64,000 nucleotides of DNA, from contig NC_090419.1 in the NCBI RefSeq assembly GCF_036365525.1, forward strand, positions 930,001 to 994,000. Direction: 5' to 3'. Shown one piece after another: positions 1 to 64,000 of the stretch. The position numbers and the translations under genes are program-made. Every line of letters begins with the position of its first letter. The first letter of the stretch is position 1. This stretch comes from Heterodontus francisci. Lineage: Eukaryota. The notes under the pieces are model-generated. The model searched no databases. It was given only the letters and a program-made list of their open reading frames with translations, and was not told where the DNA came from.

Positions 1-1
1 C

Positions 2-625
2 CAGAAGCTCAAAAGTAAATATTGCAGCGTGAGAGCGGCGTCTGTGGTTCTGGGAACAGTGACCGTGCTGAGCTTTTTAAAGAATATTCCGTGGTATTTT
101 ATGATAACAGCTCGGTATTGGCTGGTGAACAGACCCTGGTTTTGTGAGGTCAAAATGGATGCTGTAGAATCTTGGACCTGGTTAACAATCGAGTTCCTCT
201 ATCACATTGTAACCCCAGGGGTCCCATTTGTGGTGATTCTGCTGCTCAATGCTTTTACCATCAGGCACATTGTTGTGAGCAGCAGAGGACGCAGGAGACT
301 GCGGGCTCCCAGCAGTGGGGGCAGTCACAGAGACCCAGAGATGGAAAGCCGAAGGAAATCTATAATTTTACTGTCAGTTATCTCGGCCAATTTCATCCTG
401 CTATGGGCAGCGTTTATGGTGAATTCCATTTGGAACCGAATGCGGTATATGGTGCATGTGTCTGTCATTCTACCTGGTTATCTGCTGGAAGCGGGCTTCA
501 TGCTGCAGCTCCTGAGTTGCTGCACAAATACTGCGATTTATGCCGTGACCCAAACCCAGTTCAGAGTGCAGCTGAAGAATTCGCTGAAATATCCCTTTAC
601 TTCAATTGTTAAATTCATTCAATGA
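2..625 (+). CDS. GPR139-like class A GPCR, copy A: 3' part of exon 2 (ICL2-TM4 to C-terminus); 5' part lies before the window
   Basis: Open frame from base 2 (QKLKSKYCSVRAASVVLG) to TGA 623-625; aligns along its length with copies B and D (PWFC, TPGVPF, RRKSIILL, FILLWA, GFMLQLLSCCTNTAIY, TQTQFR). Confidence 0.85.
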   Translation, partial: QKLKSKYCSVRAASVVLGTVTVLSFLKNIPWYFMITARYWLVNRPWFCEVKMDAVESWTWLTIEFLYHIVTPGVPFVVILLLNAFTIRHIVVSSRGRRRLRAPSSGGSHRDPEMESRRKSIILLSVISANFILLWAAFMVNSIWNRMRYMVHVSVILPGYLLEAGFMLQLLSCCTNTAIYAVTQTQFRVQLKNSLKYPFTSIVKFIQ

Positions 626-659
626 TGGCAGGAAAGGAATCGCAAACTATTTACAGCAG

Positions 660-1060
660 TTGGGGCCGGGTCCTGTCGCTATTGTAAGAAAGCGGGTCGG
701 AGACCGTCGTTCAGACGACAGAGCGGGGCCGGGTACTGCTCCCAATCATGACAGAGCGGGGGTGGGGGCTACCAGTTTGGTGCGTGATGCTTTGTAGAAA
801 TAGATGGGTTGGCGCCTGTGGTGGTAGAGTGGGGCAAAGCCTGTCGCTACAGAGAAAGAGCAGATGCGGGGTCTGTCGCTGTGTTGACAGAGTGGGCCCT
901 GGACCTGACCCGATGATGAAAGAGCGGGGGCTATGTCTGTGGTTATGGTGACAGATCGGGGCGGGGTCTGTTGCCATGGTGACCTAGCGGGATGGGACCT
1001 ATGCTTAAGGAGAGTTGGTGACAGCGGGGCCTGTTCCCCATGGTGACATCGCGACCTCTG
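660..1060 (+). repeat. Degenerate GC-rich ~33-35 bp tandem array 3' of copy A
   Basis: Recurring GACAGAGCGGGG and CCATGGTGAC units. Confidence 0.6.
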
Positions 1061-1316
1061 CCAAGACATCCGAAAGTTCTGCAACAGCTCTCAGTCGTTC
1101 GACCACAGGGAAAGCGTCAGCAGCGGTCCCGCCCACCGGAGGTCGCCAACGCAACCAGGACAACAGCAGCAGAAGAGAAAGTGGTGGGATGGATTACCCT
1201 CCATTCTTCATAATCTGTGAACACACATTATGATGCTTGCTGTAGAGCTTTGTTAAAAAGAAATAACGCTTTCCAGTACATTCTAACACTTTATACCACT
1301 TTGACACCCTATATAT

Positions 1317-1700
1317 GGGGGAGATGGCAGGTTAGTGGTAATTTCACCGAGTAAGTAATCCAGAGATTTAGGCTAATGTCCTGGCTTCGAATCCCACCAG
1401 GACAGCTGGTGGAATTTAAATTCAATTAATGAAGAACAAACTGGTATTAAAAGCTAGTCTCAGTATTGGTGCCATAAAACGATCCTCAATTTTCATAAAA
1501 ACCCATCCAGTTCACTAATCTCCTTCAGGGAAGGAAATCTGCTGTCCAAACCTGGACTGACCGACGCGTGACTCCAGACCCACAGCAATGTGGTTGACTC
1601 TAAACAGCCCTTTGAAATGGTCTAGCGAGCCATTCACTTCAACAGCAATTAGGTTTGGGAAACAAATGCTGGCCTTGCCAGCGATGACAGAATAAAAAAA
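1317..1700 (+). mobile_element. tRNA-headed SINE whose 3' tail matches the 29-32 kb LINE family
   Basis: A-box-like TGGCAGGTTAGTGG and B-box-like TTCGAATCCC; ends AAATGCTGGCCTTGCCAGCGA..AATAAAAAAA like the LINE ends at 44094 and 48760. Confidence 0.7.
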
Positions 1701-1987
1701 ACTTTCTAATCCTAATTTATTATTTAGAAACCTTTATAACCCTTCATAATTCGTTAGAAACTTTATAATACATTAGAAACCTTCACAACACGTTAAATAA
1801 ATATGCGGAGCCCTTTTTATTCCTTTACGATCCCTCGTGATCTTTTATAAACCGTTATAACATTTTCTAATACTTATTAGCACTTTCTAATCCTTTATAA
1901 ATATACAGAATTTAACCCCTTGTCACACTTCTTATTCTGTACACCCCTCGACAAGATCTTACAATGCTTCAAATGCCTCTCTAACCC

Positions 1988-3700
1988 TTATAGAGTCATA
2001 GAGATACACAGCACAGAAACAGACCCTTCGGCCCATCGTGTTCGTACCAGCCATCGAGCACCTAACAATTCGAATCCCATTTTCCAGCACTTGGCCCATA
2101 GCCTCGTATGCCATGGCGTTTCAAGTTCTCATCTAAATACTTCTTCAATGTTGTGATATTTTTGCCACCACCACCACTTCAAGCAGAGCATTCCAGATTC
2201 CAGCCACCCTCTGGGGGCAGAAAATCCTCAAATTCCCTCTAAACCTGCTGCACATTACCTTAAATCTATGCCCCCTGTTTATTGACCCCACCGCTAAGGG
2301 AAAAAGTTTCTTCCTACCTAACCTGTCAATGCCCCTCATAATTTTGTATGCCGCAATCATATCGCAGCTCAGCCTTCTCTGCTCTAAGGGACACAAACCA
2401 AGCCTTTCAGTCTATCTTCAGAGCTGAAATGCTCCAGCCCAGGCAACATCCTGGTGAATCTCCTCTGCACCCTCTCCAGTGCAATCACATCCTTCCTACA
2501 GTGTGGTTGCCAACGCTGTACACAGTACTCCAGCTGTGGCCTAACTAGCGTTTTATACAGCTCCATCATAACCTCCCTGCTCTTATATTCTATGACTCGG
2601 CTAATAAAGGCCAGTATCCCATATGCCTTCCGAATCACCTTATCTACCTGTGCTGCTGCCTTCAGTGATCTATCGACAAGTAGACCAAGGTCCCTCTGAC
2701 CCTCTGTACTTCCTAAGGTCCTACCATCTATTTATTCCCTTATATTCCCTTACCTTGTTAGTCCTCACATAATGCATCCCTCACACTTCTCAGGATTAAG
2801 TTCCATTTGCCACAGCTCCGCCCATCTTACCAGCCCATCTATTTCGTCCTGTAATCTAAGGCTTTCCTCCTTACTATTTACAACACCACCAATTATCGTG
2901 TTATCTGCGAACTTAATGATCATAACTCCTATATTCACGTCTAAATCATTAATGTACACTACAAACAGCAAGTGTTCCTGCACCGATCTCTGTGGTACAC
3001 CATTTGTCACAGGCTTCCACTCGCAAAAACAGCCCTCGACCATTACCCTCTGCTCCTGCCACTAAGCCAATCTAGGACCCAATCTGCCAAATTGCCCTGG
3101 ATCTCATGGGCTCTTACCTTCTTAACCAATCTCCAGTGCGGGACCTTATCAAAAGCCTAACTGAAGGCCATGTAGACGACATAAACTGCCTTACCCTCAT
3201 CTACACATCTCGCCATCGCCTCAGAAAATTCAATCATGTTAGTTAGACATGATCTCTCCCTGACAAAGCCATGCTGACTATCCCTGATTAATCCTGCCTC
3301 TCCAAGTGGAGAGTAATCCTGGTTCTATGAGTTTTTTCCAATAGTTTCCCAACAACTGATGATAAACTCACCGGCCTTTAATTACCTGATTTATCCCTAC
3401 TGCCCTTCTTGAGTAATGGTACCACATTCACTGTCGTCCAATCCTCTTGTACCTCTCCTGTGGCCAGAGAGGATTAGAAAATTTGTGTCAGAGCCCGTGC
3501 AAACGCTTCCCTTGCCTCACATAACAGCCTGGGATACAACTCATCTGGGCCTTGGGATTTATCCACTTTTGAGCCGCTAAAACAGCTAATGCTTCCTCCC
3601 TTTCAATGCGAATCTGTTCAATTGTGTCACAATCCGCCTCACTGATCTCAACACCCACATGATCCCTCGTTCTCCATAGTGAACATTGATGAAGAGTAAT
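1988..3700 (-). mobile_element. CR1 LINE, 5'-truncated, decayed RT
   Basis: GVPQ, YINDL, KFADN, LVRPQLEYCVQ, LERVQRRFTRMLPG motifs across frameshifted ORFs. Confidence 0.9.
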
Positions 3701-3821
3701 CATTTAAAACATTTATGATATTTTATAATAATTTATAACGCTTTATACTTCTTTATATCAGTTTATAATCTTTCATAATGCTTTATAATCCTTTATATTC
3801 CTTGTAAAGCTGTGCCGCGTA

Positions 3822-4183
3822 GGGCGGCACAGTGGCCCAGTGGTTAGCACCGCAGCCTCACAGCTCCAGGGACCCGGGTTCGATTCCGGGTACTGCCTGT
3901 GTGGAGTTTGCAAGTTCTCCCTGTGTCTGCGTGGGTTTCCTCCGGGTGCTCCGGTTTCCTCCCACAAGCCAAAAAAAGACTTGCAGGTTGATAGGTAAAT
4001 TGGTCATTATAAATTGTCACTAGTATAGGTAGGTGGTAGGGAAATATAGGGACAGGTGGGGATGTTTGGTAGGAATATGGGATTAGTGTAGGATTAGTAT
4101 AAATGGGTGGTTGATGTTCGGCACAGACTCGGTGGGCCGAAGGGCCTGTTTCAGTGCTGTATCTCTAATCTAATCTAATCTAA
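3822..4183 (+). mobile_element. HE1-type (V-SINE) tRNA SINE
   Basis: tRNA head (TGGCCCAGTGG, GGTTCGATTCC), V-domain GCGTGGGTTTCCTCCGGGTGCTCCGGTTTCCTCCCACA, CR1-like tail GGGCCGAAGGGCCTGTTTCAGTGCTGTATCTC(TAATC)n. Confidence 0.9.
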
Positions 4184-4854
4184 TAACATTTTTATGAACG
4201 TTTCTAACCAATTACTACCCCTTATATTCCTTTACAACGTTTTAATAATCCTTTTTTTAAGCTTTATAATCATTTATAAACTTTAATGAGCCTTCATAAT
4301 TATTATAACATTGTTAGTATTTCCCAATCCTTTTTGAGGTATTCTAATCCTTTGTAACCCTGGAAATCAATTTGAATCATTTTAATAATTGTAACCCTTT
4401 ATAAAAGTTAACAATGCTTTGCAATTCTTTATAATCCTTTATCACCTTTTATTTGGAGATAGGAATGGGACACTGAATATGAAAATCTGCACAGATTTGG
4501 AGTCCAGATGTGAAACATATAGAGGAAGGAAATGAGGCTGTGCAAGAAATGTGTACAGCCTCTGTGCTCCAGATTCTAGATATATAAACGTAGTGAGCTG
4601 GGAGGGAGGCTGAGCAGGGAAAGTGTGCAGCTCTGGACACCAGATAATAAAAATGTAGAGAAATAGAGGAAGGCTGGGTCAGGACTGTGCACTGTTCTGG
4701 ACTCCAGATACTAGATATAAAGAGGAATGCTCGATAAGGAGTCCAACTCTAGAACTTGAACACAAAAATCAAGGCTTTCACTCCATTACAATACTGAGTG
4801 AGCACACTGAATGAGGGCCAGAATTGAGGGAGTGGTGCACTATCAGAGTCATAT

Positions 4855-7800
4855 GGCTAACAATGTTTGAAAATGACAAGCAATGTTAAATAGACAAATC
4901 TAAAGGCATCTTGTCTTAATGCGCAGAGCATTTGCAATAAGGTAGATGAATTAACAGCAAAAGTAGAGATAAACGGTTATGATATAGCAGCGATTATGGA
5001 GACATAGCTGCAAGGTGACCAAGGATGGGAACTGAACATCCTGGGGTATTCAATATTTAGCAAGGACAGTGTAAAAAGGGAAAGGATGTGGGGTTTCGTT
5101 GTTAGTACAGGATAAAATCAATGCTATAGTGAGGAAGTATATTGAAGAAAATCATGATGTGAAATCTGTCTGGGTGCAGCTAAGAAACAACAAGGGGCAG
5201 AAAACGTTGATGGTGGTGGTTTGTAGGCCCTCAAACAGTAGTGGAGATGTAAGGGATGGCATTAAACAGGAAATTAGAGATGCATCCATTAAGCATACAC
5301 CGGTAATCATGGGTGACATTAATCTACATATAGATCGGTCAAACCAAATTAGCTATAATCGTGCGGAGATGGATTCCCTTGAGTGTGTACATGACCGTTT
5401 TTTTAAAAGAAAAATACGTTTAGGAACCAACTAGAGATCATATTATCCTAGACGAGGTATCGTGCATAGAGAAATGAATAATTAACTATCTTGTTGTGCG
5501 GCGTCCCATGGGGAGGAGCGAGCATAACATTATTGAATTCTTCACTAAGATGGAGATTGAAGTAGTTGAATCCAAAACCAGGGTCCTGACTCTAAATAAA
5601 GGAAACTACGAAGGTATGAGGCGCGAGTTGGCTATTATAGATTGGCAAACTTTACCAAAAGAGTTGAAGGTGGGTAGGCAACGGATAGTTAAAGAACAAA
5701 GAACAAGGAGCAAAGAGCAAAGAGCAACAAACAGTACAGCACAGGAACAGGCCATTCGGCCATCCAAGCCTGCGCCGATCTTGATGCCTGCCTAAACTAA
5801 AACCTTCTGCACTTCCTGGGACCTCTATTCCCATTCTGCTCATGTATTTGTCAAGATGCCTCTTAAATGTCGCCATCGTACCTGCTTCCACCACCTCGCC
5901 CGGCAGCAAGTTCTAGGCACTCACAACCCTCAGTGTCAAGAACTTGCCTCGCACATCCTTTCTAAAGTTTGCCCCTCGCACCTTAAACCTATGTCTCTTA
6001 GTAACTGACTCTTCCACCCTGGGAAAAAGCTTCTGACTGTTCACACTGTCCATGCTGCTCATAACTTTGTAAACCTCTATCATGTCGCCCCAACACCTCC
6101 GTCGTTCCAGTGGAAACAATCAACCTCTCCTCATAGCTAATGCCCTCCAGACCAGGCAACATCCTGGTTAACCTCTTCTGTACCCACTCCAAAGCCTCCA
6201 CGTCCTTCTGGTAGTGTGGCGACCAGAATTGCACTCAATATTCTAAGTGTGGCCCAACTAAAGTTCTGTACAGCTGCAGCATGTCTTGCCAATTATTGTA
6301 CTCTAATGCCCCGACCAATGAAGGCAAGCATGCCGTATGCCTTCTCGACTACCTTATCCACCTGCGTTGCCACTTTCAGTGACCTGTGGACCTGTACGCC
6401 CAGATCTCTCTGCCTGTCAATATGTCTAACGGTTCTGCCATTTACTGTATACTTCCCACCTGCATTCGACCTTCCAAAATGCATTACCTCACATTTGTCC
6501 AGATTAAAATCCATCTACCATTTCTCCACCCAAGTCTCCAAACGATCTATATCCTGCTGTATCCTCTGACAATCCACATCACTATCGGCAACTCCACCAA
6601 CCTCTGTGTCGTCTCCAAACTTACTAATCAGACCAGCTACATTTTCCTCCAAATCATTTATATATACAACAAACAGCAAAGGTGCCAGCACTGATCCCTG
6701 CGGAAGACCACTATTCACAGCCCTCCAATCAGAAAAGCACCCTTTCACTGCTACCCTCTGTCTTCTGTGACTGAGCCAGTTCGGTATTCATCTTGCCAGC
6801 TCACCTCTGATCGCGTGTGACTTCACCATTTGTACCAGTCTGCCATGAGGGACCTTGTCAAAGGCTTTACTAAAGTCCATATAGATAACATCCACTGTCC
6901 TTCCTTCATCAATCATCTTTGTCACTTCCTCAAAAGACTCAATCAAGTTAGTGAGACACGACCTCCCCTTCACAAAACCATGCTGCCTCTCACTAATAAG
7001 TTCGTTGTTTCCAAATGGGAGTAAATCATGTCCCGAAGAATCCTTTCTAATAATTTCCCTACCATTGACGGAAGGCTCACCGGTATATAATTTCCTGGAT
7101 TATCCTTGTTACCCTTCTTAAATAAAGGAAAAACATTGGCTATTCTCCAGTCCTCTGGCACCTCACCTGTAGCCAATGACGATGCCAAGATTTCTGTCCA
7201 GGCCCCAATTATTTCTTCCCTTGCCTCCCTCAGTATTCTGGGGTGGATCCCATCAGGCCCTGGGGACATATCTACTTTAATGCTTTGCAAGACACCCGAC
7301 ACCTCCTCCTTTTTGATAATGAGATGACTGAGACTATCTACACTCCCTTCCCAAGGCTCATCATCCACCAAGTCCTTCTCTTTGTTGAAATCTGATGCAA
7401 AGTACTCATTTAGTACCTCGCCCATTTTCTCTGGCTTCTCACATAGATTCCCTTCTCTGTCCTTGAATGGGCCAACCCTTTCCCTAGTTACCCTCTTGCT
7501 CTTTATATACGTATAAAAAGCCTTGGGAATTTCCTTAATCATGTTTGCCAATGACTTTTGATGACCCCTTTTAGCCCTCCTGACTCCTTGCTTAAGTTCC
7601 TTCCTACTGTCTTTATATTCCTCAAGGGGCTCGTCGGTTCCTAGCCTTCCAGCCCTTACGAATGCTACCTTTTTCTTTTTGACTCGGCTCACAATATCCC
7701 GCGTTATCCAAGGTTCCCAAAACTTGCCAGACTTATCCTTCTTCCTCACAGGAACTTGCTGGTCCTGGATTCTAATCAGCTGACGTTTGAAAGACTCCCA

Positions 7801-10800
7801 CATGTCAAACAGCCGCCCCCAATCTAAATTCCTCAGTTCCTGCCTAATATTGTTATAATTAGCCTTCCCCCAATTTAGCACCTTCACCCGAGGACTACTC
7901 TTATCCACAAGTACCTTAAAACTTATGGCATTATGGTCACTGTTCCCTAAATGCTCCACTACTGAAACTTCGACCACCTGGCCGGGCTCAATCCCCAATA
8001 TCAGGTCCTGTACGGCCCAATCCCTAGTTGGACTGTCTACATATTGTTTCAAGAAGCCCTGCAAGATGCTCCTTTCAATTTCTGCGCCATCCAAGCCCCT
8101 AGTACTAAGTGAGTCCAGTCAATATAAGGGAAGTTAAAGTCACCCACCACGACAACCCTGATACCTTTACATCTTTCCAAAATATGGGTACATATCTGCT
8201 CCTCTACCTCCTGCTGGCTGTTAGGAGGCCTGTAGAAAATCCCAACATTGTGACTGCACCCTTCCTATTCCTGAGCTCCACCCATATTGCCTCGCTGCAC
8301 GACCCCTTCGAGGTGTACAGTACAGCTGTGATATTCTCCTTAACAAGTAATTCAACTACCCCACCCCTTTTACATCCCCCTCTATCCCGCCTAAAGCTTC
8401 TAAATCCTGGAACATTTAGCTGCCAATCCTGTCCTTCCCTCAACCAAGCCTCTGTAATAGCAACAACATCATAATTCAAGGAACTAATCCAAGCTCTGAG
8501 TTCATCTGCCTTACCTGCAGCACTTCTTGCATTGAAACAAATGCACTTCAGACGACCAGTCCCGCAGTGCTCCGCAACATCTCCCTGCCTGCTCTTTCTC
8601 TTAGTCTTACTGGCCTTATTTACTAGTTCCCCTTCATTTATTTCACTTGCTGTCCTAATGCTCTGATTCCCACCCCCTGCCACACTAATTTAAACTCTCC
8701 CAAGTGACGCTAGAAAGCCTCGCAGCCAGGATATTTGTGTCCCTCCAGTTTAGATGCAACCCGTCCTTCTTGTACAGGTCCCATCTTTCCCTGAAGAGAT
8801 CCCAGTGGTCCAGTTATCTGAAACCCTCCCTTCTACACCAGCTTTTCAGCCACGTGTTTAACAGCACTAACTTCCTATTTCTCACCTCACTGGCATGCAC
8901 ACGTGAACGTGTGAATGAATTACAACAATTATTCATTCCTGTCTGGCGCAAAAAGAAAACCAGAAAGATGGCTCAACCATGGCTTCCAAAATAAATTACT
9001 GATAGTATAATATCCAGAGAGGAGCCATATAAAATTGCCAGAACAAACAGTAAGTCTGAGGATTGGTAGCAAATTAGAGTTTGGCAAATGAGAACAAAGA
9101 GTTTGATTACGTGGGGCGAAATAGAGTTTGAGAGCAAACATGTGGGGAACATAAAAACTGACTGTAAAAGCTTCTATTAATATATGAAGAGAAAAAAGAT
9201 TAGTGAAGACAAATGTGGGTCCCTTACAGTCAGAAACGAGGAAACTATAATGGGGAACAAAGAAATGGCATAACAATTAAACTCATAATTTGGTTCAGTC
9301 TTAACAAAGCAGGATACAAATGACCTTCCGGAAATGTTAGGGAATCAGAGGTCAAATAAGTGGGAGGATATGAAGGAAATAAAATGAGTAAAAAAAAAGT
9401 GCTGGGGAAATTAATGGGGTTAAAGGCTGACAAATGCCCAGGGTCCGATAAGCTACATCCCAGAGTATGAAAGGAAGTGGCCCTAGAAATAGTGGATGCA
9501 TTGGTAGTCATCTTCCAAAATTATATAGACTCTGGAGCAGTCCCTACCGATTGGAGGTTGACAAATGTTACCCCACTATTTCAAAAGGACGGAGCAAAAA
9601 GTAGGGAAATATAGTCCCGTAATTCTTACATCTGTAGTAGAGAAAATGCTAGAGTCTGTTACTGAGGTAGTGATAGCAGAACACCTAGAATGTATGAACG
9701 GGATTGGGCAAAATCAGTATGGGTTTGCGAAAAGCAAGTCATGATTAACAAATCTACTGGAGATTTTGAGGCGGTAAGTAGTAGAATGTATAAGGGAGAA
9801 CCAGTAAATGTGGTGTATTTGGATTTTCAGAAAGCTTTTGATCAGGTTCCACATAAAAGGCTAGTGTGAAAGATTAAAGCACATAGGATTGGGGTAATAT
9901 ACCAGCATGGATTGAGAATTGCTTGACAGACAGGAGACAGAGATTAGGAATAAATGGGTCTCTTCCAGGGTGGCAGGTAGTGACAAGTGGTGTACCGCAG
10001 GGATCAGTGCTTGGGCCCCAGCTGTGCACAATATATATTAATGACTGGCGGCTGGGGCTGGGGTTCTGAGCTGTGGATGCAGCGGAGGATGCAAACAGGC
10101 TCCAATGTGACTTGGGCAAGTTGGGTGAGTGGGCAAATGTATGGATGATACAGTGTTACGTGGATAAATGTGCGTTTATCCACTTTGGTTGTAAAAGCAG
10201 AAAGGCAGATTATTATCTGTATGGTGATAGATTGGGAAAGGGGGAGGTACAACGATAACTGGGAGTCCTTGTACACCAGTCGCTGAAAGCAAGCATTCAG
10301 GTCAGCAAGCAATTAGGAAGGCCAATGGTATGTCGGCCTTCTTTGCAAGAGGATTTGGGTACAGGAGCAAGAATGTCTTACTGCCGTTGCAGAGGGCCTT
10401 GGTGAGACGATATCTGGAGTATTTGTGCAGGTCTGGTCTACTTATATTAGGAAGGATGTTCTTGTCTTGGAGGGAGTGCAAAAAAGATTTACTAGGCTGA
10501 TTCCTGGGACGGCAGGATTGACGTAAATTGAGAGATTGGGTCGACTAGGCCTATATTCACTAGAGCTTAGAAGAGAGGGGATCTCATAGAAACCAATTTA
10601 ATTCTCACAGGACGAGACAGGCTTGATGCAGGGAGAGTGTTCCCGATGGCTTGGGAGTCCAGAACCAGGGGTCACAGTCTCAGGATACGGATATGCCATT
10701 TGGAACCAATATGAGGAGAACTTTCTTCACTCAGAGAGTGGTGAACCTGTGGAATTCTCTACTGCAGTAGGCAGTCGAGACCAAGTCAGTAAATATATTC

Positions 10801-10960
10801 AAGAAGGAGCTAGATATTTCTTCTAAATTCAAAGTGATCAAGGGACATGGGGAGCAGGGTACGGAATTAGACGGTCAGCCATAATATTTTTTTGAATGGC
10901 AGAGAAGGCCTAAAGGGCTGAGTGACCTACTCCTGCTCCTACTTTCTGTTTCGATGTTTT
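4855..10960 (+). mobile_element. CR1 LINE ORF2 (endonuclease-RT), decayed, interrupted by an antisense CR1 at 5688-8900
   Basis: Both sides are collinear with the element at 24000-26940. Confidence 0.85.
5688..8900 (-). mobile_element. CR1 LINE (end of ORF1 plus ORF2), nested
   Basis: 374-aa ORF2 segment 6970-8094, EN motif VAITEAWL, RT motifs, (TTCTTTG)n-type tail. Confidence 0.9.
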
Positions 10961-10964
10961 TACA

Positions 10965-11300
10965 TTATTGAGGGAGCGCTTCATTGTCGAAGGCACCTTT
11001 GTCTCTTATAAAACATTAAACCAGGGCTCCCTTTGTTCTCACAGGTGGAGGCGAATGATCCCATTGCAGAATTTTAAGGAAGGGCAGGGCAGATAGCTGT
11101 ACTTTCCTGGCCAATATTAAATCCTCAATCAACATTGTAGAAAAGGAGCATCTGGCGACTTCGAGCTTACTGTTTACAATATTGTACTGTGCACAAATTT
11201 GCAGCTGCGTCTTCCACATTGCAAAAGACTTCAAAATTTCTTCATTGGATGTAACACAGTTTGGAACGTCCATTGGTTTTGAAATCATATTGCAAGTGAT
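10965..11300 (+). mobile_element. DeuSINE-like element, decayed; 5' part at 4745-4850, separated by the CR1
   Basis: Deu-domain-like TTAAACCAGGG..CAGGTGG..GATCCCATTGCA..CCTGGCCAATATT..CCTCAATCAAC, recognised from recall of AmnSINE1/SacSINE1. Confidence 0.55.
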
Positions 11301-11314
11301 TTCATCTCACTTCA

Positions 11315-11470
11315 GATGGCTGCAGGAAATATCACGTAAACTGGCCACAGCAAAATTTCTCTCAGAATGGCTGCAACAAATATAATTTATAATGGCCACT
11401 GTGCATAACAGATAAAATGACCTCAGCGCACAACACTGAAAATGGCCACAGGAAATATATCTTGAAATCA
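11315..11470 (+). repeat. Degenerate 25-bp tandem array (AAAATGGCYRCAGCAAATATCACTT), left part
   Basis: ATGGC cores spaced ~25 bp. Confidence 0.6.
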
Positions 11471-11579
11471 TCGAGAGGAAGAAATTAAACTTATCGTTTG
11501 CTGAAAAGGCAACCAGTAGGTGTCACAGCAGTGACAGATGCTCAAATACAGCATCACCCACTGAAACGTCACTGCTGCG

Positions 11580-12205
11580 ACTTCTCAGGCAGCTGCCAGT
11601 AATAAAGATGGCACTACTCAATTTGTCAGGAAAAAGAAATTAAACCCGAATCACCTCAATGGCTGCCATCGCTGCTTCCATCCCAACAGTAACCCGCCCC
11701 CTCCTGCCATCACCCTTCTCTTAGCCACTCCCTCCCATGCCCGTCTGCTCGGTGATCGCTCCCCATTGCTTTCCCTCAGCCACTTGCTCCTGCCTTCACT
11801 GCTACCCCACCTCGTCTGCTGGCATTGCGCCTTGCCTGTGTCCGCTCGCTTACCTCTTCCCCACAGCTCCGGCCGCTTGCCATATGCCTCGCCACTTCCC
11901 TCACTTCACCTCCCCGCCCTCATCCCACAACTGCTTCTTCGGCTGGCTTGGCAGGGAGGACAGGGGCGAAGCAACGAGCGCGAGAATAAGGCTGGGGGAG
12001 GCAGCGGCGAGGGCGGGGAGAAAATGGCTGAAGGAAAGCAGCACCCAGCCGCGATGGAGCGGGAAACTGAAAGCGGCGATTGAATTTGGGAGGGACCGGG
12101 TACTGTTAGAAGGAATGGAAGCAGCGTTCGCGGTTATTGAGCTGTGAGGACATTGTTTCAGAGTGAGGACAGCGCGTGCATTCTTACTGGCAGGCTGCCA
12201 AATGT
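11580..12205. mobile_element. Degenerate palindromic (foldback/MITE-like) element
   Basis: Three nested inverted pairs: 11588-11607/12179-12199, 11655-11696/12097-12141, 11768-11783/12025-12040. Confidence 0.6.
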
Positions 12206-12274
12206 TTGCACGCACTGATGACGTCCACGACCGCTCTGCATATGCTCTGCATTGTCAGGAGTCAGTGTTTAAAT

Positions 12275-12495
12275 TAAAATGGCTGCAGAAAATATCACTT
12301 AAAATGGCTGCAGCAACTATCACTCAAAGTGGCCACAGTACGTATCAGTCAAAATACCTGCCGTGTACAACAAATAAAAAGCCACAGCATATATCACATA
12401 AAATAGCGACAGCACATGCCATTTGAAAGGCTCACATCGCACGCCATGTTAAATGGCCGCAGTGCACATCATTTAAAAGAGGCACAGTGCATGTC
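12275..12495 (+). repeat. Degenerate 25-bp tandem array, right part
   Basis: AAATGGCTGCAGAAAATATCACTTA AAATGGCTGCAGCAACTATCACTCA AAGTGGCCACAG... Confidence 0.65.
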
Positions 12496-13134
12496 GCTGC
12501 ACATCAAGCTAATTTTAATCTGACTCCTGTCCCTATCACTCGAATTCACTGAATAGCCCTGAAACGGAAGCATTATTCTGGAGTTATAAGAAATTTTCAC
12601 AAGGGCTGTCATTGATTATTGGAATCTCTTCTGTCTTAGGGTGGACACTTCATATCCTGCACTGTGGACGAACCTGGTTGTGTTATGTTGAAAGGCCAGA
12701 ACTAAATTAACCAACAGTTTAAACCACTTTAAAACTGAAGGGCCGAATTCCTACAGGAAGACGTTTAACCGAGGCATCAGGCCGCAGAGTCGAGGAGAGA
12801 AAATCCCCCTGGAACCCCAACCATGTAATAAACAGACACAAAGGCACGGAGACACATTGGATGGTGCCTCAGGGTGAAGGCTCTGTCAACGGCAGAGGAA
12901 TATCCTGTCCAATACAAGTGCTCATCCGAAAACTCTCAGACCCTCTTTACATGTTGTCATTACAGTTTACAATGTGAAACAAATGATCCCAGGAGAAAAT
13001 AAAACGTTGAAAATCAAAATTAGCAATTCACAACCGCAAATTTCCAGAGCTTTGTCTCCCACTTACACTGCTAATCTCTCAGCAAAATTCCATTGCAAAC
13101 ACATCCAGTTTAGAGACAGTGGATTAAAAGCAAC

Positions 13135-14925
13135 AAGCATACGAACATATGCACGTTAGCAGCAGATACAGGCTACTCTGCCCCTCAAGCCTGCTCCTCC
13201 GTTCATCAAGATTTGATTAAAACCTCAAGTCCACATTCCCGCCTACTCCCAATTCCCTTTCATCTTCTTGCTTAGCAAGAATCTATCTACATCTGCCATA
13301 AAAACTATTCAAAGGCTCTTCATCCACTGTATTTTGAGAAAAATAGTGCCAAAGACTCACGACCCACTGAGAAAAAAAAATCCTCATCTCTGTCTAAAAT
13401 TGGCGACAATTTATTTTTAAACAGTGGCACCTAGTTCTAGATTCTCCCACAACAGGAAAGATCTTTTCAACATGCACTCTGCCAAGACTGGTCAGGAACT
13501 TATCTGTTTCAATCAAGTAGCCGCATACTCTTCTAAGCTTCAGTGGATGGAAGCTTAGCCTGTTCAGCCTTCCCTCATTAGGCAACACACTGACTCCAGA
13601 TATTAGTGTCGTAAACCTTCTCTGAACTTCTTCATTAAATAGGAGACCAATACTGCACATGGTCTCCAGATGTGGTCGCACCAATGCCCTGTTGAAACGA
13701 AGCATGGCTTCCCGACCTTTGTCTTCAATTCTCCCACAATAAACAATAACATTCTATTAGCTTCCCTAATCCCTTTCTGCACCTGCCTACTAACCTGTTG
13801 TGATTCATGCATTCGTTCACCCAGGTCCCTCTGCATCTCAGAGCTCTGCAATCTCTCACCATTTAAATAATATGCTTCTTTTTTATTCCTCCTGCCAAAA
13901 TGAACAGTTTCACATTTACCCAGATCATATTCCATTTGCCAGACAGTTGTTTAATCATTTTAACTCTCTTTATCCCTTTGTAGCCACCTTATGTCCTCCG
14001 CACAACTTAATTCCTACCTTTGTGTCATCAGCATGTTTAGCAATCATACCTTTGGTTCCTTCATCCAAGTCATTTATATAAATTGTAAAAGTTTAAGGGT
14101 CCACCGGTACACCACTCGTTATATTGTGTCAACCATAAAATCGCCCATTTTTGCATATGCTCTGGTTCCTATTAGATATCCAATCTTCTATCCATGCCAA
14201 TATTTCACCACCTACACCATGAGCTTCTTTTTGCCACAATATCCTTTGATGTGAACCTCATCAATTGCTTCCTGGAAATCTAAGTAGAGGATATCCACCG
14301 TTTCCCTTTTATCCACAGCACATGTTACTTCTTCAAAGAACTGTAATAAATTGGTTAAACATGATTTCCCTTTCACAAACCGATGTTGACTGTGCCCGAT
14401 TACCTTGATTTTTTTCTATGTGCCCTGCTTTAACATCTTTAATAATAGGTTCTAACATTTTGGACGATGTCGGATGTTAAGTTAACTGTCCCGTAGTTTC
14501 CTGCTTTCTGTCTCCCTCGTTTTATGAATAAAGTAGTTACATTAGCTATTCTCCAATCTAGTGGATCTTCCCAGAACCTAGGGAAGTTTTGAAAATTAGC
14601 ACCAACGAAACAATTATATCACTAGCCACTTCTTTTAAAACCCTATGATCAATTCCATCAGGACCCTGGGATATGACAGCCTGCAAAGTCAGCAATTTTC
14701 TCAGCACCACTTCCCTGCTGATTGTAATTTTCTTGAGTTCCTCCCTCCCTTCCATTTCCTGATTTAGAGCAATTTTTGGGATGTTACTTGTACCGTCCAT
14801 ATTGAAGACAGGTGCAAAGCACCTGTTCAATTCATCTGCCATCTCCTGATCTTCCCTTATTAGTTACCAGATTCACTTTATATAGGAAACAACGCTCACT
14901 TTGTTAACTCGTTTGCTTTACAAAA
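13135..14925 (-). mobile_element. CR1 LINE fragment
   Basis: GPDGIDHRVLKEVA, KCETVHFGR, ALVRPHLE motifs. Confidence 0.85.
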
Positions 14926-14959
14926 TATCAGTAGAAACTCTTAATATCAGTATATATTC

Positions 14960-16290
14960 CATAATGTATCTAAGTTTGCTGATGATACAAAACTCAGTGG
15001 AAAGGTAAGCTGTGTCGAGGATGCAAAGAGGCTGCAAAGAGATATAGACAGGTAAAGTGAGTTGGCAACAAGATGGCAAATGGATTATAATGTCAGGAAA
15101 TGTGAAGCTGTTCACTTTTGTCATAAAAATAGAAACGCAGAATATTTTTTTTAAAGGGGAGAAACTGCTAAGTTTGATGCTTACAGAGACTTGGGGGTGC
15201 TCCTCCAAGGAACGCACAAAGTTAAGATGCAGGTGCAGCAGGCTATTAGGAGGGCAAAGGCATCTTGGCCTTTATTTCAAGGGGATAGTCATACAGGAAG
15301 AAATACGTCTTATTAAAATTGTACAGGGCTTTGATGAGATCACATTTGGAATACTCTGTGTAGTTTTGGTCTTCACATTTAAGAAATTATATGCTTTCAC
15401 TGGAGGCAGTGCAGTGAAGATTTACTAAATTGGTGCTTGGGCTGAGGGGGTTGTCCTATGATGAGAGGCTGAGTAAGTTGGGCCCACATTCTCTGGACTT
15501 TTGAAGAATGAGAGGTGATCTAATTGAGGCATGCATGATCTGAAAGGCCTCGATAGGGTAGAACCTGAGAGATTGTTCCCGCTGGTCAGGGAATCGAGAA
15601 CATGGGGACACAGTCTCAGGATAAGGGGTCAATCATTCAGGACTGAGCTGAGGAGAAATTACTTCCCTCAAAGGGCTGTGAATGTTTGGAATTCTCGATT
15701 TATTTTTATTTATTTAGAGATACAGCACTGAAACTGGCCCATCGGCCCATCGAAACTGTGCCAACCAACAACCCCCCATTTTTTATACTAATCCTACATT
15801 AACCCCATATTCCCTACTACCTACCTACACTAGGGGTAATTTACAACGGCCAACTTACCTATCAGCCTGCAAGTCTTTGGCTGTGGGAGGAAACCGGAGC
15901 ACCCGGCAGAAACCCACGCGGTCACAGGGACAACTTGCAAACTCTGCACAGGCAGTACCCGGAATTGGACGCGGGTCGCTGGAGCTGTGAGGCTGTGGTG
16001 CTAACCACTGCACCACTGTGCCACCCAGAGGCGTGTGGATGCTCCATCATTGAATACATTTCAGGCTGGGATCGATAGATCTTTGGTGTTACAAGCATGG
16101 TGGGAGTGATTATAACTATTGATGTTAAAAGGAAATTGGATGTGCTCTTGAAGGAAATAAACTTGCAAGTAACGGGGATAGAGGGGTGGGGGGCGTGCCA
16201 AATGGTATTGACTGGATTGCTCCGTGGAGAGCCACATGGACTCGTAAAGCTGAATGGCATCCTTCTCTGCAGTAAATGATTCGATGACTC
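14960..16290 (+). mobile_element. CR1 3' fragments with a nested SINE
   Basis: KFADDTKL-like and ESRTWGHSLRIRG motifs. Confidence 0.8.
15697..16026 (-). mobile_element. HE1-type SINE
   Basis: Reverse complement of 3822-4183. Confidence 0.85.
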
Positions 16291-17474
16291 CATGACATCT
16301 GTGTCATTTTATCTCTCCAGGCTTCCGCACTATCACAGATCTTCCCTTTGTTGTTCTCCACGCCCTTCTGTCACTTGCTCAAAGCCTTTCTAACCAGTAC
16401 CAGTTCTTATGAAAGGTCACCAACCTGAAACATTAACTCTACTTCTCTCTCCATAGATGCTGCTATACCTGCTGTGTATCTCCAGCGCTTTCTGTTTTTA
16501 TTTCAGATTTCTAGAATCCACAGAAGTTTGCTTTTATTTACTGTTCATTAACAGGAAGGCCTACTATCCTCTCAATGTACAGCTGGCCTGAGATCACACG
16601 AACTGCATCCTGCATATCTATGCATCCTTTCATGGAAGCTGTCATGTCGCTTTCATTCAATGCTCCACCAGTCCAACCCCATCCCGCATTTCTGTGGTTG
16701 ACATTTAGCTGCCAAGTGCTATGCTCTTAGGTCGTGCAGATACAGAAGTGAAAGATCGACAGAGCAGTTACCATTCATGAACTGATCGCCTATGCAAGAT
16801 TCCATGTCCTGTGACTAGCGTGTGTATTGCTAACAGGTGTATTGCTGATGAGTGTTTTTGTATCGTTGTCAACGAGTAGTACTACTTCCAAACCGATTAA
16901 AGTCATTAATGTTTAACTTGAGCTTTGAGTGTTGTTTCCTTATTTCTCATAATTCTCGTCTTTGAATCAATGACTAACCAGTGATGGGTAAGGGTTTACA
17001 ACTTATAAGTACTTTTTCAGACCCAGGAATGTCTACACAAACTCCTGTATGCATGAGCATTATGTTTGAATAGATGACGAACATTGTGAAGAATGTAAGC
17101 TATCTGACTGTGCTGTTTGGTGTTTGTGTTCGTTCTCGCAGTCTGCTGAAGAATTATTCATAATGAGGGAGAGACGGTTGTTGTAAAACTAACAATTTTC
17201 TACAGATAACAAATTTCAATTCTATAACGTCCTTTCAGCAATTATTTCTGAATGAGAGGTAATCAAGTTTAAATATATACAGTTCTTCTCAGGTTTGTCA
17301 AGATCGATGCTGGGAGATGAAGGGCGTATTTCCTTTGCTTATTGAGTGTAGAGCAAGGATCCAGTGGCCAAACAAGGGTTTAGCCATTTAGGACTGAGAA
17401 AGCAGATGTTTCTTCACCAGGAGGCTTTTGAAACTTTGGAATTTTCGACCCCAGTGAGTTGTGAATACTCAGTG

Positions 17475-17477
17475 ACT

Positions 17478-17514
<37 letters not shown>
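17475..17514. repeat. (TA)n microsatellite
   Basis: Directly visible. Confidence 0.95.
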
Positions 17515-17517
<3 letters not shown>

Positions 17518-17817
17518 TTCGAGAATGAGATCGAAAGATACTCAGTCGCTGACTATGTTCAACATGGAGATGGATTGTGTTTTGGGGTACTAAGGGAATT
17601 AAGGAATATGGGATAGACCGGGTCATAGTCCTAGAGTCATAGAGTGATACAGCACTGAAACAGGCCCTTTGGCTCACCAAGCCGGGAAGGTGATGTTGCG
17701 GAACAAAATCAGCTATGATTTTCCTGAATGGTAATGTAAACTCGAATGGTTGAATGGCCCAGCCCTTCTCTTATTTCTTGTCTTTGTATGTTGTTAAAGA
17801 AGGAAAAAAGAGGTAGG

Positions 17818-19460
17818 GAAGAGACAGTGGTGTAGTGGTAATGTCACTGAACTGGTAATGCAGAGGTCCAGGTTGATGTCCTGTGTGACAGAAACCACAC
17901 CTGCCAAATGGAAACGTATTAATTTCGTCAGACGGAATACGACTTGAACCCTTTTGATAGGCTTTGCACAGAACTTGCTTTTAAAAAAGAGCACAGAGTT
18001 GGACAGCTGAAACATGGCCGCATATTTGCATTCTGAGACAGTTGTGAGAATGGTTGTGTTCATTGATTCAATTAACAAAATTCGTCCGGACAACCATATC
18101 AACCTTCTTTGTCTGTGTAAGAGACAACGTTCCACACTCCACTTTGTGTGACTGTAGAACTTTACAAATCAACAACTCTCACATACAAGCAAAGAGCTGG
18201 TCACATGACTTACTTGCTGGCCAGACTCGGAAATGTTTGCATTGTGCCTCAACTAAAGATTTAGGCAGACTGCAATTTGAAGCCAAAAGAGAAGGAAGGT
18301 CTCTCCACACCTCTCTCTCTCTGTCTCTCAAGAAAAGTCCAACGGAACCACAGAAGCAGCTTAAACCTTAAGACAGAGGATCGCTTTAGCCTTCTGATAA
18401 CAGAGAAGCAAGTTTGAAAGTGTCCACTGGGCCCCAGCGAGAACTGTAAGACCTCAACTCTAACCAAGGACTTTACATGCAACCCAAAAGACAGTAACTG
18501 AATTCTATTTATTGCTCACCCCACTGGGGTGGCACAGTGGCGCAGTGGTTAGCACCACAGCCTCACAGCTTCGGCAACCCGGGTTCAATTCTGGATACTG
18601 TCAGCACGGAGTTTGCAAATTCTCCCTGTGACTGCGTGGGTTTTCGCCGGGTGCTCTGGTTTCCTCCCACAGCCAAAGACTTGTAGGTTGATAGGTAGAT
18701 TGGCCATTGTAAATTGCTCCTCGTCTAGGCAGGTGGTGTGGGGATGCGGTAGAAATATGTAATTAATGTAGGATTAGTATGAAAGGGTGGTTGATGGTCG
18801 GCACAGACCTGGTGGGCCGAAGGGCCAGTTTCAGTGCTGTATTTCTAAATAAAGTAAATCTTCCCTTTAATTATTTCTCTCCCTATGCATCTATTTATGT
18901 GTGTTTATCTTGTATGCATGCCAGCGTGGTCGCGTTGCACAGTTTTGTAATTTTGAACCGAGTTAGAGTGATAAGGTTAATAAATTTATATATTTCTTAT
19001 TTAAACCTGAGAAAACCTGTTTGGTTGGTTCATTCACAATTACAATTAGAGAGCAGTGAGCAAGGACTCACTGAGGTGTTATGCTAAAAACACTGTGTTT
19101 TCAGAGTTAAACTCTTTCACGGCCCAACCAGGAAAGGGGTCATTGGGGAGCCAGAGGCCCCCCTCACCTGGTCGTAATACCTGAGAATACGGGTTCAAAT
19201 CTCAACATGACAACTGGTGGAATTTAAATTTAATTAATTAACAAAACTCAGAAATTGAAAGCTCCTCTCAGTATTGACCATAAAACAATCAACGGTTGTT
19301 GTAGAAACACATCTGGTTCACTGACATCCTTTAGGAACTGCAGTCTGTTGTTCTTAACTGGTCTGGTCTCTATGTGCCTCCATGCTATTAACTCCCCGCT
19401 GAAATGGCCCAGGCAGCTTCTCAGTTCAAGGGAAATTGGGAATGGGAAACAAATGTCTCA
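17818..19460 (+). mobile_element. tRNA SINE (1317-1700 family) split by a solo LTR-like insertion
   Basis: Head 17818-17883; body resumes at 19180 (GGTTCAAAT..CTGGTGGAATTTAAATT). Confidence 0.7.
17884..19179 (+). mobile_element. Solo LTR-like element with 4-bp TSD (CCTG), containing an HE1 SINE at 18525-18857
   Basis: CCTG|TGTGAC...GGTCGTAATA|CCTG; AATAAA near 18980. Confidence 0.65.
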
Positions 19461-19479
19461 TGAACAAATACAACAGAGA

Positions 19480-20000
19480 ACGACGAATACAAAGAGAGAA
19501 AAGGTAAAAAAAGACTCATGTAGACAGCAATCAGAAGATAGCTAGAGACAGAGAGACGAAGGAGGGCACATGTAAACACAAAGGAAGGCGCAGACTGAAA
19601 GAAAAGGATGAGTATCTCGCTGCGAGAGGGATAGAAAGCTGCCAATAGAGCAAGACATAGAACGGGAGGAGGAGTAGCAAACACAATGCAAGTGAGAAAT
19701 GGGGAGGAAGGGACAGGGGAATAGAGAGAAAAGGGCACAGAGCCATGAGCATGACAGCACCATAGACAGGAATCGAAACAGGTACTGAGACATGGGAATA
19801 TTGAGAGAAAGAAAAACAAAGAGGGGAAAGCGTAGGGTTAGAGAGTCAGAGTGGAAAAGGGAATGGCAGAAAGCAAGACAGTCAAAGAGAGATGCAAAAT
19901 AGAGGTATGCCGAGAATTGGAAGAGCAAGAGAAAAGACGGCGAGATAGTCAGTGTGAGAGCAGAAGTAAAGGTAAATGACAATGGGACAAACAGAGACAT
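19480..20000 (+). repeat. Purine-rich degenerate (GA/AG) low-complexity tract
   Basis: Strong A/G skew. Confidence 0.75.
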
Positions 20001-20047
20001 CTCAGCTCATCTGCTCTTGGAACTCTCATCCCTTTGTTACTCCAGAT

Positions 20048-20590
20048 TGTTTTTTTTATTTTATTCGTTCGTACGATATGGACGTCGCTGGTTAGGCCAG
20101 AATTTATTTCCTATGCCTAATTGCCCTTGAGAAGGAGGTGGTGCACCACCTCCATTATCCACTGCAGTCCATGTGTTGTAGATCCACTAACAGTGCTATT
20201 AGGAAGGGAGTTCTAGGCTTTTCACCTAGTATCAGCAACAGAAAGGCGATATAGTTCATGTCAGGGGTGTATGTAGCTTAGAGGGGAACTTGCAGGTGGA
20301 GCTTCTCCCATGCATCTGCTGCCCTTATCCATCAAAGTGGTAGAGGTCAAGGTTTTGGGAGGCTCTGTCGAAGCAGCCTTGGTGATCTGCAGCAGTACAT
20401 CTTGTAGATGGTACACACTGCTGCCACTGTGCGTCGGTGGTGGGGAGAGTGAATGTTGAATGTTGTGGATGGAGTGCCAACCAAGTGGGCAGCTTTGTCC
20501 TGGATCGTGTCGAGCTTCTTGAGTGTTGATGGCGATGCACCCATACAGGCAAGTGGAGATAATTACATCACACTCCTGACTAATGCCTTG
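20048..20590 (-). mobile_element. 3' end of the CR1/L2-clade LINE family seen at 29-32 kb
   Basis: LKKLDTIQDKAAHLVGTP...VAAVCTIYKMYC. Confidence 0.8.
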
Positions 20591-21169
20591 GCTATTCCAA
20601 TTCACCCCTGGCTGGTCTTGCACATTCTGCTCTACATACCTATTGCGGTAATTCAAATCTCTGCTTCCCTCTTCAAATTTGCACCAAGTTCTGTTCACCC
20701 AACATCTCTGTGCTCACTAACCGACATTAAAGCTTGTTCCAGCAATGCCTAAGTTTTAACATTCTCACATGACCTCGCCCCTGTGATTATCCTTATCCCC
20801 TGTTCAGTTACTATATTACTGCAACTTGTTCAACTTGCAGCCTTTATTTTACAATTCCCCTTTCAAAGTGAATTTCTTAAAACCTACCTCTTCGACCAAG
20901 CTTTTGGTCACCTGACCTAATATCTTTGGTTGTGACCTTGTGCCGTACTTTGTTTTATCACGCTCCTGTGAAGCTTCTCGGGACGTTTGGTTACATTAAA
21001 GTCGCTTTTATAAATATAATTTGCTGTTGTTTAAGCTCTCCAGACAACAGTTGCTATTGGAAGATTTGTGCTGCTGGCACTTATTATCCCATGTTTTATC
21101 CAAGCAACAAATATTTTTCTCCTGGGTTGTGAGATCTAGACTTTTCCGCAGCAGTGACAATGGGCTAGA

Positions 21170-24100
21170 CTTACCTTCTGGGAGAGCAGCAGAGAGGAGA
21201 GTAGACCTGCAGGAAGTACACGGAGCGAGGAGCAGATAAATGGATCCTGAGGATTGCGGTCTAGATCACTTACATTCCAGGAAAGCAGTGGAGAGGAGTG
21301 GACCAGCGGGAAGAACACAGAGCGAGGAGCAGATAAATAGATCCCGAGGATCGAGGCCTGGAGCATTTACCTACTGGGAAAGCAGCGGAGAGGAGTCCAG
21401 GCGTGCGCGGGTTTGAAAACAAAGTGAGCAGTGACGTCATAGGAAAGTTGCACCGTGATTGGTTGGTAACTAACTGCTGTTAGGGAATGACGCTAATTGG
21501 CTGAATTAGTACACCAGTGTGAGGGTGCGTGTATAAATAGATTAAAGATAAGGAAAAAGTGAGTAACCTTTTATGAGTAAGATTTATTTTAACTATTAAG
21601 CTGTATTGATTTTTAATAGGAGTTATCAGTGACTTCAAAATTAATGGAAAGGAATTTAGATTGTAGTGGGTAGTGCTTGGACTAGAACAAGACCCTTGCG
21701 TAATTTGTATGTTTTAATTAAAGGGAATAGCTAAGTAATCTAAAGGGAAGTCATGGCAGGAGAGCATGCACGTGTGATTTGCTCCTCCTGCACTATGTGG
21801 GAAATCAAGGACGCTTCCAGTGTCGCTGACGACCATCTGTGCAGGACGTGTATCCATCTGCAGCCACTGGCTACCCCAATTGCAGAGCTGGATCTGTGGC
21901 TGGATTCATTGTGGAGCATCCCTGAAGCTGAGATCATCATGGATAGCACGTTTGGCAAGGTAGTCACACCACAGACAAATACTGCAAAGGCAGAAAGGGA
22001 ATGGTGACCCCCGCACCCCCCCCCCCCCTTGCACAGGCAGAGTAGAGGGAGGGAGGTAGTGCAGGAGTCCCCTGTGGCCAGCCCCCGATCTAACAGATAT
22101 ACCGCTTTGGATATCATTGGGGGAGATGGATCAAGTAAAGCAGTAGGAGACAAGTTAATGGCACCAGGAGTGGCTCTGCTGCACAGAAGGGGTGCAAGAA
22201 GAGTGTCAGGACTATAGTGATGGGGGATTCAATCGTAAGCGGAGCAGACAAGCATTTCTACGGCCGCAAAACAGACTCCAGGTTAGAACAAAGAACAAAG
22301 AACAAAGATAATTACAGCACAGGAACAGGCCCTTCGGCCCTCCAAGCCTGCGCCGATTCAGAGCCTCTCTCTAAACATGTTGCCTATTTTCTAAGCTTCT
22401 GTATCTCTTTTCTTCCTGCCCATTCATGTATCTGTCTAGATACATCTTAAAAGACTCCATCGTGCCCGCATCTACCACCTCCGCTGGCAATGCGGTCCAG
22501 GTGCCCAACCACCCTCTGCATAAAGAACTTTCCACGCATATCCCCCCTAAACTTTTCCCCTTTCACTTTGAACTCGTGTCCTCTAGTAATTGAAACCCCC
22601 ACTCTGGGAAAAAGCTTCTTGCTATCCACCCTGTCTATACCTCTCATGATTTTGTACACCTCAATCAGGTCCCCCCTCAACCTCCGTCTTTCTAATGAAA
22701 ATAATCCTAATCTACTCAACCTCTCTTCATAGCTAGCGCCCTCCATACCAGGCAACATCCTGGTGAACCTCCTCTGCATCCTCTCCAAAGCATCCACATC
22801 CTTTTGATAATGTGGCGACCAGAACTGTATGCAGTATTCCAAATGTGGCCCAACCGAAGTCCTATACAACTGTAACATGACCTGTCAACTCTTGTACTCA
22901 ATGCCCCGTCCGATGAAGGAAAGCATGCCGTATGCCTTCTTGACCACTCTATTTACCTGCGTTGCCACCTTCAGGGAACAATGGACCTGAACACCCAAAT
23001 CTCTCTGGACATCAATTTTCCCCAGGACTTTTCCATTTACTGTATAGTTCACTCTTGAATTGGATCTTCCAAAATGCATCACCTCGCATTTGCCCTGATT
23101 GAACTCCATCTGCCATTTCTCTGCCCAACTCTCCAATCTATCTATATTCTGCTGTATTCTCTGACAGTCCCCTTCACTATCTGCTACTCCACCAATCTTA
23201 GTGTCGTCTGCAAATTTGCTAATCAGTCCACCTATACTTTCCTCCAAATCATTAATGTATATCACAAACAACAGTGGTCCCAGCACGGATCCCTGTGGAA
23301 CACCACTGGTCACACGTCTCCATTTTGAGAAACTCCCTTCTACTGCTACTCTCTGTCTCCTGTTGCCCAGCCAGTTCTTTATCCATCTAGCTAGTACACC
23401 TTGGACCTCCCTGGTGCTCGGGACAAGGATATCTCTGAGCAGCTACAGGGTATTGTGAGGGGGGTGAGCAAGCAGCCAGTTGCCGTGGTACATATTGGTG
23501 CCAACAACATAGGTTAAAAAAAAGAGATGAGGTCCTACAAGCTGAATATATGGAGTTAGGATGGTAATTAAAAAGTAGGACCTCAAAGGTATTAATCTCA
23601 GGGGTGCTACCAGTGCCACATGCTAGCGAGAGCAGAAATAGCAGGATGTATTAAATGAACACGTGGCTGGAGAATGGTGGAAGGGGGAGGGATTCAGATT
23701 CCTGGGACATTGGGTCCTGTTCTGGGGAAGGTTGGACCAGTACAACTGGACGGGTTGTATCTGGTAGGCCCAGGATCAATTTACCAATTTTCTCCGGGGG
23801 TGGGGTGGGGGGGAAGCTGTTTTCTAGTGCTGTCGGGGAGGGTTAAACTAAAATAGCAAGGGATGGGAATCTGAGCAGGGAGGCAGAAGAGGGGGAAACA
23901 AGGATAGAAATGAAAGACAGGAAGGTACGAAGCAAAAGTGGAAGTCAGAGAAAACAAGGGCGAGAAAAAAATGGGGTCACAGGGCGTAATAAAGCTAAGA
24001 TGACTGACAATGTTAAAAAGACAAATCTGAAAGCATTGTGGCTTAATGCGTGGAATATTCGCAATAAGGTAGATGAATTAATAGCACACGTAGGTATAAA

Positions 24101-26960
24101 CGGTTATGATATAGTTGCAATTACAAAGACATGGCTGCAGGGTAAGCTGGGATGGGAAGTGAACATCCAGGAGTATTCAATATTTAGGAAGGACAGACAA
24201 AAAGTGAAAGGAGGTGGGGTAGCATTGTTAGTAAAGGAGGCAATCAGTACAATACTGAGGAAGGATATTAGCTCAGAAAATCATGATGTGGAAGCTGTAT
24301 AGGTGGAGCTAAGAAACACCAAGGGGCAGAACACGTTGGCGGGGGTTGTCTATAGGCCCCCAAACAGCAGTGGAGATGTAAGAGATGGCATTAAACAGGA
24401 AATTAGTGATACATGCAATAAGGGTACAATTGTAGTCTACATATAGATTGGGCAAACCATATTAGCAATATTACTGTGGAGGTGGATTTCCTGTAATGTG
24501 TACATGACGGTTTTTAGACCGATACGTTGAGGAACCAACTAGAGGACAGGCCATCCTAGACTGGGTATTGCGCAATGAGAAAGGATTACTTAACAATCCT
24601 GTTGTGAGGGGTCCCTTAGGGAGGAGCGACCATAACATGATAACATTCTTCATTAAGATGGAGAGTGAAGTAATTGAATCCGAAACTAGAATCCAGAATC
24701 TAAATAAAGGAAAGTACGAAGGTATGAGGCACGAGGTGGCTTTGGTAGATTGGGGAACTTTACTAAAAGAATAAACGGTGGATAGGCAATGGATAACATT
24801 TAAAGAATCTGTCAATGAATTAGAACAGTTATTCATTCCTGTCTGGTGTAAAAATAAAACCGGGAAGGTGATCCAGCCGTGGCTTCCAAAATAAGTTATG
24901 GATAGTATAAAATCCAATGTCGAAGCATATAAAATTTCCAGAAAAAGCAGCAATTCTGAGGATTAGGAGCAGTTTAGAATTCAGCAAAGAAGGACAAAGA
25001 GGTCGATTTCGGGGAGGAAAATAGAGTATGAGAGTAAACTTGCGGGGAACATAAAAACTGACTGTAAAAGCTTCTATAAATTTGTGACAAGGAAAAGATT
25101 AGTGAAGGCAAATGACTTACAGTCAGAAACGGAGGTAATTATAATGGGTAACAAAAATGGCAGAACAATTAAACACATTCTTTAGTCTGTTTTCACAAAG
25201 GAGGGCATAAATAACCTTGCAGAAATTTTAGGGAACCAGGGGGTCTAATGAGAGAGAGAGGAACTGAAGGAAATAAGAATTAGGAAAAAAAGATATTGCT
25301 AGGGAAACTAATATGGTTCAAGGCTGACAAATCCCCAGGGCCTGATAATACACATCCCAGAGTACGAAAGGAAGTGGCCCTGGAAATAGTGGATGGTGGT
25401 CATCGTCCAAAATTTTATAGACTCTGGAACAGTTCCTACACATTGGGGGGGGGGGGGGTGGCAAATGTAATCCCACTATTTTTTTAAAAAGGAGGGAGAG
25501 AAAAAAAGGGAATTTCTGACCAGTTAGCCTTACATCAGTAGTGGTGAAAATGCTAGAGTCTATTATAAAGGATGTGATGGCAGAACACCTGGAAAGAAGA
25601 AATGGGATTCGACAAAGTCAGCATGGGTTTACAAAAGAGAAATCATGCTTAACAAAACTACTGGAGATTTTTGAGGATGTAACTAGTAGAATAGATAAGG
25701 AAAACGAGTGCATCTGGTGTCTTTGGATTTTCAGAAGGCTTTTGATAAGGTCCCACATAAGAGGTTGCTGTGCAAAATTAAAGCACGTGGGAGTGGAGGT
25801 AATACACTAGCATGGATTGAGAATTGGTTGACAGACAGGAAACAGAGGGTAGGAACAAACGGTACTTTTTTCCAGGTGGCAGGCAGTGACTAGTGTGGTA
25901 CCATGGGGATCAGTTCTTGAGCCCCAGTTATCCACAATATATATTAATTAATTGGGTGAAGGAACTAAATGTAACATTTCCAAGTTTGCAGACCGCACAA
26001 AGCTGGGGGGTGGGGCCGGGGCCGGGGCCGGTGGGTGGTCGGGGGTGGTGGGGGGGGGAGGTTATGTGAGCTGCAAGGAGGATGCAAAGAAGATCCAATG
26101 TAATTTGGACATGTTGAGTGAGTGGGCAAATGCATGGCAGATGCAGTACACCGTGGATAGATGTGAGGTTATCCACTTTGTAAAAACAGAAAGGCAGATT
26201 ATTATCTGAATGGTGATAGATTGTGAAATGGGGATGTGCAACGAGACCTGGGTGTCATTATACACCAGTCACTGAAAGCAAGCATTCAGCTGCAGCAAGC
26301 AGTTAGGAAGGCAAATGGTATGTTGGCCTCCATTGCAAGAGAACTTCTGTTCAGGAGCAAGGATGTCTTAGTGCAGTTATACGGGGCCTTGGTGAGGCCA
26401 CATCTGCAGTATTGTGTGCAATTTTGGTCTCTTTATCTAAGGAAGGATCTTCCTGCCATGGGGGCTGTGCAAAGATGATTTACTAGGCTGATTCCTGGGA
26501 TGGCAAGGTTGACGTAGAAGGAGATTGGATTGACTTGGTCTGCATACGCTAGAGATTTGAAGACTGACAGGGGATCTCATAGAAACCCTATGAGATTCTA
26601 ACAGGACTGGACAGGCTCGATGCTAAGAGGATGTTCCCGATGTCTGGGGAGTCCAGAACCAGGGGTCACAATCTCAGGATATGGGATATGCCATTTAGAA
26701 CCGCGAAGAGGAGAAATTTCTTCTCTCAGGCAGTGGTAAACCTGTGGAGTTCTCTAACGCAGAACACAGTGGAGGTGAAGTTATTAAATATATTCAAGAA
26801 GGAGATAAATATATTTCTTAGTGCCAAAGAGATCAAGAGATATGGGGCGAAAGCAGGAACTGTGTACTGTATTACACTGATCTTTTTTAAATGGTGGAGT
26901 AGGCCTGAGGGGCCGAATGGCCTACCCCTACTATTTTTTGTTTCAATGTTTCCACGTTTC
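21170..26960 (+). mobile_element. Near full-length decayed CR1 LINE: 5'UTR repeats, ORF1 (Zn-finger, coiled coil, GDSL-like esterase) and ORF2
   Basis: ORF1 MAGEHARVICSSC..CRTC, VMGDSIV, VVHIGANN; ORF2 LNAWNIRNKVDEL, DFQKAFDKVPH, SKFAD; many stops and frameshifts. Confidence 0.85.
22284..23407 (-). mobile_element. Relatively young 5'-truncated CR1 nested in ORF1 of the older CR1
   Basis: RT GVPQGSVLGPLLFVIYINDL..KFADDTK nearly intact; (TTCTTTG)n tail. Confidence 0.9.
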
Positions 26961-27149
26961 AATGTCTGTAGTTACCAATGTCTCATTTTGTAAACAGGGT
27001 GTGAAATTTGTATTCCTCCAGAATCACTTTGAAGGATTCAAAGAGTCTGGGCATTGCCTCCTCTATTTCCACGTTTGCTTCCTTCTGCAACGCTCAAAAA
27101 TCCCATTTGGCCTGGGTAAATGTTTTATTTTATTGTGGTACAAAAAGTG

Positions 27150-27260
27150 CCGGATTGAAAGGGGTTAACTGCACCTCTTTGTTCAGTGACTAACTAATGT
27201 CAGTCCTCATGGACCGTAATTGTGTCACTGGAGGGTTTCTGATTTCTATTAATAAATGCC
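27150..27260 (+). promoter_or_regulatory. Conserved upstream block of copy B (putative promoter)
   Basis: TTGAAAGGGGTTAACT..TTTGTTCAGTGAC..TAATTGTGTCACTGG..TATTAATAAA shared with copies C and D. Confidence 0.55.
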
Positions 27261-27375
27261 TGCTTTCAATGACATAGGTTATAGTTGTGAGTTGGCAGTA
27301 ACAGTTATCAGCGGCTTCAGAGACGGGGAGAGGATAAATCACAAACTGGGGACAATAGATTGGAATATTACAACA

Positions 27376-27556
27376 ATGGATCAGGATCAGAGAACAATAG
27401 ACTGGAATGTTACAACAATGGAAAGGAGTTTCTCCTCGGAGCTTCAACAACTTTATACCCATTATCATCAAATGCAATTAGAATGGCGGATATATTACGC
27501 ACTTAAGATTATTCAATACATTTACTATCCCATCCTCGCTATTGTTGGCATCCCTG
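27376..27556 (+). CDS. GPR139-like GPCR copy B, exon 1 (N-terminus and start of TM1); start codon uncertain (in-frame ATGs at 27256, 27376, 27418)
   Basis: Encodes ...IIQYIYYPILAIVGIP; canonical phase-1 donor CCTG|GTAAGT (GT 27557-27558); homologous to exon 1 of copies C and D. Confidence 0.8.
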
Positions 27557-27624
27557 GTAAGTATCACTGTCCAACATTTAATTCTATAAGCCATATTTAA
27601 CAGCACTTCTGCTTCTGTCTTTTA

Positions 27625-28170
27625 TGATACAGTTCTGGTCACCTCATTGCAGAAAAGATGTAATTGCACTAGATAAGATGCAGAGGATATTTATGAGGAT
27701 GTTGTCAAGACTGGAAAAATGTAGATGTGGGAAAGGTCAGATAGGCTGGGGTTGTTCACATTGGAACAGAGAAGGCTTAGGGGAGTTGTGATTGAAATCT
27801 ACAAAATTTTGAGGGGCCTGGGTAAAGTGGAGGTGAAGGGTCTATTCACCTTCGCAGAGAGGTCAGTGAGGAGGACACATAGATCTCAAGTGATTGGTAG
27901 AAAAAGTAGAGGGGAGATGAGGAAAAACCTTCTCACCCAGAGGGTGGTGATAGTCTGGAACTCACTGCCTGAAAGGGTAGTTGAGGCAGATTACCTCACC
28001 TCATTCAAACTGGGTCTGGATATGCACCTACAGCTGCCGGGCTAAGGACCAAATGCTGGAAGGAGGGATTAGAATAGGTGGATCATTTTTTGACCGGTAC
28101 AAACACATTGGGCCAAGTGTCTTCTTCCTGTGCCTTAAAATTTCTATGAAACATTCTATGATTTTATATG
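27625..28170 (+). mobile_element. CR1 3' fragment in intron of copy B
   Basis: LGLFTLEQRRLRG, TQRVVIVWNSLP. Confidence 0.8.
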
Positions 28171-28479
28171 ATGCTGTTGTTGTTCCTGGTAATTCCATGT
28201 ATCCAGATTTTAACTCTAGAAACCATTGCTAACTTTAGCTCTGTTCTTGTAATTTAATCTGTCATCTTTACTGCCGTTTGTGCCCTTGCAAAGTCTCTAT
28301 CTCCTGCTATTACATCTGTAAAAACGGCTTCACTCTATTACCGTTCTTGTAATATACTCTCTCATCTTTGCTGCTGTTTGTTTCCCTGAAAAGACTTTAT
28401 TTCGAGCTAATAGATCTGTAAAACATGTTTCACTGACAGGCAGTTATTGTCATAGAAATAGTGAGAAGATTGAAACCAG

Positions 28480-29000
28480 TGTCTTTGATCTCCATCACAA
28501 AGTATGTCCCCTTTTGTTGAACTACATACCCCTCACTAGCCAAGGTCTGAGGCTGAACGATTTATTCTGCATTCTATTTAACTGTCAGCTGGATTCTGAG
28601 CCCATGTTCTGTCCATCACCAATCCTGGCTACTACCACCTCCATGATATCGCCTGTCTGCACTTCTGCCTCAGCCCTTCTGCTTCACGCACTCTCATCCA
28701 TGCCTTTTCTAAATCCACGTTCCAGTTCGAATTCAGTCCTGGTCACCCTCCCAGCTGCATATCATAATGAACAACAGATTAGCCAGAACTCTGCTGTCCA
28801 TATCCTAACTCATAAAATATCCCGTTCACGCATCACCCCTATGTTCATTGACCTATATGGCCTCGCAGTCTGGCAACAGCACAATTTTAATATTTCCAGT
28901 CTTGTATTTGAAGACCTCCATTGCTCGCCCATTCAATTAGTACCATCATCCTAACCATTTTCCATATTTCTGCAAATCTTTTGCCTTCCTGTCCCTTTCC
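28480..29000 (+). mobile_element. Old L2-like LINE fragment in intron; counterparts at 49930-50390 and 59100-59620 (minus)
   Basis: TCTGAGGCTG..ACCACCTCCATGATATCGCC..CTCAGCCC..AAATCCA shared by all three introns. Confidence 0.55.
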
Positions 29001-29269
29001 AGATTCCCTTTTATCTGAATTTCCTTCCCGCTGCATCCCTGCCTGGTCGTGATTTTCGGCTCTAAGCGCCACCAGTGCAGCAAACTCGGATCCAAACAGT
29101 GGTGCAAGCTGAGCTGCCGGCTACTGTCGTCATGCACAGTGCCCCCTGGTGGGCAGGGCTCTATCCCGGTCATACTGTGGCTGCTCCAGTCGCAAGAGAT
29201 GGATCTGAATGCGACATCACGTCATTGAATGTCAGTATCTGCATGTCTACTCAACACCTGTGTTAGTCA

Positions 29270-32200
29270 CTCTCAGCTGAACATGCGTTCAGCAGCATGA
29301 GGAAGTCTCATTGCATCAGGTCAAATATGGACAAGGAAACCTTCTGCTGATTACCACCTACTGCCCCCTCCCCCTTCAGCTGATGAATCAGTACTCCTCC
29401 ATGTTGAGCACCACGTGAAGGAAGCACTAAGGGTGTGTTGGAGAATTTTCTGAGCTTTGCTAATTATTACTTAACTTTGTAGAAATAGAAAAACAGGATG
29501 CAGCTTGTAGCTAACCTAACCAATGGTCATAAAATGTAGACAGAGCAACTGACCACAACCCACTGTCTTTGGAAGAGACAGAGCTCATGATGGATTTTGG
29601 GGAAGTGAACGCAGATTGTTCATTGCTGACTCTTCCACTTTTATCATGTTTGTCAAACCTAGCCAGAAGTAACGGCCAAATATAGTACCTGGAGTGTGTA
29701 CGTTAAATAGGGAACAATAGCTTGTTATGCTCGAACTAACGTTCGACTGACCTCGGACTCTGCATGCTGCACAGTCACGTAGTCGGTGTTGTGATCATCT
29801 TGTGGGCGTTTATCTATTGTGAAATTGTTAGCTCTGCCTCTGTTATACTATATAAATCCACGGCGATCTGTAGCTCTGGGGAGTAGCACTGGACCACCTT
29901 TAGGTAAGGTGTGCACCCCATGATATCATGCAATAAAGTGTTTGCTCTCAACGTCTGAGTCCGGAGAATTTGTTCAACAATTGGGCACAATCTGGATTTT
30001 CTCCAACAGATTGGCAAGGCGAAGAATGTACTTTTGGTGGGGGACTTCAACGTCCATCATCAGGAGTGGCTGGGTAGCACCAATGCAGACCGAGCTGGCT
30101 AAGTTCTAAAGGACATAGCTGCAAGACTGGGTCTGCGGCAGATTGTGAGGGAACCAACAAGAGGGAAAATCATACTTATTCTCACCCTCACTCTCTGCCT
30201 GCCACAGATGCATCTGTCCATGGCAGTATTGGTAGGCATGACCACCATACAGTCCTTGTGGAGACAAAGTCCCGTCTTCACATTGAGGATATCCTCGACC
30301 GTGTTGTGTGGCACTACAACCGTGCTAATAGGGATATATTTCGAACAGACATAGCTGGGCATCCACGAGGCGCAGTCGGCAATCAACAGCAGCAGAATTG
30401 CACTCAATCTGTAACCTCATGGCACGTCATATACTCCACTCTGCCATCAAACTCCGGGGATCAACCTTGGTTAAATAAAGAGGGCAGGAGCAGCAACAAG
30501 AATACCTCAAAATGAGGTGAAAACATGGTGAAGCTACAAACCAGTACTACCTGCCTGCCAAACAGCATGCGATGGACAGAGCTCAGGGATCCCACAACCA
30601 ACGGATCAGTCATAAGCTCTGCAGTCCTGCCAAATCTAGTCATGCACGGTGGTGGACAATTACATAATTAAATGGAGAAGGTGGCTCCACAAATATTCCC
30701 ATCCTCAGTGTTGTGGGAGACCAGTACAGCAGTGCAAAAGATAAGGCTGAAGGATTTACTACAATCTTCTTCCAAAAGTGCCGTATGCATGGTCCATCTA
30801 GGCTTCCTCCTGACATCCCCAGCATCACAGATGCCGGTCTTCAGCCAATTCGATTCACTCCGCGTGATATCAAGAAACAACTGAAGGCACTGGATACTGC
30901 AAAGGCTTTGGGCCCTGAAAGCATTCCGGAAATAGTACTTAAGACATGTGCTCCAGAACTTGCCGTGCCCCTAAACAATCTGTTCCAGTACAGCTACAAC
31001 ACTGGCATCTACCCGGCAGTGAGGAAAATTGCCCAGAGCTGTCCTGCACACAGAAAGCATGACAACTTCAACCTGGCCAATTACTGCCCTCTCAGTCTAC
31101 TCTTGATTGTCAGTAAAGTTATGGAAGCTGTCATTGAAAGTGCTATCAAGTAGCACTTGCTGAGCAATAACCTGCTCAATGACATTCAGTTTGGGTGCCG
31201 CCACGCCCACGCAGCTCCAAATCTCATTACAGTCTTGGCTCAAACAGAAACAACATACTGAACCTTAAAAGCGAGTTACGAATGACTGCTCTTGACATCC
31301 AGATTACACTTGACCGAATATGGATCAAGGAGCCCAAGCAAAACTGGAGCCAAATGTAACCAATGGGACATCTCTCCACTGGATGGAATCATACCTAGCA
31401 CAAAGGAAAATGGTTGTGGTTATTGGAGGCTAATCATATTGGTCCCAGGCCATCACTGCAGGAGTTCCTCAGGGTGGTGTCCTAGGCCCAATCATCTACA
31501 GTTGCTTCATCACTGATTTCCCTCAGTTATAAGATCATATGTAGGGATGTTTGCTGATGATTGCACAATGTTCTATATTATTTGTGACACCTCAGGTACT
31601 GAAGCAGCCAGTGTCTGGATGCAGCAAAAGTTGGCCAGCATCCAAGCGTGGGCTGAAAAGTGGCAAGTATCATTCGTGGCACACAGGTGCCAGGCAATAA
31701 TCACCTAAAAGAAGACAGAACCTAACGATCTGCCCTTGATATTCAATGGCATCACCATTGCTGATTTCCTTCACTATCAACATCCTGGGGGTTACCCTTG
31801 ACCAGAAACTGAACTGGACCAGCCAGAAAAATGCAATGGATACAAGGGCATTTCAAAGGCGAGCAAGTCTGCGGCCAAGAACTCACCTCTTGACACCTCA
31901 ATGTCTGTCCACCATCAACAAGACACAAGTCAGGTGTGTGATGGAACACTCACCACTTGCCTGGATGGGTGCAGCTCCAAAAACATTCAAGAAGCTACCA
32001 AACATCCAGGACAGAGCAGACTGATGGATTGGCACTCCATATACCACATTCAAGATTCATTACCTTTGCCACCTATGCACAGTGGCAGCAGTGTGTCCCA
32101 TCTCCAAGACTCACTGAAGCAACTCACCAACACTCCTTCGACAGCACCTTCCAAACGCGCGACTTCTACCACCAAGAAAGTCAGGGACAGGCAGCAGATG

Positions 32201-32397
32201 CATGGGAACAACATCACGTGCATGTTCCCCTCCAAATAATACACCATTCTGACTTGTACATTTCTTACCATTCCCGCATTGATGCTTGAAAAAATCTGGG
32301 CACTCTCTTCAGAACAGCACGGTTGGTTGATATACGCAGATCCCAAGAACTGCAGCAATTCCCAAAGACGGCTCCCCGCTGCCTTCTCATAGGCAAT
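29270..32397 (+). mobile_element. CR1/L2-clade LINE (EN-RT), decayed, in intron of copy B
   Basis: VGDFNVHHQEWLG, KALGPESIPEIVLK, GVPQG, MFADDC motifs with stops. Confidence 0.8.
29436..30008 (+). mobile_element. Solo LTR (573 bp) inside the LINE
   Basis: Perfect 10-bp terminal inverted repeat TGTTGGAGAA/TTCTCCAACA; internal TATATAAAT (~29849) and AATAAA (~29932); imperfect 5-bp TSD GGGTG/GATTG. Confidence 0.7.
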
Positions 32398-32709
32398 TTG
32401 TTTAATTTATTTAAAGATACAGCACTGAAACAGGCCCTTCAGCCCACCGAGTCTGCGCCAAACAACAGCCACCCGTTTATACTAACCCTACAATAATCCC
32501 ATATTCCCGACAGTTGGAGCAATTTACAACAGCCAAATTACCTGCCACATGCAATTCTTTGTCAGTGGGAGGAAATCGGAGCACCCCGCGAAAACTCATG
32601 CGGGTATAGAGGGAACTTGCAAACTCCACACAGGCAGTATCCAGAATCGAACCAGGGTCCTTGGAGCCGTGAGGTTGCAGTGTTAACCACTGCGCCACTG
32701 TGCCGCCCA
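32398..32709 (-). mobile_element. HE1-type SINE
   Basis: Reverse complement of 3822-4183. Confidence 0.8.
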
Positions 32710-33919
32710 TCAAGTTCTGAAGCTGCCAGTGTCTAGATGCAGCAAAACGTGGCCAACATCCAGGCTGGGCTGAAAAGTGGCAAGTAACATTCGTGGCACA
32801 GAGGTGCCAGGGATGGGCAGTAATTGCTGGCCTCATCAGCAAAGGCCACATCCCATCAACAAAAAATAATCATGTCTTTCGCCAATTTTGACACGGTGCC
32901 ACCACTGGAATTACTGGGAGTCCACCATTTGTGCTGCGCACCCAGTACCTCAAGGACTCACTGAGTACCCCTAGTGACCTCGCCTCTGCTGTGGGGTTGC
33001 AGCAATACCCCTGCTCCCAGGACTGGTGTAGCACCAACAGTGCATCCCTCTCACTGGCTAGCCCCAGTGACCCCACCACACGGACATGTTGTCTGGGGCT
33101 CCAGTGATAGGCCTGGTCCCAAGCCTGGTGCAGTACTGGCAGGAGTCCCCACCCCTTGAATGACACGGGCAACACCACAACACTTACCTGTAGTGTAGGT
33201 ATCTAGTGATGGTCCAGGTAATAAGCCTCGTGGAGTACCATCAGCATTCTATGCTCTCTGACTGGCGCCTGTGACCGCACTACACTTTACTGGTGCCTGG
33301 ACCCCAGCGATTGCCATGGTCCAAGGCATCATGCACTACTGGCAGTTTCGTCGCTCCAGATTGTATTTCTGAGACGACTGACCGGCTGGCCCTCTGACTG
33401 TCTAACAGTTTTGGCTGGTGGGATCACTGTCCTTAAAGGCATGGGAACACAGCCCGGGCAGTTAATGGCCAGAATGCTGCTAAATTATCTCAGCAGGTAC
33501 TCCGAGCAGATGAGGCACTGTTCCCCTCACCGTTCGGTCTACGGTTGGTACACAGTCCCCCGCCACAACCCCGCCCCCACCTCCCCACCCCCAACGCCCG
33601 CTCAAATAAATTTAGCGTCCTGTCTCCAGCAGAAATCCCTGCCACAAGTGCAATATTTAAATCCGTCACTGAATGTGGGAACAAATGTACACATGTGTCT
33701 ACATGAACGACTTCAAGCTGTTTTTCTTACTTCCAAACTGATGTAAAATTTCCCTGATCATTTCCCTTGTTTACTGTAAACTTAATGACGATTGACATAA
33801 TTTGTTTAATTTATCTAACTTTTCATTTCCAGTCATTGCTTTGAAATAATTGAATTCTGTGTTACTTTTCACAGTTGAGGGAATCTCTTAGTAAGACCCA
33901 CATGTAGTTTTCTGTACAA

Positions 33920-34050
33920 GAGCAAAATACAGTGGATGCTGGAAATTTGAAATACAAGCAGAAAATGCTGGAATTACGCAGCAGCTCTAGCAGCATCTGT
34001 GACGAGAGAAGCAGAGTTAATGCTTCAGGTCAGTGACCCTTCACCAGAAT
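33920..34050 (-). mobile_element. Penelope-like terminal repeat fragment; other copies at 16410-16540, 38810-38925, 45270-45395, 56520-56615, 63095-63185 (+)
   Basis: Shared motif AGATGCTGC..CCTGCTGAGT.TTTCCAGCATTTTCTG.TT..TATTTCAGATTT; family assignment from recall. Confidence 0.55.
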
Positions 34051-34330
34051 TTGGAGTGCTTAGAGATTAACAGTTTTTAAGCAGGAATAGAAGGAAGGAG
34101 GAGGAGGATTATGATCAACACTGAGTTCAACAATTTCCGCATCATCTGTTTGCCATTTATTCTCTCTGTCTTCCACCCTGTTACAGACCTTACTGTGCAT
34201 GCTTTCAAGTCCAACCATTACAACACATCAGTGGATACAGTGCCACATTTGAAAATCTCATTCAGTATTCAGTCAAACATTTGCTACCAGCCTGATGTAT
34301 AATTTCCCTGTTTATTTCCCTTCCTCACAG

Positions 34331-35226
34331 TTAACTTGGTGACGATTGTGATCCTGTCTCGGGGAAAGTGTGGTCTCTCCAAATGTGTCACTCGCTACTT
34401 GGTGGCCATGGCAGCGGCAGATCTCCTGGTAGTGATCCTTGACCTGATATTGAGGCACATTCCCATTGTTTATTACGAACAGTTTCATTTCTTGCAGTAT
34501 TCCATCCCCACGTGTAATATCCATGCCGTCCTGCTGTTTGCAGCAACAGATTTTTCTGTCTGGTTCACCGTTACTTTCACATTTGATCGATTTGTCGCCA
34601 TTTGTTGCCAGAAGCTGAAAAGTAAATATTGCACCGAGAAAATGGCAGCTGTCGTTCTGGGGACTTTGACTGTGCTGAGCTGTTTAAAGAACATGTTCTG
34701 GTATTTTATGTTCACAGGACAGTATGTTCTGGTGAACACCCCTTGGTTTTGTTTGGTAACAATGGAGGTTCTATATTCTCGAGTCTGGTCAACAATCGAA
34801 TTCCTACATTACACTCTAACTCCGGGGTTCCCATTTTTGCTGATTCTGCTGCTTAACGTCCTCACTATCAAACACATTTTAGTGAGTAGCAGAAGTCGTC
34901 AGAGACTCCGGGCTCACAGCAGTGCGGGCAGTCGCAAAGACCAAGAAATGGAGAGCCGACGGAAATCCATCGTTTTGCTGTTAGTTATCTCAGCCAATTT
35001 CATACTGTTATGGGCAGTGTTTACGGTCGTTTCAATAGGGAACCGAATGTGGTATTTGGTGTCTCTATACCTACCAGAATTTTTACAGGATATAGGTTTC
35101 ATGTTGCAGCTCCTCAGCTGCTCCACCAACACTGCGGTTTATGCCATGACCCAGACTCAGTTCAGAAAGCAGTTGAAGAATGTGCTGAAATATCCCTTTA
35201 ATAGAATTATTAAATCCAATCAATGA
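34331..35226 (+). CDS. GPR139-like GPCR copy B, exon 2 (TM1-TM7); spliced protein ~358 aa from ATG 27376
   Basis: Acceptor TTCCTCACAG|TT (AG 34329-34330) joins in frame to give GIPVNLVTIVILSRGKCGL; motifs LVAMAAADL, FTFDRFVAIC, ECL2 Cys, NTAVY; no stops until TGA 35224-35226. Confidence 0.9.
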
Positions 35227-35289
35227 TGCCAGGAAATGAATTACTGACGATTTCCAGTAGCTCCTCATTATATTCCACATTTCCAGCAG

Positions 35290-36090
35290 CCGGTGGGGTG
35301 GCGTGGGGGAGTTGGGGGGGCGGGGTTGGTGTGAGGAGGTGTGGTGGGAGAGGGGCGTCGCTGTGCCTACAGAGGAGGGTGGGGGGGAAACATGTCGCTA
35401 TGGTGACAGACTGTCGCTACAGTGATGGAGTGGGGGTGTGGCCTGACGCCAAGGAAACTGAGAGGGGGTACGAGATATGGTGATAGAGTGGAAGCGGGTT
35501 CTGCTGCAATGGTGAGAGTTTGAGGGCGGGGACTGTTCCCCTTCCTGACGGGCAAGAGGGGGTGGGGCCTGTCTCCCTTTGTGACGCTTTTGTGTGGGCA
35601 GGGAATTTTCCTCATTAAAAGGAGGCATTAGGATCGGGCCCTGGTATTCATTATGACGGTACATGAGGGCGTGGCCGTTTGCCTCCGATGACATGGAGTG
35701 GGCACGGGTCCGGCCTCCCATGGTAATAGGGAGTGGGGGAGAAACCTGTTCCCAATGGTGATGGGCGATTGGAGGTGGGACCTGCCCCCCATGATGACGG
35801 AGAAAGGAGGTAAGGCCTATTCACCATGGTGATGGGGAATGGGGCGGAGTCTGTTGTCCATGGTGACGGACGATTGTAGGTGGGGAACGTTCCCCATGGT
35901 GTTGGCAGAGTTGGGCCAAAGTCTGTTCCCCATGATAACGTGGGAGTGAGGCTGAGGCCTGTTCCATAGGGTGATGGAATACTGTGGGCGGGCTCTGTTC
36001 CTCATGATTGTGGAAAATGGGGGTGCGTCTGCACCCCATGGTGTTGGGAGAGTGGGGGTGCGCATGCTCCCTTTGGTGATGCAAGTTGTC
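35290..36090 (+). repeat. Degenerate GC-rich ~35 bp tandem array 3' of copy B
   Basis: CCATGGTGA-like core at ~35718, 35752, 35789, 35824, 35858, 35894, 35930, 35964, 36002, 36036, 36071. Confidence 0.75.
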
Positions 36091-36297
36091 TCAATAGCAA
36101 CCAGGATAACAACAAGAAAAACAACAGTAAGAGAGTTGGTGGTGGGATACTTCACCTTGAATTCTTCATAATCAATTATAGCATATAATTATTTCTCACC
36201 TCTCTTAATCCTTCATTGCCCTTTCAGATCCTTTTTAATACTTTGGAAGCCTTGGCAACCATATCACATTCGAATACTGTATAACTGTTCCTTATTA

Positions 36298-37682
36298 AGG
36301 TCCCACTATTTAAGAAAGGTTGTAGAAATACGCCAGGGCACTACAGACCAGTGAGTCTTACGTCAGTGGTAGGGAAGCTATTGGAGAAAATTCTGAAGGA
36401 GAGAATCTATCACCACTTGGAGAGGCAAAATTTGATTTGGAATAGTCAGCATGGCTTTGTCAGAGGGAGATCATGCCTAACAAATTAGATTGAATTTTTT
36501 GAGCATGTGACCAGGTGTGTAGATGACGGTAGTGCAGTTGATGTAGTTTACATAGATTTCAGCAAAGCCTTTGACAAGATCCCACATGGGAGACTTATCA
36601 AACAAGGTAACTTGACAAGTTGGATTCAAAATTGGCTTAGCTTTAGGAGACAGAGAGTGATGACAGATCGCTGTTTTAGTGACTGGAAGCCAGTGTCCAG
36701 TGGCGTACCACAGGGATCTGTGCTGGGTCCCCTATTGTTTGTCATTTATATAAACTACATAGATGACTATGTGGGGGGGGGGGGTAGGATCATTAAGTTA
36801 GCGGATGACACAAAGATGGCCGAGCGGTTAACAGTGAGGTGGAGTGTCTTAGGTTACAGGAAGATATAGACGGGATGGTCAAATGGGCAGAAAAGTGGCA
36901 GATGGAATTTAACGCTGAAAAGTGTGAGGTGATACACTTTGGAAGGAGTAATGTGACACGGAAGTATTCAATGAATGACCTGACACTGGGAAGTTCTGAG
37001 GAACAAAGGGACCTTGGTGTGTTTGTCCATAAATCTCCGACGGCAGAAGGGCAGGTTAATAGGGTGGTGAAAAAGGCATATGGGACACTTGCCTTTATCA
37101 ATCGAGGCATAGATTACAAAAGGAGGGAGGTCATGTTGGAGTTGTACAGAACTGTGGTAAGGCCACATCTGGAGATCTGTGTGCAATTCTGGTCGCCACA
37201 TTATAGGAATGATGTGATTGCATTGGAGGGGGTGCAGAGGCGTTTCACCAGGATGTTGCTTGGGATGGAACATTTAAGGTTTTAAGAGAGGTTGGATAGG
37301 CTTGGGTTGTTTTCACTGGAGCAGAGAAGACTGAGGGGTGACCTGATCGAAGTGTACAAGATTATGAGGGGCATGGACAGGGTGGATAGGGAGCAGTTGT
37401 TCCCCTTAGTTGAAGGGTGAGTTACGAGGGTCACAAGTTTAAGGTGAGGGGCGGGAGGTTTAAGGGCGATTTGAGGCAGAACATTTTTACCCAGAGTGTG
37501 GTGACGGTCTGGAATGCCCTGCCTGGGAGGGTGGTAGAGGCAGGTTGCCTCACATCCTTTAAAAAGTAGCTTTCAAAGCTATAGGCCAAGTGCTGGCAAA
37601 TGAGATTAGGTAGACAGACCAGGTGTTTTAATGCATCAGTGCAGACTCGATGGGCCGAAGGGCCTGTACTGCGCTGTGATTC
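36298..37682 (+). mobile_element. CR1 LINE 3' fragment
   Basis: DFSKAFDK, GVPQGSVLGP, RPHLEICVQFWSPHY. Confidence 0.9.
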
Positions 37683-37684
37683 TG

Positions 37685-37930
37685 AGATTACTTTCCAACA
37701 TATAGCATATTTTATAATTTTATCAGGCTTTATATCGCTTCATAACTCTATGTAATCCGTTGTAGATCGTTATAGTAATTTAAAATCCTTTATAACTTGT
37801 TATAATTATATATAACACTGTGTAATCCTTGATAAAAGAACTGAATACATTGTAACGCTTAATAACCATTCATAATCCTATATATACCTTTACAATGCAT
37901 CATAACCTTTTATGATCCGATACAATTTTT
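37685..37930 (+). repeat. 10-bp-periodic AT-rich array 3' of copy B (first part 36170-36295, split by CR1)
   Basis: Repeating TTTATAA/TTCATAA units. Confidence 0.6.
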
Positions 37931-37949
37931 TTTTTAAAACTCGTCAGAA

Positions 37950-40630
37950 TCATTGAATTAATGAGTGATTAACAGCACTGAAGAAGCCCATTCGGGTCAT
38001 CGATACCAGGCCGTCTCTCCAAGGAGCTATGCAGCCAGTCCCATTGCCAAGCTCTAGCCGTGTAGCCTTCCAAATCTATTTCTCTCAGGTGGCCATTCAA
38101 CTTCCTGTTGAATTCATTGATTGTCTCTGCTTCCACAACACTTGGGGCAGCGAGTTCCAAGTCATTGCCACCAGCTGCCTAAATGTACTTCCTCATATTG
38201 CCCCTACACATGCCAACAACTTTAAAAATATGCTCCCTAGTCCTTGTACCATTTGTTAAGGGCGTCTGTTTTTCCTTGTCAAAATTAACTAAGCCCGTTC
38301 TAACCTTGTGCACTACTATTAAATCACGCCTCAATCTCCTCAGTTGTAAAGAGAACATTTATCAACCTAACCTTGTAACTGAAATTACCCAACCCTGAAC
38401 TCATTCTGGTAAATCTATGCTGCACTCTTTCAAGGGCCCTCATATCCTTCCTAAAGTGTGGTAACCTGGGCTGGGCGCAGTTCTCCAGTTGGGGCCTAAC
38501 CAGAGCTTTATAAAGGTTCAACATAACTTCAAAGCTTTTGCAGTTAATGCCTCTATTCATGAAACCCAATATCCCATATTATGTTCGAACCACCCTGTCA
38601 ATATATCCTGCCACCATCAAAGATCGATGCACATGCACCATCAGGTCCCTCTTTTCCTGCACACGCTTTAGAACTGTGCCAGTAAGGCTATATTACCTGT
38701 CCCTTTTCCTTCTGACAAAATGCACCACCTCACACTCATCAGTATTAAATTCCAGCAGCCACCTCACTCTGCTGGTCCACGTATATCCTGTTGCAGGCAG
38801 TTCATATCTCGCCAAGTTCTGAAGAAGGATCTCTGACCTGAAACGTGAACTCTGATTTTCTCTGCACAGATGCTGCCAGACCTGCTGAGTATTTCCAACA
38901 TTTCTTGTTTTTGTTTCATATCTCGACACTGTTTGCCTCAGCTCTTATGTTGGTGTCGTCAGCAAATATTGAGATCCTGCTCTGTATTCCAAGATGCAAG
39001 TCATTTACAGATGGCAAGAAAGCAATGCTTCTATCATTGAACTTTGGGGAATTCCACTGCCTACCACCCTCTAGTCTGAGAAGCAACCATTTATTACAAG
39101 TCGCTGTTTTATGTCCTTGGACCAATATGTTATCCAATTGGACACTGAGCCTCCTATTCCATGAGCCTCAATGTTGTTAACCAGCCATTTATGAGGTGCC
39201 TTATCAAATGAATTCTTCAAGTCCAAAAACAACATCCACCGTATTCCCTTCATCAACATTCTTTCTTAGCTCTCCAAAGGAAAACCAATTAGATTTGTCA
39301 AGAACGATCGGCCATTCACGAATTCATACTGGCTATAGATAATTAACTCCAACCTCTCTAAGTTGCCAAATATATTTTTCCTGATTATTATTTATAAACT
39401 TTACCCACCATTAATGTTAAACTGCATGGCATATGGATGCTAGGAGTGCCCTTACACCCTGTCTTGAGTAAGGGTATGCCATTTGCCAGTCTCCAATCCT
39501 CTGACACTAACCCCTACCCCCCACATGCCCCCCACCTCCCCTTTCTCCAGAGAAAGTTGGAAGGGTCTGGCAATCCCTTCCACCATTTCAATCTTCACTT
39601 CCTTTCGAAACCTGGCATGCAAGCCCTCCCGACCAGGTGACTTATCAACCCTCAGCATAACAACATTTTTAATACCTCACACTCACAATTTTTATTCTGT
39701 TCATTGCCTCTCCTCTCTCTGCTTCGACCAATAATTTGCCAGCTTCCATTTCCTCAGTGAACACTGATAAGAAGTAGGCTTGTCCTGCGCCTCTAACCAT
39801 ATTTAATCCCCATGTCCCTAATAATCCCCACTTCTGCTCTTACTATTCGCTAACCATCTACATGCCTGTAGAAGATCTTTTTGTTCCTATTTTTATTGAC
39901 TGCTATTATATTTGCATATTCTCTATTTGCAAGATTTATTTTCCTCTTTACCTCCCTTCATACAAAGCATTCTTGTTTCATCATCGTCTCTATTTGCCTC
40001 GTCAACCAAGGAGCCCTGTTCTTGGTTTCCCCTATTTTTACCCTGTCTAGAGTTTTCCTAGCCTGTCCCTGAAGCATTTCTTCTTGCTACTTGTTGATTC
40101 CATTCTACCCCGGCTAGACCCCTTCTCATTGCTTTGAAACTCGCTCTCTTCCAATCTATACATTCAGTCCTGTTTTGTTCCTTGCTTTCTTGCCTTCTGA
40201 TTCTATGATATGATGATCATGCTTACCCAAATGCTCCCCCAGAGATACTTGCTCAACTTGGCCCACCTCATTTCCCAGCACCAGATCTAGCAATGACTCT
40301 TTTCCAGTTTGATTGAGAATATACTGATCAAGGAAGTTCTCCCAAAGACATTTGTGGAATTATTCCTCCACTATAACCTCAACAGTAAAATTATCCCTAT
40401 CGAAATTTGGATGATTAACGTTCCCCAATATTAGCACTGTATAGTGCTTGCACATCTTTATGATATCCCTGCATTTTGCTCCACTCTCTGTTCCTCGAAC
40501 ACGATTTGGAGGCCTATAGTACAACCCCCACCCGGGCAGAGAGTTCATTTTGTTGTACTCCAAAACTCCAATCAAATGGATTTTGCCCTTGCCACTGCAA
40601 TGACATTCTTCCTTTCCTTCTCGATGTTTT
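37950..40630 (-). mobile_element. CR1 LINE, strongly decayed
   Basis: YYRPPN, DKSPGREGLHAR, LVRPQLE remnants. Confidence 0.75.
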
Positions 40631-41084
40631 CAAAGAATAAAGAACAAAGAAAAATACAGCACAGGAACAGGCCATTCGGCCCTCCAAGCCTGCGCCAATA
40701 TAGGGCTGGATGTTAGCAGCACCAACCCCCTCCCTCACCGCCACCCGCCCCCCGCCTCCCCACCGATGTTGGGGGTCGTGGCCGGGGGTGGAAGAAAATA
40801 CATCCAGGAGAGGCCCACACCATGCCTTCACGCCGGGAAGTCTCTGCCCCATATTACCGGTTGTGGTGAGACCTTGGAGCGCCCTCCCCGCCGCTTGGCG
40901 ACGGGGACCTAATTAAAATATGTTAATTTTTCTTAGTGTTACCTGGTCCCGCTGGCCGTCCATCTCTGATATTCTGAAGTTGCCAGAAATCCCGCATCTT
41001 AGTATCTCCATTCAGAGATGAAGCTCAGCTGGGAAAATCCTACCTTGCTGCTTTGGAAAAATCCCACCTGGAATGTGTGTTATT

Positions 41085-41976
41085 ATTTTTTATTTTTATT
41101 TTGTTAGAGATACAACACTGAAACAGGCCCTTCGGCCCACCGAGTCTGTGCCGACCATCAACCACCCATTTATACTAATTCTACACTAATTCCATATTCC
41201 TACCACATCCCCTCCTGTCCCTATATTTCCCTACCTACCTATACCAATTTATAATGGCCAATTTACCTACCAACCTGCAAGTCTTTTGGCTGTGGGAGGA
41301 AACCGGAGCACCCAGCGAAAACCCACGCAGACACAGGGAGAACTTGCAAACTCCACACAGGCAATACCCAGAATTGAACCCGGGCCGCTGGAGCTGTGAG
41401 GCTGCGGTGCTAACCACTGCGCCACTGTGCCACCCTTTTACACTAACCCCACAGTAATCCCATATTCCCTACCTACACGAGGGACAATTTACAACGGCCA
41501 ATTTACCTATCACCTGCAAGTCTTTGGCTGTGGGAGGAAACCGGAGCTCCCAGTGAAAACCCACACGGTCACAGAGAGAACTTGCAAACTCCGCACAGAC
41601 AGTACCCAGAATCGAACCCAGGTCCCTAGGGCGGCACAGTGGTTAGCACCGCAGCCTCACAGCTTCAGCGACCCGGGTTCAATTCTGAAAACTGCCTGTG
41701 TGCAGTTTGCAAGTTCTCCCTGTGTCTGCGTGGGTTTTCTCTGGGTGCTCCGGCTTCCTCCCATGAGCCAAAAGACTTGCAGGTTGGTAGGTAAATTGGC
41801 CATTATAAATTGCCCCTAGTATAGGTAGGTGGTAGGGAAATATCGGGTCAGGTGGGGATGTGGTAGGAATATGGAATTAGTGTAGGATTAGTATAAATGG
41901 GTGGTTGATGGACAGCACAGACTCGGTGGGCCAAAGGGCCTGTTTCAGTGCTGTATCTCTAAAAAAATAAAATAAA
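41085..41976. mobile_element. Cluster of three HE1-type SINEs: 41085-41434 (-), 41435-41628 (-, partial), 41629-41976 (+)
   Basis: Direct comparison with 3822-4183. Confidence 0.85.
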
Positions 41977-42039
41977 GATTAGCTCTTCCTGCATTAATTT
42001 GGGTATTGGCTATCCTCAACGAATAAAGAATTAAAAGTG

Positions 42040-42680
42040 ACCTATTCCCCTGTTTATTAGTTTTCAAGCCCAATTCAACAATTAATTGTCATGTTATTTC
42101 CTGTGTACTAGTTATCATGTCCGATTTTACAATTAATTGTACTTCTATACCCTTGTGTATTGATTATCGAGTCCAATTGCGCAATTAATTGCAGCCTTGT
42201 TCCCTGTGAATCGTTATCAATACCAATTTTGGAATTAACTGTAACTTTATTCTCCTGCATAGGTTCTAATGTTCAATTAAACTATTTGTTGTAACTTTAT
42301 TCCCTGGTATACGAGTGTTCAGGGACAGTTTCACAATTAATTTTGACATTATTGGCTTGTATATTTTATAAAATCCAATGCAACAATAAACTATACTTTT
42401 TTTTCTTGTGTGCTAGTTATCGTTTCCAATTTCCCAATTAACAGTATATTTATTCCCTTATATGTTGGGTATAATGCCCAGTTAAACAATTAATTGTAAA
42501 ATTATAACCCTGTGCATTATCAAATACAATAGCAATTGGAGCTGTGAGGCTGCGGTGCTAACCACTGCGCCACTGTGCCGCCCCTTTTATTAGCCAGTGT
42601 ATTATTATAATTAATTGAACAATGAAATGCAACAGTAGCTCCCTGCATAATGCTTATCGTGTCCAATTTAATATTAACTT
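42040..42680 (+). repeat. Degenerate ~51-bp AT-rich minisatellite (~12 units) with CAATTAATTG core
   Basis: Core at ~42079, 42130, 42182, 42232, 42334, 42435, 42488; SINE head fragment inserted at 42535-42582. Confidence 0.75.
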
Positions 42681-43051
42681 TAGTCGTGGTCGCTGTTAGT
42701 GGGAATGAATCTGAAAGAATCACTCGACACTCGGGTCTGCTCCAAACGTCAAGTAGTTTATTGGGTTACGCCGGCGGGGAGCAGGTCACTTGGCAATCCA
42801 GATTCCTCTCCACCGAACAAAGGAAAATCATCAATACTTATACAGTTTCAAACAGTTATTCAGCCCATCCCGGCTGGACACGGTCCAATCATAGCGATTA
42901 CAAATTATATGCATTGATTAGTCGAACCAATGAAATGCGTTACTAGACATTGGGGGACTGCGTGGTCAACTCATGCTGTTGGACAGCTTGAGGTTACTCA
43001 TGCATACATGATGTCTTCCAGATCCCCTGCCTCACCATCCTTCGGCCTTAC
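42681..43051 (-). mobile_element. Possible solo LTR (ERV-like)
   Basis: Minus strand starts TGTAAGG and has AATAAA near 42757; no TSD found. Confidence 0.3.
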
Positions 43052-43054
43052 AAT

Positions 43055-43970
43055 AGGGATAAATGGGGCATTTTCAAGTTGCCAGGCTGCGACTAGTGGA
43101 GTGAGACGAGAATCAGCGCTGGGGCCTCAGCTACTTAGAATCTATATTAATGACTTAGACAAAGAGATAGCTGCGAGGAGGACAGAAAGAGCCTACAACA
43201 AGATATAATCAGGTTAAGTATGTGGGCAGCAAGTGGGCAGATGGAGTAGAATGCGGAGAAGTGTGAGGTTATTCACCAAATAGTAAGCGTGCAAAAGCAG
43301 AATATTTCTTCAAAGATCTGCAACTTCGAAATGTCGATGTTCAGAGGGTCTTGGGTTTACCTATACAAGGAACACGAAAAGTTAGCAGGCAAGTACATCA
43401 AGTAGTTAGGAAAGCAAATGGAATGTTAGCCTTTAGTGCAAGGAGTGCAAGAATAGGTAACAACTTGCTGCAATTGTATAGGGCTTTGGAATATAGTGTG
43501 CAGTTTTTTTAATCTCCAGTGTTAAGGAAGGATATACTTGCATTGGAGGTGTTATAACGAAGGTTCACGAGATTGGCCGGTGAGATGACAGGGTTCTCCT
43601 ATGATGAAAAGCTGAGCAAATTGGGTCGATATTCTCTGGAGTTTAAAAGAGTGAGATGTGATCTCATTGAACCATGCAAGATTCTGAAGGGGTTGTTTCT
43701 GCTGGCTGGGGAATCTATAATACGGGGACAATGTCTCAGAATAAGGGGCCTATCATTTCTGACTGAGATGAGGAGAAATGTCTTCAGCCAAAGGGTTATT
43801 AATCTTTGGAATTCTCTACCTCAGAGAGTTGTGGATGTTCCATCATTGAATATATATAAGTTTTAGAGCGACAGATGTTTGTCTTTCGGGGATTCAAGGG
43901 ATATGGGGAGTGGGTGTGCAAGCAGAGTTGAAGCCGAGAATCAGCCATGATCTAACTGAAAAGCAGACTG
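43055..43970 (+). mobile_element. CR1 3' fragment
   Basis: YINDLD, FSQRVINLWNSLP. Confidence 0.8.
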
Positions 43971-44093
43971 ACCGGATATAAAACGGATATGTGTCGGATA
44001 TCTGTCGGATATAAAACGAAGCAAAAAACCTCAGGAAACTTAGTCGCCTGATTTTCCTGTCACTGACAATGAATCTCTTTTTGTCCAACTTCC

Positions 44094-44695
44094 CTTTTTT
44101 TATTCATTCATGGGATGTGGGTGTCACTGGCTGGGCCAGCATTTATTGCCCATCCCTAATTGCCCTTGAGAAGGTGGTGGTGAGCTGCCTTCTTGAACCG
44201 CTGCAGTCCATGTGGGGTAGGTACACCCACAGTGCTGTTAGAAAGGGAGTTCCAGGATTTTCACCTAGCGACAGTGAAGGAACTGCGATTTAGTTCCAAG
44301 CCAAGATGGTGTGTGACTTGTAGGGGAACTTGCAGGTGGTGGTACCCCCATGCATTTGCTGCCCTCGTCCTTCTAGTTGGTGGAGGTCACGTGTTTGGAA
44401 AGTGTTGTCTAAGGAACCTTGGCGCACTGCTGCAGCGCATCTTGCAGATGGTACACACTGCTGCCACTGTTTGTCGGTGGTGGAGGGAGTGAATGTTTGT
44501 AGCTGGGGTTCCAATCAAGTGGGATGCTTTGTCTTGGATGGTGTCGAGCTTTCTGAGTGTTGTTGGAGCTGCACCCGTCCAGGCAAGTGGAGAATATTCC
44601 ATCACACTCCTAACTTGTGCCTTGTAGATGGTGGACAGGCTTTGGGGAGTCAGGAGGTGAGTTACCTGCCGCAGGACTGGGAGCCTCTGACCTGC
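44094..44695 (-). mobile_element. 3' end of CR1/L2-clade LINE abutting exon 2 of copy C
   Basis: MEYSPLAWTGAAPTTLRKLDTIQDKA; tail CCCATGAATGAATAAAAAAA. Confidence 0.85.
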
Positions 44696-45008
44696 ACTAT
44701 TCTCTCAGTACAATATTTTCTCTTCAGTTTCTGGCAAGAAATGGCTACAAAACGATCAAAGGTGAAAGTGACAGTGGCCCAGACAGAACAGTCAGTAATG
44801 GCATAAAGCAAGACGGCGTGGATATTACACACACGGATGTAATTCATGAAATGAAAATGTTCCCGATAAACAATTGGAATGTGCCTTAATATCAGGTCGA
44901 GGAAAACAACCAGTAAATCCATCACTGCCATGGTCACCAGGTAGCGAGTGACACATTTGGAAAGACCACACTTTCCTCGATACAGGATCACAATCGTCAT
45001 CAAGTTAG
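44696..45008 (-). pseudogene. GPR139-like GPCR copy C, exon 2 fragment (TM1-TM3 only), cut off by a LINE 3' end
   Basis: Acceptor CCTCACAG|CT; NLMTIVILYRGKCGLSKCVTRYL...FTFDRFVAISCQKLKRKYCTE, then LINE sequence; I found no TM4-TM7 beyond the insertion. Confidence 0.8.
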
Positions 45009-45399
45009 CTGTGAGGATGGGAAATAAAAAGAGAAATGATAGATCAGGCTGGGAACCAGCTTTAGGCAAATGTTTTCTTCTACCCATTGATGTATTGAAA
45101 TGATTATACCTGTAAGAACACAGGGGAAGGTCAGGGATCTGGTGGACGGTAGGAGAAGTTAAATGGCAAATGAATGATACTGAAGTTGTTGAACTTACTG
45201 TTGATCATCATCCTCCCGTCCACCGTTGGCTGCGTGTCCTACAAATTGTGACATCTCCATGTACTCCCAGTTCTAACGCAGGGTCATCAACCAGAAACGT
45301 TATCTCTATTTGTATCTCCACAGATGCGGCTGGACCTGCTGATTGTTTCCTGCATTTTCTGGTATTATTTCAGATTTGCAGATAACACAGCACTTAGCT

Positions 45400-48250
45400 C
45401 TCGTATAAAAAGACTGACAGAGAGATTCTCTGACCCGTGACATTCAGCATGGTTTCAAAAGAGGACTTTGCACGCCTGGTGCCTGGATAAAGGATGTACA
45501 GAAAGCATGCAGTACTTTCTACAATAGGAAGGGAATGAGGCAGATGTAATGATACACTTTGGTGCCAATGACACAGAGAGAGTAGGTATTGAAGTCCTAG
45601 GTCAGGAACTAGTTTGGAAGTTAAAGAGGAGGACCTCGAAGGCAAACATCACTGGCTTACTCCCAGTCCCACGTATTAGTGAGAGTTGAAGTAGAAGTTT
45701 AGGTGTATCAATGCGTAGCTTGACGATGGTGCAGGAGGGAAGGCTTCAAACTCTGAGGTAATTAGGACCAGTAATGAGGCAGGAGTGGTGCAGTGGTTAG
45801 CACTGCAGCCTCACAGCTCCAGCGACCCGGGTTCAATTCTGGGTACTGCTTGTGTGGAGTTTGCAAGTTCTCCCTGTGTCTGCGCGGGTTTCCTCCGGGT
45901 GCTCCGGTTTCCTTCCACATGCCAAAGATTTGCAGGTTGATAGGTAAATTGGCCATTATAAATTGTCCCTAGTATAGGTAGGTGGTAGGGAAATATAGGG
46001 ACAGGTGGGGATGTGGTACGAATATGGAATTTGTGTAGGATTAGTATAAACGGGTGGTTGTTGGTCGGCACAGACTCGGTGGGCCGAAGGGCCTGTTTCA
46101 GTGCTGTATCTCTTTAAAACAAAAGGAGGCACCTAATCACAAGGGACAGGTTGCACCTCAACTGGAGTGGACCAACATCCTCGTGAGGAGATTCATTAAT
46201 GTGATTGGGGACTGTTTCGACTAAATTGGCAGGGGATGGGCACTAACACATAGACGTAGTAAGGAGGAATAGGGTGCATATTGTGAGAGTGTTAGACAGT
46301 ACTATAGAAGGAAATGCTTCCGTCCTCGATGGGATTGGACTAAGAAGGACTATGAGGAATGTGAATCCAGGATTACAATGTAAATTTGTAAACACCAAAC
46401 GTGTGGTAAATAAGGTTGGTCAATTACAAGCACAAAAAGCAGTTCGGGAATAAGACTGTGTGGCAAAAATGGAAACATGATTTCGAAATGGTGAGCACCA
46501 GGCACTTTAATATGCAAGGATATAAAGTGTTCAGAAAAGTTAGGGAAGGAGTGAAGGAGAGGTGGGGAGGCAGCATTGATTAGGGGAGACATGGCAGTTT
46601 AGGAAAGGGAGGATGCCCTTGAGGGAGAAAGGACAGGCTTTATTTGGTTAGAATTAAGAAGCCACAAGTGTATGAACACACAAATAATGATACTCGATAG
46701 GCGTCCAAAGAGTGAGATTGAGATAGGATTAAATTTGCAGGAAAATCACAGAGATGCGCAAAAATTATAGATGGTGATATGGGGGAATCAAATATCTATT
46801 AGCATAATTCGAGAGTGAAGGGTAAGGAGGCGGAGGAATTCCTGAAATGCGTTCAGGAGATGTCCCTCGATTAGTATGTTCTCCACCCAACTAAAAAGGA
46901 GGCAGTGTTAGATCTGGTGCTGCATAATGAGTGGGACAAGTGGACCAAGTGTCTTTGGGGGAGAACTTGTGTGAGAGTGATCATCACATGCAAGGATTTT
47001 GACCATTAATGCAGAACCGCCCAGAACGAATTAAGGTAGAACGTCTGGAGTGGAAGAGGACAACGTTCAGTGAGATGAAATGGATCCAGCCAGGCTCAAA
47101 TGGAACCAAAAACTAACAGGCAGACAAAGTGTCGTCTTCAAGGAAGAGTGCCTTCAGCTACAATCTAGTCACATTCAAATAAGGCCAAGACGTTAGGAGA
47201 CCAGCAACAAGGCTCCTTAGATGACGAGGGTGATAGAGATTATGATGAAACAATGAGTGAGAAGCAGGCCAAATACAATCAATTCAGAGGGAAGATGACG
47301 AGGAAGGTCAGACTGTCAAACAGAGAATATGAGAATAGAAAATCAGAACAATCTTCTACCGGCGTGTAAATGGAGAGTTGGTAGTAAGAGGTGGATTGGA
47401 GTGCTTAAGGACAGGGAGACTAATATCTGCTTGAGGCGCAGCGACAGGCTAATTTATATAATGAGTACTTTGTATCAGTTTTCACTGAGGAAGTGGCATC
47501 TGACAAAACATCTGTCGAAGTAGAGAGGGTAGAGGCGTTGGATTGGGTCAAAATTAAGAGGTGGGAGGACGAAAACAGCAGTCTATGCATATGGTAGATA
47601 TGTCACCTTGTCTGGATGGCTTGCATCCAAGGTTAATAAAGGAAGTGGGGATGCAGAGAGCAGAAAGGCATGCCATAACCATCCAATCTTCCTGGATGTG
47701 GAGGAGGTGCCTGATGATTGGAGATTGGAAAATGTGACTATCTTATTCCAGAAAAGGTGTCGCGACTGTCGCAGCAACTACAGGTCAGTTAGGTTTAACG
47801 TTAGTTACTTAGATCTTGAGTAGGTTAAAGATTCGGCATAACATCGTGGGCCGAAGGGCCTGTACTGTGCTGTACTGTTCTATGTTCTATGTTCTATGTT
47901 CTATGTTCTATGCTAGTGGTAAGTATGTTATTGGAAACAATTATAAGGGAAGAATCAACAGACACTTGGAAATGATAGTCAGCGAGGATTTGTAAAAGAC
48001 AGATGATGCTTGACTGACCTAAATTAATTTCTGTTGAAATATGAGAGAGGATTGATGAAGGGAATGTGGTTGATGTTGTTTCTATGTATTTTGAGGAAGC
48101 TTTTGAGATGGTGCCATCTGAAAGGCTGGTTCACAAAATTAAAGTTGTTGGAATAGGAGGCTCCCGATCATGTTGGATACAAATGTGACTCAAGGACAGA
48201 AGAAAAGCGAGTTGCAGTAAAACGTTTCTGCTCAGACTGAAGGATGGGAC
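45400..48250 (+). mobile_element. Highly decayed CR1 in intron of copy C, with HE1 SINE (45778-46122) and a short CR1 tail ending (TTCTATG)n (47810-47912)
   Basis: EVPDDWRLENVTILFQK and other ORF1/ORF2 remnants. Confidence 0.7.
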
Positions 48251-48760
48251 ACAAGTCAGGAATGTGATGGAATACTCTCCATTTGCCTGGATTGTTGGAG
48301 CTCCTACAACACTCAAAAAGCTCGACACCTTCCAGGACAAAGCATACCACATTATTGGCACACCATCTACATCTATTCACTCCCTCCACCACCGGCGCAC
48401 AGCGCCAGCTGTGTGTACCATCTACAAGATGCACTGCAGCAATGCACCAAGGCTCCTTAGTCAGCATTTTCCAAACCTTCAACCAACTGGAAGGACAAGG
48501 GCAGCAAATGCATGGGAACATCACCACCTGCACGTTCACCTCCAAGTGACACACCAGCCTGACTTAGAACTATATCACCGTTCATTCACTGTCGCTGAGT
48601 CAAAATCCTGGAACTCCCTTCCTAACAGCACTGTGGGTGTACCTACCCCAAATGTACAGCAGCAGCTCAACCAGGCAGCTCATCACCACCTCTCAAGGGC
48701 AATCGGGGATGGGCAATAAATGGCCAGCGACGCCCAAATCCCATGAATGAATTAAAAAAA
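48248..48760 (+). mobile_element. 3' end of CR1/L2-clade LINE
   Basis: MEYSPFAW..LKKLDTFQDKA; tail CCCATGAATGAATTAAAAAAA. Confidence 0.85.
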
Positions 48761-50665
48761 CATGGCATCTGCTAACCTCCACACCACCAATATTTCGTGC
48801 TGCTCGATGTACTACACTTTCACACACATTCTAACTATGCCAGCCGGACACCTACCTCTCACTAGTTCCACATGCCTCCAGTTAGTCACCAAAACTGTGC
48901 AAAACAAACACTGATATTATTCCCTCTCGCCTGCAGGGCAAAGTGGCCTATAATAGGAGGCAGCCAGAATGAACCAATGGGGGTCAAGCATAACTTCATC
49001 CCCGAGCATGAGGGAGGAGATGGTTCTCTGCATTCTGAGGCCAGCTGTAATAGAGCACGTAACACTCAGCATCACCGAGAGCATTCAGGATGACGCCATG
49101 TTCCTGCATTATGCACTTCTAAAGCCCCAGCTCACCTTCATTCTGGCATCTTGAATGATGTGCAAGTTGCCGATAGTAGAAGCATGAATATTTTGCTTCC
49201 TATCCCCAGTTCCTCACACCAGCCCTTCCCTTCTGAATTTATTATTTTCATTGACAATCCAAAACTGTCATGTTCCGAGCTGCATGAGCTCCAGGAGTCC
49301 GAAAGACAGAGAGATAGATAGATTGAGAGAGACTAAGTGACAGAGAGAGACAGAGGGAGAGAGAGAGAGAGAGCAATAACACAACACTGATGATGAAGCC
49401 CCGTCAATTTGTCTGATGCTCTCAGCCATCAACTCAAATTGCATGTTCCTTAGAGGCTAGTATAGAGTTTGAATCTTCACGTGGTGTGGGACAGAGCACA
49501 AGTGGTGTGCAGACAGGCCGGAAGGAATGTATAGCTCGTGGGCCACTTCATCAGGGGACGATATCACCAGCGAATTTTAATACATGGGACTCAGGTGAGA
49601 AAAAAAAACATCTGCTGTAGCTAAACAGGAGCATGGAGGTGTCCAACTCCAATGTGGCACAGGACATTGTTGTTGAGCCTATGCTCAGCTGATCCAAAAT
49701 GTACCTCAAAAGCTGCTGAATCGCCTTTCCTAGTATGGAGGACCACCTGGGGCACGCTGGAAGTGAACAGCAGCATGCCCTGCACCATTAGATGTGTTTA
49801 CAGCTTTATAGCACTGACACCAGTGGATCTCCAGAGCCACAAATTGCGGCCAGGCTGAGATACAGAGGAATCGAAATGTTCTTTACAAAACGAATTAGAT
49901 AACGAGTGAAAGGAAACAAGCTGCAGGAATATGGGAATGGGAGTAACTGAAGGGTTGAGGCCATGGAAGCGGGTGAAAATATTAGAATTAAGGGATTTCC
50001 AGAGTGGAAACCTATGTAGTTCAGTGAGCATGGGGTTTTGAATGGGATTTGGCGCTAGTTAGGATATGGGCAGCAGCTTTGGATGAGTTTTGGTCTATTA
50101 AATGTTGCAAATGAAGGGTGGAACATTAGGGCAACCGAGTCTGGATTTGACAGAGGCACAAATGAGGGTTTATATTGCAGATGGGTGGAGGCAGAGGGCA
50201 ATATTATGGAGGTGGTCGTCAGCATGATGGGTGAGGGAGAGAATGTTGAATCAGAACTCAGCTCAGGGTGAAAGAGTCCGTGAGTTTGTGAACAGTCAGG
50301 GTCAGCCTCAGACAACAGCCTGAGTGGGGAATAGATTCGGTAGACACGGTGCAGCGTTGGTTTTGGGAACTGAAGTTAATTTCATTTTTTCCAATGTTGA
50401 CATGACAAGAGCACTAGTATAGTGATATAAGATGTATCGATTTAATAGCTGGATATAGCGAATTACCAGGGACCCCAGAAACAGCAAAAATGAAAGAGCA
50501 AATTACCTCTGCAGTCATAAAGTTAGAAATGATTTATTGCTCTAATAGCTGCATACAAGGTCTTACCAAAAATACCAACTGCAACAAAGTGAGAGAATAA
50601 GTGACAAAAGCAGTAACATGGTTAAACCTTGTTTATAGAATTAATATCTGAATTGAAAGACTTAC

Positions 50666-50867
50666 TAGGGACACCGATGATAGCAAGGATGGGATAGTAA
50701 CTGTACTGAATCATTTTCAGTCCGAAATAGATCCGTCGATCTAATGATCGCCGATCATCATCTTCAGTAAATAGGTGAAACCAAACCAATATATTCCTGA
50801 CTACTGTTGTTCCATTCCAATCTATGGTTCTCAGCTTCTGATCCATCATTGTAACATTCCAATCCAT
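50666..50867 (-). pseudogene. GPR139-like GPCR copy C, exon 1 (intact frame)
   Basis: MDWNVTMMDQKLRTIDWNGTT...IQYSYYPILAIIGVP, followed by donor CCTA|GTAAG on the minus strand (GT = plus 50665-50664). Confidence 0.75.
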
Positions 50868-50959
50868 TGTTTTGAAATTCCAGTCTATCCTCTCCCTCTC
50901 TCTGGAGCCGCAATCCCCGTTAGTGCTAGAGGTGATGTTCACGCTGACACATTGAAATA

Positions 50960-51070
50960 AGTCCCTTACTAATAGAAGTGGGAAATCCTCCAGTGACACA
51001 ATGACTTGCCCGCAGAGATTGACATTAATTCCAGTCACTGAACAAACAGGTTTAGTTAACCCCTTTCAAT
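50960..51070 (-). promoter_or_regulatory. Conserved upstream block of copy C (putative promoter)
   Basis: Same motif order as upstream of copy B, on the minus strand. Confidence 0.5.
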
Positions 51071-51099
51071 TCAAAACCTTTTCTTTAATTTTATTAAGT

Positions 51100-53125
51100 C
51101 GAACTTTTATGCAATATGCTTGGGATGTATGAAGGTTGCTGAGGGAAAGAATGGTGGAAATTGCAGTGACACTGTGATAATCTTTCAATCACCTTTTGGC
51201 AATGGAAGAGGTGCCAGAAGGCAGTGATTTACCAATGTTAAACCCTTTTTAGAAAAAAAACTGTATTAGGTAAACCCCATAACAAGGATAAATGGGTCTT
51301 TTTCTGAATGGCATGCAGTGACTGGTGGGGTACTGCAAGGATCGGTGCTGGGACCCTAGCTATTCACAATATGCAAAAATGATTTAGATCCAGGAACTAA
51401 ATGTAATATCTCCAAATTTGCAGATGACACAAAACTGAGTGGGAGGGTGAGTTGTGAGGAGGATGCAGAGAGGCTTCAGGATGATTTGGACAAGTTGAGT
51501 GAGTGGTCTGATGCGTGGTAGATGCAGTATAATGTGGATAAATGTGAGGTTATCCACTTTGGTAGCAAAAACAAGAAGGCAGATTATTACCTGAATGGCT
51601 ATAAACTGAGAGAGGGGAATACACAACGAGATCTGGGTGTTATCATACACAGTCGCTGAAGGTAAGCATGCAGGTGCAACAGGTGGTAAAAAAGGCAAAT
51701 AGTATGCTGGCCTTCATAGCGAGATGATTCAAGTACAGGAGCAGGGATCACTTGCTGCAGCTACACAGCGCCTTGGTGAGGCCACATCTGGAATATTGTG
51801 GGCAGTTTGCGTATCCTTATCTGAGGAATGATGTTCTTGCTATAGAGGGAGTGCAGCAAAGTTTTACCAGACTGATTCCTGGGATGGCGGGAGTGACGTA
51901 TGAGGAGATATTGAGTCGGTTCGGATTATATTCGCTGGAGCTCAGAAGAGTGAGAGGGGATCTCATAGCAACTTATAAAATTCTAGAAGGGGGGATTTCA
52001 GATATCTGGAGCATTGGGATCGCGTCAGGGACAGATGGGACCTGTACAAGACGGACGGGTTGCTTCTAAACTGGAGGGGCACAAATATCCTGGCTGCGAG
52101 GTTTGCTAGCGTCACTCGGGAGGGTTTCAACTCATGTGGCAGGAGGGTGTGAACCAGAGCAGGTAAATAAGGCCAGTAAGACTAAGAGGAAAAGCAGGCA
52201 TGGGGATGTTGCGGGCTGGTGGGCTGAAGTGAATTTGTTTCAATGCGAGAAGCATAACAGGTAAGGCAGGTGAACTTAGAGCTTGGATCAGTACTTGGAA
52301 CTATGAAGTCGTTTCTATTTCAGAGACTCGGTTGCGAGAAGGACAGGATTGGCAGCTAAATATTCAAGGATTTAGAATCATCAGGCGGGATACAGGGGGA
52401 TGTAAAAGGAGTGGGGGAGTTGCATTACTTGTTAAGGAGAGTATCACAGCTGTACTGCAGGTGGACACCTCGGAGGCGTCGTGCAGCGAGGCAATATGGG
52501 TGGAGCTCAGGAATAGGAAGGGTGCAGTCACGATGTTGGGGGTTTTCTACAGTCCTCCCAACAGCCAGCGGGAGGTCGACAGATATTTGAACAGAATTTG
52601 GAAAGATGTAAAGGTGAGTAATTTTAACTTCCCCTATATTGACTGGGACTCACTTAGTGCTGGGGGCTTGGATGGGGCAGGATCTGTATGGAGCATCCAG
52701 GAGGGCTTCTTGAAACAATATGTAGATAATCCAACGAGGGATGGGGCCGTACTAGACCTGGTATTGGGGAATGAGCCCAGCCAGGTGGTCGACTTTCAAT
52801 AGGGGAGCATTTCGGGAACAGTGACCATAATTCCATAAGTTTTAAGGTACTTGTGGATAAGGGTAAGAGTAGTCCTTGGGTGAAGGTGCTAAATTGGGGG
52901 AAGGCTAATTATAATAATATTAGGCAGGAACTGAGGAATTTAGATTGGGGGCGGCTGTTTGAGGGTAAATCAACATCTGACATGTGGGAGTCTTTCAAAC
53001 ATCAGATATATTGAATCCAGGACCAGCACGTTCCTGTGAGGAAGAAGGATAAGTTTGACAAGTTTCAGGAACCTTGGATAACACGGGATATTGTGAGCCT
53101 AGTCAAAAGGAAAAAGGAGGCATTC
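51100..53125 (+). mobile_element. Two fused CR1 fragments (RT 51100-51985; ORF1 end plus EN 51985-53125)
   Basis: KFADDTKL, ALVRPHLEY; GQDWQLNIQGF, EAIWVELRNRKG. Confidence 0.8.
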
Positions 53126-53127
53126 TA

Positions 53128-53232
53128 AATATCCCGCAGGAACAGACTCCCATCGAAATACATCCCCAGGAACAGACTCCCATCGAAATAACCCCCCGGG
53201 AGCAGACTCCCAACTGAATACCGCCCCGGGGA
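53128..53232 (+). repeat. 30-bp tandem repeat, ~3.5 copies
   Basis: AAATA..CCCCAGGAACAGACTCCCATCG units. Confidence 0.8.
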
Positions 53233-53239
53233 TGACCAT

Positions 53240-54010
53240 CCCTCCATCGTAAGATCAGAATTAGTGATGTTGACTGATGATTTCAGTTTTCCACACTATT
53301 CACAACTCCTTAGATACTAAAGCAGCCCATGTCCAGATGCAACAAGAATTGGACAACATCCAGGCTTGAGTGAATTCGAACCACACAATTGCCAGGCAAT
53401 GACCATCTCAAACAAGAGAGAATCTAACCCCTTGAAGTTCACTGGCATTACCATCACTGAATTCCACACTATCAACATCCTGGTCTTACCATTAATCAGA
53501 AACTGACCTGACGAACCACAAAAATGCCAAAGCAGGTCAGAGGTGGGGAATCTTGCAGTGAATAACTCAACTCATGATTCCTCAATGCCTGTCCATCATC
53601 TACAAGGCACAAATCAGGAGTGTGATGGAATACACTGCACGAGCCTGGATGAGAGCAGATCCAACAACACACAAGAAACTCGGCACCACCCAGGACAAAG
53701 CAGCCCTTTTGACTGGAAGCCCACTTACCACCTGCAACATTCACTCTGTTCACTACTGATGTACAGTGGCAACAGTCTGTACCATCGACAAGTAGCATTG
53801 CAGAAACTCATCAAGGCTCCTTAGGCAACAGCTTCCACCTAAAAGGGCAAGGGCAGAACATGTTTCCCTTCAAGCCACACACCATTCTGACTTGGAACGA
53901 TATCACTGTTCCTTCACTGCCGCTGGGTGAAATTCCTGGAACGCCCTTCCTAACACGTGTACCTGAACACCAGCACTTCAGCAGGCCAAGAAGGCCACTC
54001 ACGGGTCACG
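53240..54010 (+). mobile_element. CR1/L2-clade LINE 3' part
   Basis: IYKAQIRSVMEY, KKLGTTQDKAA. Confidence 0.75.
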
Positions 54011-54034
54011 GATGAATAAAATAAGCTGTTGAGT

Positions 54035-54315
54035 AGGGTTTTAAAGTGTTATGAATTTAATTGAGTGTTATAAAAGATGATAAAGAGTACAATGTTTGCA
54101 GTCGATTATAAAAACAATACCAAAGTTCATGAAAGATTACTAAGTGTCATATCTTGTTATAAACGTGTTTATATTATTATGAAGGATGATAAAGTTGATG
54201 AAGTTTCAAAGGATTATAAGGTGTTATAAAGGATGATGAATGGTTACCGAGCATCACAAATATTATAACATTCTATTAAAAACTATAATCAATCAGAAAA
54301 AAATGGTTATAAAGG
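54035..54315 (-). repeat. 10-bp-periodic AT-rich array 3' of copy D
   Basis: Repeating TTATAAAGGA-like units on plus. Confidence 0.6.
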
Positions 54316-54519
54316 AGTACAAAGAATCCAGGCTCAGTCTTCACACCATCTTCGGTCTTCTTGGTTTTGTTGTTCTTTATGTTGCTATCCTGGTCAGGAT
54401 GGAGATCACCAATGGACAGGGCTGCTGGTGGTGCTTTTCCCTTATGCTTTCCACTGCATCATTGGCTGTGCATGGTGGGCGAGGCTGGAGAACCTCAGGC
54501 GCTGCCACCGTCCATTGTG

Positions 54520-55260
54520 CCATTGCCATGTGGAACAGCCTCTGCTACCAATTCACAGTCACCATAGGGAACAGACCCCACCCAATCCCAGTCACAATGA
54601 TGAAGAGACCCTGCTCCCACACATCCGCTGTGATGTGCAACAGGCACCGCCCATAATCTCCTGTCAACATGGGGACCAGGCACCGACTCTCTCTTCATTG
54701 AGCAGGGCAACAGGCCTCGGCAAATCCCAGTCACCACGGGGAACTCCGCAAAGCTTCATTCCCCCGGCCACCATGGGTAACAGGTCCCCTCCCCACTCAA
54801 TTTCCACCATGGGAAAGAAGCCCTACCACCACACCCCACCCACTAATAGAACAGGCTCTGCCGCCACTCCATCATAACCATGCCGAGCAGGCCTCACCGC
54901 TCCCCCCCTCCCCCCGCCCTCCCCCGGCTGTATCCATGGAGAATGGACCCTGCTACAAGTCCCTCATCACTATAGCGACTTCCCACAGCTCCCAATTATC
55001 CGTTACACTGGGGAACAGGCGCTGCCCACCCTGAGACGTCACCATGGGGGACAGGCCAAACTGCTTCTTCAACAAGGTGAACAGGGCACTCCCAGCACTC
55101 TCATCATAGAGAGACAAACCGCAACTGCTCCATCACCTTGGTGGAAGAACATGACCCTGCTCTGTCACCAAAGTAACGGGCCCCACCCCTAGCTCTGGCA
55201 CTACAGCGGTTGCCTCCACCCTCGATCTGGCACCATGGCAGCAGACTCTGGCAATGGTTG
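54520..55260 (-). repeat. Degenerate GC-rich ~35 bp tandem array 3' of copy D
   Basis: Recurring TCACCATGGGGAACAGG-like units on plus, the reverse complement of the copy B array. Confidence 0.7.
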
Positions 55261-55320
55261 GTGGAAGTGTGAAAGAAAATGACAAGCTGCTGGAAATAAC
55301 CAGTCATTTCTTTATTTAAT

Positions 55321-56210
55321 TCATAGAACAATTTGAGAAAAGGGATATGTCAGCACATTCTTCAACTGCTCTCTGAACTGAGTCTGGGTCAGTGCATAAA
55401 TCGTTGTGTTTGTGCAGCAACTCAGGAGCTGCAGCATGAAACCCAATTGTATCAGAGAAACAGGTACTGATGGAGCCGCCGGCTCCAAATCCTGTATTCT
55501 TTGCCACATCGTATTCACCATTAACACAGCCCATAAGAGTATGAAATTGGCCGAGATAACGAGCAGCAAAATTATGGATTTCCTTCGATTCTCCAGCTCT
55601 GGGTCTCTGCGACACTCCCTACTGCTGTGGGCTCGGAGTCTCCTGCGACCTCTGCTGCTCACAAAAATGTGTCGGATGGTGAAAGCATTGAGCAGCAGAA
55701 TCACCACAAATGGGACACAAGGGGTTAGAATGTGATGGAGGAGCTCGATTGTTGCCCAGACATGAGAGAAATAAACATACATATTTGCATAACAAAACCA
55801 GGGTCTGTTCGCCTTCGAGTACCAACCTGTCAACATAAAATACCAGAAAATGTTCTTTAAGCAGCTCAGCACATTCACAGTTCCCAGAACCACAGCCGCC
55901 GTTTTCTCGGTGCAATATTTAATTTTCAGCTTCTGGCAGCAAATGGCCACAAATCGATCAAAGGTGAAGGTGACCGTAAACCAAACAGAGCAGTCTGTAG
56001 CTGCATGAAGCAGGACAGCGTGGATATTACACATGCGTACGGTCAACAGGAATTGAAACTGTCTTGGATAAACAATGGGAATGTGCCTCAATATAAGGTC
56101 GAGGATAATGACGAGTAGATCCACCGCTGCCATGGCCACTAAGTAGCGAGTGACACATTTGGAGAGACCGCACTTTCCCCGAGACAGGATCACAATTGTC
56201 ATCAAGTTAA
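55321..56210 (-). CDS. GPR139-like GPCR copy D, exon 2; spliced protein ~384 aa from ATG 59962
   Basis: Acceptor TTCCTCACAG|TT (plus 56212-56211); intact 7TM frame with DRF, PWFC, NTTIY; stop at 55321-55323. Confidence 0.9.
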
Positions 56211-57004
56211 CTGTGAGGAAGTGCAACAAACCAAGAAATTATACATCAGGCTGCTCGCAAAGTTAACATTTTTGACTGAATACATATCGAGAGTTACAGA
56301 TGTGTTCCTGTGCCCAATGATGCATTTAAATGGGTATAAGTAAAAAAAAAAACTGAATGGTTCTTATTGGCTGGAAGGCGGAAGAGATTAAATTGGAAAG
56401 GGGTTATGCTGAACTGAAATTGCTGAACTCAGTATTGATCAAAATCCTGCAATCCCTCCTTTCCCATGCCGAGTTTAAAAGCAGTCCAAGTTCCAGCGAA
56501 TTTCACTGATCTAAAACACATTTTCCTGTTTCTTTCTCCACAGATGCTGCCAGCCCTGTCGAGTCGTTTCATCATTTTCTGTTATTATTCCAGATTTGTG
56601 GCTTCTGCAGCAATCTTGTACATAAAGTTAAATGTTGGACTGACTGAGAGATTCCTTCAACAGTGACAGGCAGCATATAATTCACTTATTCCAAAACAAT
56701 TATTGGACATGAGTCCACTAAAAAAAAAATCAAAGAAACAATTAATCCGAATTGTCGCTAAATTAACTGTAAACTGGGGAGTAAAAATAACAGTTGAAAG
56801 GAGTTTAGTATGACATTTGAGCATCAGTGATCACTGTCAGTGGCGGACCTTCTTTAGTTCCTGTGACAGAGCGGTCTGTTGGAGATAGGGTTTAAATGAA
56901 ATAATCCTGATTTGTTTAGGAAATAGAGTTAAAATATGGATTGAATGTGGAATCAGGAATGGATTAATGGGAAATAAAATAGCAGTATTAAATTAAACAT
57001 AAAC

Positions 57005-57600
57005 ACGATCGATGCTGGGACCCCTGCTGCTTGTACTGCACATTAATGTTTTAGATGTGAATATAGGAGGTATGATCAATAATTTCAAAGATGACACGAA
57101 TATTGGTGGTGTCATAAATAATGAGGAGGAAAGCCTTAGATTGCAGGACGATATAAATGGGCTGGTAAGATGGGCAGAGCAGTGGAAAATGTAATTTAAT
57201 CCTGAGAAGTGTGAGGTGATGCAACTTGGGGGAACAAAAAAGACAATGGAATATACAATGGGTGGTAGGACCCTCGGAAGTACAGAGGGTCAGGGGGACC
57301 TTGGTGTACTTGTCCATAGATCACTGAAGGCAGCAGCATAGGTAGATAAGGTGGTTAGGAAGGCATATGGGATAATTGCTGAGGCATAGAATATAAGAGC
57401 AGGGAGGTTATGATGGAGCTGTCTAAAACACGAGATAAGCCACAGCTGGAGTACTGTGTACAGTTCTGGGCACCACACTATCGGAAGGATGTGACTGCAC
57501 TGGAGTGGGAGCAGAGGAGATTCACCAGGATGTTGCCTGGGCTGGAGCATTTCAGCTGTGAAGAGAGACTGGATAGGCTAGAGTTGTTGTCCTTAGAGCT
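57005..57600 (+). mobile_element. CR1 RT fragment in intron of copy D
   Basis: LGPLL..FKDDT, PQLEYCVQFWAPHY. Confidence 0.85.
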
Positions 57601-58059
57601 ACTTCACGATAAAACATCCACAATGTATTAACCATTGAACTCAAGCTTGTCTTGTAACGTATTGCTGCCAAAACAATAAAACAATTAATGACTTCAAAAG
57701 GAAATTGGTTGGCCACTTGAAGGAAATAGACCTGCAGGGCTATAGGAATTGAATGGGGCAGTGGGGACAGACTGATTAGCTCTGTGGAGAGCCGGCATGG
57801 AGTCGATGGGCCGACAACTCTGCTTTTGTGCAGTAAAATATACTATCACTCAATGACAGCATAGCATTCTCCCTCGATAAGCAACATTCTGGTTCGCTCT
57901 GGAGATGCAAAGATGGTGAGAATGGCTGACTGCCTCAGATTGAAGCTGCTGTCGCTACTGCCAGGATAGTGAACCTTCAGCAACTTTCAGCAACGTTTGC
58001 ACAGTCACAAATCAAGTGCACATTAATCGAAAAGAGTTGTTCATTTCCTTTACCACTCC

Positions 58060-58560
58060 TCTTTGACATTGGATTCCGCAGAGCCACATGAACCATCTGG
58101 AACTCCACTGCTTTCGCAAAACCATGGGATCTCTTATCCTGTATTCTCTGTGAGGGAGAAAACGATGTTTTCTTTTCACCTGGCCTGGATGCCCTCTGTC
58201 ATCTCCCGAATGCATCCATGTACACACATTGGGATGTGTTGGATATGTTGCTCCCCCACCGCCTGGAAAGTTGTCTATGCAGAGAATGGTCTTATCTGCC
58301 ACTGACAGCTCTGTCTTGGCTTTGGTGTGAGACTCCAGACTATGTTGATGGAGGCTGCACATCTCTGTGACCACCTCCTTGTTGAATCGGAGTTACCACG
58401 TGTACAAATCTTGCATTAGGTGTTGGTAGGAAACGTGCTCTTGAAAATCTCGGGTTGTCCAGCGCAGATTCCGCCAATGCCTTCCTCTTCGCAGAGCTTT
58501 CCTTTTCTGCAGCTTCTGCTCCATTTCTTGTCGATCAATATGCGCTGTTAATGCAGTCTC
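58060..58560 (-). mobile_element. PIF/Harbinger (HARBI1-like) transposase remnant
   Basis: Minus-strand LRFNKEVVTEMCSL..TELSVADK and GFAKAVEFQMVHVALRNP resemble Harbinger DDE transposase N-terminal motifs (from recall). Confidence 0.55.
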
Positions 58561-59697
58561 CATATTTCATCCAGAGTTGGGTGAACACTTCCTCAGCCCT
58601 CCCTAATTGTATGCAGCAGTTCACAAACTCAACCTCCAGAAAACAATCTGCAGCACCTTAAATAACTTGGCATTAGCAGAGGGAATTCAATAGCTCCTCA
58701 CCTTTCAGGGCATTTAAGTGGTCATTGGATAGACATATGGATGAAAATGGAATAGTGTAGGACAGATGGTTTCACAGGTCGGCGCAACATCGAGGGCTGA
58801 AGGGCCTGTACTGCGCTGCAATGTTCTAATTCTAATTCGTATTAGCATGGATGCCTGGAACATGCAGAGACAGACCAAATTTCAAAGAAGTGCGTCAAGG
58901 TTGTTGGAGGACCCTGCCCAACACGGATAACCACACGGGATATGCCAGGTGTGGCTGGCAGCTTGTCCTGCACCATATTGTGTTTTATAATCTTTGCAGC
59001 ACCAGCAAAATAGATTCATCCTTCTGTGAAGCCCAGAATCATGGCCATGGAGAGATACAGATGAAAAGAAGTAATCTTTCAAAAGACATTTGCGATAAAT
59101 ACTGAAAAGGAACAACTCACAGGGATATGGGAAATGGACAGAGGTTTTAGGAGTAATAGGAGGGGCGAGGACATGGAGGGGTTCAAACACAAGGATGGGA
59201 ATAGGAAAATTGAGGTGCTGCTAGACCAGGAACCAATGCATTTCGCTGAGAACATGTGGATGGGTGCATGTTGTTTGGTGTGATTTAGTATTAGTGACTT
59301 GAATCTCCTGTGGTGTAAGAGAGGTTGTACCTGTGAATCTCACCAGTATAGTTTTGGAATAGGCGAATCTGGATTTAAGAAAAGCAATGATAAGGGTTTA
59401 TACAACGGATGGGCTGAGGTAGATTGCGATATTTTGCAGGTGGTAGGATTCAGTATTGATAGCGGCGATAATATGTGATTTGAAGTCAGCTGAGGATCAA
59501 AATGATTGCCCAGGTTGCAAACAGTTGCTCCAGCCTCAGATATTGTCAAGTGAGGGGGATTGAGTCTTTGGTTAGCATGTTGACTTTGTACCAGGAATCA
59601 AAGAAATGGCTTCCATTTCCTCAATATTTAAACAACAAAGATTTGTAATAGAATGAATCATGGTTTATAGATATAATAACTGGACTGAGAGACTTAC

Positions 59698-59962
59698 CAG
59701 GGACACCAATTATAGCAAGGATGGGATAGTAAATGTGTTGAATAATCACAAGTGCATATTTGATCCGGAATTCTAATGTTAGCCAATGATAATATGCAGA
59801 AAGAAAATAAAACAAATAGGTTATACTTCTGCTCATTGCTGCCGTATTCCAATCTTCCATTCTCAGATTCTGATCAACTGTTGTAACTTTCCAGACTTCT
59901 GATCCCAGATTCGGGTCCATTGTTGTCGCATTCCAGTCCATTGTTCCCAGATCCTGGCCCAT
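59698..59962 (-). CDS. GPR139-like GPCR copy D, exon 1; start uncertain (in-frame ATGs at 60082, 59962 and downstream)
   Basis: MGQDLGTMDWNATTM...IIQHIYYPILAIIGVP; donor CCTG|GTAAGT on the minus strand (GT = plus 59697-59696). Confidence 0.8.
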
Positions 59963-60089
59963 TGTCGCAATAATCCAAAATATTCTTCTCAGATTCTGAC
60001 CTATCCTCTCCCTCTCTCTGTAGCCACTGAACCCTGTTATCACCGGGGATGATGCTAACGTTGACACAATGGGATAACACATTGCAAAG

Positions 60090-60200
60090 AGTCCTTTATT
60101 AATGGAACAAGGAATCCCCCCAGTGACACAATTAGTGACAATGGAGACAGATATTAATTACAGTCACTGAACAAACAAGTTCAGTTAATCTCTTTCAACG
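60090..60200 (-). promoter_or_regulatory. Conserved upstream block of copy D (putative promoter)
   Basis: Same motif order as upstream of copy B, on the minus strand. Confidence 0.55.
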
Positions 60201-60214
60201 CAACACATTTTCAT

Positions 60215-61325
60215 TGAGTCGTAGAGATATACAGCACAGAAAGAGGCCCGTCGACCATTCGTGTCAGTTCCAGCCATCAAGCATGTAGCTATTTCAATTA
60301 TATCATATCTCCCCTCAGCCTACTGTGCTTTAAGGAAAACAACCCTAGCCTTTTCAGTCTCTCTGCATAGCTGAAATTCTCCAGCCCAGGCAACATCCTG
60401 GAGAATCTCATCTGCACCCTCTCCAGTGCAATCACATCTTTTCTATGGCGTGGGGCCAAGAAATGAACAAAGTACCCCAGCTGTGGCCTAACTAGCGTTT
60501 TATACAGCTCCCTCATATATTGTATGCCTGGGCTAATAAAGGCACGTATACCATATGCTTTCCTCATCACCTTATCTACCTGTGCTGCCGACTTCATTGA
60601 TCTAAGGACAAGAATACCAAGGTCCCACTGACCCTCTGTACTTCCTAGGGTCCTACTACCCATTGTATATTCTCTTGACATGGTAGTCCTCCCACACTGC
60701 ATCACCTCACACTTCTCAGGATTATATTCTATTTGCCACTGCTCCACCCATTTTACCAGCCAATCTATATCGTGTTGCAATCTAAGGCTTTCCTCCTCAC
60801 TATTTACAGCACCACCAATTTTCGTGTCATCTGTGAACATATTGATCATACCACCTGTTTCCAAGCATAAATCATTAATGTACACTACAAACAGCAAGGG
60901 ATCCAGCACCGATCCCTATGGTGCACCACTGGCCACAGTCTTCCACTCGTAAAGCCAACCCTCGACAATATCCCTCTGCTTTCTGCCACTAAACCTATTT
61001 TGGATCGAATTTACCAAGTTGCTCTGGATACCATGAGCTCTTATATTCTTAACCAATCTCCCATGTGGGACCTTATCAAACGCCTTACTGAAGTCCATGT
61101 CGACTACAGCAACTGCTTTGCCCTCACCTACACATCTCGTCACCTCCTCTAAAAATTCAATCAAGTTAGTTAGACAAGATATCCCCTGACAAAGCCATGC
61201 TGACTATCCCTGATTAATCCTTACCTGTCCAAGTGGAGATTAATTCTGTCCCTCAGAGCTTTTTCCAGTAGTTTCCCAACCACTGATGTTAGACGTACCG
61301 GCCTTTAATTACCTGATTTATCCCA
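60215..61325 (-). mobile_element. CR1 3' fragment upstream of copy D
   Basis: DFSKAFDKVPHGRL, YINDL, LERVQMRFSRMLPG. Confidence 0.85.
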
Positions 61326-62430
61326 CGATGTTGTGCCGAACCTTTAACCTACTCTAAGATCAAACTAACTACCTACCCTTCATTCTACCATCATCCATAT
61401 ACCTATCCAAGAGTAGCTTAAATGTCCCGAATGTATCTGCTTCTACTACCACCGCTGCAGCGCATTCCACGCACCCACCACTCTCTGTGTAAAGAACCTA
61501 CCTCTGACATCTCCCCGAAACCGTCCTCCAATCACCTTAAAATTATGCCCCCTGGTGATATCCCTTTCCATCCTGGGAAAAAGTATCTGGCTATCCACTC
61601 TATCTATGCCTCTCATCATCTTGTACCCCTCTATCAAGTCACCTCTCATCCTTCTTCGCTCCAATGAGAAAAGCCCTAGCTCCCTCAATCTTTCTTCATA
61701 AGACATGCCTTCCAGTCCAGGCAGCATCCTGGTAAATCTCCTCTGCACCCTCTCTAAAGCTTCCACATCCTTCCTATAATGAGGCGACTAGAACTCAACA
61801 CAATATTCCAAGTGTGGTCGAACCAGGGCCTTATAGAGCTGCAGCATAACCTCGTGGCTCTTAAACTCAATCCCCCTGTTAATGAAAGCCAACACACCAT
61901 ACGCCTTCTTAACAACCCTATCAACTTGGGTGGCAACTTTGAGGGATCTATGGACATGGACCCCAAGATCCCTCTGTTCCTCCACACTACCAAGAATCCT
62001 GTCTTTAAGCCTGTATTCTGCATTAAGATTCGACCTTCCAAAATGAATCACTTCACACTTTTCCAGGTTGAACTCCATCTGCCACTTCTCAGCCCAGCTC
62101 TGCATTCTGTCAATGTCCCGTTGCAACTTGGAACAGCCTTCCACACTATCCACAACTCCAGCAACCTTCGTGTCATCGGCAAACTTGCTAACCCAGCCTT
62201 CCACTTCCTCATCGAAGTCATTTATAAAAATCACAAAGAGCAGAGGTCCCAGAACAGATCCTTGCGGAACACCACTGGTCACCGAGCTCCATGCTGAATA
62301 CTTTCCATCTCCTCCCACCCTCTGACTTCTATGGGCCAGCCAATTTTGTATCCAGACAGCCAACTTTCCCTGAATCCCATGCCTCCTTACTTTCTGAATG
62401 AGCCGACCATGGGGAACCTTATCAAACCTC
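61325..62430 (-). mobile_element. Relatively young CR1 3' fragment
   Basis: 191-aa ORF with GVPQGSVLGPLLFVIFINDF..KFADDTK. Confidence 0.9.
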
Positions 62431-64000
62431 TTGTACCTCTCCTGTGAACAGAGAATATCTGAAAATTTCTGTCAGTGCCCCTGAAATCTCGTCCCTCGCC
62501 TTTCCTTTTGTCACTCAATAAAGTAAAATATTGACCCAATCCACATGGGATGTATGACAGTTGCTCAGTGAAGGAATGGTGGAAACAGCAGAGTCACCAG
62601 ATAGAAAATTTCAATCTTCCTTGGCTGTCGGAGGCAGCAGAGTACTGGAGGACTGGAGGAGAGAAGCAGAAGAACGGACAGCAAGCCAGCTACAGACGCA
62701 TCAAACAGTGAGTATGAGGTAAAAGGTGTTATGTCAGACTGGTGGAAGTCTGGAAGTGGTGTTCCACATTGACCAACGCTGGGAACAGTATCGTTCACCA
62801 GTTACATAAAAAATGAAGCACAATTTGCAACTTTGCTGACAAATCCACACTGAGAATATAGTTAATAAAGAAGAAGAATGCAACAAAGTAGCGAATTCAT
62901 TAAAATTATGTTTATAAACGTTAATAATGGACAATTGGACAGCAAATTAATTTCAATATAATGATATGTGAGGACTTTTGGTCAGAAGAATCAGGTTCTG
63001 AAATGCACCTTAGAACATAAGTGCATGAATAGGGTAGAGAGGAACAGGTAATCAGAGATAATGAGTTCAAATTAAAATTTAAAAGAGCAAACATGAAAGG
63101 TCACAGACCTAAAAAGTTAACTCTGTTTCTCACTCCATAGATGCTGCCAGACTTATTGAGTATTTCCAGGACTTTCTGTTTATTGAACTGGATTTCTCTT
63201 CGAAAGAAATGGAATTGAAAAAGCAGAGCTGATATTAAACTAATACAGAACCTTTGTTACACAACACTTAGCGTACAATGTGCAGTTCTGGTCTCCATGT
63301 TGCAAAAACGATATTGATTTACTGGAGAATATGCACTTATTTTAACCAGGATGATTCCAGAACTGAGAGAAGTGCGCTATTTATTTCATTGTTCACCATT
63401 TATTAATGCTATCATTTATTTCCCTCTGTCTGATCTTTGCATTTTGAAAACCAGATATGTATACTCCTCAGTTCTCCGTGACTCTTCTCACAGGGACACT
63501 CCTCACTGAGCTCAGAACAGTCAGTGGTACAGGTTACACGTGTAGAGACTCTGAATCATATGTAACAATATATCCATCAAATCTTAAGCAGTTCGAGAAT
63601 AGGTTGTTTCAATACCACAGTCCAATATTCTTCCTATGCAATAGCAAGACAATAAAATTCATCACTCCTGACACACAGATTTTTATGACCCAGCTGGGGG
63701 GAAGGCGATACTCAGCAGTAAAGTAAATGTAGTGTTTACAGTAACTATACTCAGAGCACAAAATTCATTCGACAGGGAATTAGAATGCTGTGACAATGCT
63801 ATGTGATGTCAGGAATTAATTAACATCCGTTTCTTTCGGTGCAGTTTAATGGGTGTCTCAAACTCCGTTTTTTCATGGTTGTGCTTTCAGACAGAACTGT
63901 TCATGATATGAACATAGGAAAATGGGAACATAGAAGCAAGAGTAGGCCATTCAGCCCTTGGAGCCTTCTTCGCCATTCAATTAAATTTGGCTGATAGTCT

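Follow-up and report, generated by a model that had tools for sequence, protein, structure and literature searches.

A shark receptor family of thousands of loci whose ligand-facing surface diversifies under positive selection

A 64,000-nucleotide stretch of the Heterodontus francisci genome (hereafter, the window) carries closely related receptor genes, which raises the question of what this family is, how far it extends, and what it might recognize. The original prediction described four paralogues with nearly invariant intracellular and core segments and sharply different extracellular segments. We recovered all four, genes A to D, by tblastn, and the features of the window are as follows.

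1..625, forward strand: gene A exon 2, 3' part (ICL2 to stop), intact (tblastn, translation)
27160..27235, forward strand: conserved element 5' of gene B exon 1, GGGGTTAACT...TGTTCAGTGACT...TGTGTCACTGG
27256..27556, forward strand: gene B exon 1, N-terminus and outer half of TM1, with a phase-1 GT donor
34331..35226, forward strand: gene B exon 2, N1.50 to TM7 plus helix 8, intact
44184..44704, reverse strand: LINE reverse-transcriptase-like sequence at the gene C break (translation)
44689..45008, reverse strand: remnant of exon 2 of pseudogene C, covering TM1 to the beginning of TM4 (tblastn)
50666..50867, reverse strand: gene C exon 1, frame open, GT donor retained
50987..51064, reverse strand: conserved element upstream of gene C
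55321..56210, reverse strand: gene D exon 2, intact
59698..59962, reverse strand: gene D exon 1, containing 42-bp repeats at 59864-59965
60115..60192, reverse strand: conserved element upstream of gene D

Three of the window's class A GPCR genes are thus intact, with two exons each, and the fourth copy is truncated by a LINE. Gene A extends beyond the left edge: its exon 2 begins ~290 bases before the window, and exon 1 is ~22 kb upstream, at G000:C49:about 907,000-907,163. Spliced genes B and D comprise 398 codons (counted from the first in-frame ATG) and 384 codons, respectively, and 21-bp repeats at 27352-27419 in gene B exon 1 encode N-x-T sequons. The element upstream of gene B is a putative promoter; for the upstream element, a CTCF-like interpretation was weighed by eye but not retained. 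The copy described as dead is gene C, whose exon 2 ends at the start of TM4, where sequence assigned to the LINE class by its translation rather than by a library scan begins; tblastn detected no 3' part of this exon within the window. All nine quoted ECL strings agreed with our translations, and the quoted inner and core motifs were nearly invariant, with minor exceptions in genes A (FTIDRF, RAPSS), B (SSRSRQR, RRKSIVLL), and C (ILYRG..VTMA, AISCQ). Among the three intact copies, inside-facing segments were 80-83% identical, as against 37-57% for the extracellular loops.

Next, we analyzed the receptor class and ancestry of these genes. The shark family belongs to the class A (rhodopsin-like) GPCRs. 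Exon 2 of genes A, B, and D matched Pfam 7tm_1 (E 3e-9 to 1e-17), the conserved alignment columns included the C3.25-ECL2 cysteine pair, D-R-aromatic at TM3, N1.50, and D2.50, and the AlphaFold model of member P0006 (pLDDT 87) showed seven long helices plus helix 8. GPR139 was the best PDB sequence match (E 1e-8), and the GPR139 structure 7vug was the best fold match at 22% identity; chemokine and chemerin receptors ranked below it as generic 7TM matches.

Family members carry the automatic name "probable GPR139"; the family is, however, not an expansion of GPR139 proper. The AU test rejected a clade uniting the family with GPR139 (p 0.0004), in a tree where GPR139 was represented by a single long-branched sequence and GPR142 was absent. 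Furthermore, the shark's GPR139 motif was found once in the genome, at G000:C24:51.02 Mb. Given this separate shark GPR139, the trees, and the AU test, the family, including the window genes, is not orthologous to GPR139 as judged from sequence. Clade A, with amphibians and sturgeon, was the sister of the shark family (support 96/95). Clade B, which spans coelacanth, sharks, teleosts, amphibians, and reptiles, was in turn sister to both (100/99). The tree topology thus indicates that the shark family descends from a non-GPR139 orphan lineage. The taxon pattern of the two clades fits the GPR210 orphans described beside GPR139/GPR142 (coelacanth, gar, fishes; PMC6504862), and clades A and B may correspond to GPR210A/B of Rinne et al. 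2019, a paper whose main text contains neither "shark" nor "cartilaginous". These orphans appear as one gene per species and are ~70% identical across amphibians, whereas the shark family has thousands of positively selected copies.

The predicted sharing of an intron position with GPR139 was borne out, with identical codon and phase in L111 and genes B, C, and D; as in the shark's own GPR139, this phase-1 intron lies in the codon before N1.50. W6.48 and N5.58 are also common to both, P7.50 is missing in both, and P6.50 is missing from most family copies. However, the family is only ~22% identical to GPR139. The GPR139 agonist residues sit at 3.33, 5.43, and 7.39, according to PMC5430874; among the Trp/Phe-binding F3.33, H5.43, W6.48, and N7.39, the shark family keeps only W6.48, and the other three positions vary among 11-12 amino acids.

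Rather than a handful of neighbouring genes, the family is genome-wide in this shark, on a scale well beyond the original prediction, and it is elasmobranch-wide. A 23-nt exon-2 motif had 3,996 exact matches in the 6.0-Gb genome, rising to 7,164 when up to two mismatches were allowed, and an exon-1-end-plus-donor pattern occurred 8,604 times; reversed controls gave 0 occurrences. As 47 of the 66 copies chosen by other means than the motif fell within two mismatches of it, a rough estimate, resting on the mismatch search and sample sensitivities rather than on a joint two-motif count, is ~10,000 exon-2 loci. Exon 2 was open in 61 of 80 motif-picked copies (frameshifted L038 and L041 not counted; L060 counted open and left out of the alignment), indicating that ~3,000 or more intact genes may exist, and in 10 of 12 copies picked by a second motif. 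Thousands of loci were thus found instead of a few copies, and about a quarter of those sampled were broken, in agreement with the proposed birth-and-death expansion. The 116 sampled proteins formed 62 clusters at 90% identity and at least 41 at 80%. Some arrays are nearly uniform, such as that on scaffold C5 (97-100% identical); therefore, loci far outnumber distinct receptors.

First exons were in surplus. In the window subfamily, 4,970 first exons were counted genome-wide against 1,384 second exons, a ratio of about 3.6, and a 130-kb stretch of C21 contained 11 first exons but no exon 2. Among array first exons, 25 of 33 were open, a share of 0.76 compared to a neutral expectation of 0.58 (p 0.03, rough model); dN/dS was 0.83 in arrays and 0.91 in paired exons, neither differing from 1. 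The surplus and the exon-1-only arrays are a new observation, and their sequence organization suggests that the arrays are possibly variable first exons.

Codon models were then employed to compare the outer and inner surfaces. In 76 copies, dN/dS was 0.31 for inner TM, 0.41 for ICL plus H8, 0.74 for outer TM, and 0.83 for ECL, and the M8 versus M8a comparison (LRT 159) placed selected sites at 22 of 130 outer and 0 of 151 inner positions. The window subfamily (31 copies) showed an ECL dN/dS of 1.83 (1.51-2.22) with 0.36 inside, an LRT of 500, a class omega of 6.3, and selected sites at 19/131 outer versus 0/151 inner positions. Similar results were obtained with a replicate of 39 other copies (LRT 106; 13/130 outer, 0/149 inner) and with 62 copies under 90% identity (LRT 172; 18/130 outer, 0/149 inner). 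Every positively selected site was on the outer side or in the ligand pocket, where positions 3.29, 3.33, 5.43, 6.55, 6.58, 7.35, and 7.39 were selected. A tree-free comparison of 94 recent-paralogue pairs gave an ECL dN of 0.165 versus a dS of 0.037, and the youngest pairs (88-98% identical) reached an ECL dN/dS of 4.4 with 0.57 inside, the latter falling to 0.33 in older pairs. Across subfamilies, mean ECL dN/dS was 0.74-0.83, below 1, with dS free; dS was 1.3-1.4 outside versus 0.85-0.88 inside, and a contribution from gene conversion or local mutation is therefore possible. The family's ligand-facing surface diversifies under positive selection, as originally predicted, with dN/dS outside exceeding that inside.

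Contigs of runs X1 and X2 crossed an exon1-exon2 junction (30 nt and 13 nt shown, respectively), and the joined sequence was absent from the genome, indicating that a spliced family transcript exists, with the runs themselves guessed to be RNA. Low-level family contigs appeared in all three of these runs, whose tissue source is unlabelled, and confinement to one sense organ is thus not suggested. No RNA run was listed as containing gene B itself, which speaks neither for nor against its expression. An X1 contig at depth 3,256 was rejected as receptor expression, as it held only a 140-nt family fragment inside other sequence.

What do these receptors recognize? The family is very probably a ligand-recognition repertoire of some kind, and we lean, with some reserve, toward a chemosensory one: it is a large clustered birth-and-death family with a pocket under diversifying selection. 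Segmental and tandem duplication would make new copies, selection would alter pocket positions and loops and thereby diversify the ligands bound, a constant inner face would let all copies use one G-protein pathway, and copies out of use would decay. The most likely site would be water-exposed sensory cells of the olfactory epithelium, taste buds, or skin, and kinship with GPR139/MIP receptors suggests peptides or amino-acid derivatives as the most likely ligands. Against the chemosensory reading counts a catshark brain-plus-olfactory library whose top-50 list lacks any GPCR (PMC11979771). A bolder form seems unlikely: a fifth olfactory receptor family, confined to cartilaginous fishes and larger than any other receptor gene family of vertebrates, with several thousand intact genes. 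Part of it would resemble protocadherin clusters, in which alternative first exons, each bringing its own promoter, N-terminus, and top of TM1, would be spliced to a common second exon and would give a GPCR promoter choice and combinatorial diversity.

Alternatively, the receptors could be immune or barrier sensors (leukocytes, mast-like cells, gut or gill epithelium) that detect peptides from microbes or parasites, comparable to the FPR and MRGPR receptors of mammals. The very strong recent selection, with the ECL value of 4.4 in youngest pairs and the class omega of 6.3, would also fit a host-pathogen race among young copies, and low-level contigs in every run would fit cells found in every tissue. 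However, neither the tree nor the PDB sequence search showed kinship to chemoattractant receptors, and the chemokine and chemerin receptors of the fold search were only the generic matches below GPR139. Known immune GPCR families have tens of members rather than thousands, and we consider this reading doubtful.

Most copies might instead be passengers of runaway segmental duplication in a repeat-rich genome, with a small functional core and frames open merely through youth. Several observations point this way: the arrays on C5 and C17 are almost uniform, C49 carries three near-identical copies of gene B, thousands of first exons lack a second exon of their own, and the inside dN/dS of the youngest pairs is raised; in rays, one report (10.1101/2025.06.08.657570) describes tandem duplication scaling with genome size. 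Nevertheless, neutrality would give dN/dS of ~1 everywhere, contrary to the outside and inside values of the youngest pairs, and frames stay open between subfamilies only ~55% identical, with the sampled proteins spread over many clusters at 80%; this explanation is quite improbable. A family real but several-fold smaller, inflated by assembly redundancy (uncollapsed haplotypes, unplaced scaffolds), would fit the many matches on small scaffolds, the identical exon 2 of L007 and L008, which lie on different scaffolds, and the agreement of L003 with L001 at 3,887 of 3,891 bases, but is very improbable, since 20 of 20 copies, most of them drawn from separate small scaffolds, encode different proteins that form 19 clusters at 99%, large arrays also lie on long scaffolds (C5, C17, C21, C29, C34), and haplotype doubling could halve the count at most.

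A search of mainly non-subscription literature returned no published description of this expansion. Only 20-62 olfactory receptor genes are known from cartilaginous fishes, although their olfactory organs are large (PMC10869828 and PMC10116579), and these fishes are described as GPCR-poor (PMC8455134). Thousands of positively selected receptors overturn the latter view, whatever their function, and the shark family bears on the odd pairing of few known olfactory receptors with large noses. Were its role immune, the family would form an innate recognition repertoire larger than any known among GPCRs. In either case, a new receptor repertoire arose from an orphan lineage still single-copy in amphibians.

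The family resembles the OR, TAAR, V1R/ORA, V2R/OlfC, and T2R repertoires, and likewise FPR/MRGPR, in its clustered birth-and-death, pseudogenes, variable pocket, and conserved inner face. In contrast to vertebrate chemoreceptors, it has a separate ancestry and two coding exons, and its estimated ~3,000 or more intact genes lie above the 2,399 of the largest OR repertoire reported (PMC10869828). The first-exon arrays recall the protocadherin, UGT1, and GCNT2 clusters (PMC1885805) in that tandem same-strand first exons precede a distant second exon, every one of them preceded by a conserved element and followed by a donor in phase. However, most ligand-pocket residues of the shark family are encoded in exon 2, and many ordinary one-to-one genes exist, those of the window included.

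The elasmobranch two-exon class A receptors that include the window genes are a real family, an expanded repertoire from a new lineage and of unusual scale. Within the window, six-frame translation and tblastn located four paralogues:

2-625, plus strand: gene A exon 2, intact; the exon starts just left of the window, with exon 1 ~22 kb upstream
27256-27556 (exon 1) and 34331-35226 (exon 2), plus strand: gene B, intact, two exons
50867-50666 (exon 1) and 45008-44689 (exon 2), minus strand: gene C, truncated by LINE sequence at the start of TM4
59962-59698 (exon 1) and 56210-55321 (exon 2), minus strand: gene D, intact, two exons

First and second exons are one-to-one here, and exon 2 matched Pfam 7tm_1. 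The segments quoted for these paralogues in the original prediction were correct on translation. Among genes A, B, and D, inside-facing residues were 80-83% identical, compared with 37-57% for the loops. Exon 1 carries 7/14-residue repeats with N-x-T sequons (27352-27419 and 59864-59965), the copy number of which varied from 0 to 5 over 82 models. As judged from sequence, they probably encode a length-variable glycosylated N-terminus, and this minisatellite might be a seed of unequal crossing-over. The gene B region was found three times on scaffold C49 (964,330, 3,531,307, and 4,084,813; loci L001-L003), one of the copies in reverse orientation and matching at 3,887 of 3,891 bases, which points either to a segmental duplication of recent date or to redundancy in the assembly. 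To the right of the window, at a distance of 15-30 kb, lie an intact gene from a different subfamily (L095:4842-5753) and a fragment (L097:842-1252).

Selection was analyzed with our own GY94 likelihood code (not PAML) on trees from IQ-TREE whose branch proportions were kept constant; eight search-motif codons were masked, site posteriors came from naive empirical Bayes, and motif anchors, verified against the AlphaFold helices of protein P0006, defined the regions. In 76 copies, dN/dS was 0.31 for inner transmembrane segments, 0.41 for intracellular loops plus helix 8, 0.74 for outer transmembrane segments, and 0.83 for extracellular loops (ECL). M8 was preferred over M8a (LRT 159), with 22 selected sites among the 130 outer positions and none among the 151 inner ones. 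The window's subfamily (31 copies) showed an ECL dN/dS of 1.83 (1.51-2.22) and an inside value of 0.36; two further copy sets repeated the inside-outside pattern, with ECL averages of 0.74. Tree-free counts in the 94 youngest pairs, which are not independent, gave an ECL dN of 0.165 against a dS of 0.037, and an inside dN/dS of 0.57. Selected positions included 3.29, 3.33, 5.43, 6.55, 6.58, 7.35, 7.39, and the residues following the ECL2 cysteine; residues 3.33, 5.43, and 7.39 (7x38) are needed by GPR139 agonists (PMC5430874). Because outer dS was raised relative to inner dS and recombination lies outside the models, the contrast between inside and outside is more secure than the lists of selected sites. 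A structure model (m8d30333955e6) has a confident N-terminal helix ahead of TM1 at residues 20-31, encoded by exon 1, which could cap the pocket.

A protein-level search across the 6.0-Gb genome returned 13,068 first-look candidates, and all 132 scored were at least 76% identical. A 23-nt TM3/ICL2 motif occurred 3,996 times exactly and 7,164 times when two or fewer mismatches were allowed, and a degenerate pattern for the exon 1 end plus donor occurred 8,604 times; each reversed control gave 0. Exon 2 was open in 61 of 80 exact-motif copies (Wilson 66-84%), sampled from 100 listed places after dropping 4 on C4, 14 on C17, and 1 each on C9 and C21, and in 10 of 12 places chosen by a second motif. 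Open exon-2 copies thus have a floor of about 3,000 (3,996 x 0.76) and an upper-middle estimate of about 5,500 (7,164 x 0.77); both rest on the first scaffolds in order, chosen by intact motif and scored on exon 2 alone. Loci are not distinct receptors, as 116 sampled proteins formed 107, 85, 62, and 41 clusters at 99, 95, 90, and 80%. PMC10869828 gives 2,399 as the largest complete OR repertoire and 20-62 olfactory genes in cartilaginous fishes. One chromosome-scale scaffold, the 90-Mb C21, is full of family genes, the listed matches running from position 5 kb through 83 Mb.

Exon 2 matched 2,218 protein clusters (90%), and the 120 listed were all from sharks; looked-up representatives came from catsharks, bamboo and zebra sharks, a houndshark, a stingray, and skates. 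A maximum-likelihood tree of 28 proteins recovered the elasmobranch family as monophyletic (95/83), with two orphan lineages as its closest outside relatives: clade A as sister (96/95) and clade B next (100/99). Clade A covers amphibians, each species with a single gene, as well as sturgeon, and clade B spans coelacanth, sharks, teleosts, amphibians, and reptiles; no mammal or bird was among the 120 listed of 145 clade B matches. The shark's own GPR139, whose motif occurs once in its genome, fell outside all three groups, in concordance with a 59-protein quick tree. A clade of the family with GPR139 was rejected (AU p 0.0004; one long-branch GPR139, without GPR142). Among solved structures, GPR139 nonetheless remains the best match in both sequence and fold, and it has the same intron position. 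Rinne et al. (PMC6504862) gave the name GPR210A/B to orphans of coelacanth, gar, and fishes that fall beside GPR139/GPR142; these are probably clades A and B. Clade B orphans are annotated as TMEM183A isoforms in one shark and one frog (P0319, P0417), which suggests conserved linkage to TMEM183A. GPR139 kin include MIP/allatostatin-B and proctolin receptors (PMC12208981). Atlas neighbours of the family include FMRFamide-receptor-like and Srw-bearing clusters. The GPR139/MIP-receptor branch gave chemoreceptor expansions in nematodes and molluscs.

Family genes are already publicly annotated as 'probable GPR139'. The public Heterodontus francisci (horn shark) protein P0001 is identical to gene B exon 2 but its model has a first exon other than 27256-27556, and it carries the name 'neuropeptides capa receptor-like'; vasopressin V2 receptor-like and uncharacterized are the labels of further members. 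Because these names vary, counts based on names miss the family. Our literature searches found no description of the expansion, and text-term matches in parts of the catshark sensory paper, the whale shark paper, and the Squalomix tandem-gene survey gave no mention of it; the whale shark paper reports a paucity of GPCRs.

Three sequencing runs (X1-X3), guessed to be RNA and unlabelled for tissue, were matched at 80% to one subfamily member, giving 30, 59, and 22 contigs. Gene B was absent from the run listing, which is evidence neither way. A loose contig end in X1 reads as the end of exon 1 joined to exon 2, and 13 bases of it also occur in X2. The junction 30-mer had no genomic match, even when one mismatch was allowed; therefore, at least one family member is spliced. 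Separately, a 140-nt fragment (L009:1718-1857) sits in a high-depth contig (3,256 in X1, 967 in X3) as a receptor piece inside another abundant transcript.

The family is very large, clustered, and partly decaying, with a fixed cytoplasmic face and a selected pocket. Each copy would bind its own, different ligand, and all copies would signal via one common G protein. We favor chemosensation as a somewhat probable role over three rivals. Immune sensing by the same receptors is a weaker but serious candidate, passive amplification as the source of the family's size is unlikely, and inflation of the count by the assembly is highly improbable.

First exons were in surplus, with 4,970 against 1,384 second exons in the window's subfamily genome-wide (the patterns recover 15 of 17 and 45 of 49 sampled copies). 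The exon-1 listing contained same-strand runs lacking exon-2 matches; the arrays, and a further region with surplus first exons, are:

G000:C21:1,038,567-1,809,423, exons on the same strand: first-exon array
G000:C21:41,062,788-41,346,353, exons on the same strand: first-exon array
G000:C21:18,234,734-18,343,049, exons on the same strand: first-exon array
G000:C7:138,678,738-138,764,676, exons on the same strand: first-exon array
G000:C21:6,685,001-6,705,000 and 6,915,001-6,945,000: surplus first exons of a second subfamily, in which exon 1 is short (about 23 codons)

In 130 kb of C21 read completely there were 11 first exons but not a single exon 2, and 20 kb of the C7 array, also read completely, likewise contained none; in 50 kb of C21, the short-first-exon subfamily had five first exons and a lone exon 2, which was broken. 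For three arrays, the closest listed same-strand exon 2 was 104-132 kb downstream. ATG, frame, and donor were all kept in 17 of the 20 array exons that were targeted and in 8 of the 13 that were contiguous. Among 18 first exons that have an exon 2 nearby, a script passed 11; by eye, 14 were open with ATG, two were open without it, and two were broken. The open share of array exons was slightly above that expected from a rough neutral model, and dN/dS of array and paired exons was separable neither from each other nor from neutrality. Both share an upstream element (29 of 55 aligned). The arrays may be decaying duplicated fragments. Tentatively, and by analogy, they could instead represent a variable-first-exon design, likened to the protocadherin and UGT1 systems (PMC1885805).

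Follow-up and report, generated by a model that had tools for sequence, protein, structure and literature searches.

The window analyzed here, a stretch of 64,000 nucleotides of contig NC_090419.1 of the horn shark Heterodontus francisci, carries copies A, B, C, and D of a G-protein coupled receptor (GPCR) gene. Copy D is a two-exon gene whose GT and AG splice sites preserve the reading frame. The features are listed below by position in the window.

2..625, plus strand: copy A, represented only by the end of exon 2, with exon 1 falling outside the window
about 27153-27258, plus strand: copy B, upstream block of the same family as that of copy D
27334..27417, plus strand: copy B, array of unit 0 (ATA start) and one coding unit with a sequon
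27376-27556, plus strand: copy B, coding part of exon 1
34331..35226, plus strand: copy B, exon 2, intact and in frame with exon 1 (358 aa)
44700..45008, minus strand: copy C, exon 2, interrupted after TM3 by unrelated, apparently LINE-like sequence
50867-50666, minus strand: copy C, coding part of exon 1, still intact
50805..50888, minus strand: copy C, array of four 21-bp half-units, the first preceding the ATG at 50867
about 50965-51070, minus strand: copy C, upstream block of the same family
55321..56210, minus strand: copy D, exon 2, the remaining 7TM region to the stop codon (384-aa protein)
59962-59698, minus strand: copy D, coding part of exon 1, with the donor GT at 59697
59698..59836, minus strand: copy D, rest of exon 1 (hypervariable juxtamembrane segment, predicted helix, and start of TM1)
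59837..59878, minus strand: copy D, unit 3, decayed (no start Met; sequon Thr replaced by Ala, W-N-T-A)
59879..59920, minus strand: copy D, unit 2, decayed (sequon Asn replaced by Lys, W-K-V-T)
59921..59962, minus strand: copy D, unit 1, with the first in-array ATG and the sole extracellular sequon, N11
59963..60004, minus strand: copy D, unit 0, with an ATA start and no sequon, probably 5' UTR
60005..60082, minus strand: copy D, 26-codon open stretch from the upstream in-frame ATG at 60082, probably 5' flank or 5' UTR
60095..60199, minus strand: copy D, conserved non-coding block, likely the proximal promoter

Exon 2 of copy D matched the Pfam family 7tm_1 above the cut-off (E 1.2e-17). Seven confident helices and the residues R174, W315, and Y360, which represent the D/E-R-x, W6.48, and Y7.53 motifs, place the product among class A (rhodopsin-like) GPCRs. 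The horn-shark protein P0327, named 'probable G-protein coupled receptor 139', is identical to copy D over exon 1 and 296 of 296 exon-2 residues, and its annotated start is the ATG at 59962. Three records of the P0327 cluster, which has 20 close members, share the exact sequence of the copy D protein, pointing to a very recent segmental duplication or to assembly redundancy. Copy C is probably a pseudogene, since it is interrupted after TM3; the second half of its exon 2 was absent from the window. The interrupting sequence would be LINE-like judging by its resemblance to other repeat ORFs in the window, and the Pfam search gave no confirmation of a LINE for this element. At 33749-33802 (plus strand), approximately 550 bases before exon 2 of copy B, the exon-2 acceptor region recurs as a short, degenerate duplicate.

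The repeat of copy D occupies 60004..59837 on the minus strand and comprises 168 bp, that is, four units of 42 bp or eight of 21 bp. The lag-42 identity was 0.667, compared with a codon-shuffle mean of 0.278 and a maximum of 0.437, and the lag-21 identity was 0.503; none of 10,000 codon shuffles scored as high for either lag. Tandem Repeats Finder reported a period of 42 at 59864-59965 (copy D) and a period of 21 at 27352-27419 (copy B), and the window outside the three exon-1 regions contained just two 25/42 matches to the unit, a chance level. With tandem in-frame units in the range of 10-60 bp recurring beyond chance, the array belongs to the coding minisatellites. The halves of the consensus unit (MDQNLRT and IDWNVTT) have 15 of 21 bases in common, indicating that the 14-residue unit consists of two copies of a 7-residue (21-bp) seed. 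Trp and the sequon are confined to the second half. In copies D, B, and C, the first unit opens with ATA, not ATG, and precedes the first in-array ATG (59962, 27376, and 50867, respectively); the coding units are therefore 3, 1, and 1.5 rather than 4, 2, and 2. The leading unit (unit 0) is probably 5' UTR in all three copies, and in copy D it differs from the consensus by eight non-synonymous changes and one synonymous change. The N11 sequon of copy D, of the N-x-S/T type, is located approximately 50 residues ahead of the predicted TM1 helix.

The peptide strings and coordinates reported for D, B, and C in the first-pass annotation were found in the window, in frame with the GPCR exon 1, and the extent given for the array of copy D was confirmed with a register off by one codon. 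The tandem units counted there (four in D, two in B) are present, only three and one of them being coding, and the 7-residue half-units described for copy C exist as well but amount to 1.5 coding units, not two. The claim that many units carry W-N-x-T holds for unit 1 of copy D and fails for units 2 and 3, which have lost the sequon and leave N11 as the sole extracellular one. The ACAATGG context, presented as a recurrent unit ending, surrounds three of the five in-frame ATGs of D and both of those in B but only one of three in C.

The block of about 100 bases upstream of the array is 76-82% identical among B, C, and D, compared with 36-54% farther upstream. It contains an inverted CAGTGAC/GTCACTG pair, 33-36 bases apart, followed by an AT-rich TATA-like box at the end; this pair had four matches in the window, three of them at genes B, C, and D, and none in 100 shuffles. 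The fourth match, at 11529-11574, adjoins no gene. The block is probably a promoter of the family. Indels between the TATA-like box and the array were of 13 and 1 bases, and those inside the array were multiples of three. An in-frame ATG followed by an open frame precedes unit 1 by exactly 120 bases in both D (60082) and B (27256); the two sites, shifted against each other by the 13-base indel, are apparently not homologous. Copy C has only a short upstream ORF, which is out of frame. A start at 60082 is less likely because these ATGs lie in or just past the AT-rich box and the leader, compared between D and B, has a pN of 0.49 and a pS of 0.38. At the first in-array ATG, positions -3 and +4 are A and G, respectively. 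Under the scanning model, a first ATG in strong context leaves little use for later ones, so the later in-array ATGs would be little used and are best read as by-products of the unit and as spare starts. Regulated alternative starts, as suggested in the first pass, are for the same reason not favored, the first ATG being already in strong context. The most likely translation start is the first in-array ATG, with unit 0 in the 5' UTR. Three of the 14 D-like models are annotated from the second Met. In contigs of three presumed-RNA runs (one sample) compared at 80% likeness, both exons were thinly covered by paralog-like pieces with no listed joint across the intron, and these contigs were uninformative on the start position. 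RNA structure in the 5' region was considered and rejected, as the region folded worse than 199 of 200 shuffles.

The distribution of the unit was determined by searching with exon 2, which returned 2307 proteins at E <=1e-20 among 4316 candidates. The best 120 of the 2307 were examined and included 84 from horn shark, 31 from sevengill shark, 4 from sawshark, and 1 from whale shark; the 84 horn-shark clusters among these best 120 matches comprise at least 236 member sequences (isoforms included). From 0 to 5 units were present in the 86 of 120 matches with a readable exon 1. Longer arrays were found in sawshark (8 units, full-length model), zebra shark (9.5 units, on a truncated model), and catshark (a 13-residue unit variant in up to 7 copies), and the unit also occurs in basking shark, white shark, smoothhound, and whale shark. 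Stingrays, devil rays, and skates have one worn unit at the same position, and their N-termini are mostly of the same 49-residue length. The worn unit at the same place in rays indicates that the unit is older than the shark-ray split, which took place roughly 250-300 million years ago. An array-only search, which scored 8000 candidates of 215-685 residues, gave 70 matches, of which 69 carry 7tm_1 and one is the query; the repeat as a mobile element or as a part of other protein families was accordingly rejected, with no case among these 70.

In the tree of 7TM bodies (137 rows), every unit-bearing row fell into one clade. This clade received an SH-aLRT value of 100 in a 61-row subset tree, which measures support and not discovery, since the groups were taken from the 137-row tree. 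The 23 rows outside the clade, including coelacanth, teleost, and salamander, have no unit, and their N-termini are about 10-20 residues long where the model start is credible. As the relatives are gene-model proteins, frameshifted arrays are invisible in these counts and the starts are the annotator's choice. The public models P0128, P0170, and P0207 are chimeric or truncated (one is an integrin fusion, and one ends in an out-of-frame repeat), and such models make the annotated counts and names for this receptor family unreliable.

Ten clusters of close paralogs were compared for unit number. P0067 and P0390 have two and five units on bodies that are 99.0% identical; catshark paralogs have 2, 3, 4, and 7 units, sawshark paralogs 3 and 8, and one sevengill shark cluster ranges from 1 to 5. 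Copy number thus differs between close relatives, as is typical of minisatellites, and the earlier designation of the repeat as a coding minisatellite was borne out: copy number varies among near-identical paralogs, and the unit is family-wide. The D-like subfamily is static, all 14 members with exon 1 carrying three units and one sequon (15 of the 20 members were listed, one of them without exon 1). The dominant unit variants are lineage-specific, including the 13-aa form, which would be the outcome of slippage and homogenization within lineages.

The strength of selection was estimated for the exons and for individual units. Exon 2 gave a dN/dS of 0.36 between B and D. Against the consensus, the seven full units of the window together gave 0.83, the first full unit past the ATG 0.35 (D), 0.45 (B), and 0.22 (C), unit 0 gave 2.5 and 1.7, and units 2 and 3 of copy D gave 0.96 and 1.3, respectively. 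The first full units past the ATG had fewer base differences than the other units (15/126 vs. 36/168, p 0.04), and the synonymous/non-synonymous test on the window units was not significant (p 0.11); as the paralogs are related and not independent, these p values and the one below are optimistic. Of 100 horn-shark models, 74 had an anchored N-terminus, and 31 receptors were scored (Met start, exact unit register, two chance fits excluded). Among the single-unit receptors, 17 of 18 had an intact sequon, as did 24 of the 34 units found in the 13 multi-unit receptors (Fisher two-sided p 0.07, likewise optimistic), and 30 of the 31 receptors retained at least one. The horn-shark single units keep the sequon N in 18/18 and T in 17/18 cases, and Trp was kept in 13/18 single units and 29/34 units of multi-unit receptors. 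In the single units of other sharks (12 receptors, six species), Trp was kept in 12/12 and the sequon in 11/12 (N 11, T 11), with the remaining positions kept in 4 to 9 except for Asn4 and the start Met (11 each). Across the single-unit shark receptors, the sequon was present in 28 of 30. The 11 single units of rays retained Trp in 10, the unit sequon in 4, and any N-terminal sequon in 6. Asn4, located in the non-sequon half, was kept in 47/52 horn-shark units and 11/12 other-shark units, a retention on a par with that of the sequon Asn.

Glycosylation alone cannot explain the conserved core, given that rays keep the sequon in 4/11 and Trp in 10/11 units. A coding unit was absent from 10 of the 74 horn-shark N-termini, and nine of these ten also lacked a sequon, so the glycan is not essential to every receptor. 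Taken together, the horn-shark, other-shark, and ray counts indicate that the W-N-x-T core persists and that neither Trp nor the glycan is indispensable. A second source of glycan is rare: a sequon in ECL2 was found in just 3 of 78 clade members, and the array is thus usually the sole source of N-glycan (predicted sites). Thr at +2 and aromatic residues at -1/-2 are described as favoring sequon occupancy in the accessible parts of PMC12818257 and PMC6683751.

These data are probably best explained by a slippage-prone coding minisatellite that forms an unstructured N-terminal tail and is selected for one W-N-x-T glycosylation site, the extra copies being largely neutral. The receptors with the array in their exon 1 would be one subclade of a family of orphan class A GPCRs that expanded in elasmobranchs. 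Its 21-bp seed would have doubled to the 42-bp unit before the shark-ray split, with one half turning into the W-N-x-T site. Each unit opens on a Met codon, is a multiple of three bases long, and is placed at the very start of the reading frame, so that its gain or loss leaves the receptor intact. Slippage or unequal exchange may add and remove units, which would account for the observed spread in copy number; a start at the first in-array ATG would leave unit 0 in the 5' UTR, and the translated units would form a predicted unstructured extracellular tail ahead of the juxtamembrane helix. Selection would keep one W-N-x-T core, whose N-terminal N-glycan may serve folding and surface delivery, and Trp at -1 may aid occupancy or pack against the glycan or the receptor. 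Further copies would be mostly redundant, homogenized under active slippage and decaying once it has stopped, as in copy D. In the copy D protein, the site predicted to be occupied by a glycan is N11.

A different role for copy number, as a selected rheostat in which longer arrays would form a stalk or shield with several glycans and thereby set the ligand access, trafficking, or protease resistance of each paralog, is unlikely, though the least so of the alternatives. Clean arrays of 4-8 sequon-bearing units do occur on full-length models (P0074, P0082, and P0283), and all observed unit lengths (21, 39, and 42 bp) keep the frame. However, recent slippage explains the clean arrays equally well, and frame-keeping is partly an annotation filter. 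Copy D has lost the sequon in two of its three coding units, where dN/dS is near 1, and sequon loss is commoner in multi-unit than in single-unit receptors. The first-pass idea of tuned glycosylation therefore survives as one predicted site and not as a graded series: extra units lose the sequon (24/34 vs. 17/18 intact), and the D-like receptors (14/14) keep one.

A near-neutral array, i.e., a tolerated 5' slippage repeat with Mets as spare starts, kept alike between species by slow shark evolution and gene conversion, is slightly less probable again. The joint dN/dS of the seven window units, the horn-shark per-position conservation, which is mostly close to a neutral simulation, the D-like models starting at the second Met, and the existence of zero-unit models are in line with it. 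It is opposed by the single units of six shark species, in which W, N, and T stand out over the other positions (12, 11, and 11 of 12 vs. 4-9), by the near-invariant N and T in the horn-shark single units, and by the rays, which keep the unit in place, mostly with a constant N-terminal length. The lack of constraint on Trp, an impression obtained from horn shark alone, was likewise weakened by its retention in rays and other sharks, so that Trp may have some role.

The Trp-bearing unit could fold back onto the receptor and, as a tethered ligand or a lid, determine its basal activity, a proposal that depends largely on the GPR139 label. By sequence, human GPR139 is the nearest solved relative of copy D (E 2.6e-8, 36.6 bits). 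The structural alignment to GPR139 (7vug) showed 22% identity, and the fold match was no better than that to opioid or neurotensin receptors. In the accessible text of PMC5430874, GPR139 is activated by Trp, and F109, H187, W241, and N271 are important for this. Among the 78 clade members, W241 (W6.48) is kept in all, the F109 position (3.33) is Tyr in 58, Phe in 14, and His in 4, the H187 position (5.43) is His in just 17, and the N271 position is Phe in 70 and Asn in none. Orthology with GPR139 was ruled out by the low identity and the Trp/Phe pocket residues, and the name denotes a best hit only. The shark clade resembles human GPR139 and GPR142, both orphan class A receptors, in the 7TM fold, W6.48, and an aromatic residue at 3.33. 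Unlike GPR139, it has the N271 and R244 positions replaced and the H187 position variable, and whereas GPR139 is one gene, the shark family has more than 200 paralogs and a repeat-bearing N-terminus.

The nearest non-elasmobranch relatives found are GPR139-like paralogs of bony vertebrates (coelacanth, teleost, and salamander), which have 27-32% identity and a similar TM1 start but differ in their short N-termini (about 12-15 residues) without the unit. They are possibly the GPR210A/B subtypes of PMC6504862, which, in the part available, names GPR139-related subtypes in coelacanth and fishes and does not contain the word 'shark'. The GPR139 group is affiliated with the receptors related to the MIP/sex-peptide receptor, according to the accessible portion of PMC8514136. 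Three of the four outgroup proteins (P0239, P0241, P0253, and P0262) keep Arg at 6.51 like GPR139, and the shark clade lost it.

A tethered Trp ligand, drawn in the first-pass annotation by analogy to GPR139, is thus improbable, because the label is a best hit and, of the four residues on which activation of GPR139 by Trp depends, two are not kept. Trp is the best-kept residue in rays and in the single units of other sharks, the nearest solved relative by sequence is Trp-activated (PMC5430874, accessible text), and the aromatic residue at 3.33 and W6.48 are retained; however, besides the replaced pocket positions, 5 of the 18 horn-shark single units lack Trp, which is present there at the array-average rate (39/49), zero-unit receptors exist, an invariant ligand is poorly compatible with a hypervariable pocket, and the tail has no confident model. 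Tethered-ligand GPCRs include the protease-activated receptors and the adhesion GPCRs. The shark receptors are like them in having an N-terminal peptide ahead of TM1 and unlike them in that no GAIN or other ectodomain family was found by Pfam, there is no fixed cleavage motif, and the copies are variable and dispensable.

Structure prediction was performed using AlphaFold2 on P0001, which is 96% like copy D, with a 91-row alignment. Residues 1-44 had pLDDT values mostly below 50, followed by a helix at residues 47-56, with pLDDT of about 90 from residue 51 on, and seven confident helices. The ESM Atlas gave no usable match for the array, and the Pfam search of exon 1 found no family, long arrays yielding sub-threshold matches only. 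The variable parts of the family are the juxtamembrane segment, ECL1, ECL2, and the top of TM6-ECL3-TM7; the 35 juxtamembrane codons have a dN/dS of 0.85-1.2. The juxtamembrane helix is confident in the model and rich in aromatic residues despite this dN/dS. In the predicted structure, this helix would suit the role of a pocket lid better than the repeat does. A coiled-coil or beta-solenoid stalk that uses the 7-residue period as a heptad to oligomerize receptors is very improbable, given that the 4/3 spacing of hydrophobic residues and the weak matches of clean arrays to several coiled-coil Pfam families are set against scores that all fall below the curated cut-offs, AlphaFold2 pLDDT of 28-38 on an 8-unit array (the 8-unit receptor being of low confidence throughout), packing that a glycan every 14 residues beside the core would hinder, and the one or two units that most receptors have.

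Coding VNTRs are known from other surface proteins, such as the 13-aa repeat of GPIb-alpha, the decamers of PSGL-1, and the 48-bp repeat of DRD4. The shark array is like these in being an in-frame minisatellite that alters protein length with the frame intact. The known VNTRs, however, belong to single genes and encode O-glycosylated stalks or an intracellular loop, whereas the shark array lies at the extreme N-terminus of a GPCR, has a Met and an N-sequon per unit, and belongs to a multigene family. Many class A receptors have a single N-terminal glycan site. Olfactory receptors (ORs) carry one conserved N-terminal glycan site, and the shark family follows the same pattern. Tandem clusters, lineage bursts, pseudogenes, hypervariable pocket and loops, and a shared upstream block are further features common to the shark family and to the chemosensory GPCRs (OR, TAAR, and V1R), from which it differs in being a different sequence group with a two-exon coding region. 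As a large clustered family with a variable pocket, it has the makeup of a chemosensory repertoire and is, from its sequences, a candidate for an overlooked sensory repertoire. A wider proposal, in which hundreds of genes form an overlooked elasmobranch sensory or surveillance repertoire and the slippage-set copy number of W-N-x-T tunes receptor openness or activity, is doubtful, at about the level of the near-neutral array.

In the accessible parts of the respective papers, the numbers of ORs, TAARs, and V1Rs reported for sharks are low (PMC10116579), a paucity of GPCRs is noted for cartilaginous fishes (PMC8455134), and the main text of PMC11979771, as far as available, has no mention of GPR139. 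No account of the repeat or of the receptor expansion was found in the literature covered, to which subscription journals, which may describe the family, mostly do not belong. A minisatellite appears to have given one receptor clade a new, predicted glycosylated N-terminus that is older than the shark-ray split. The repeat provides a natural series, from no copy to about 9 on almost the same receptor body, in which effects of N-terminal length and glycan number could be studied, and it tags more than 200 horn-shark receptor models that are concealed by the name 'probable GPR139'. The repeat alone is a modest finding, and the receptor family is the larger lead: if its genes are expressed in sensory tissue, the view of cartilaginous fishes as poor in GPCRs and ORs would need revision.
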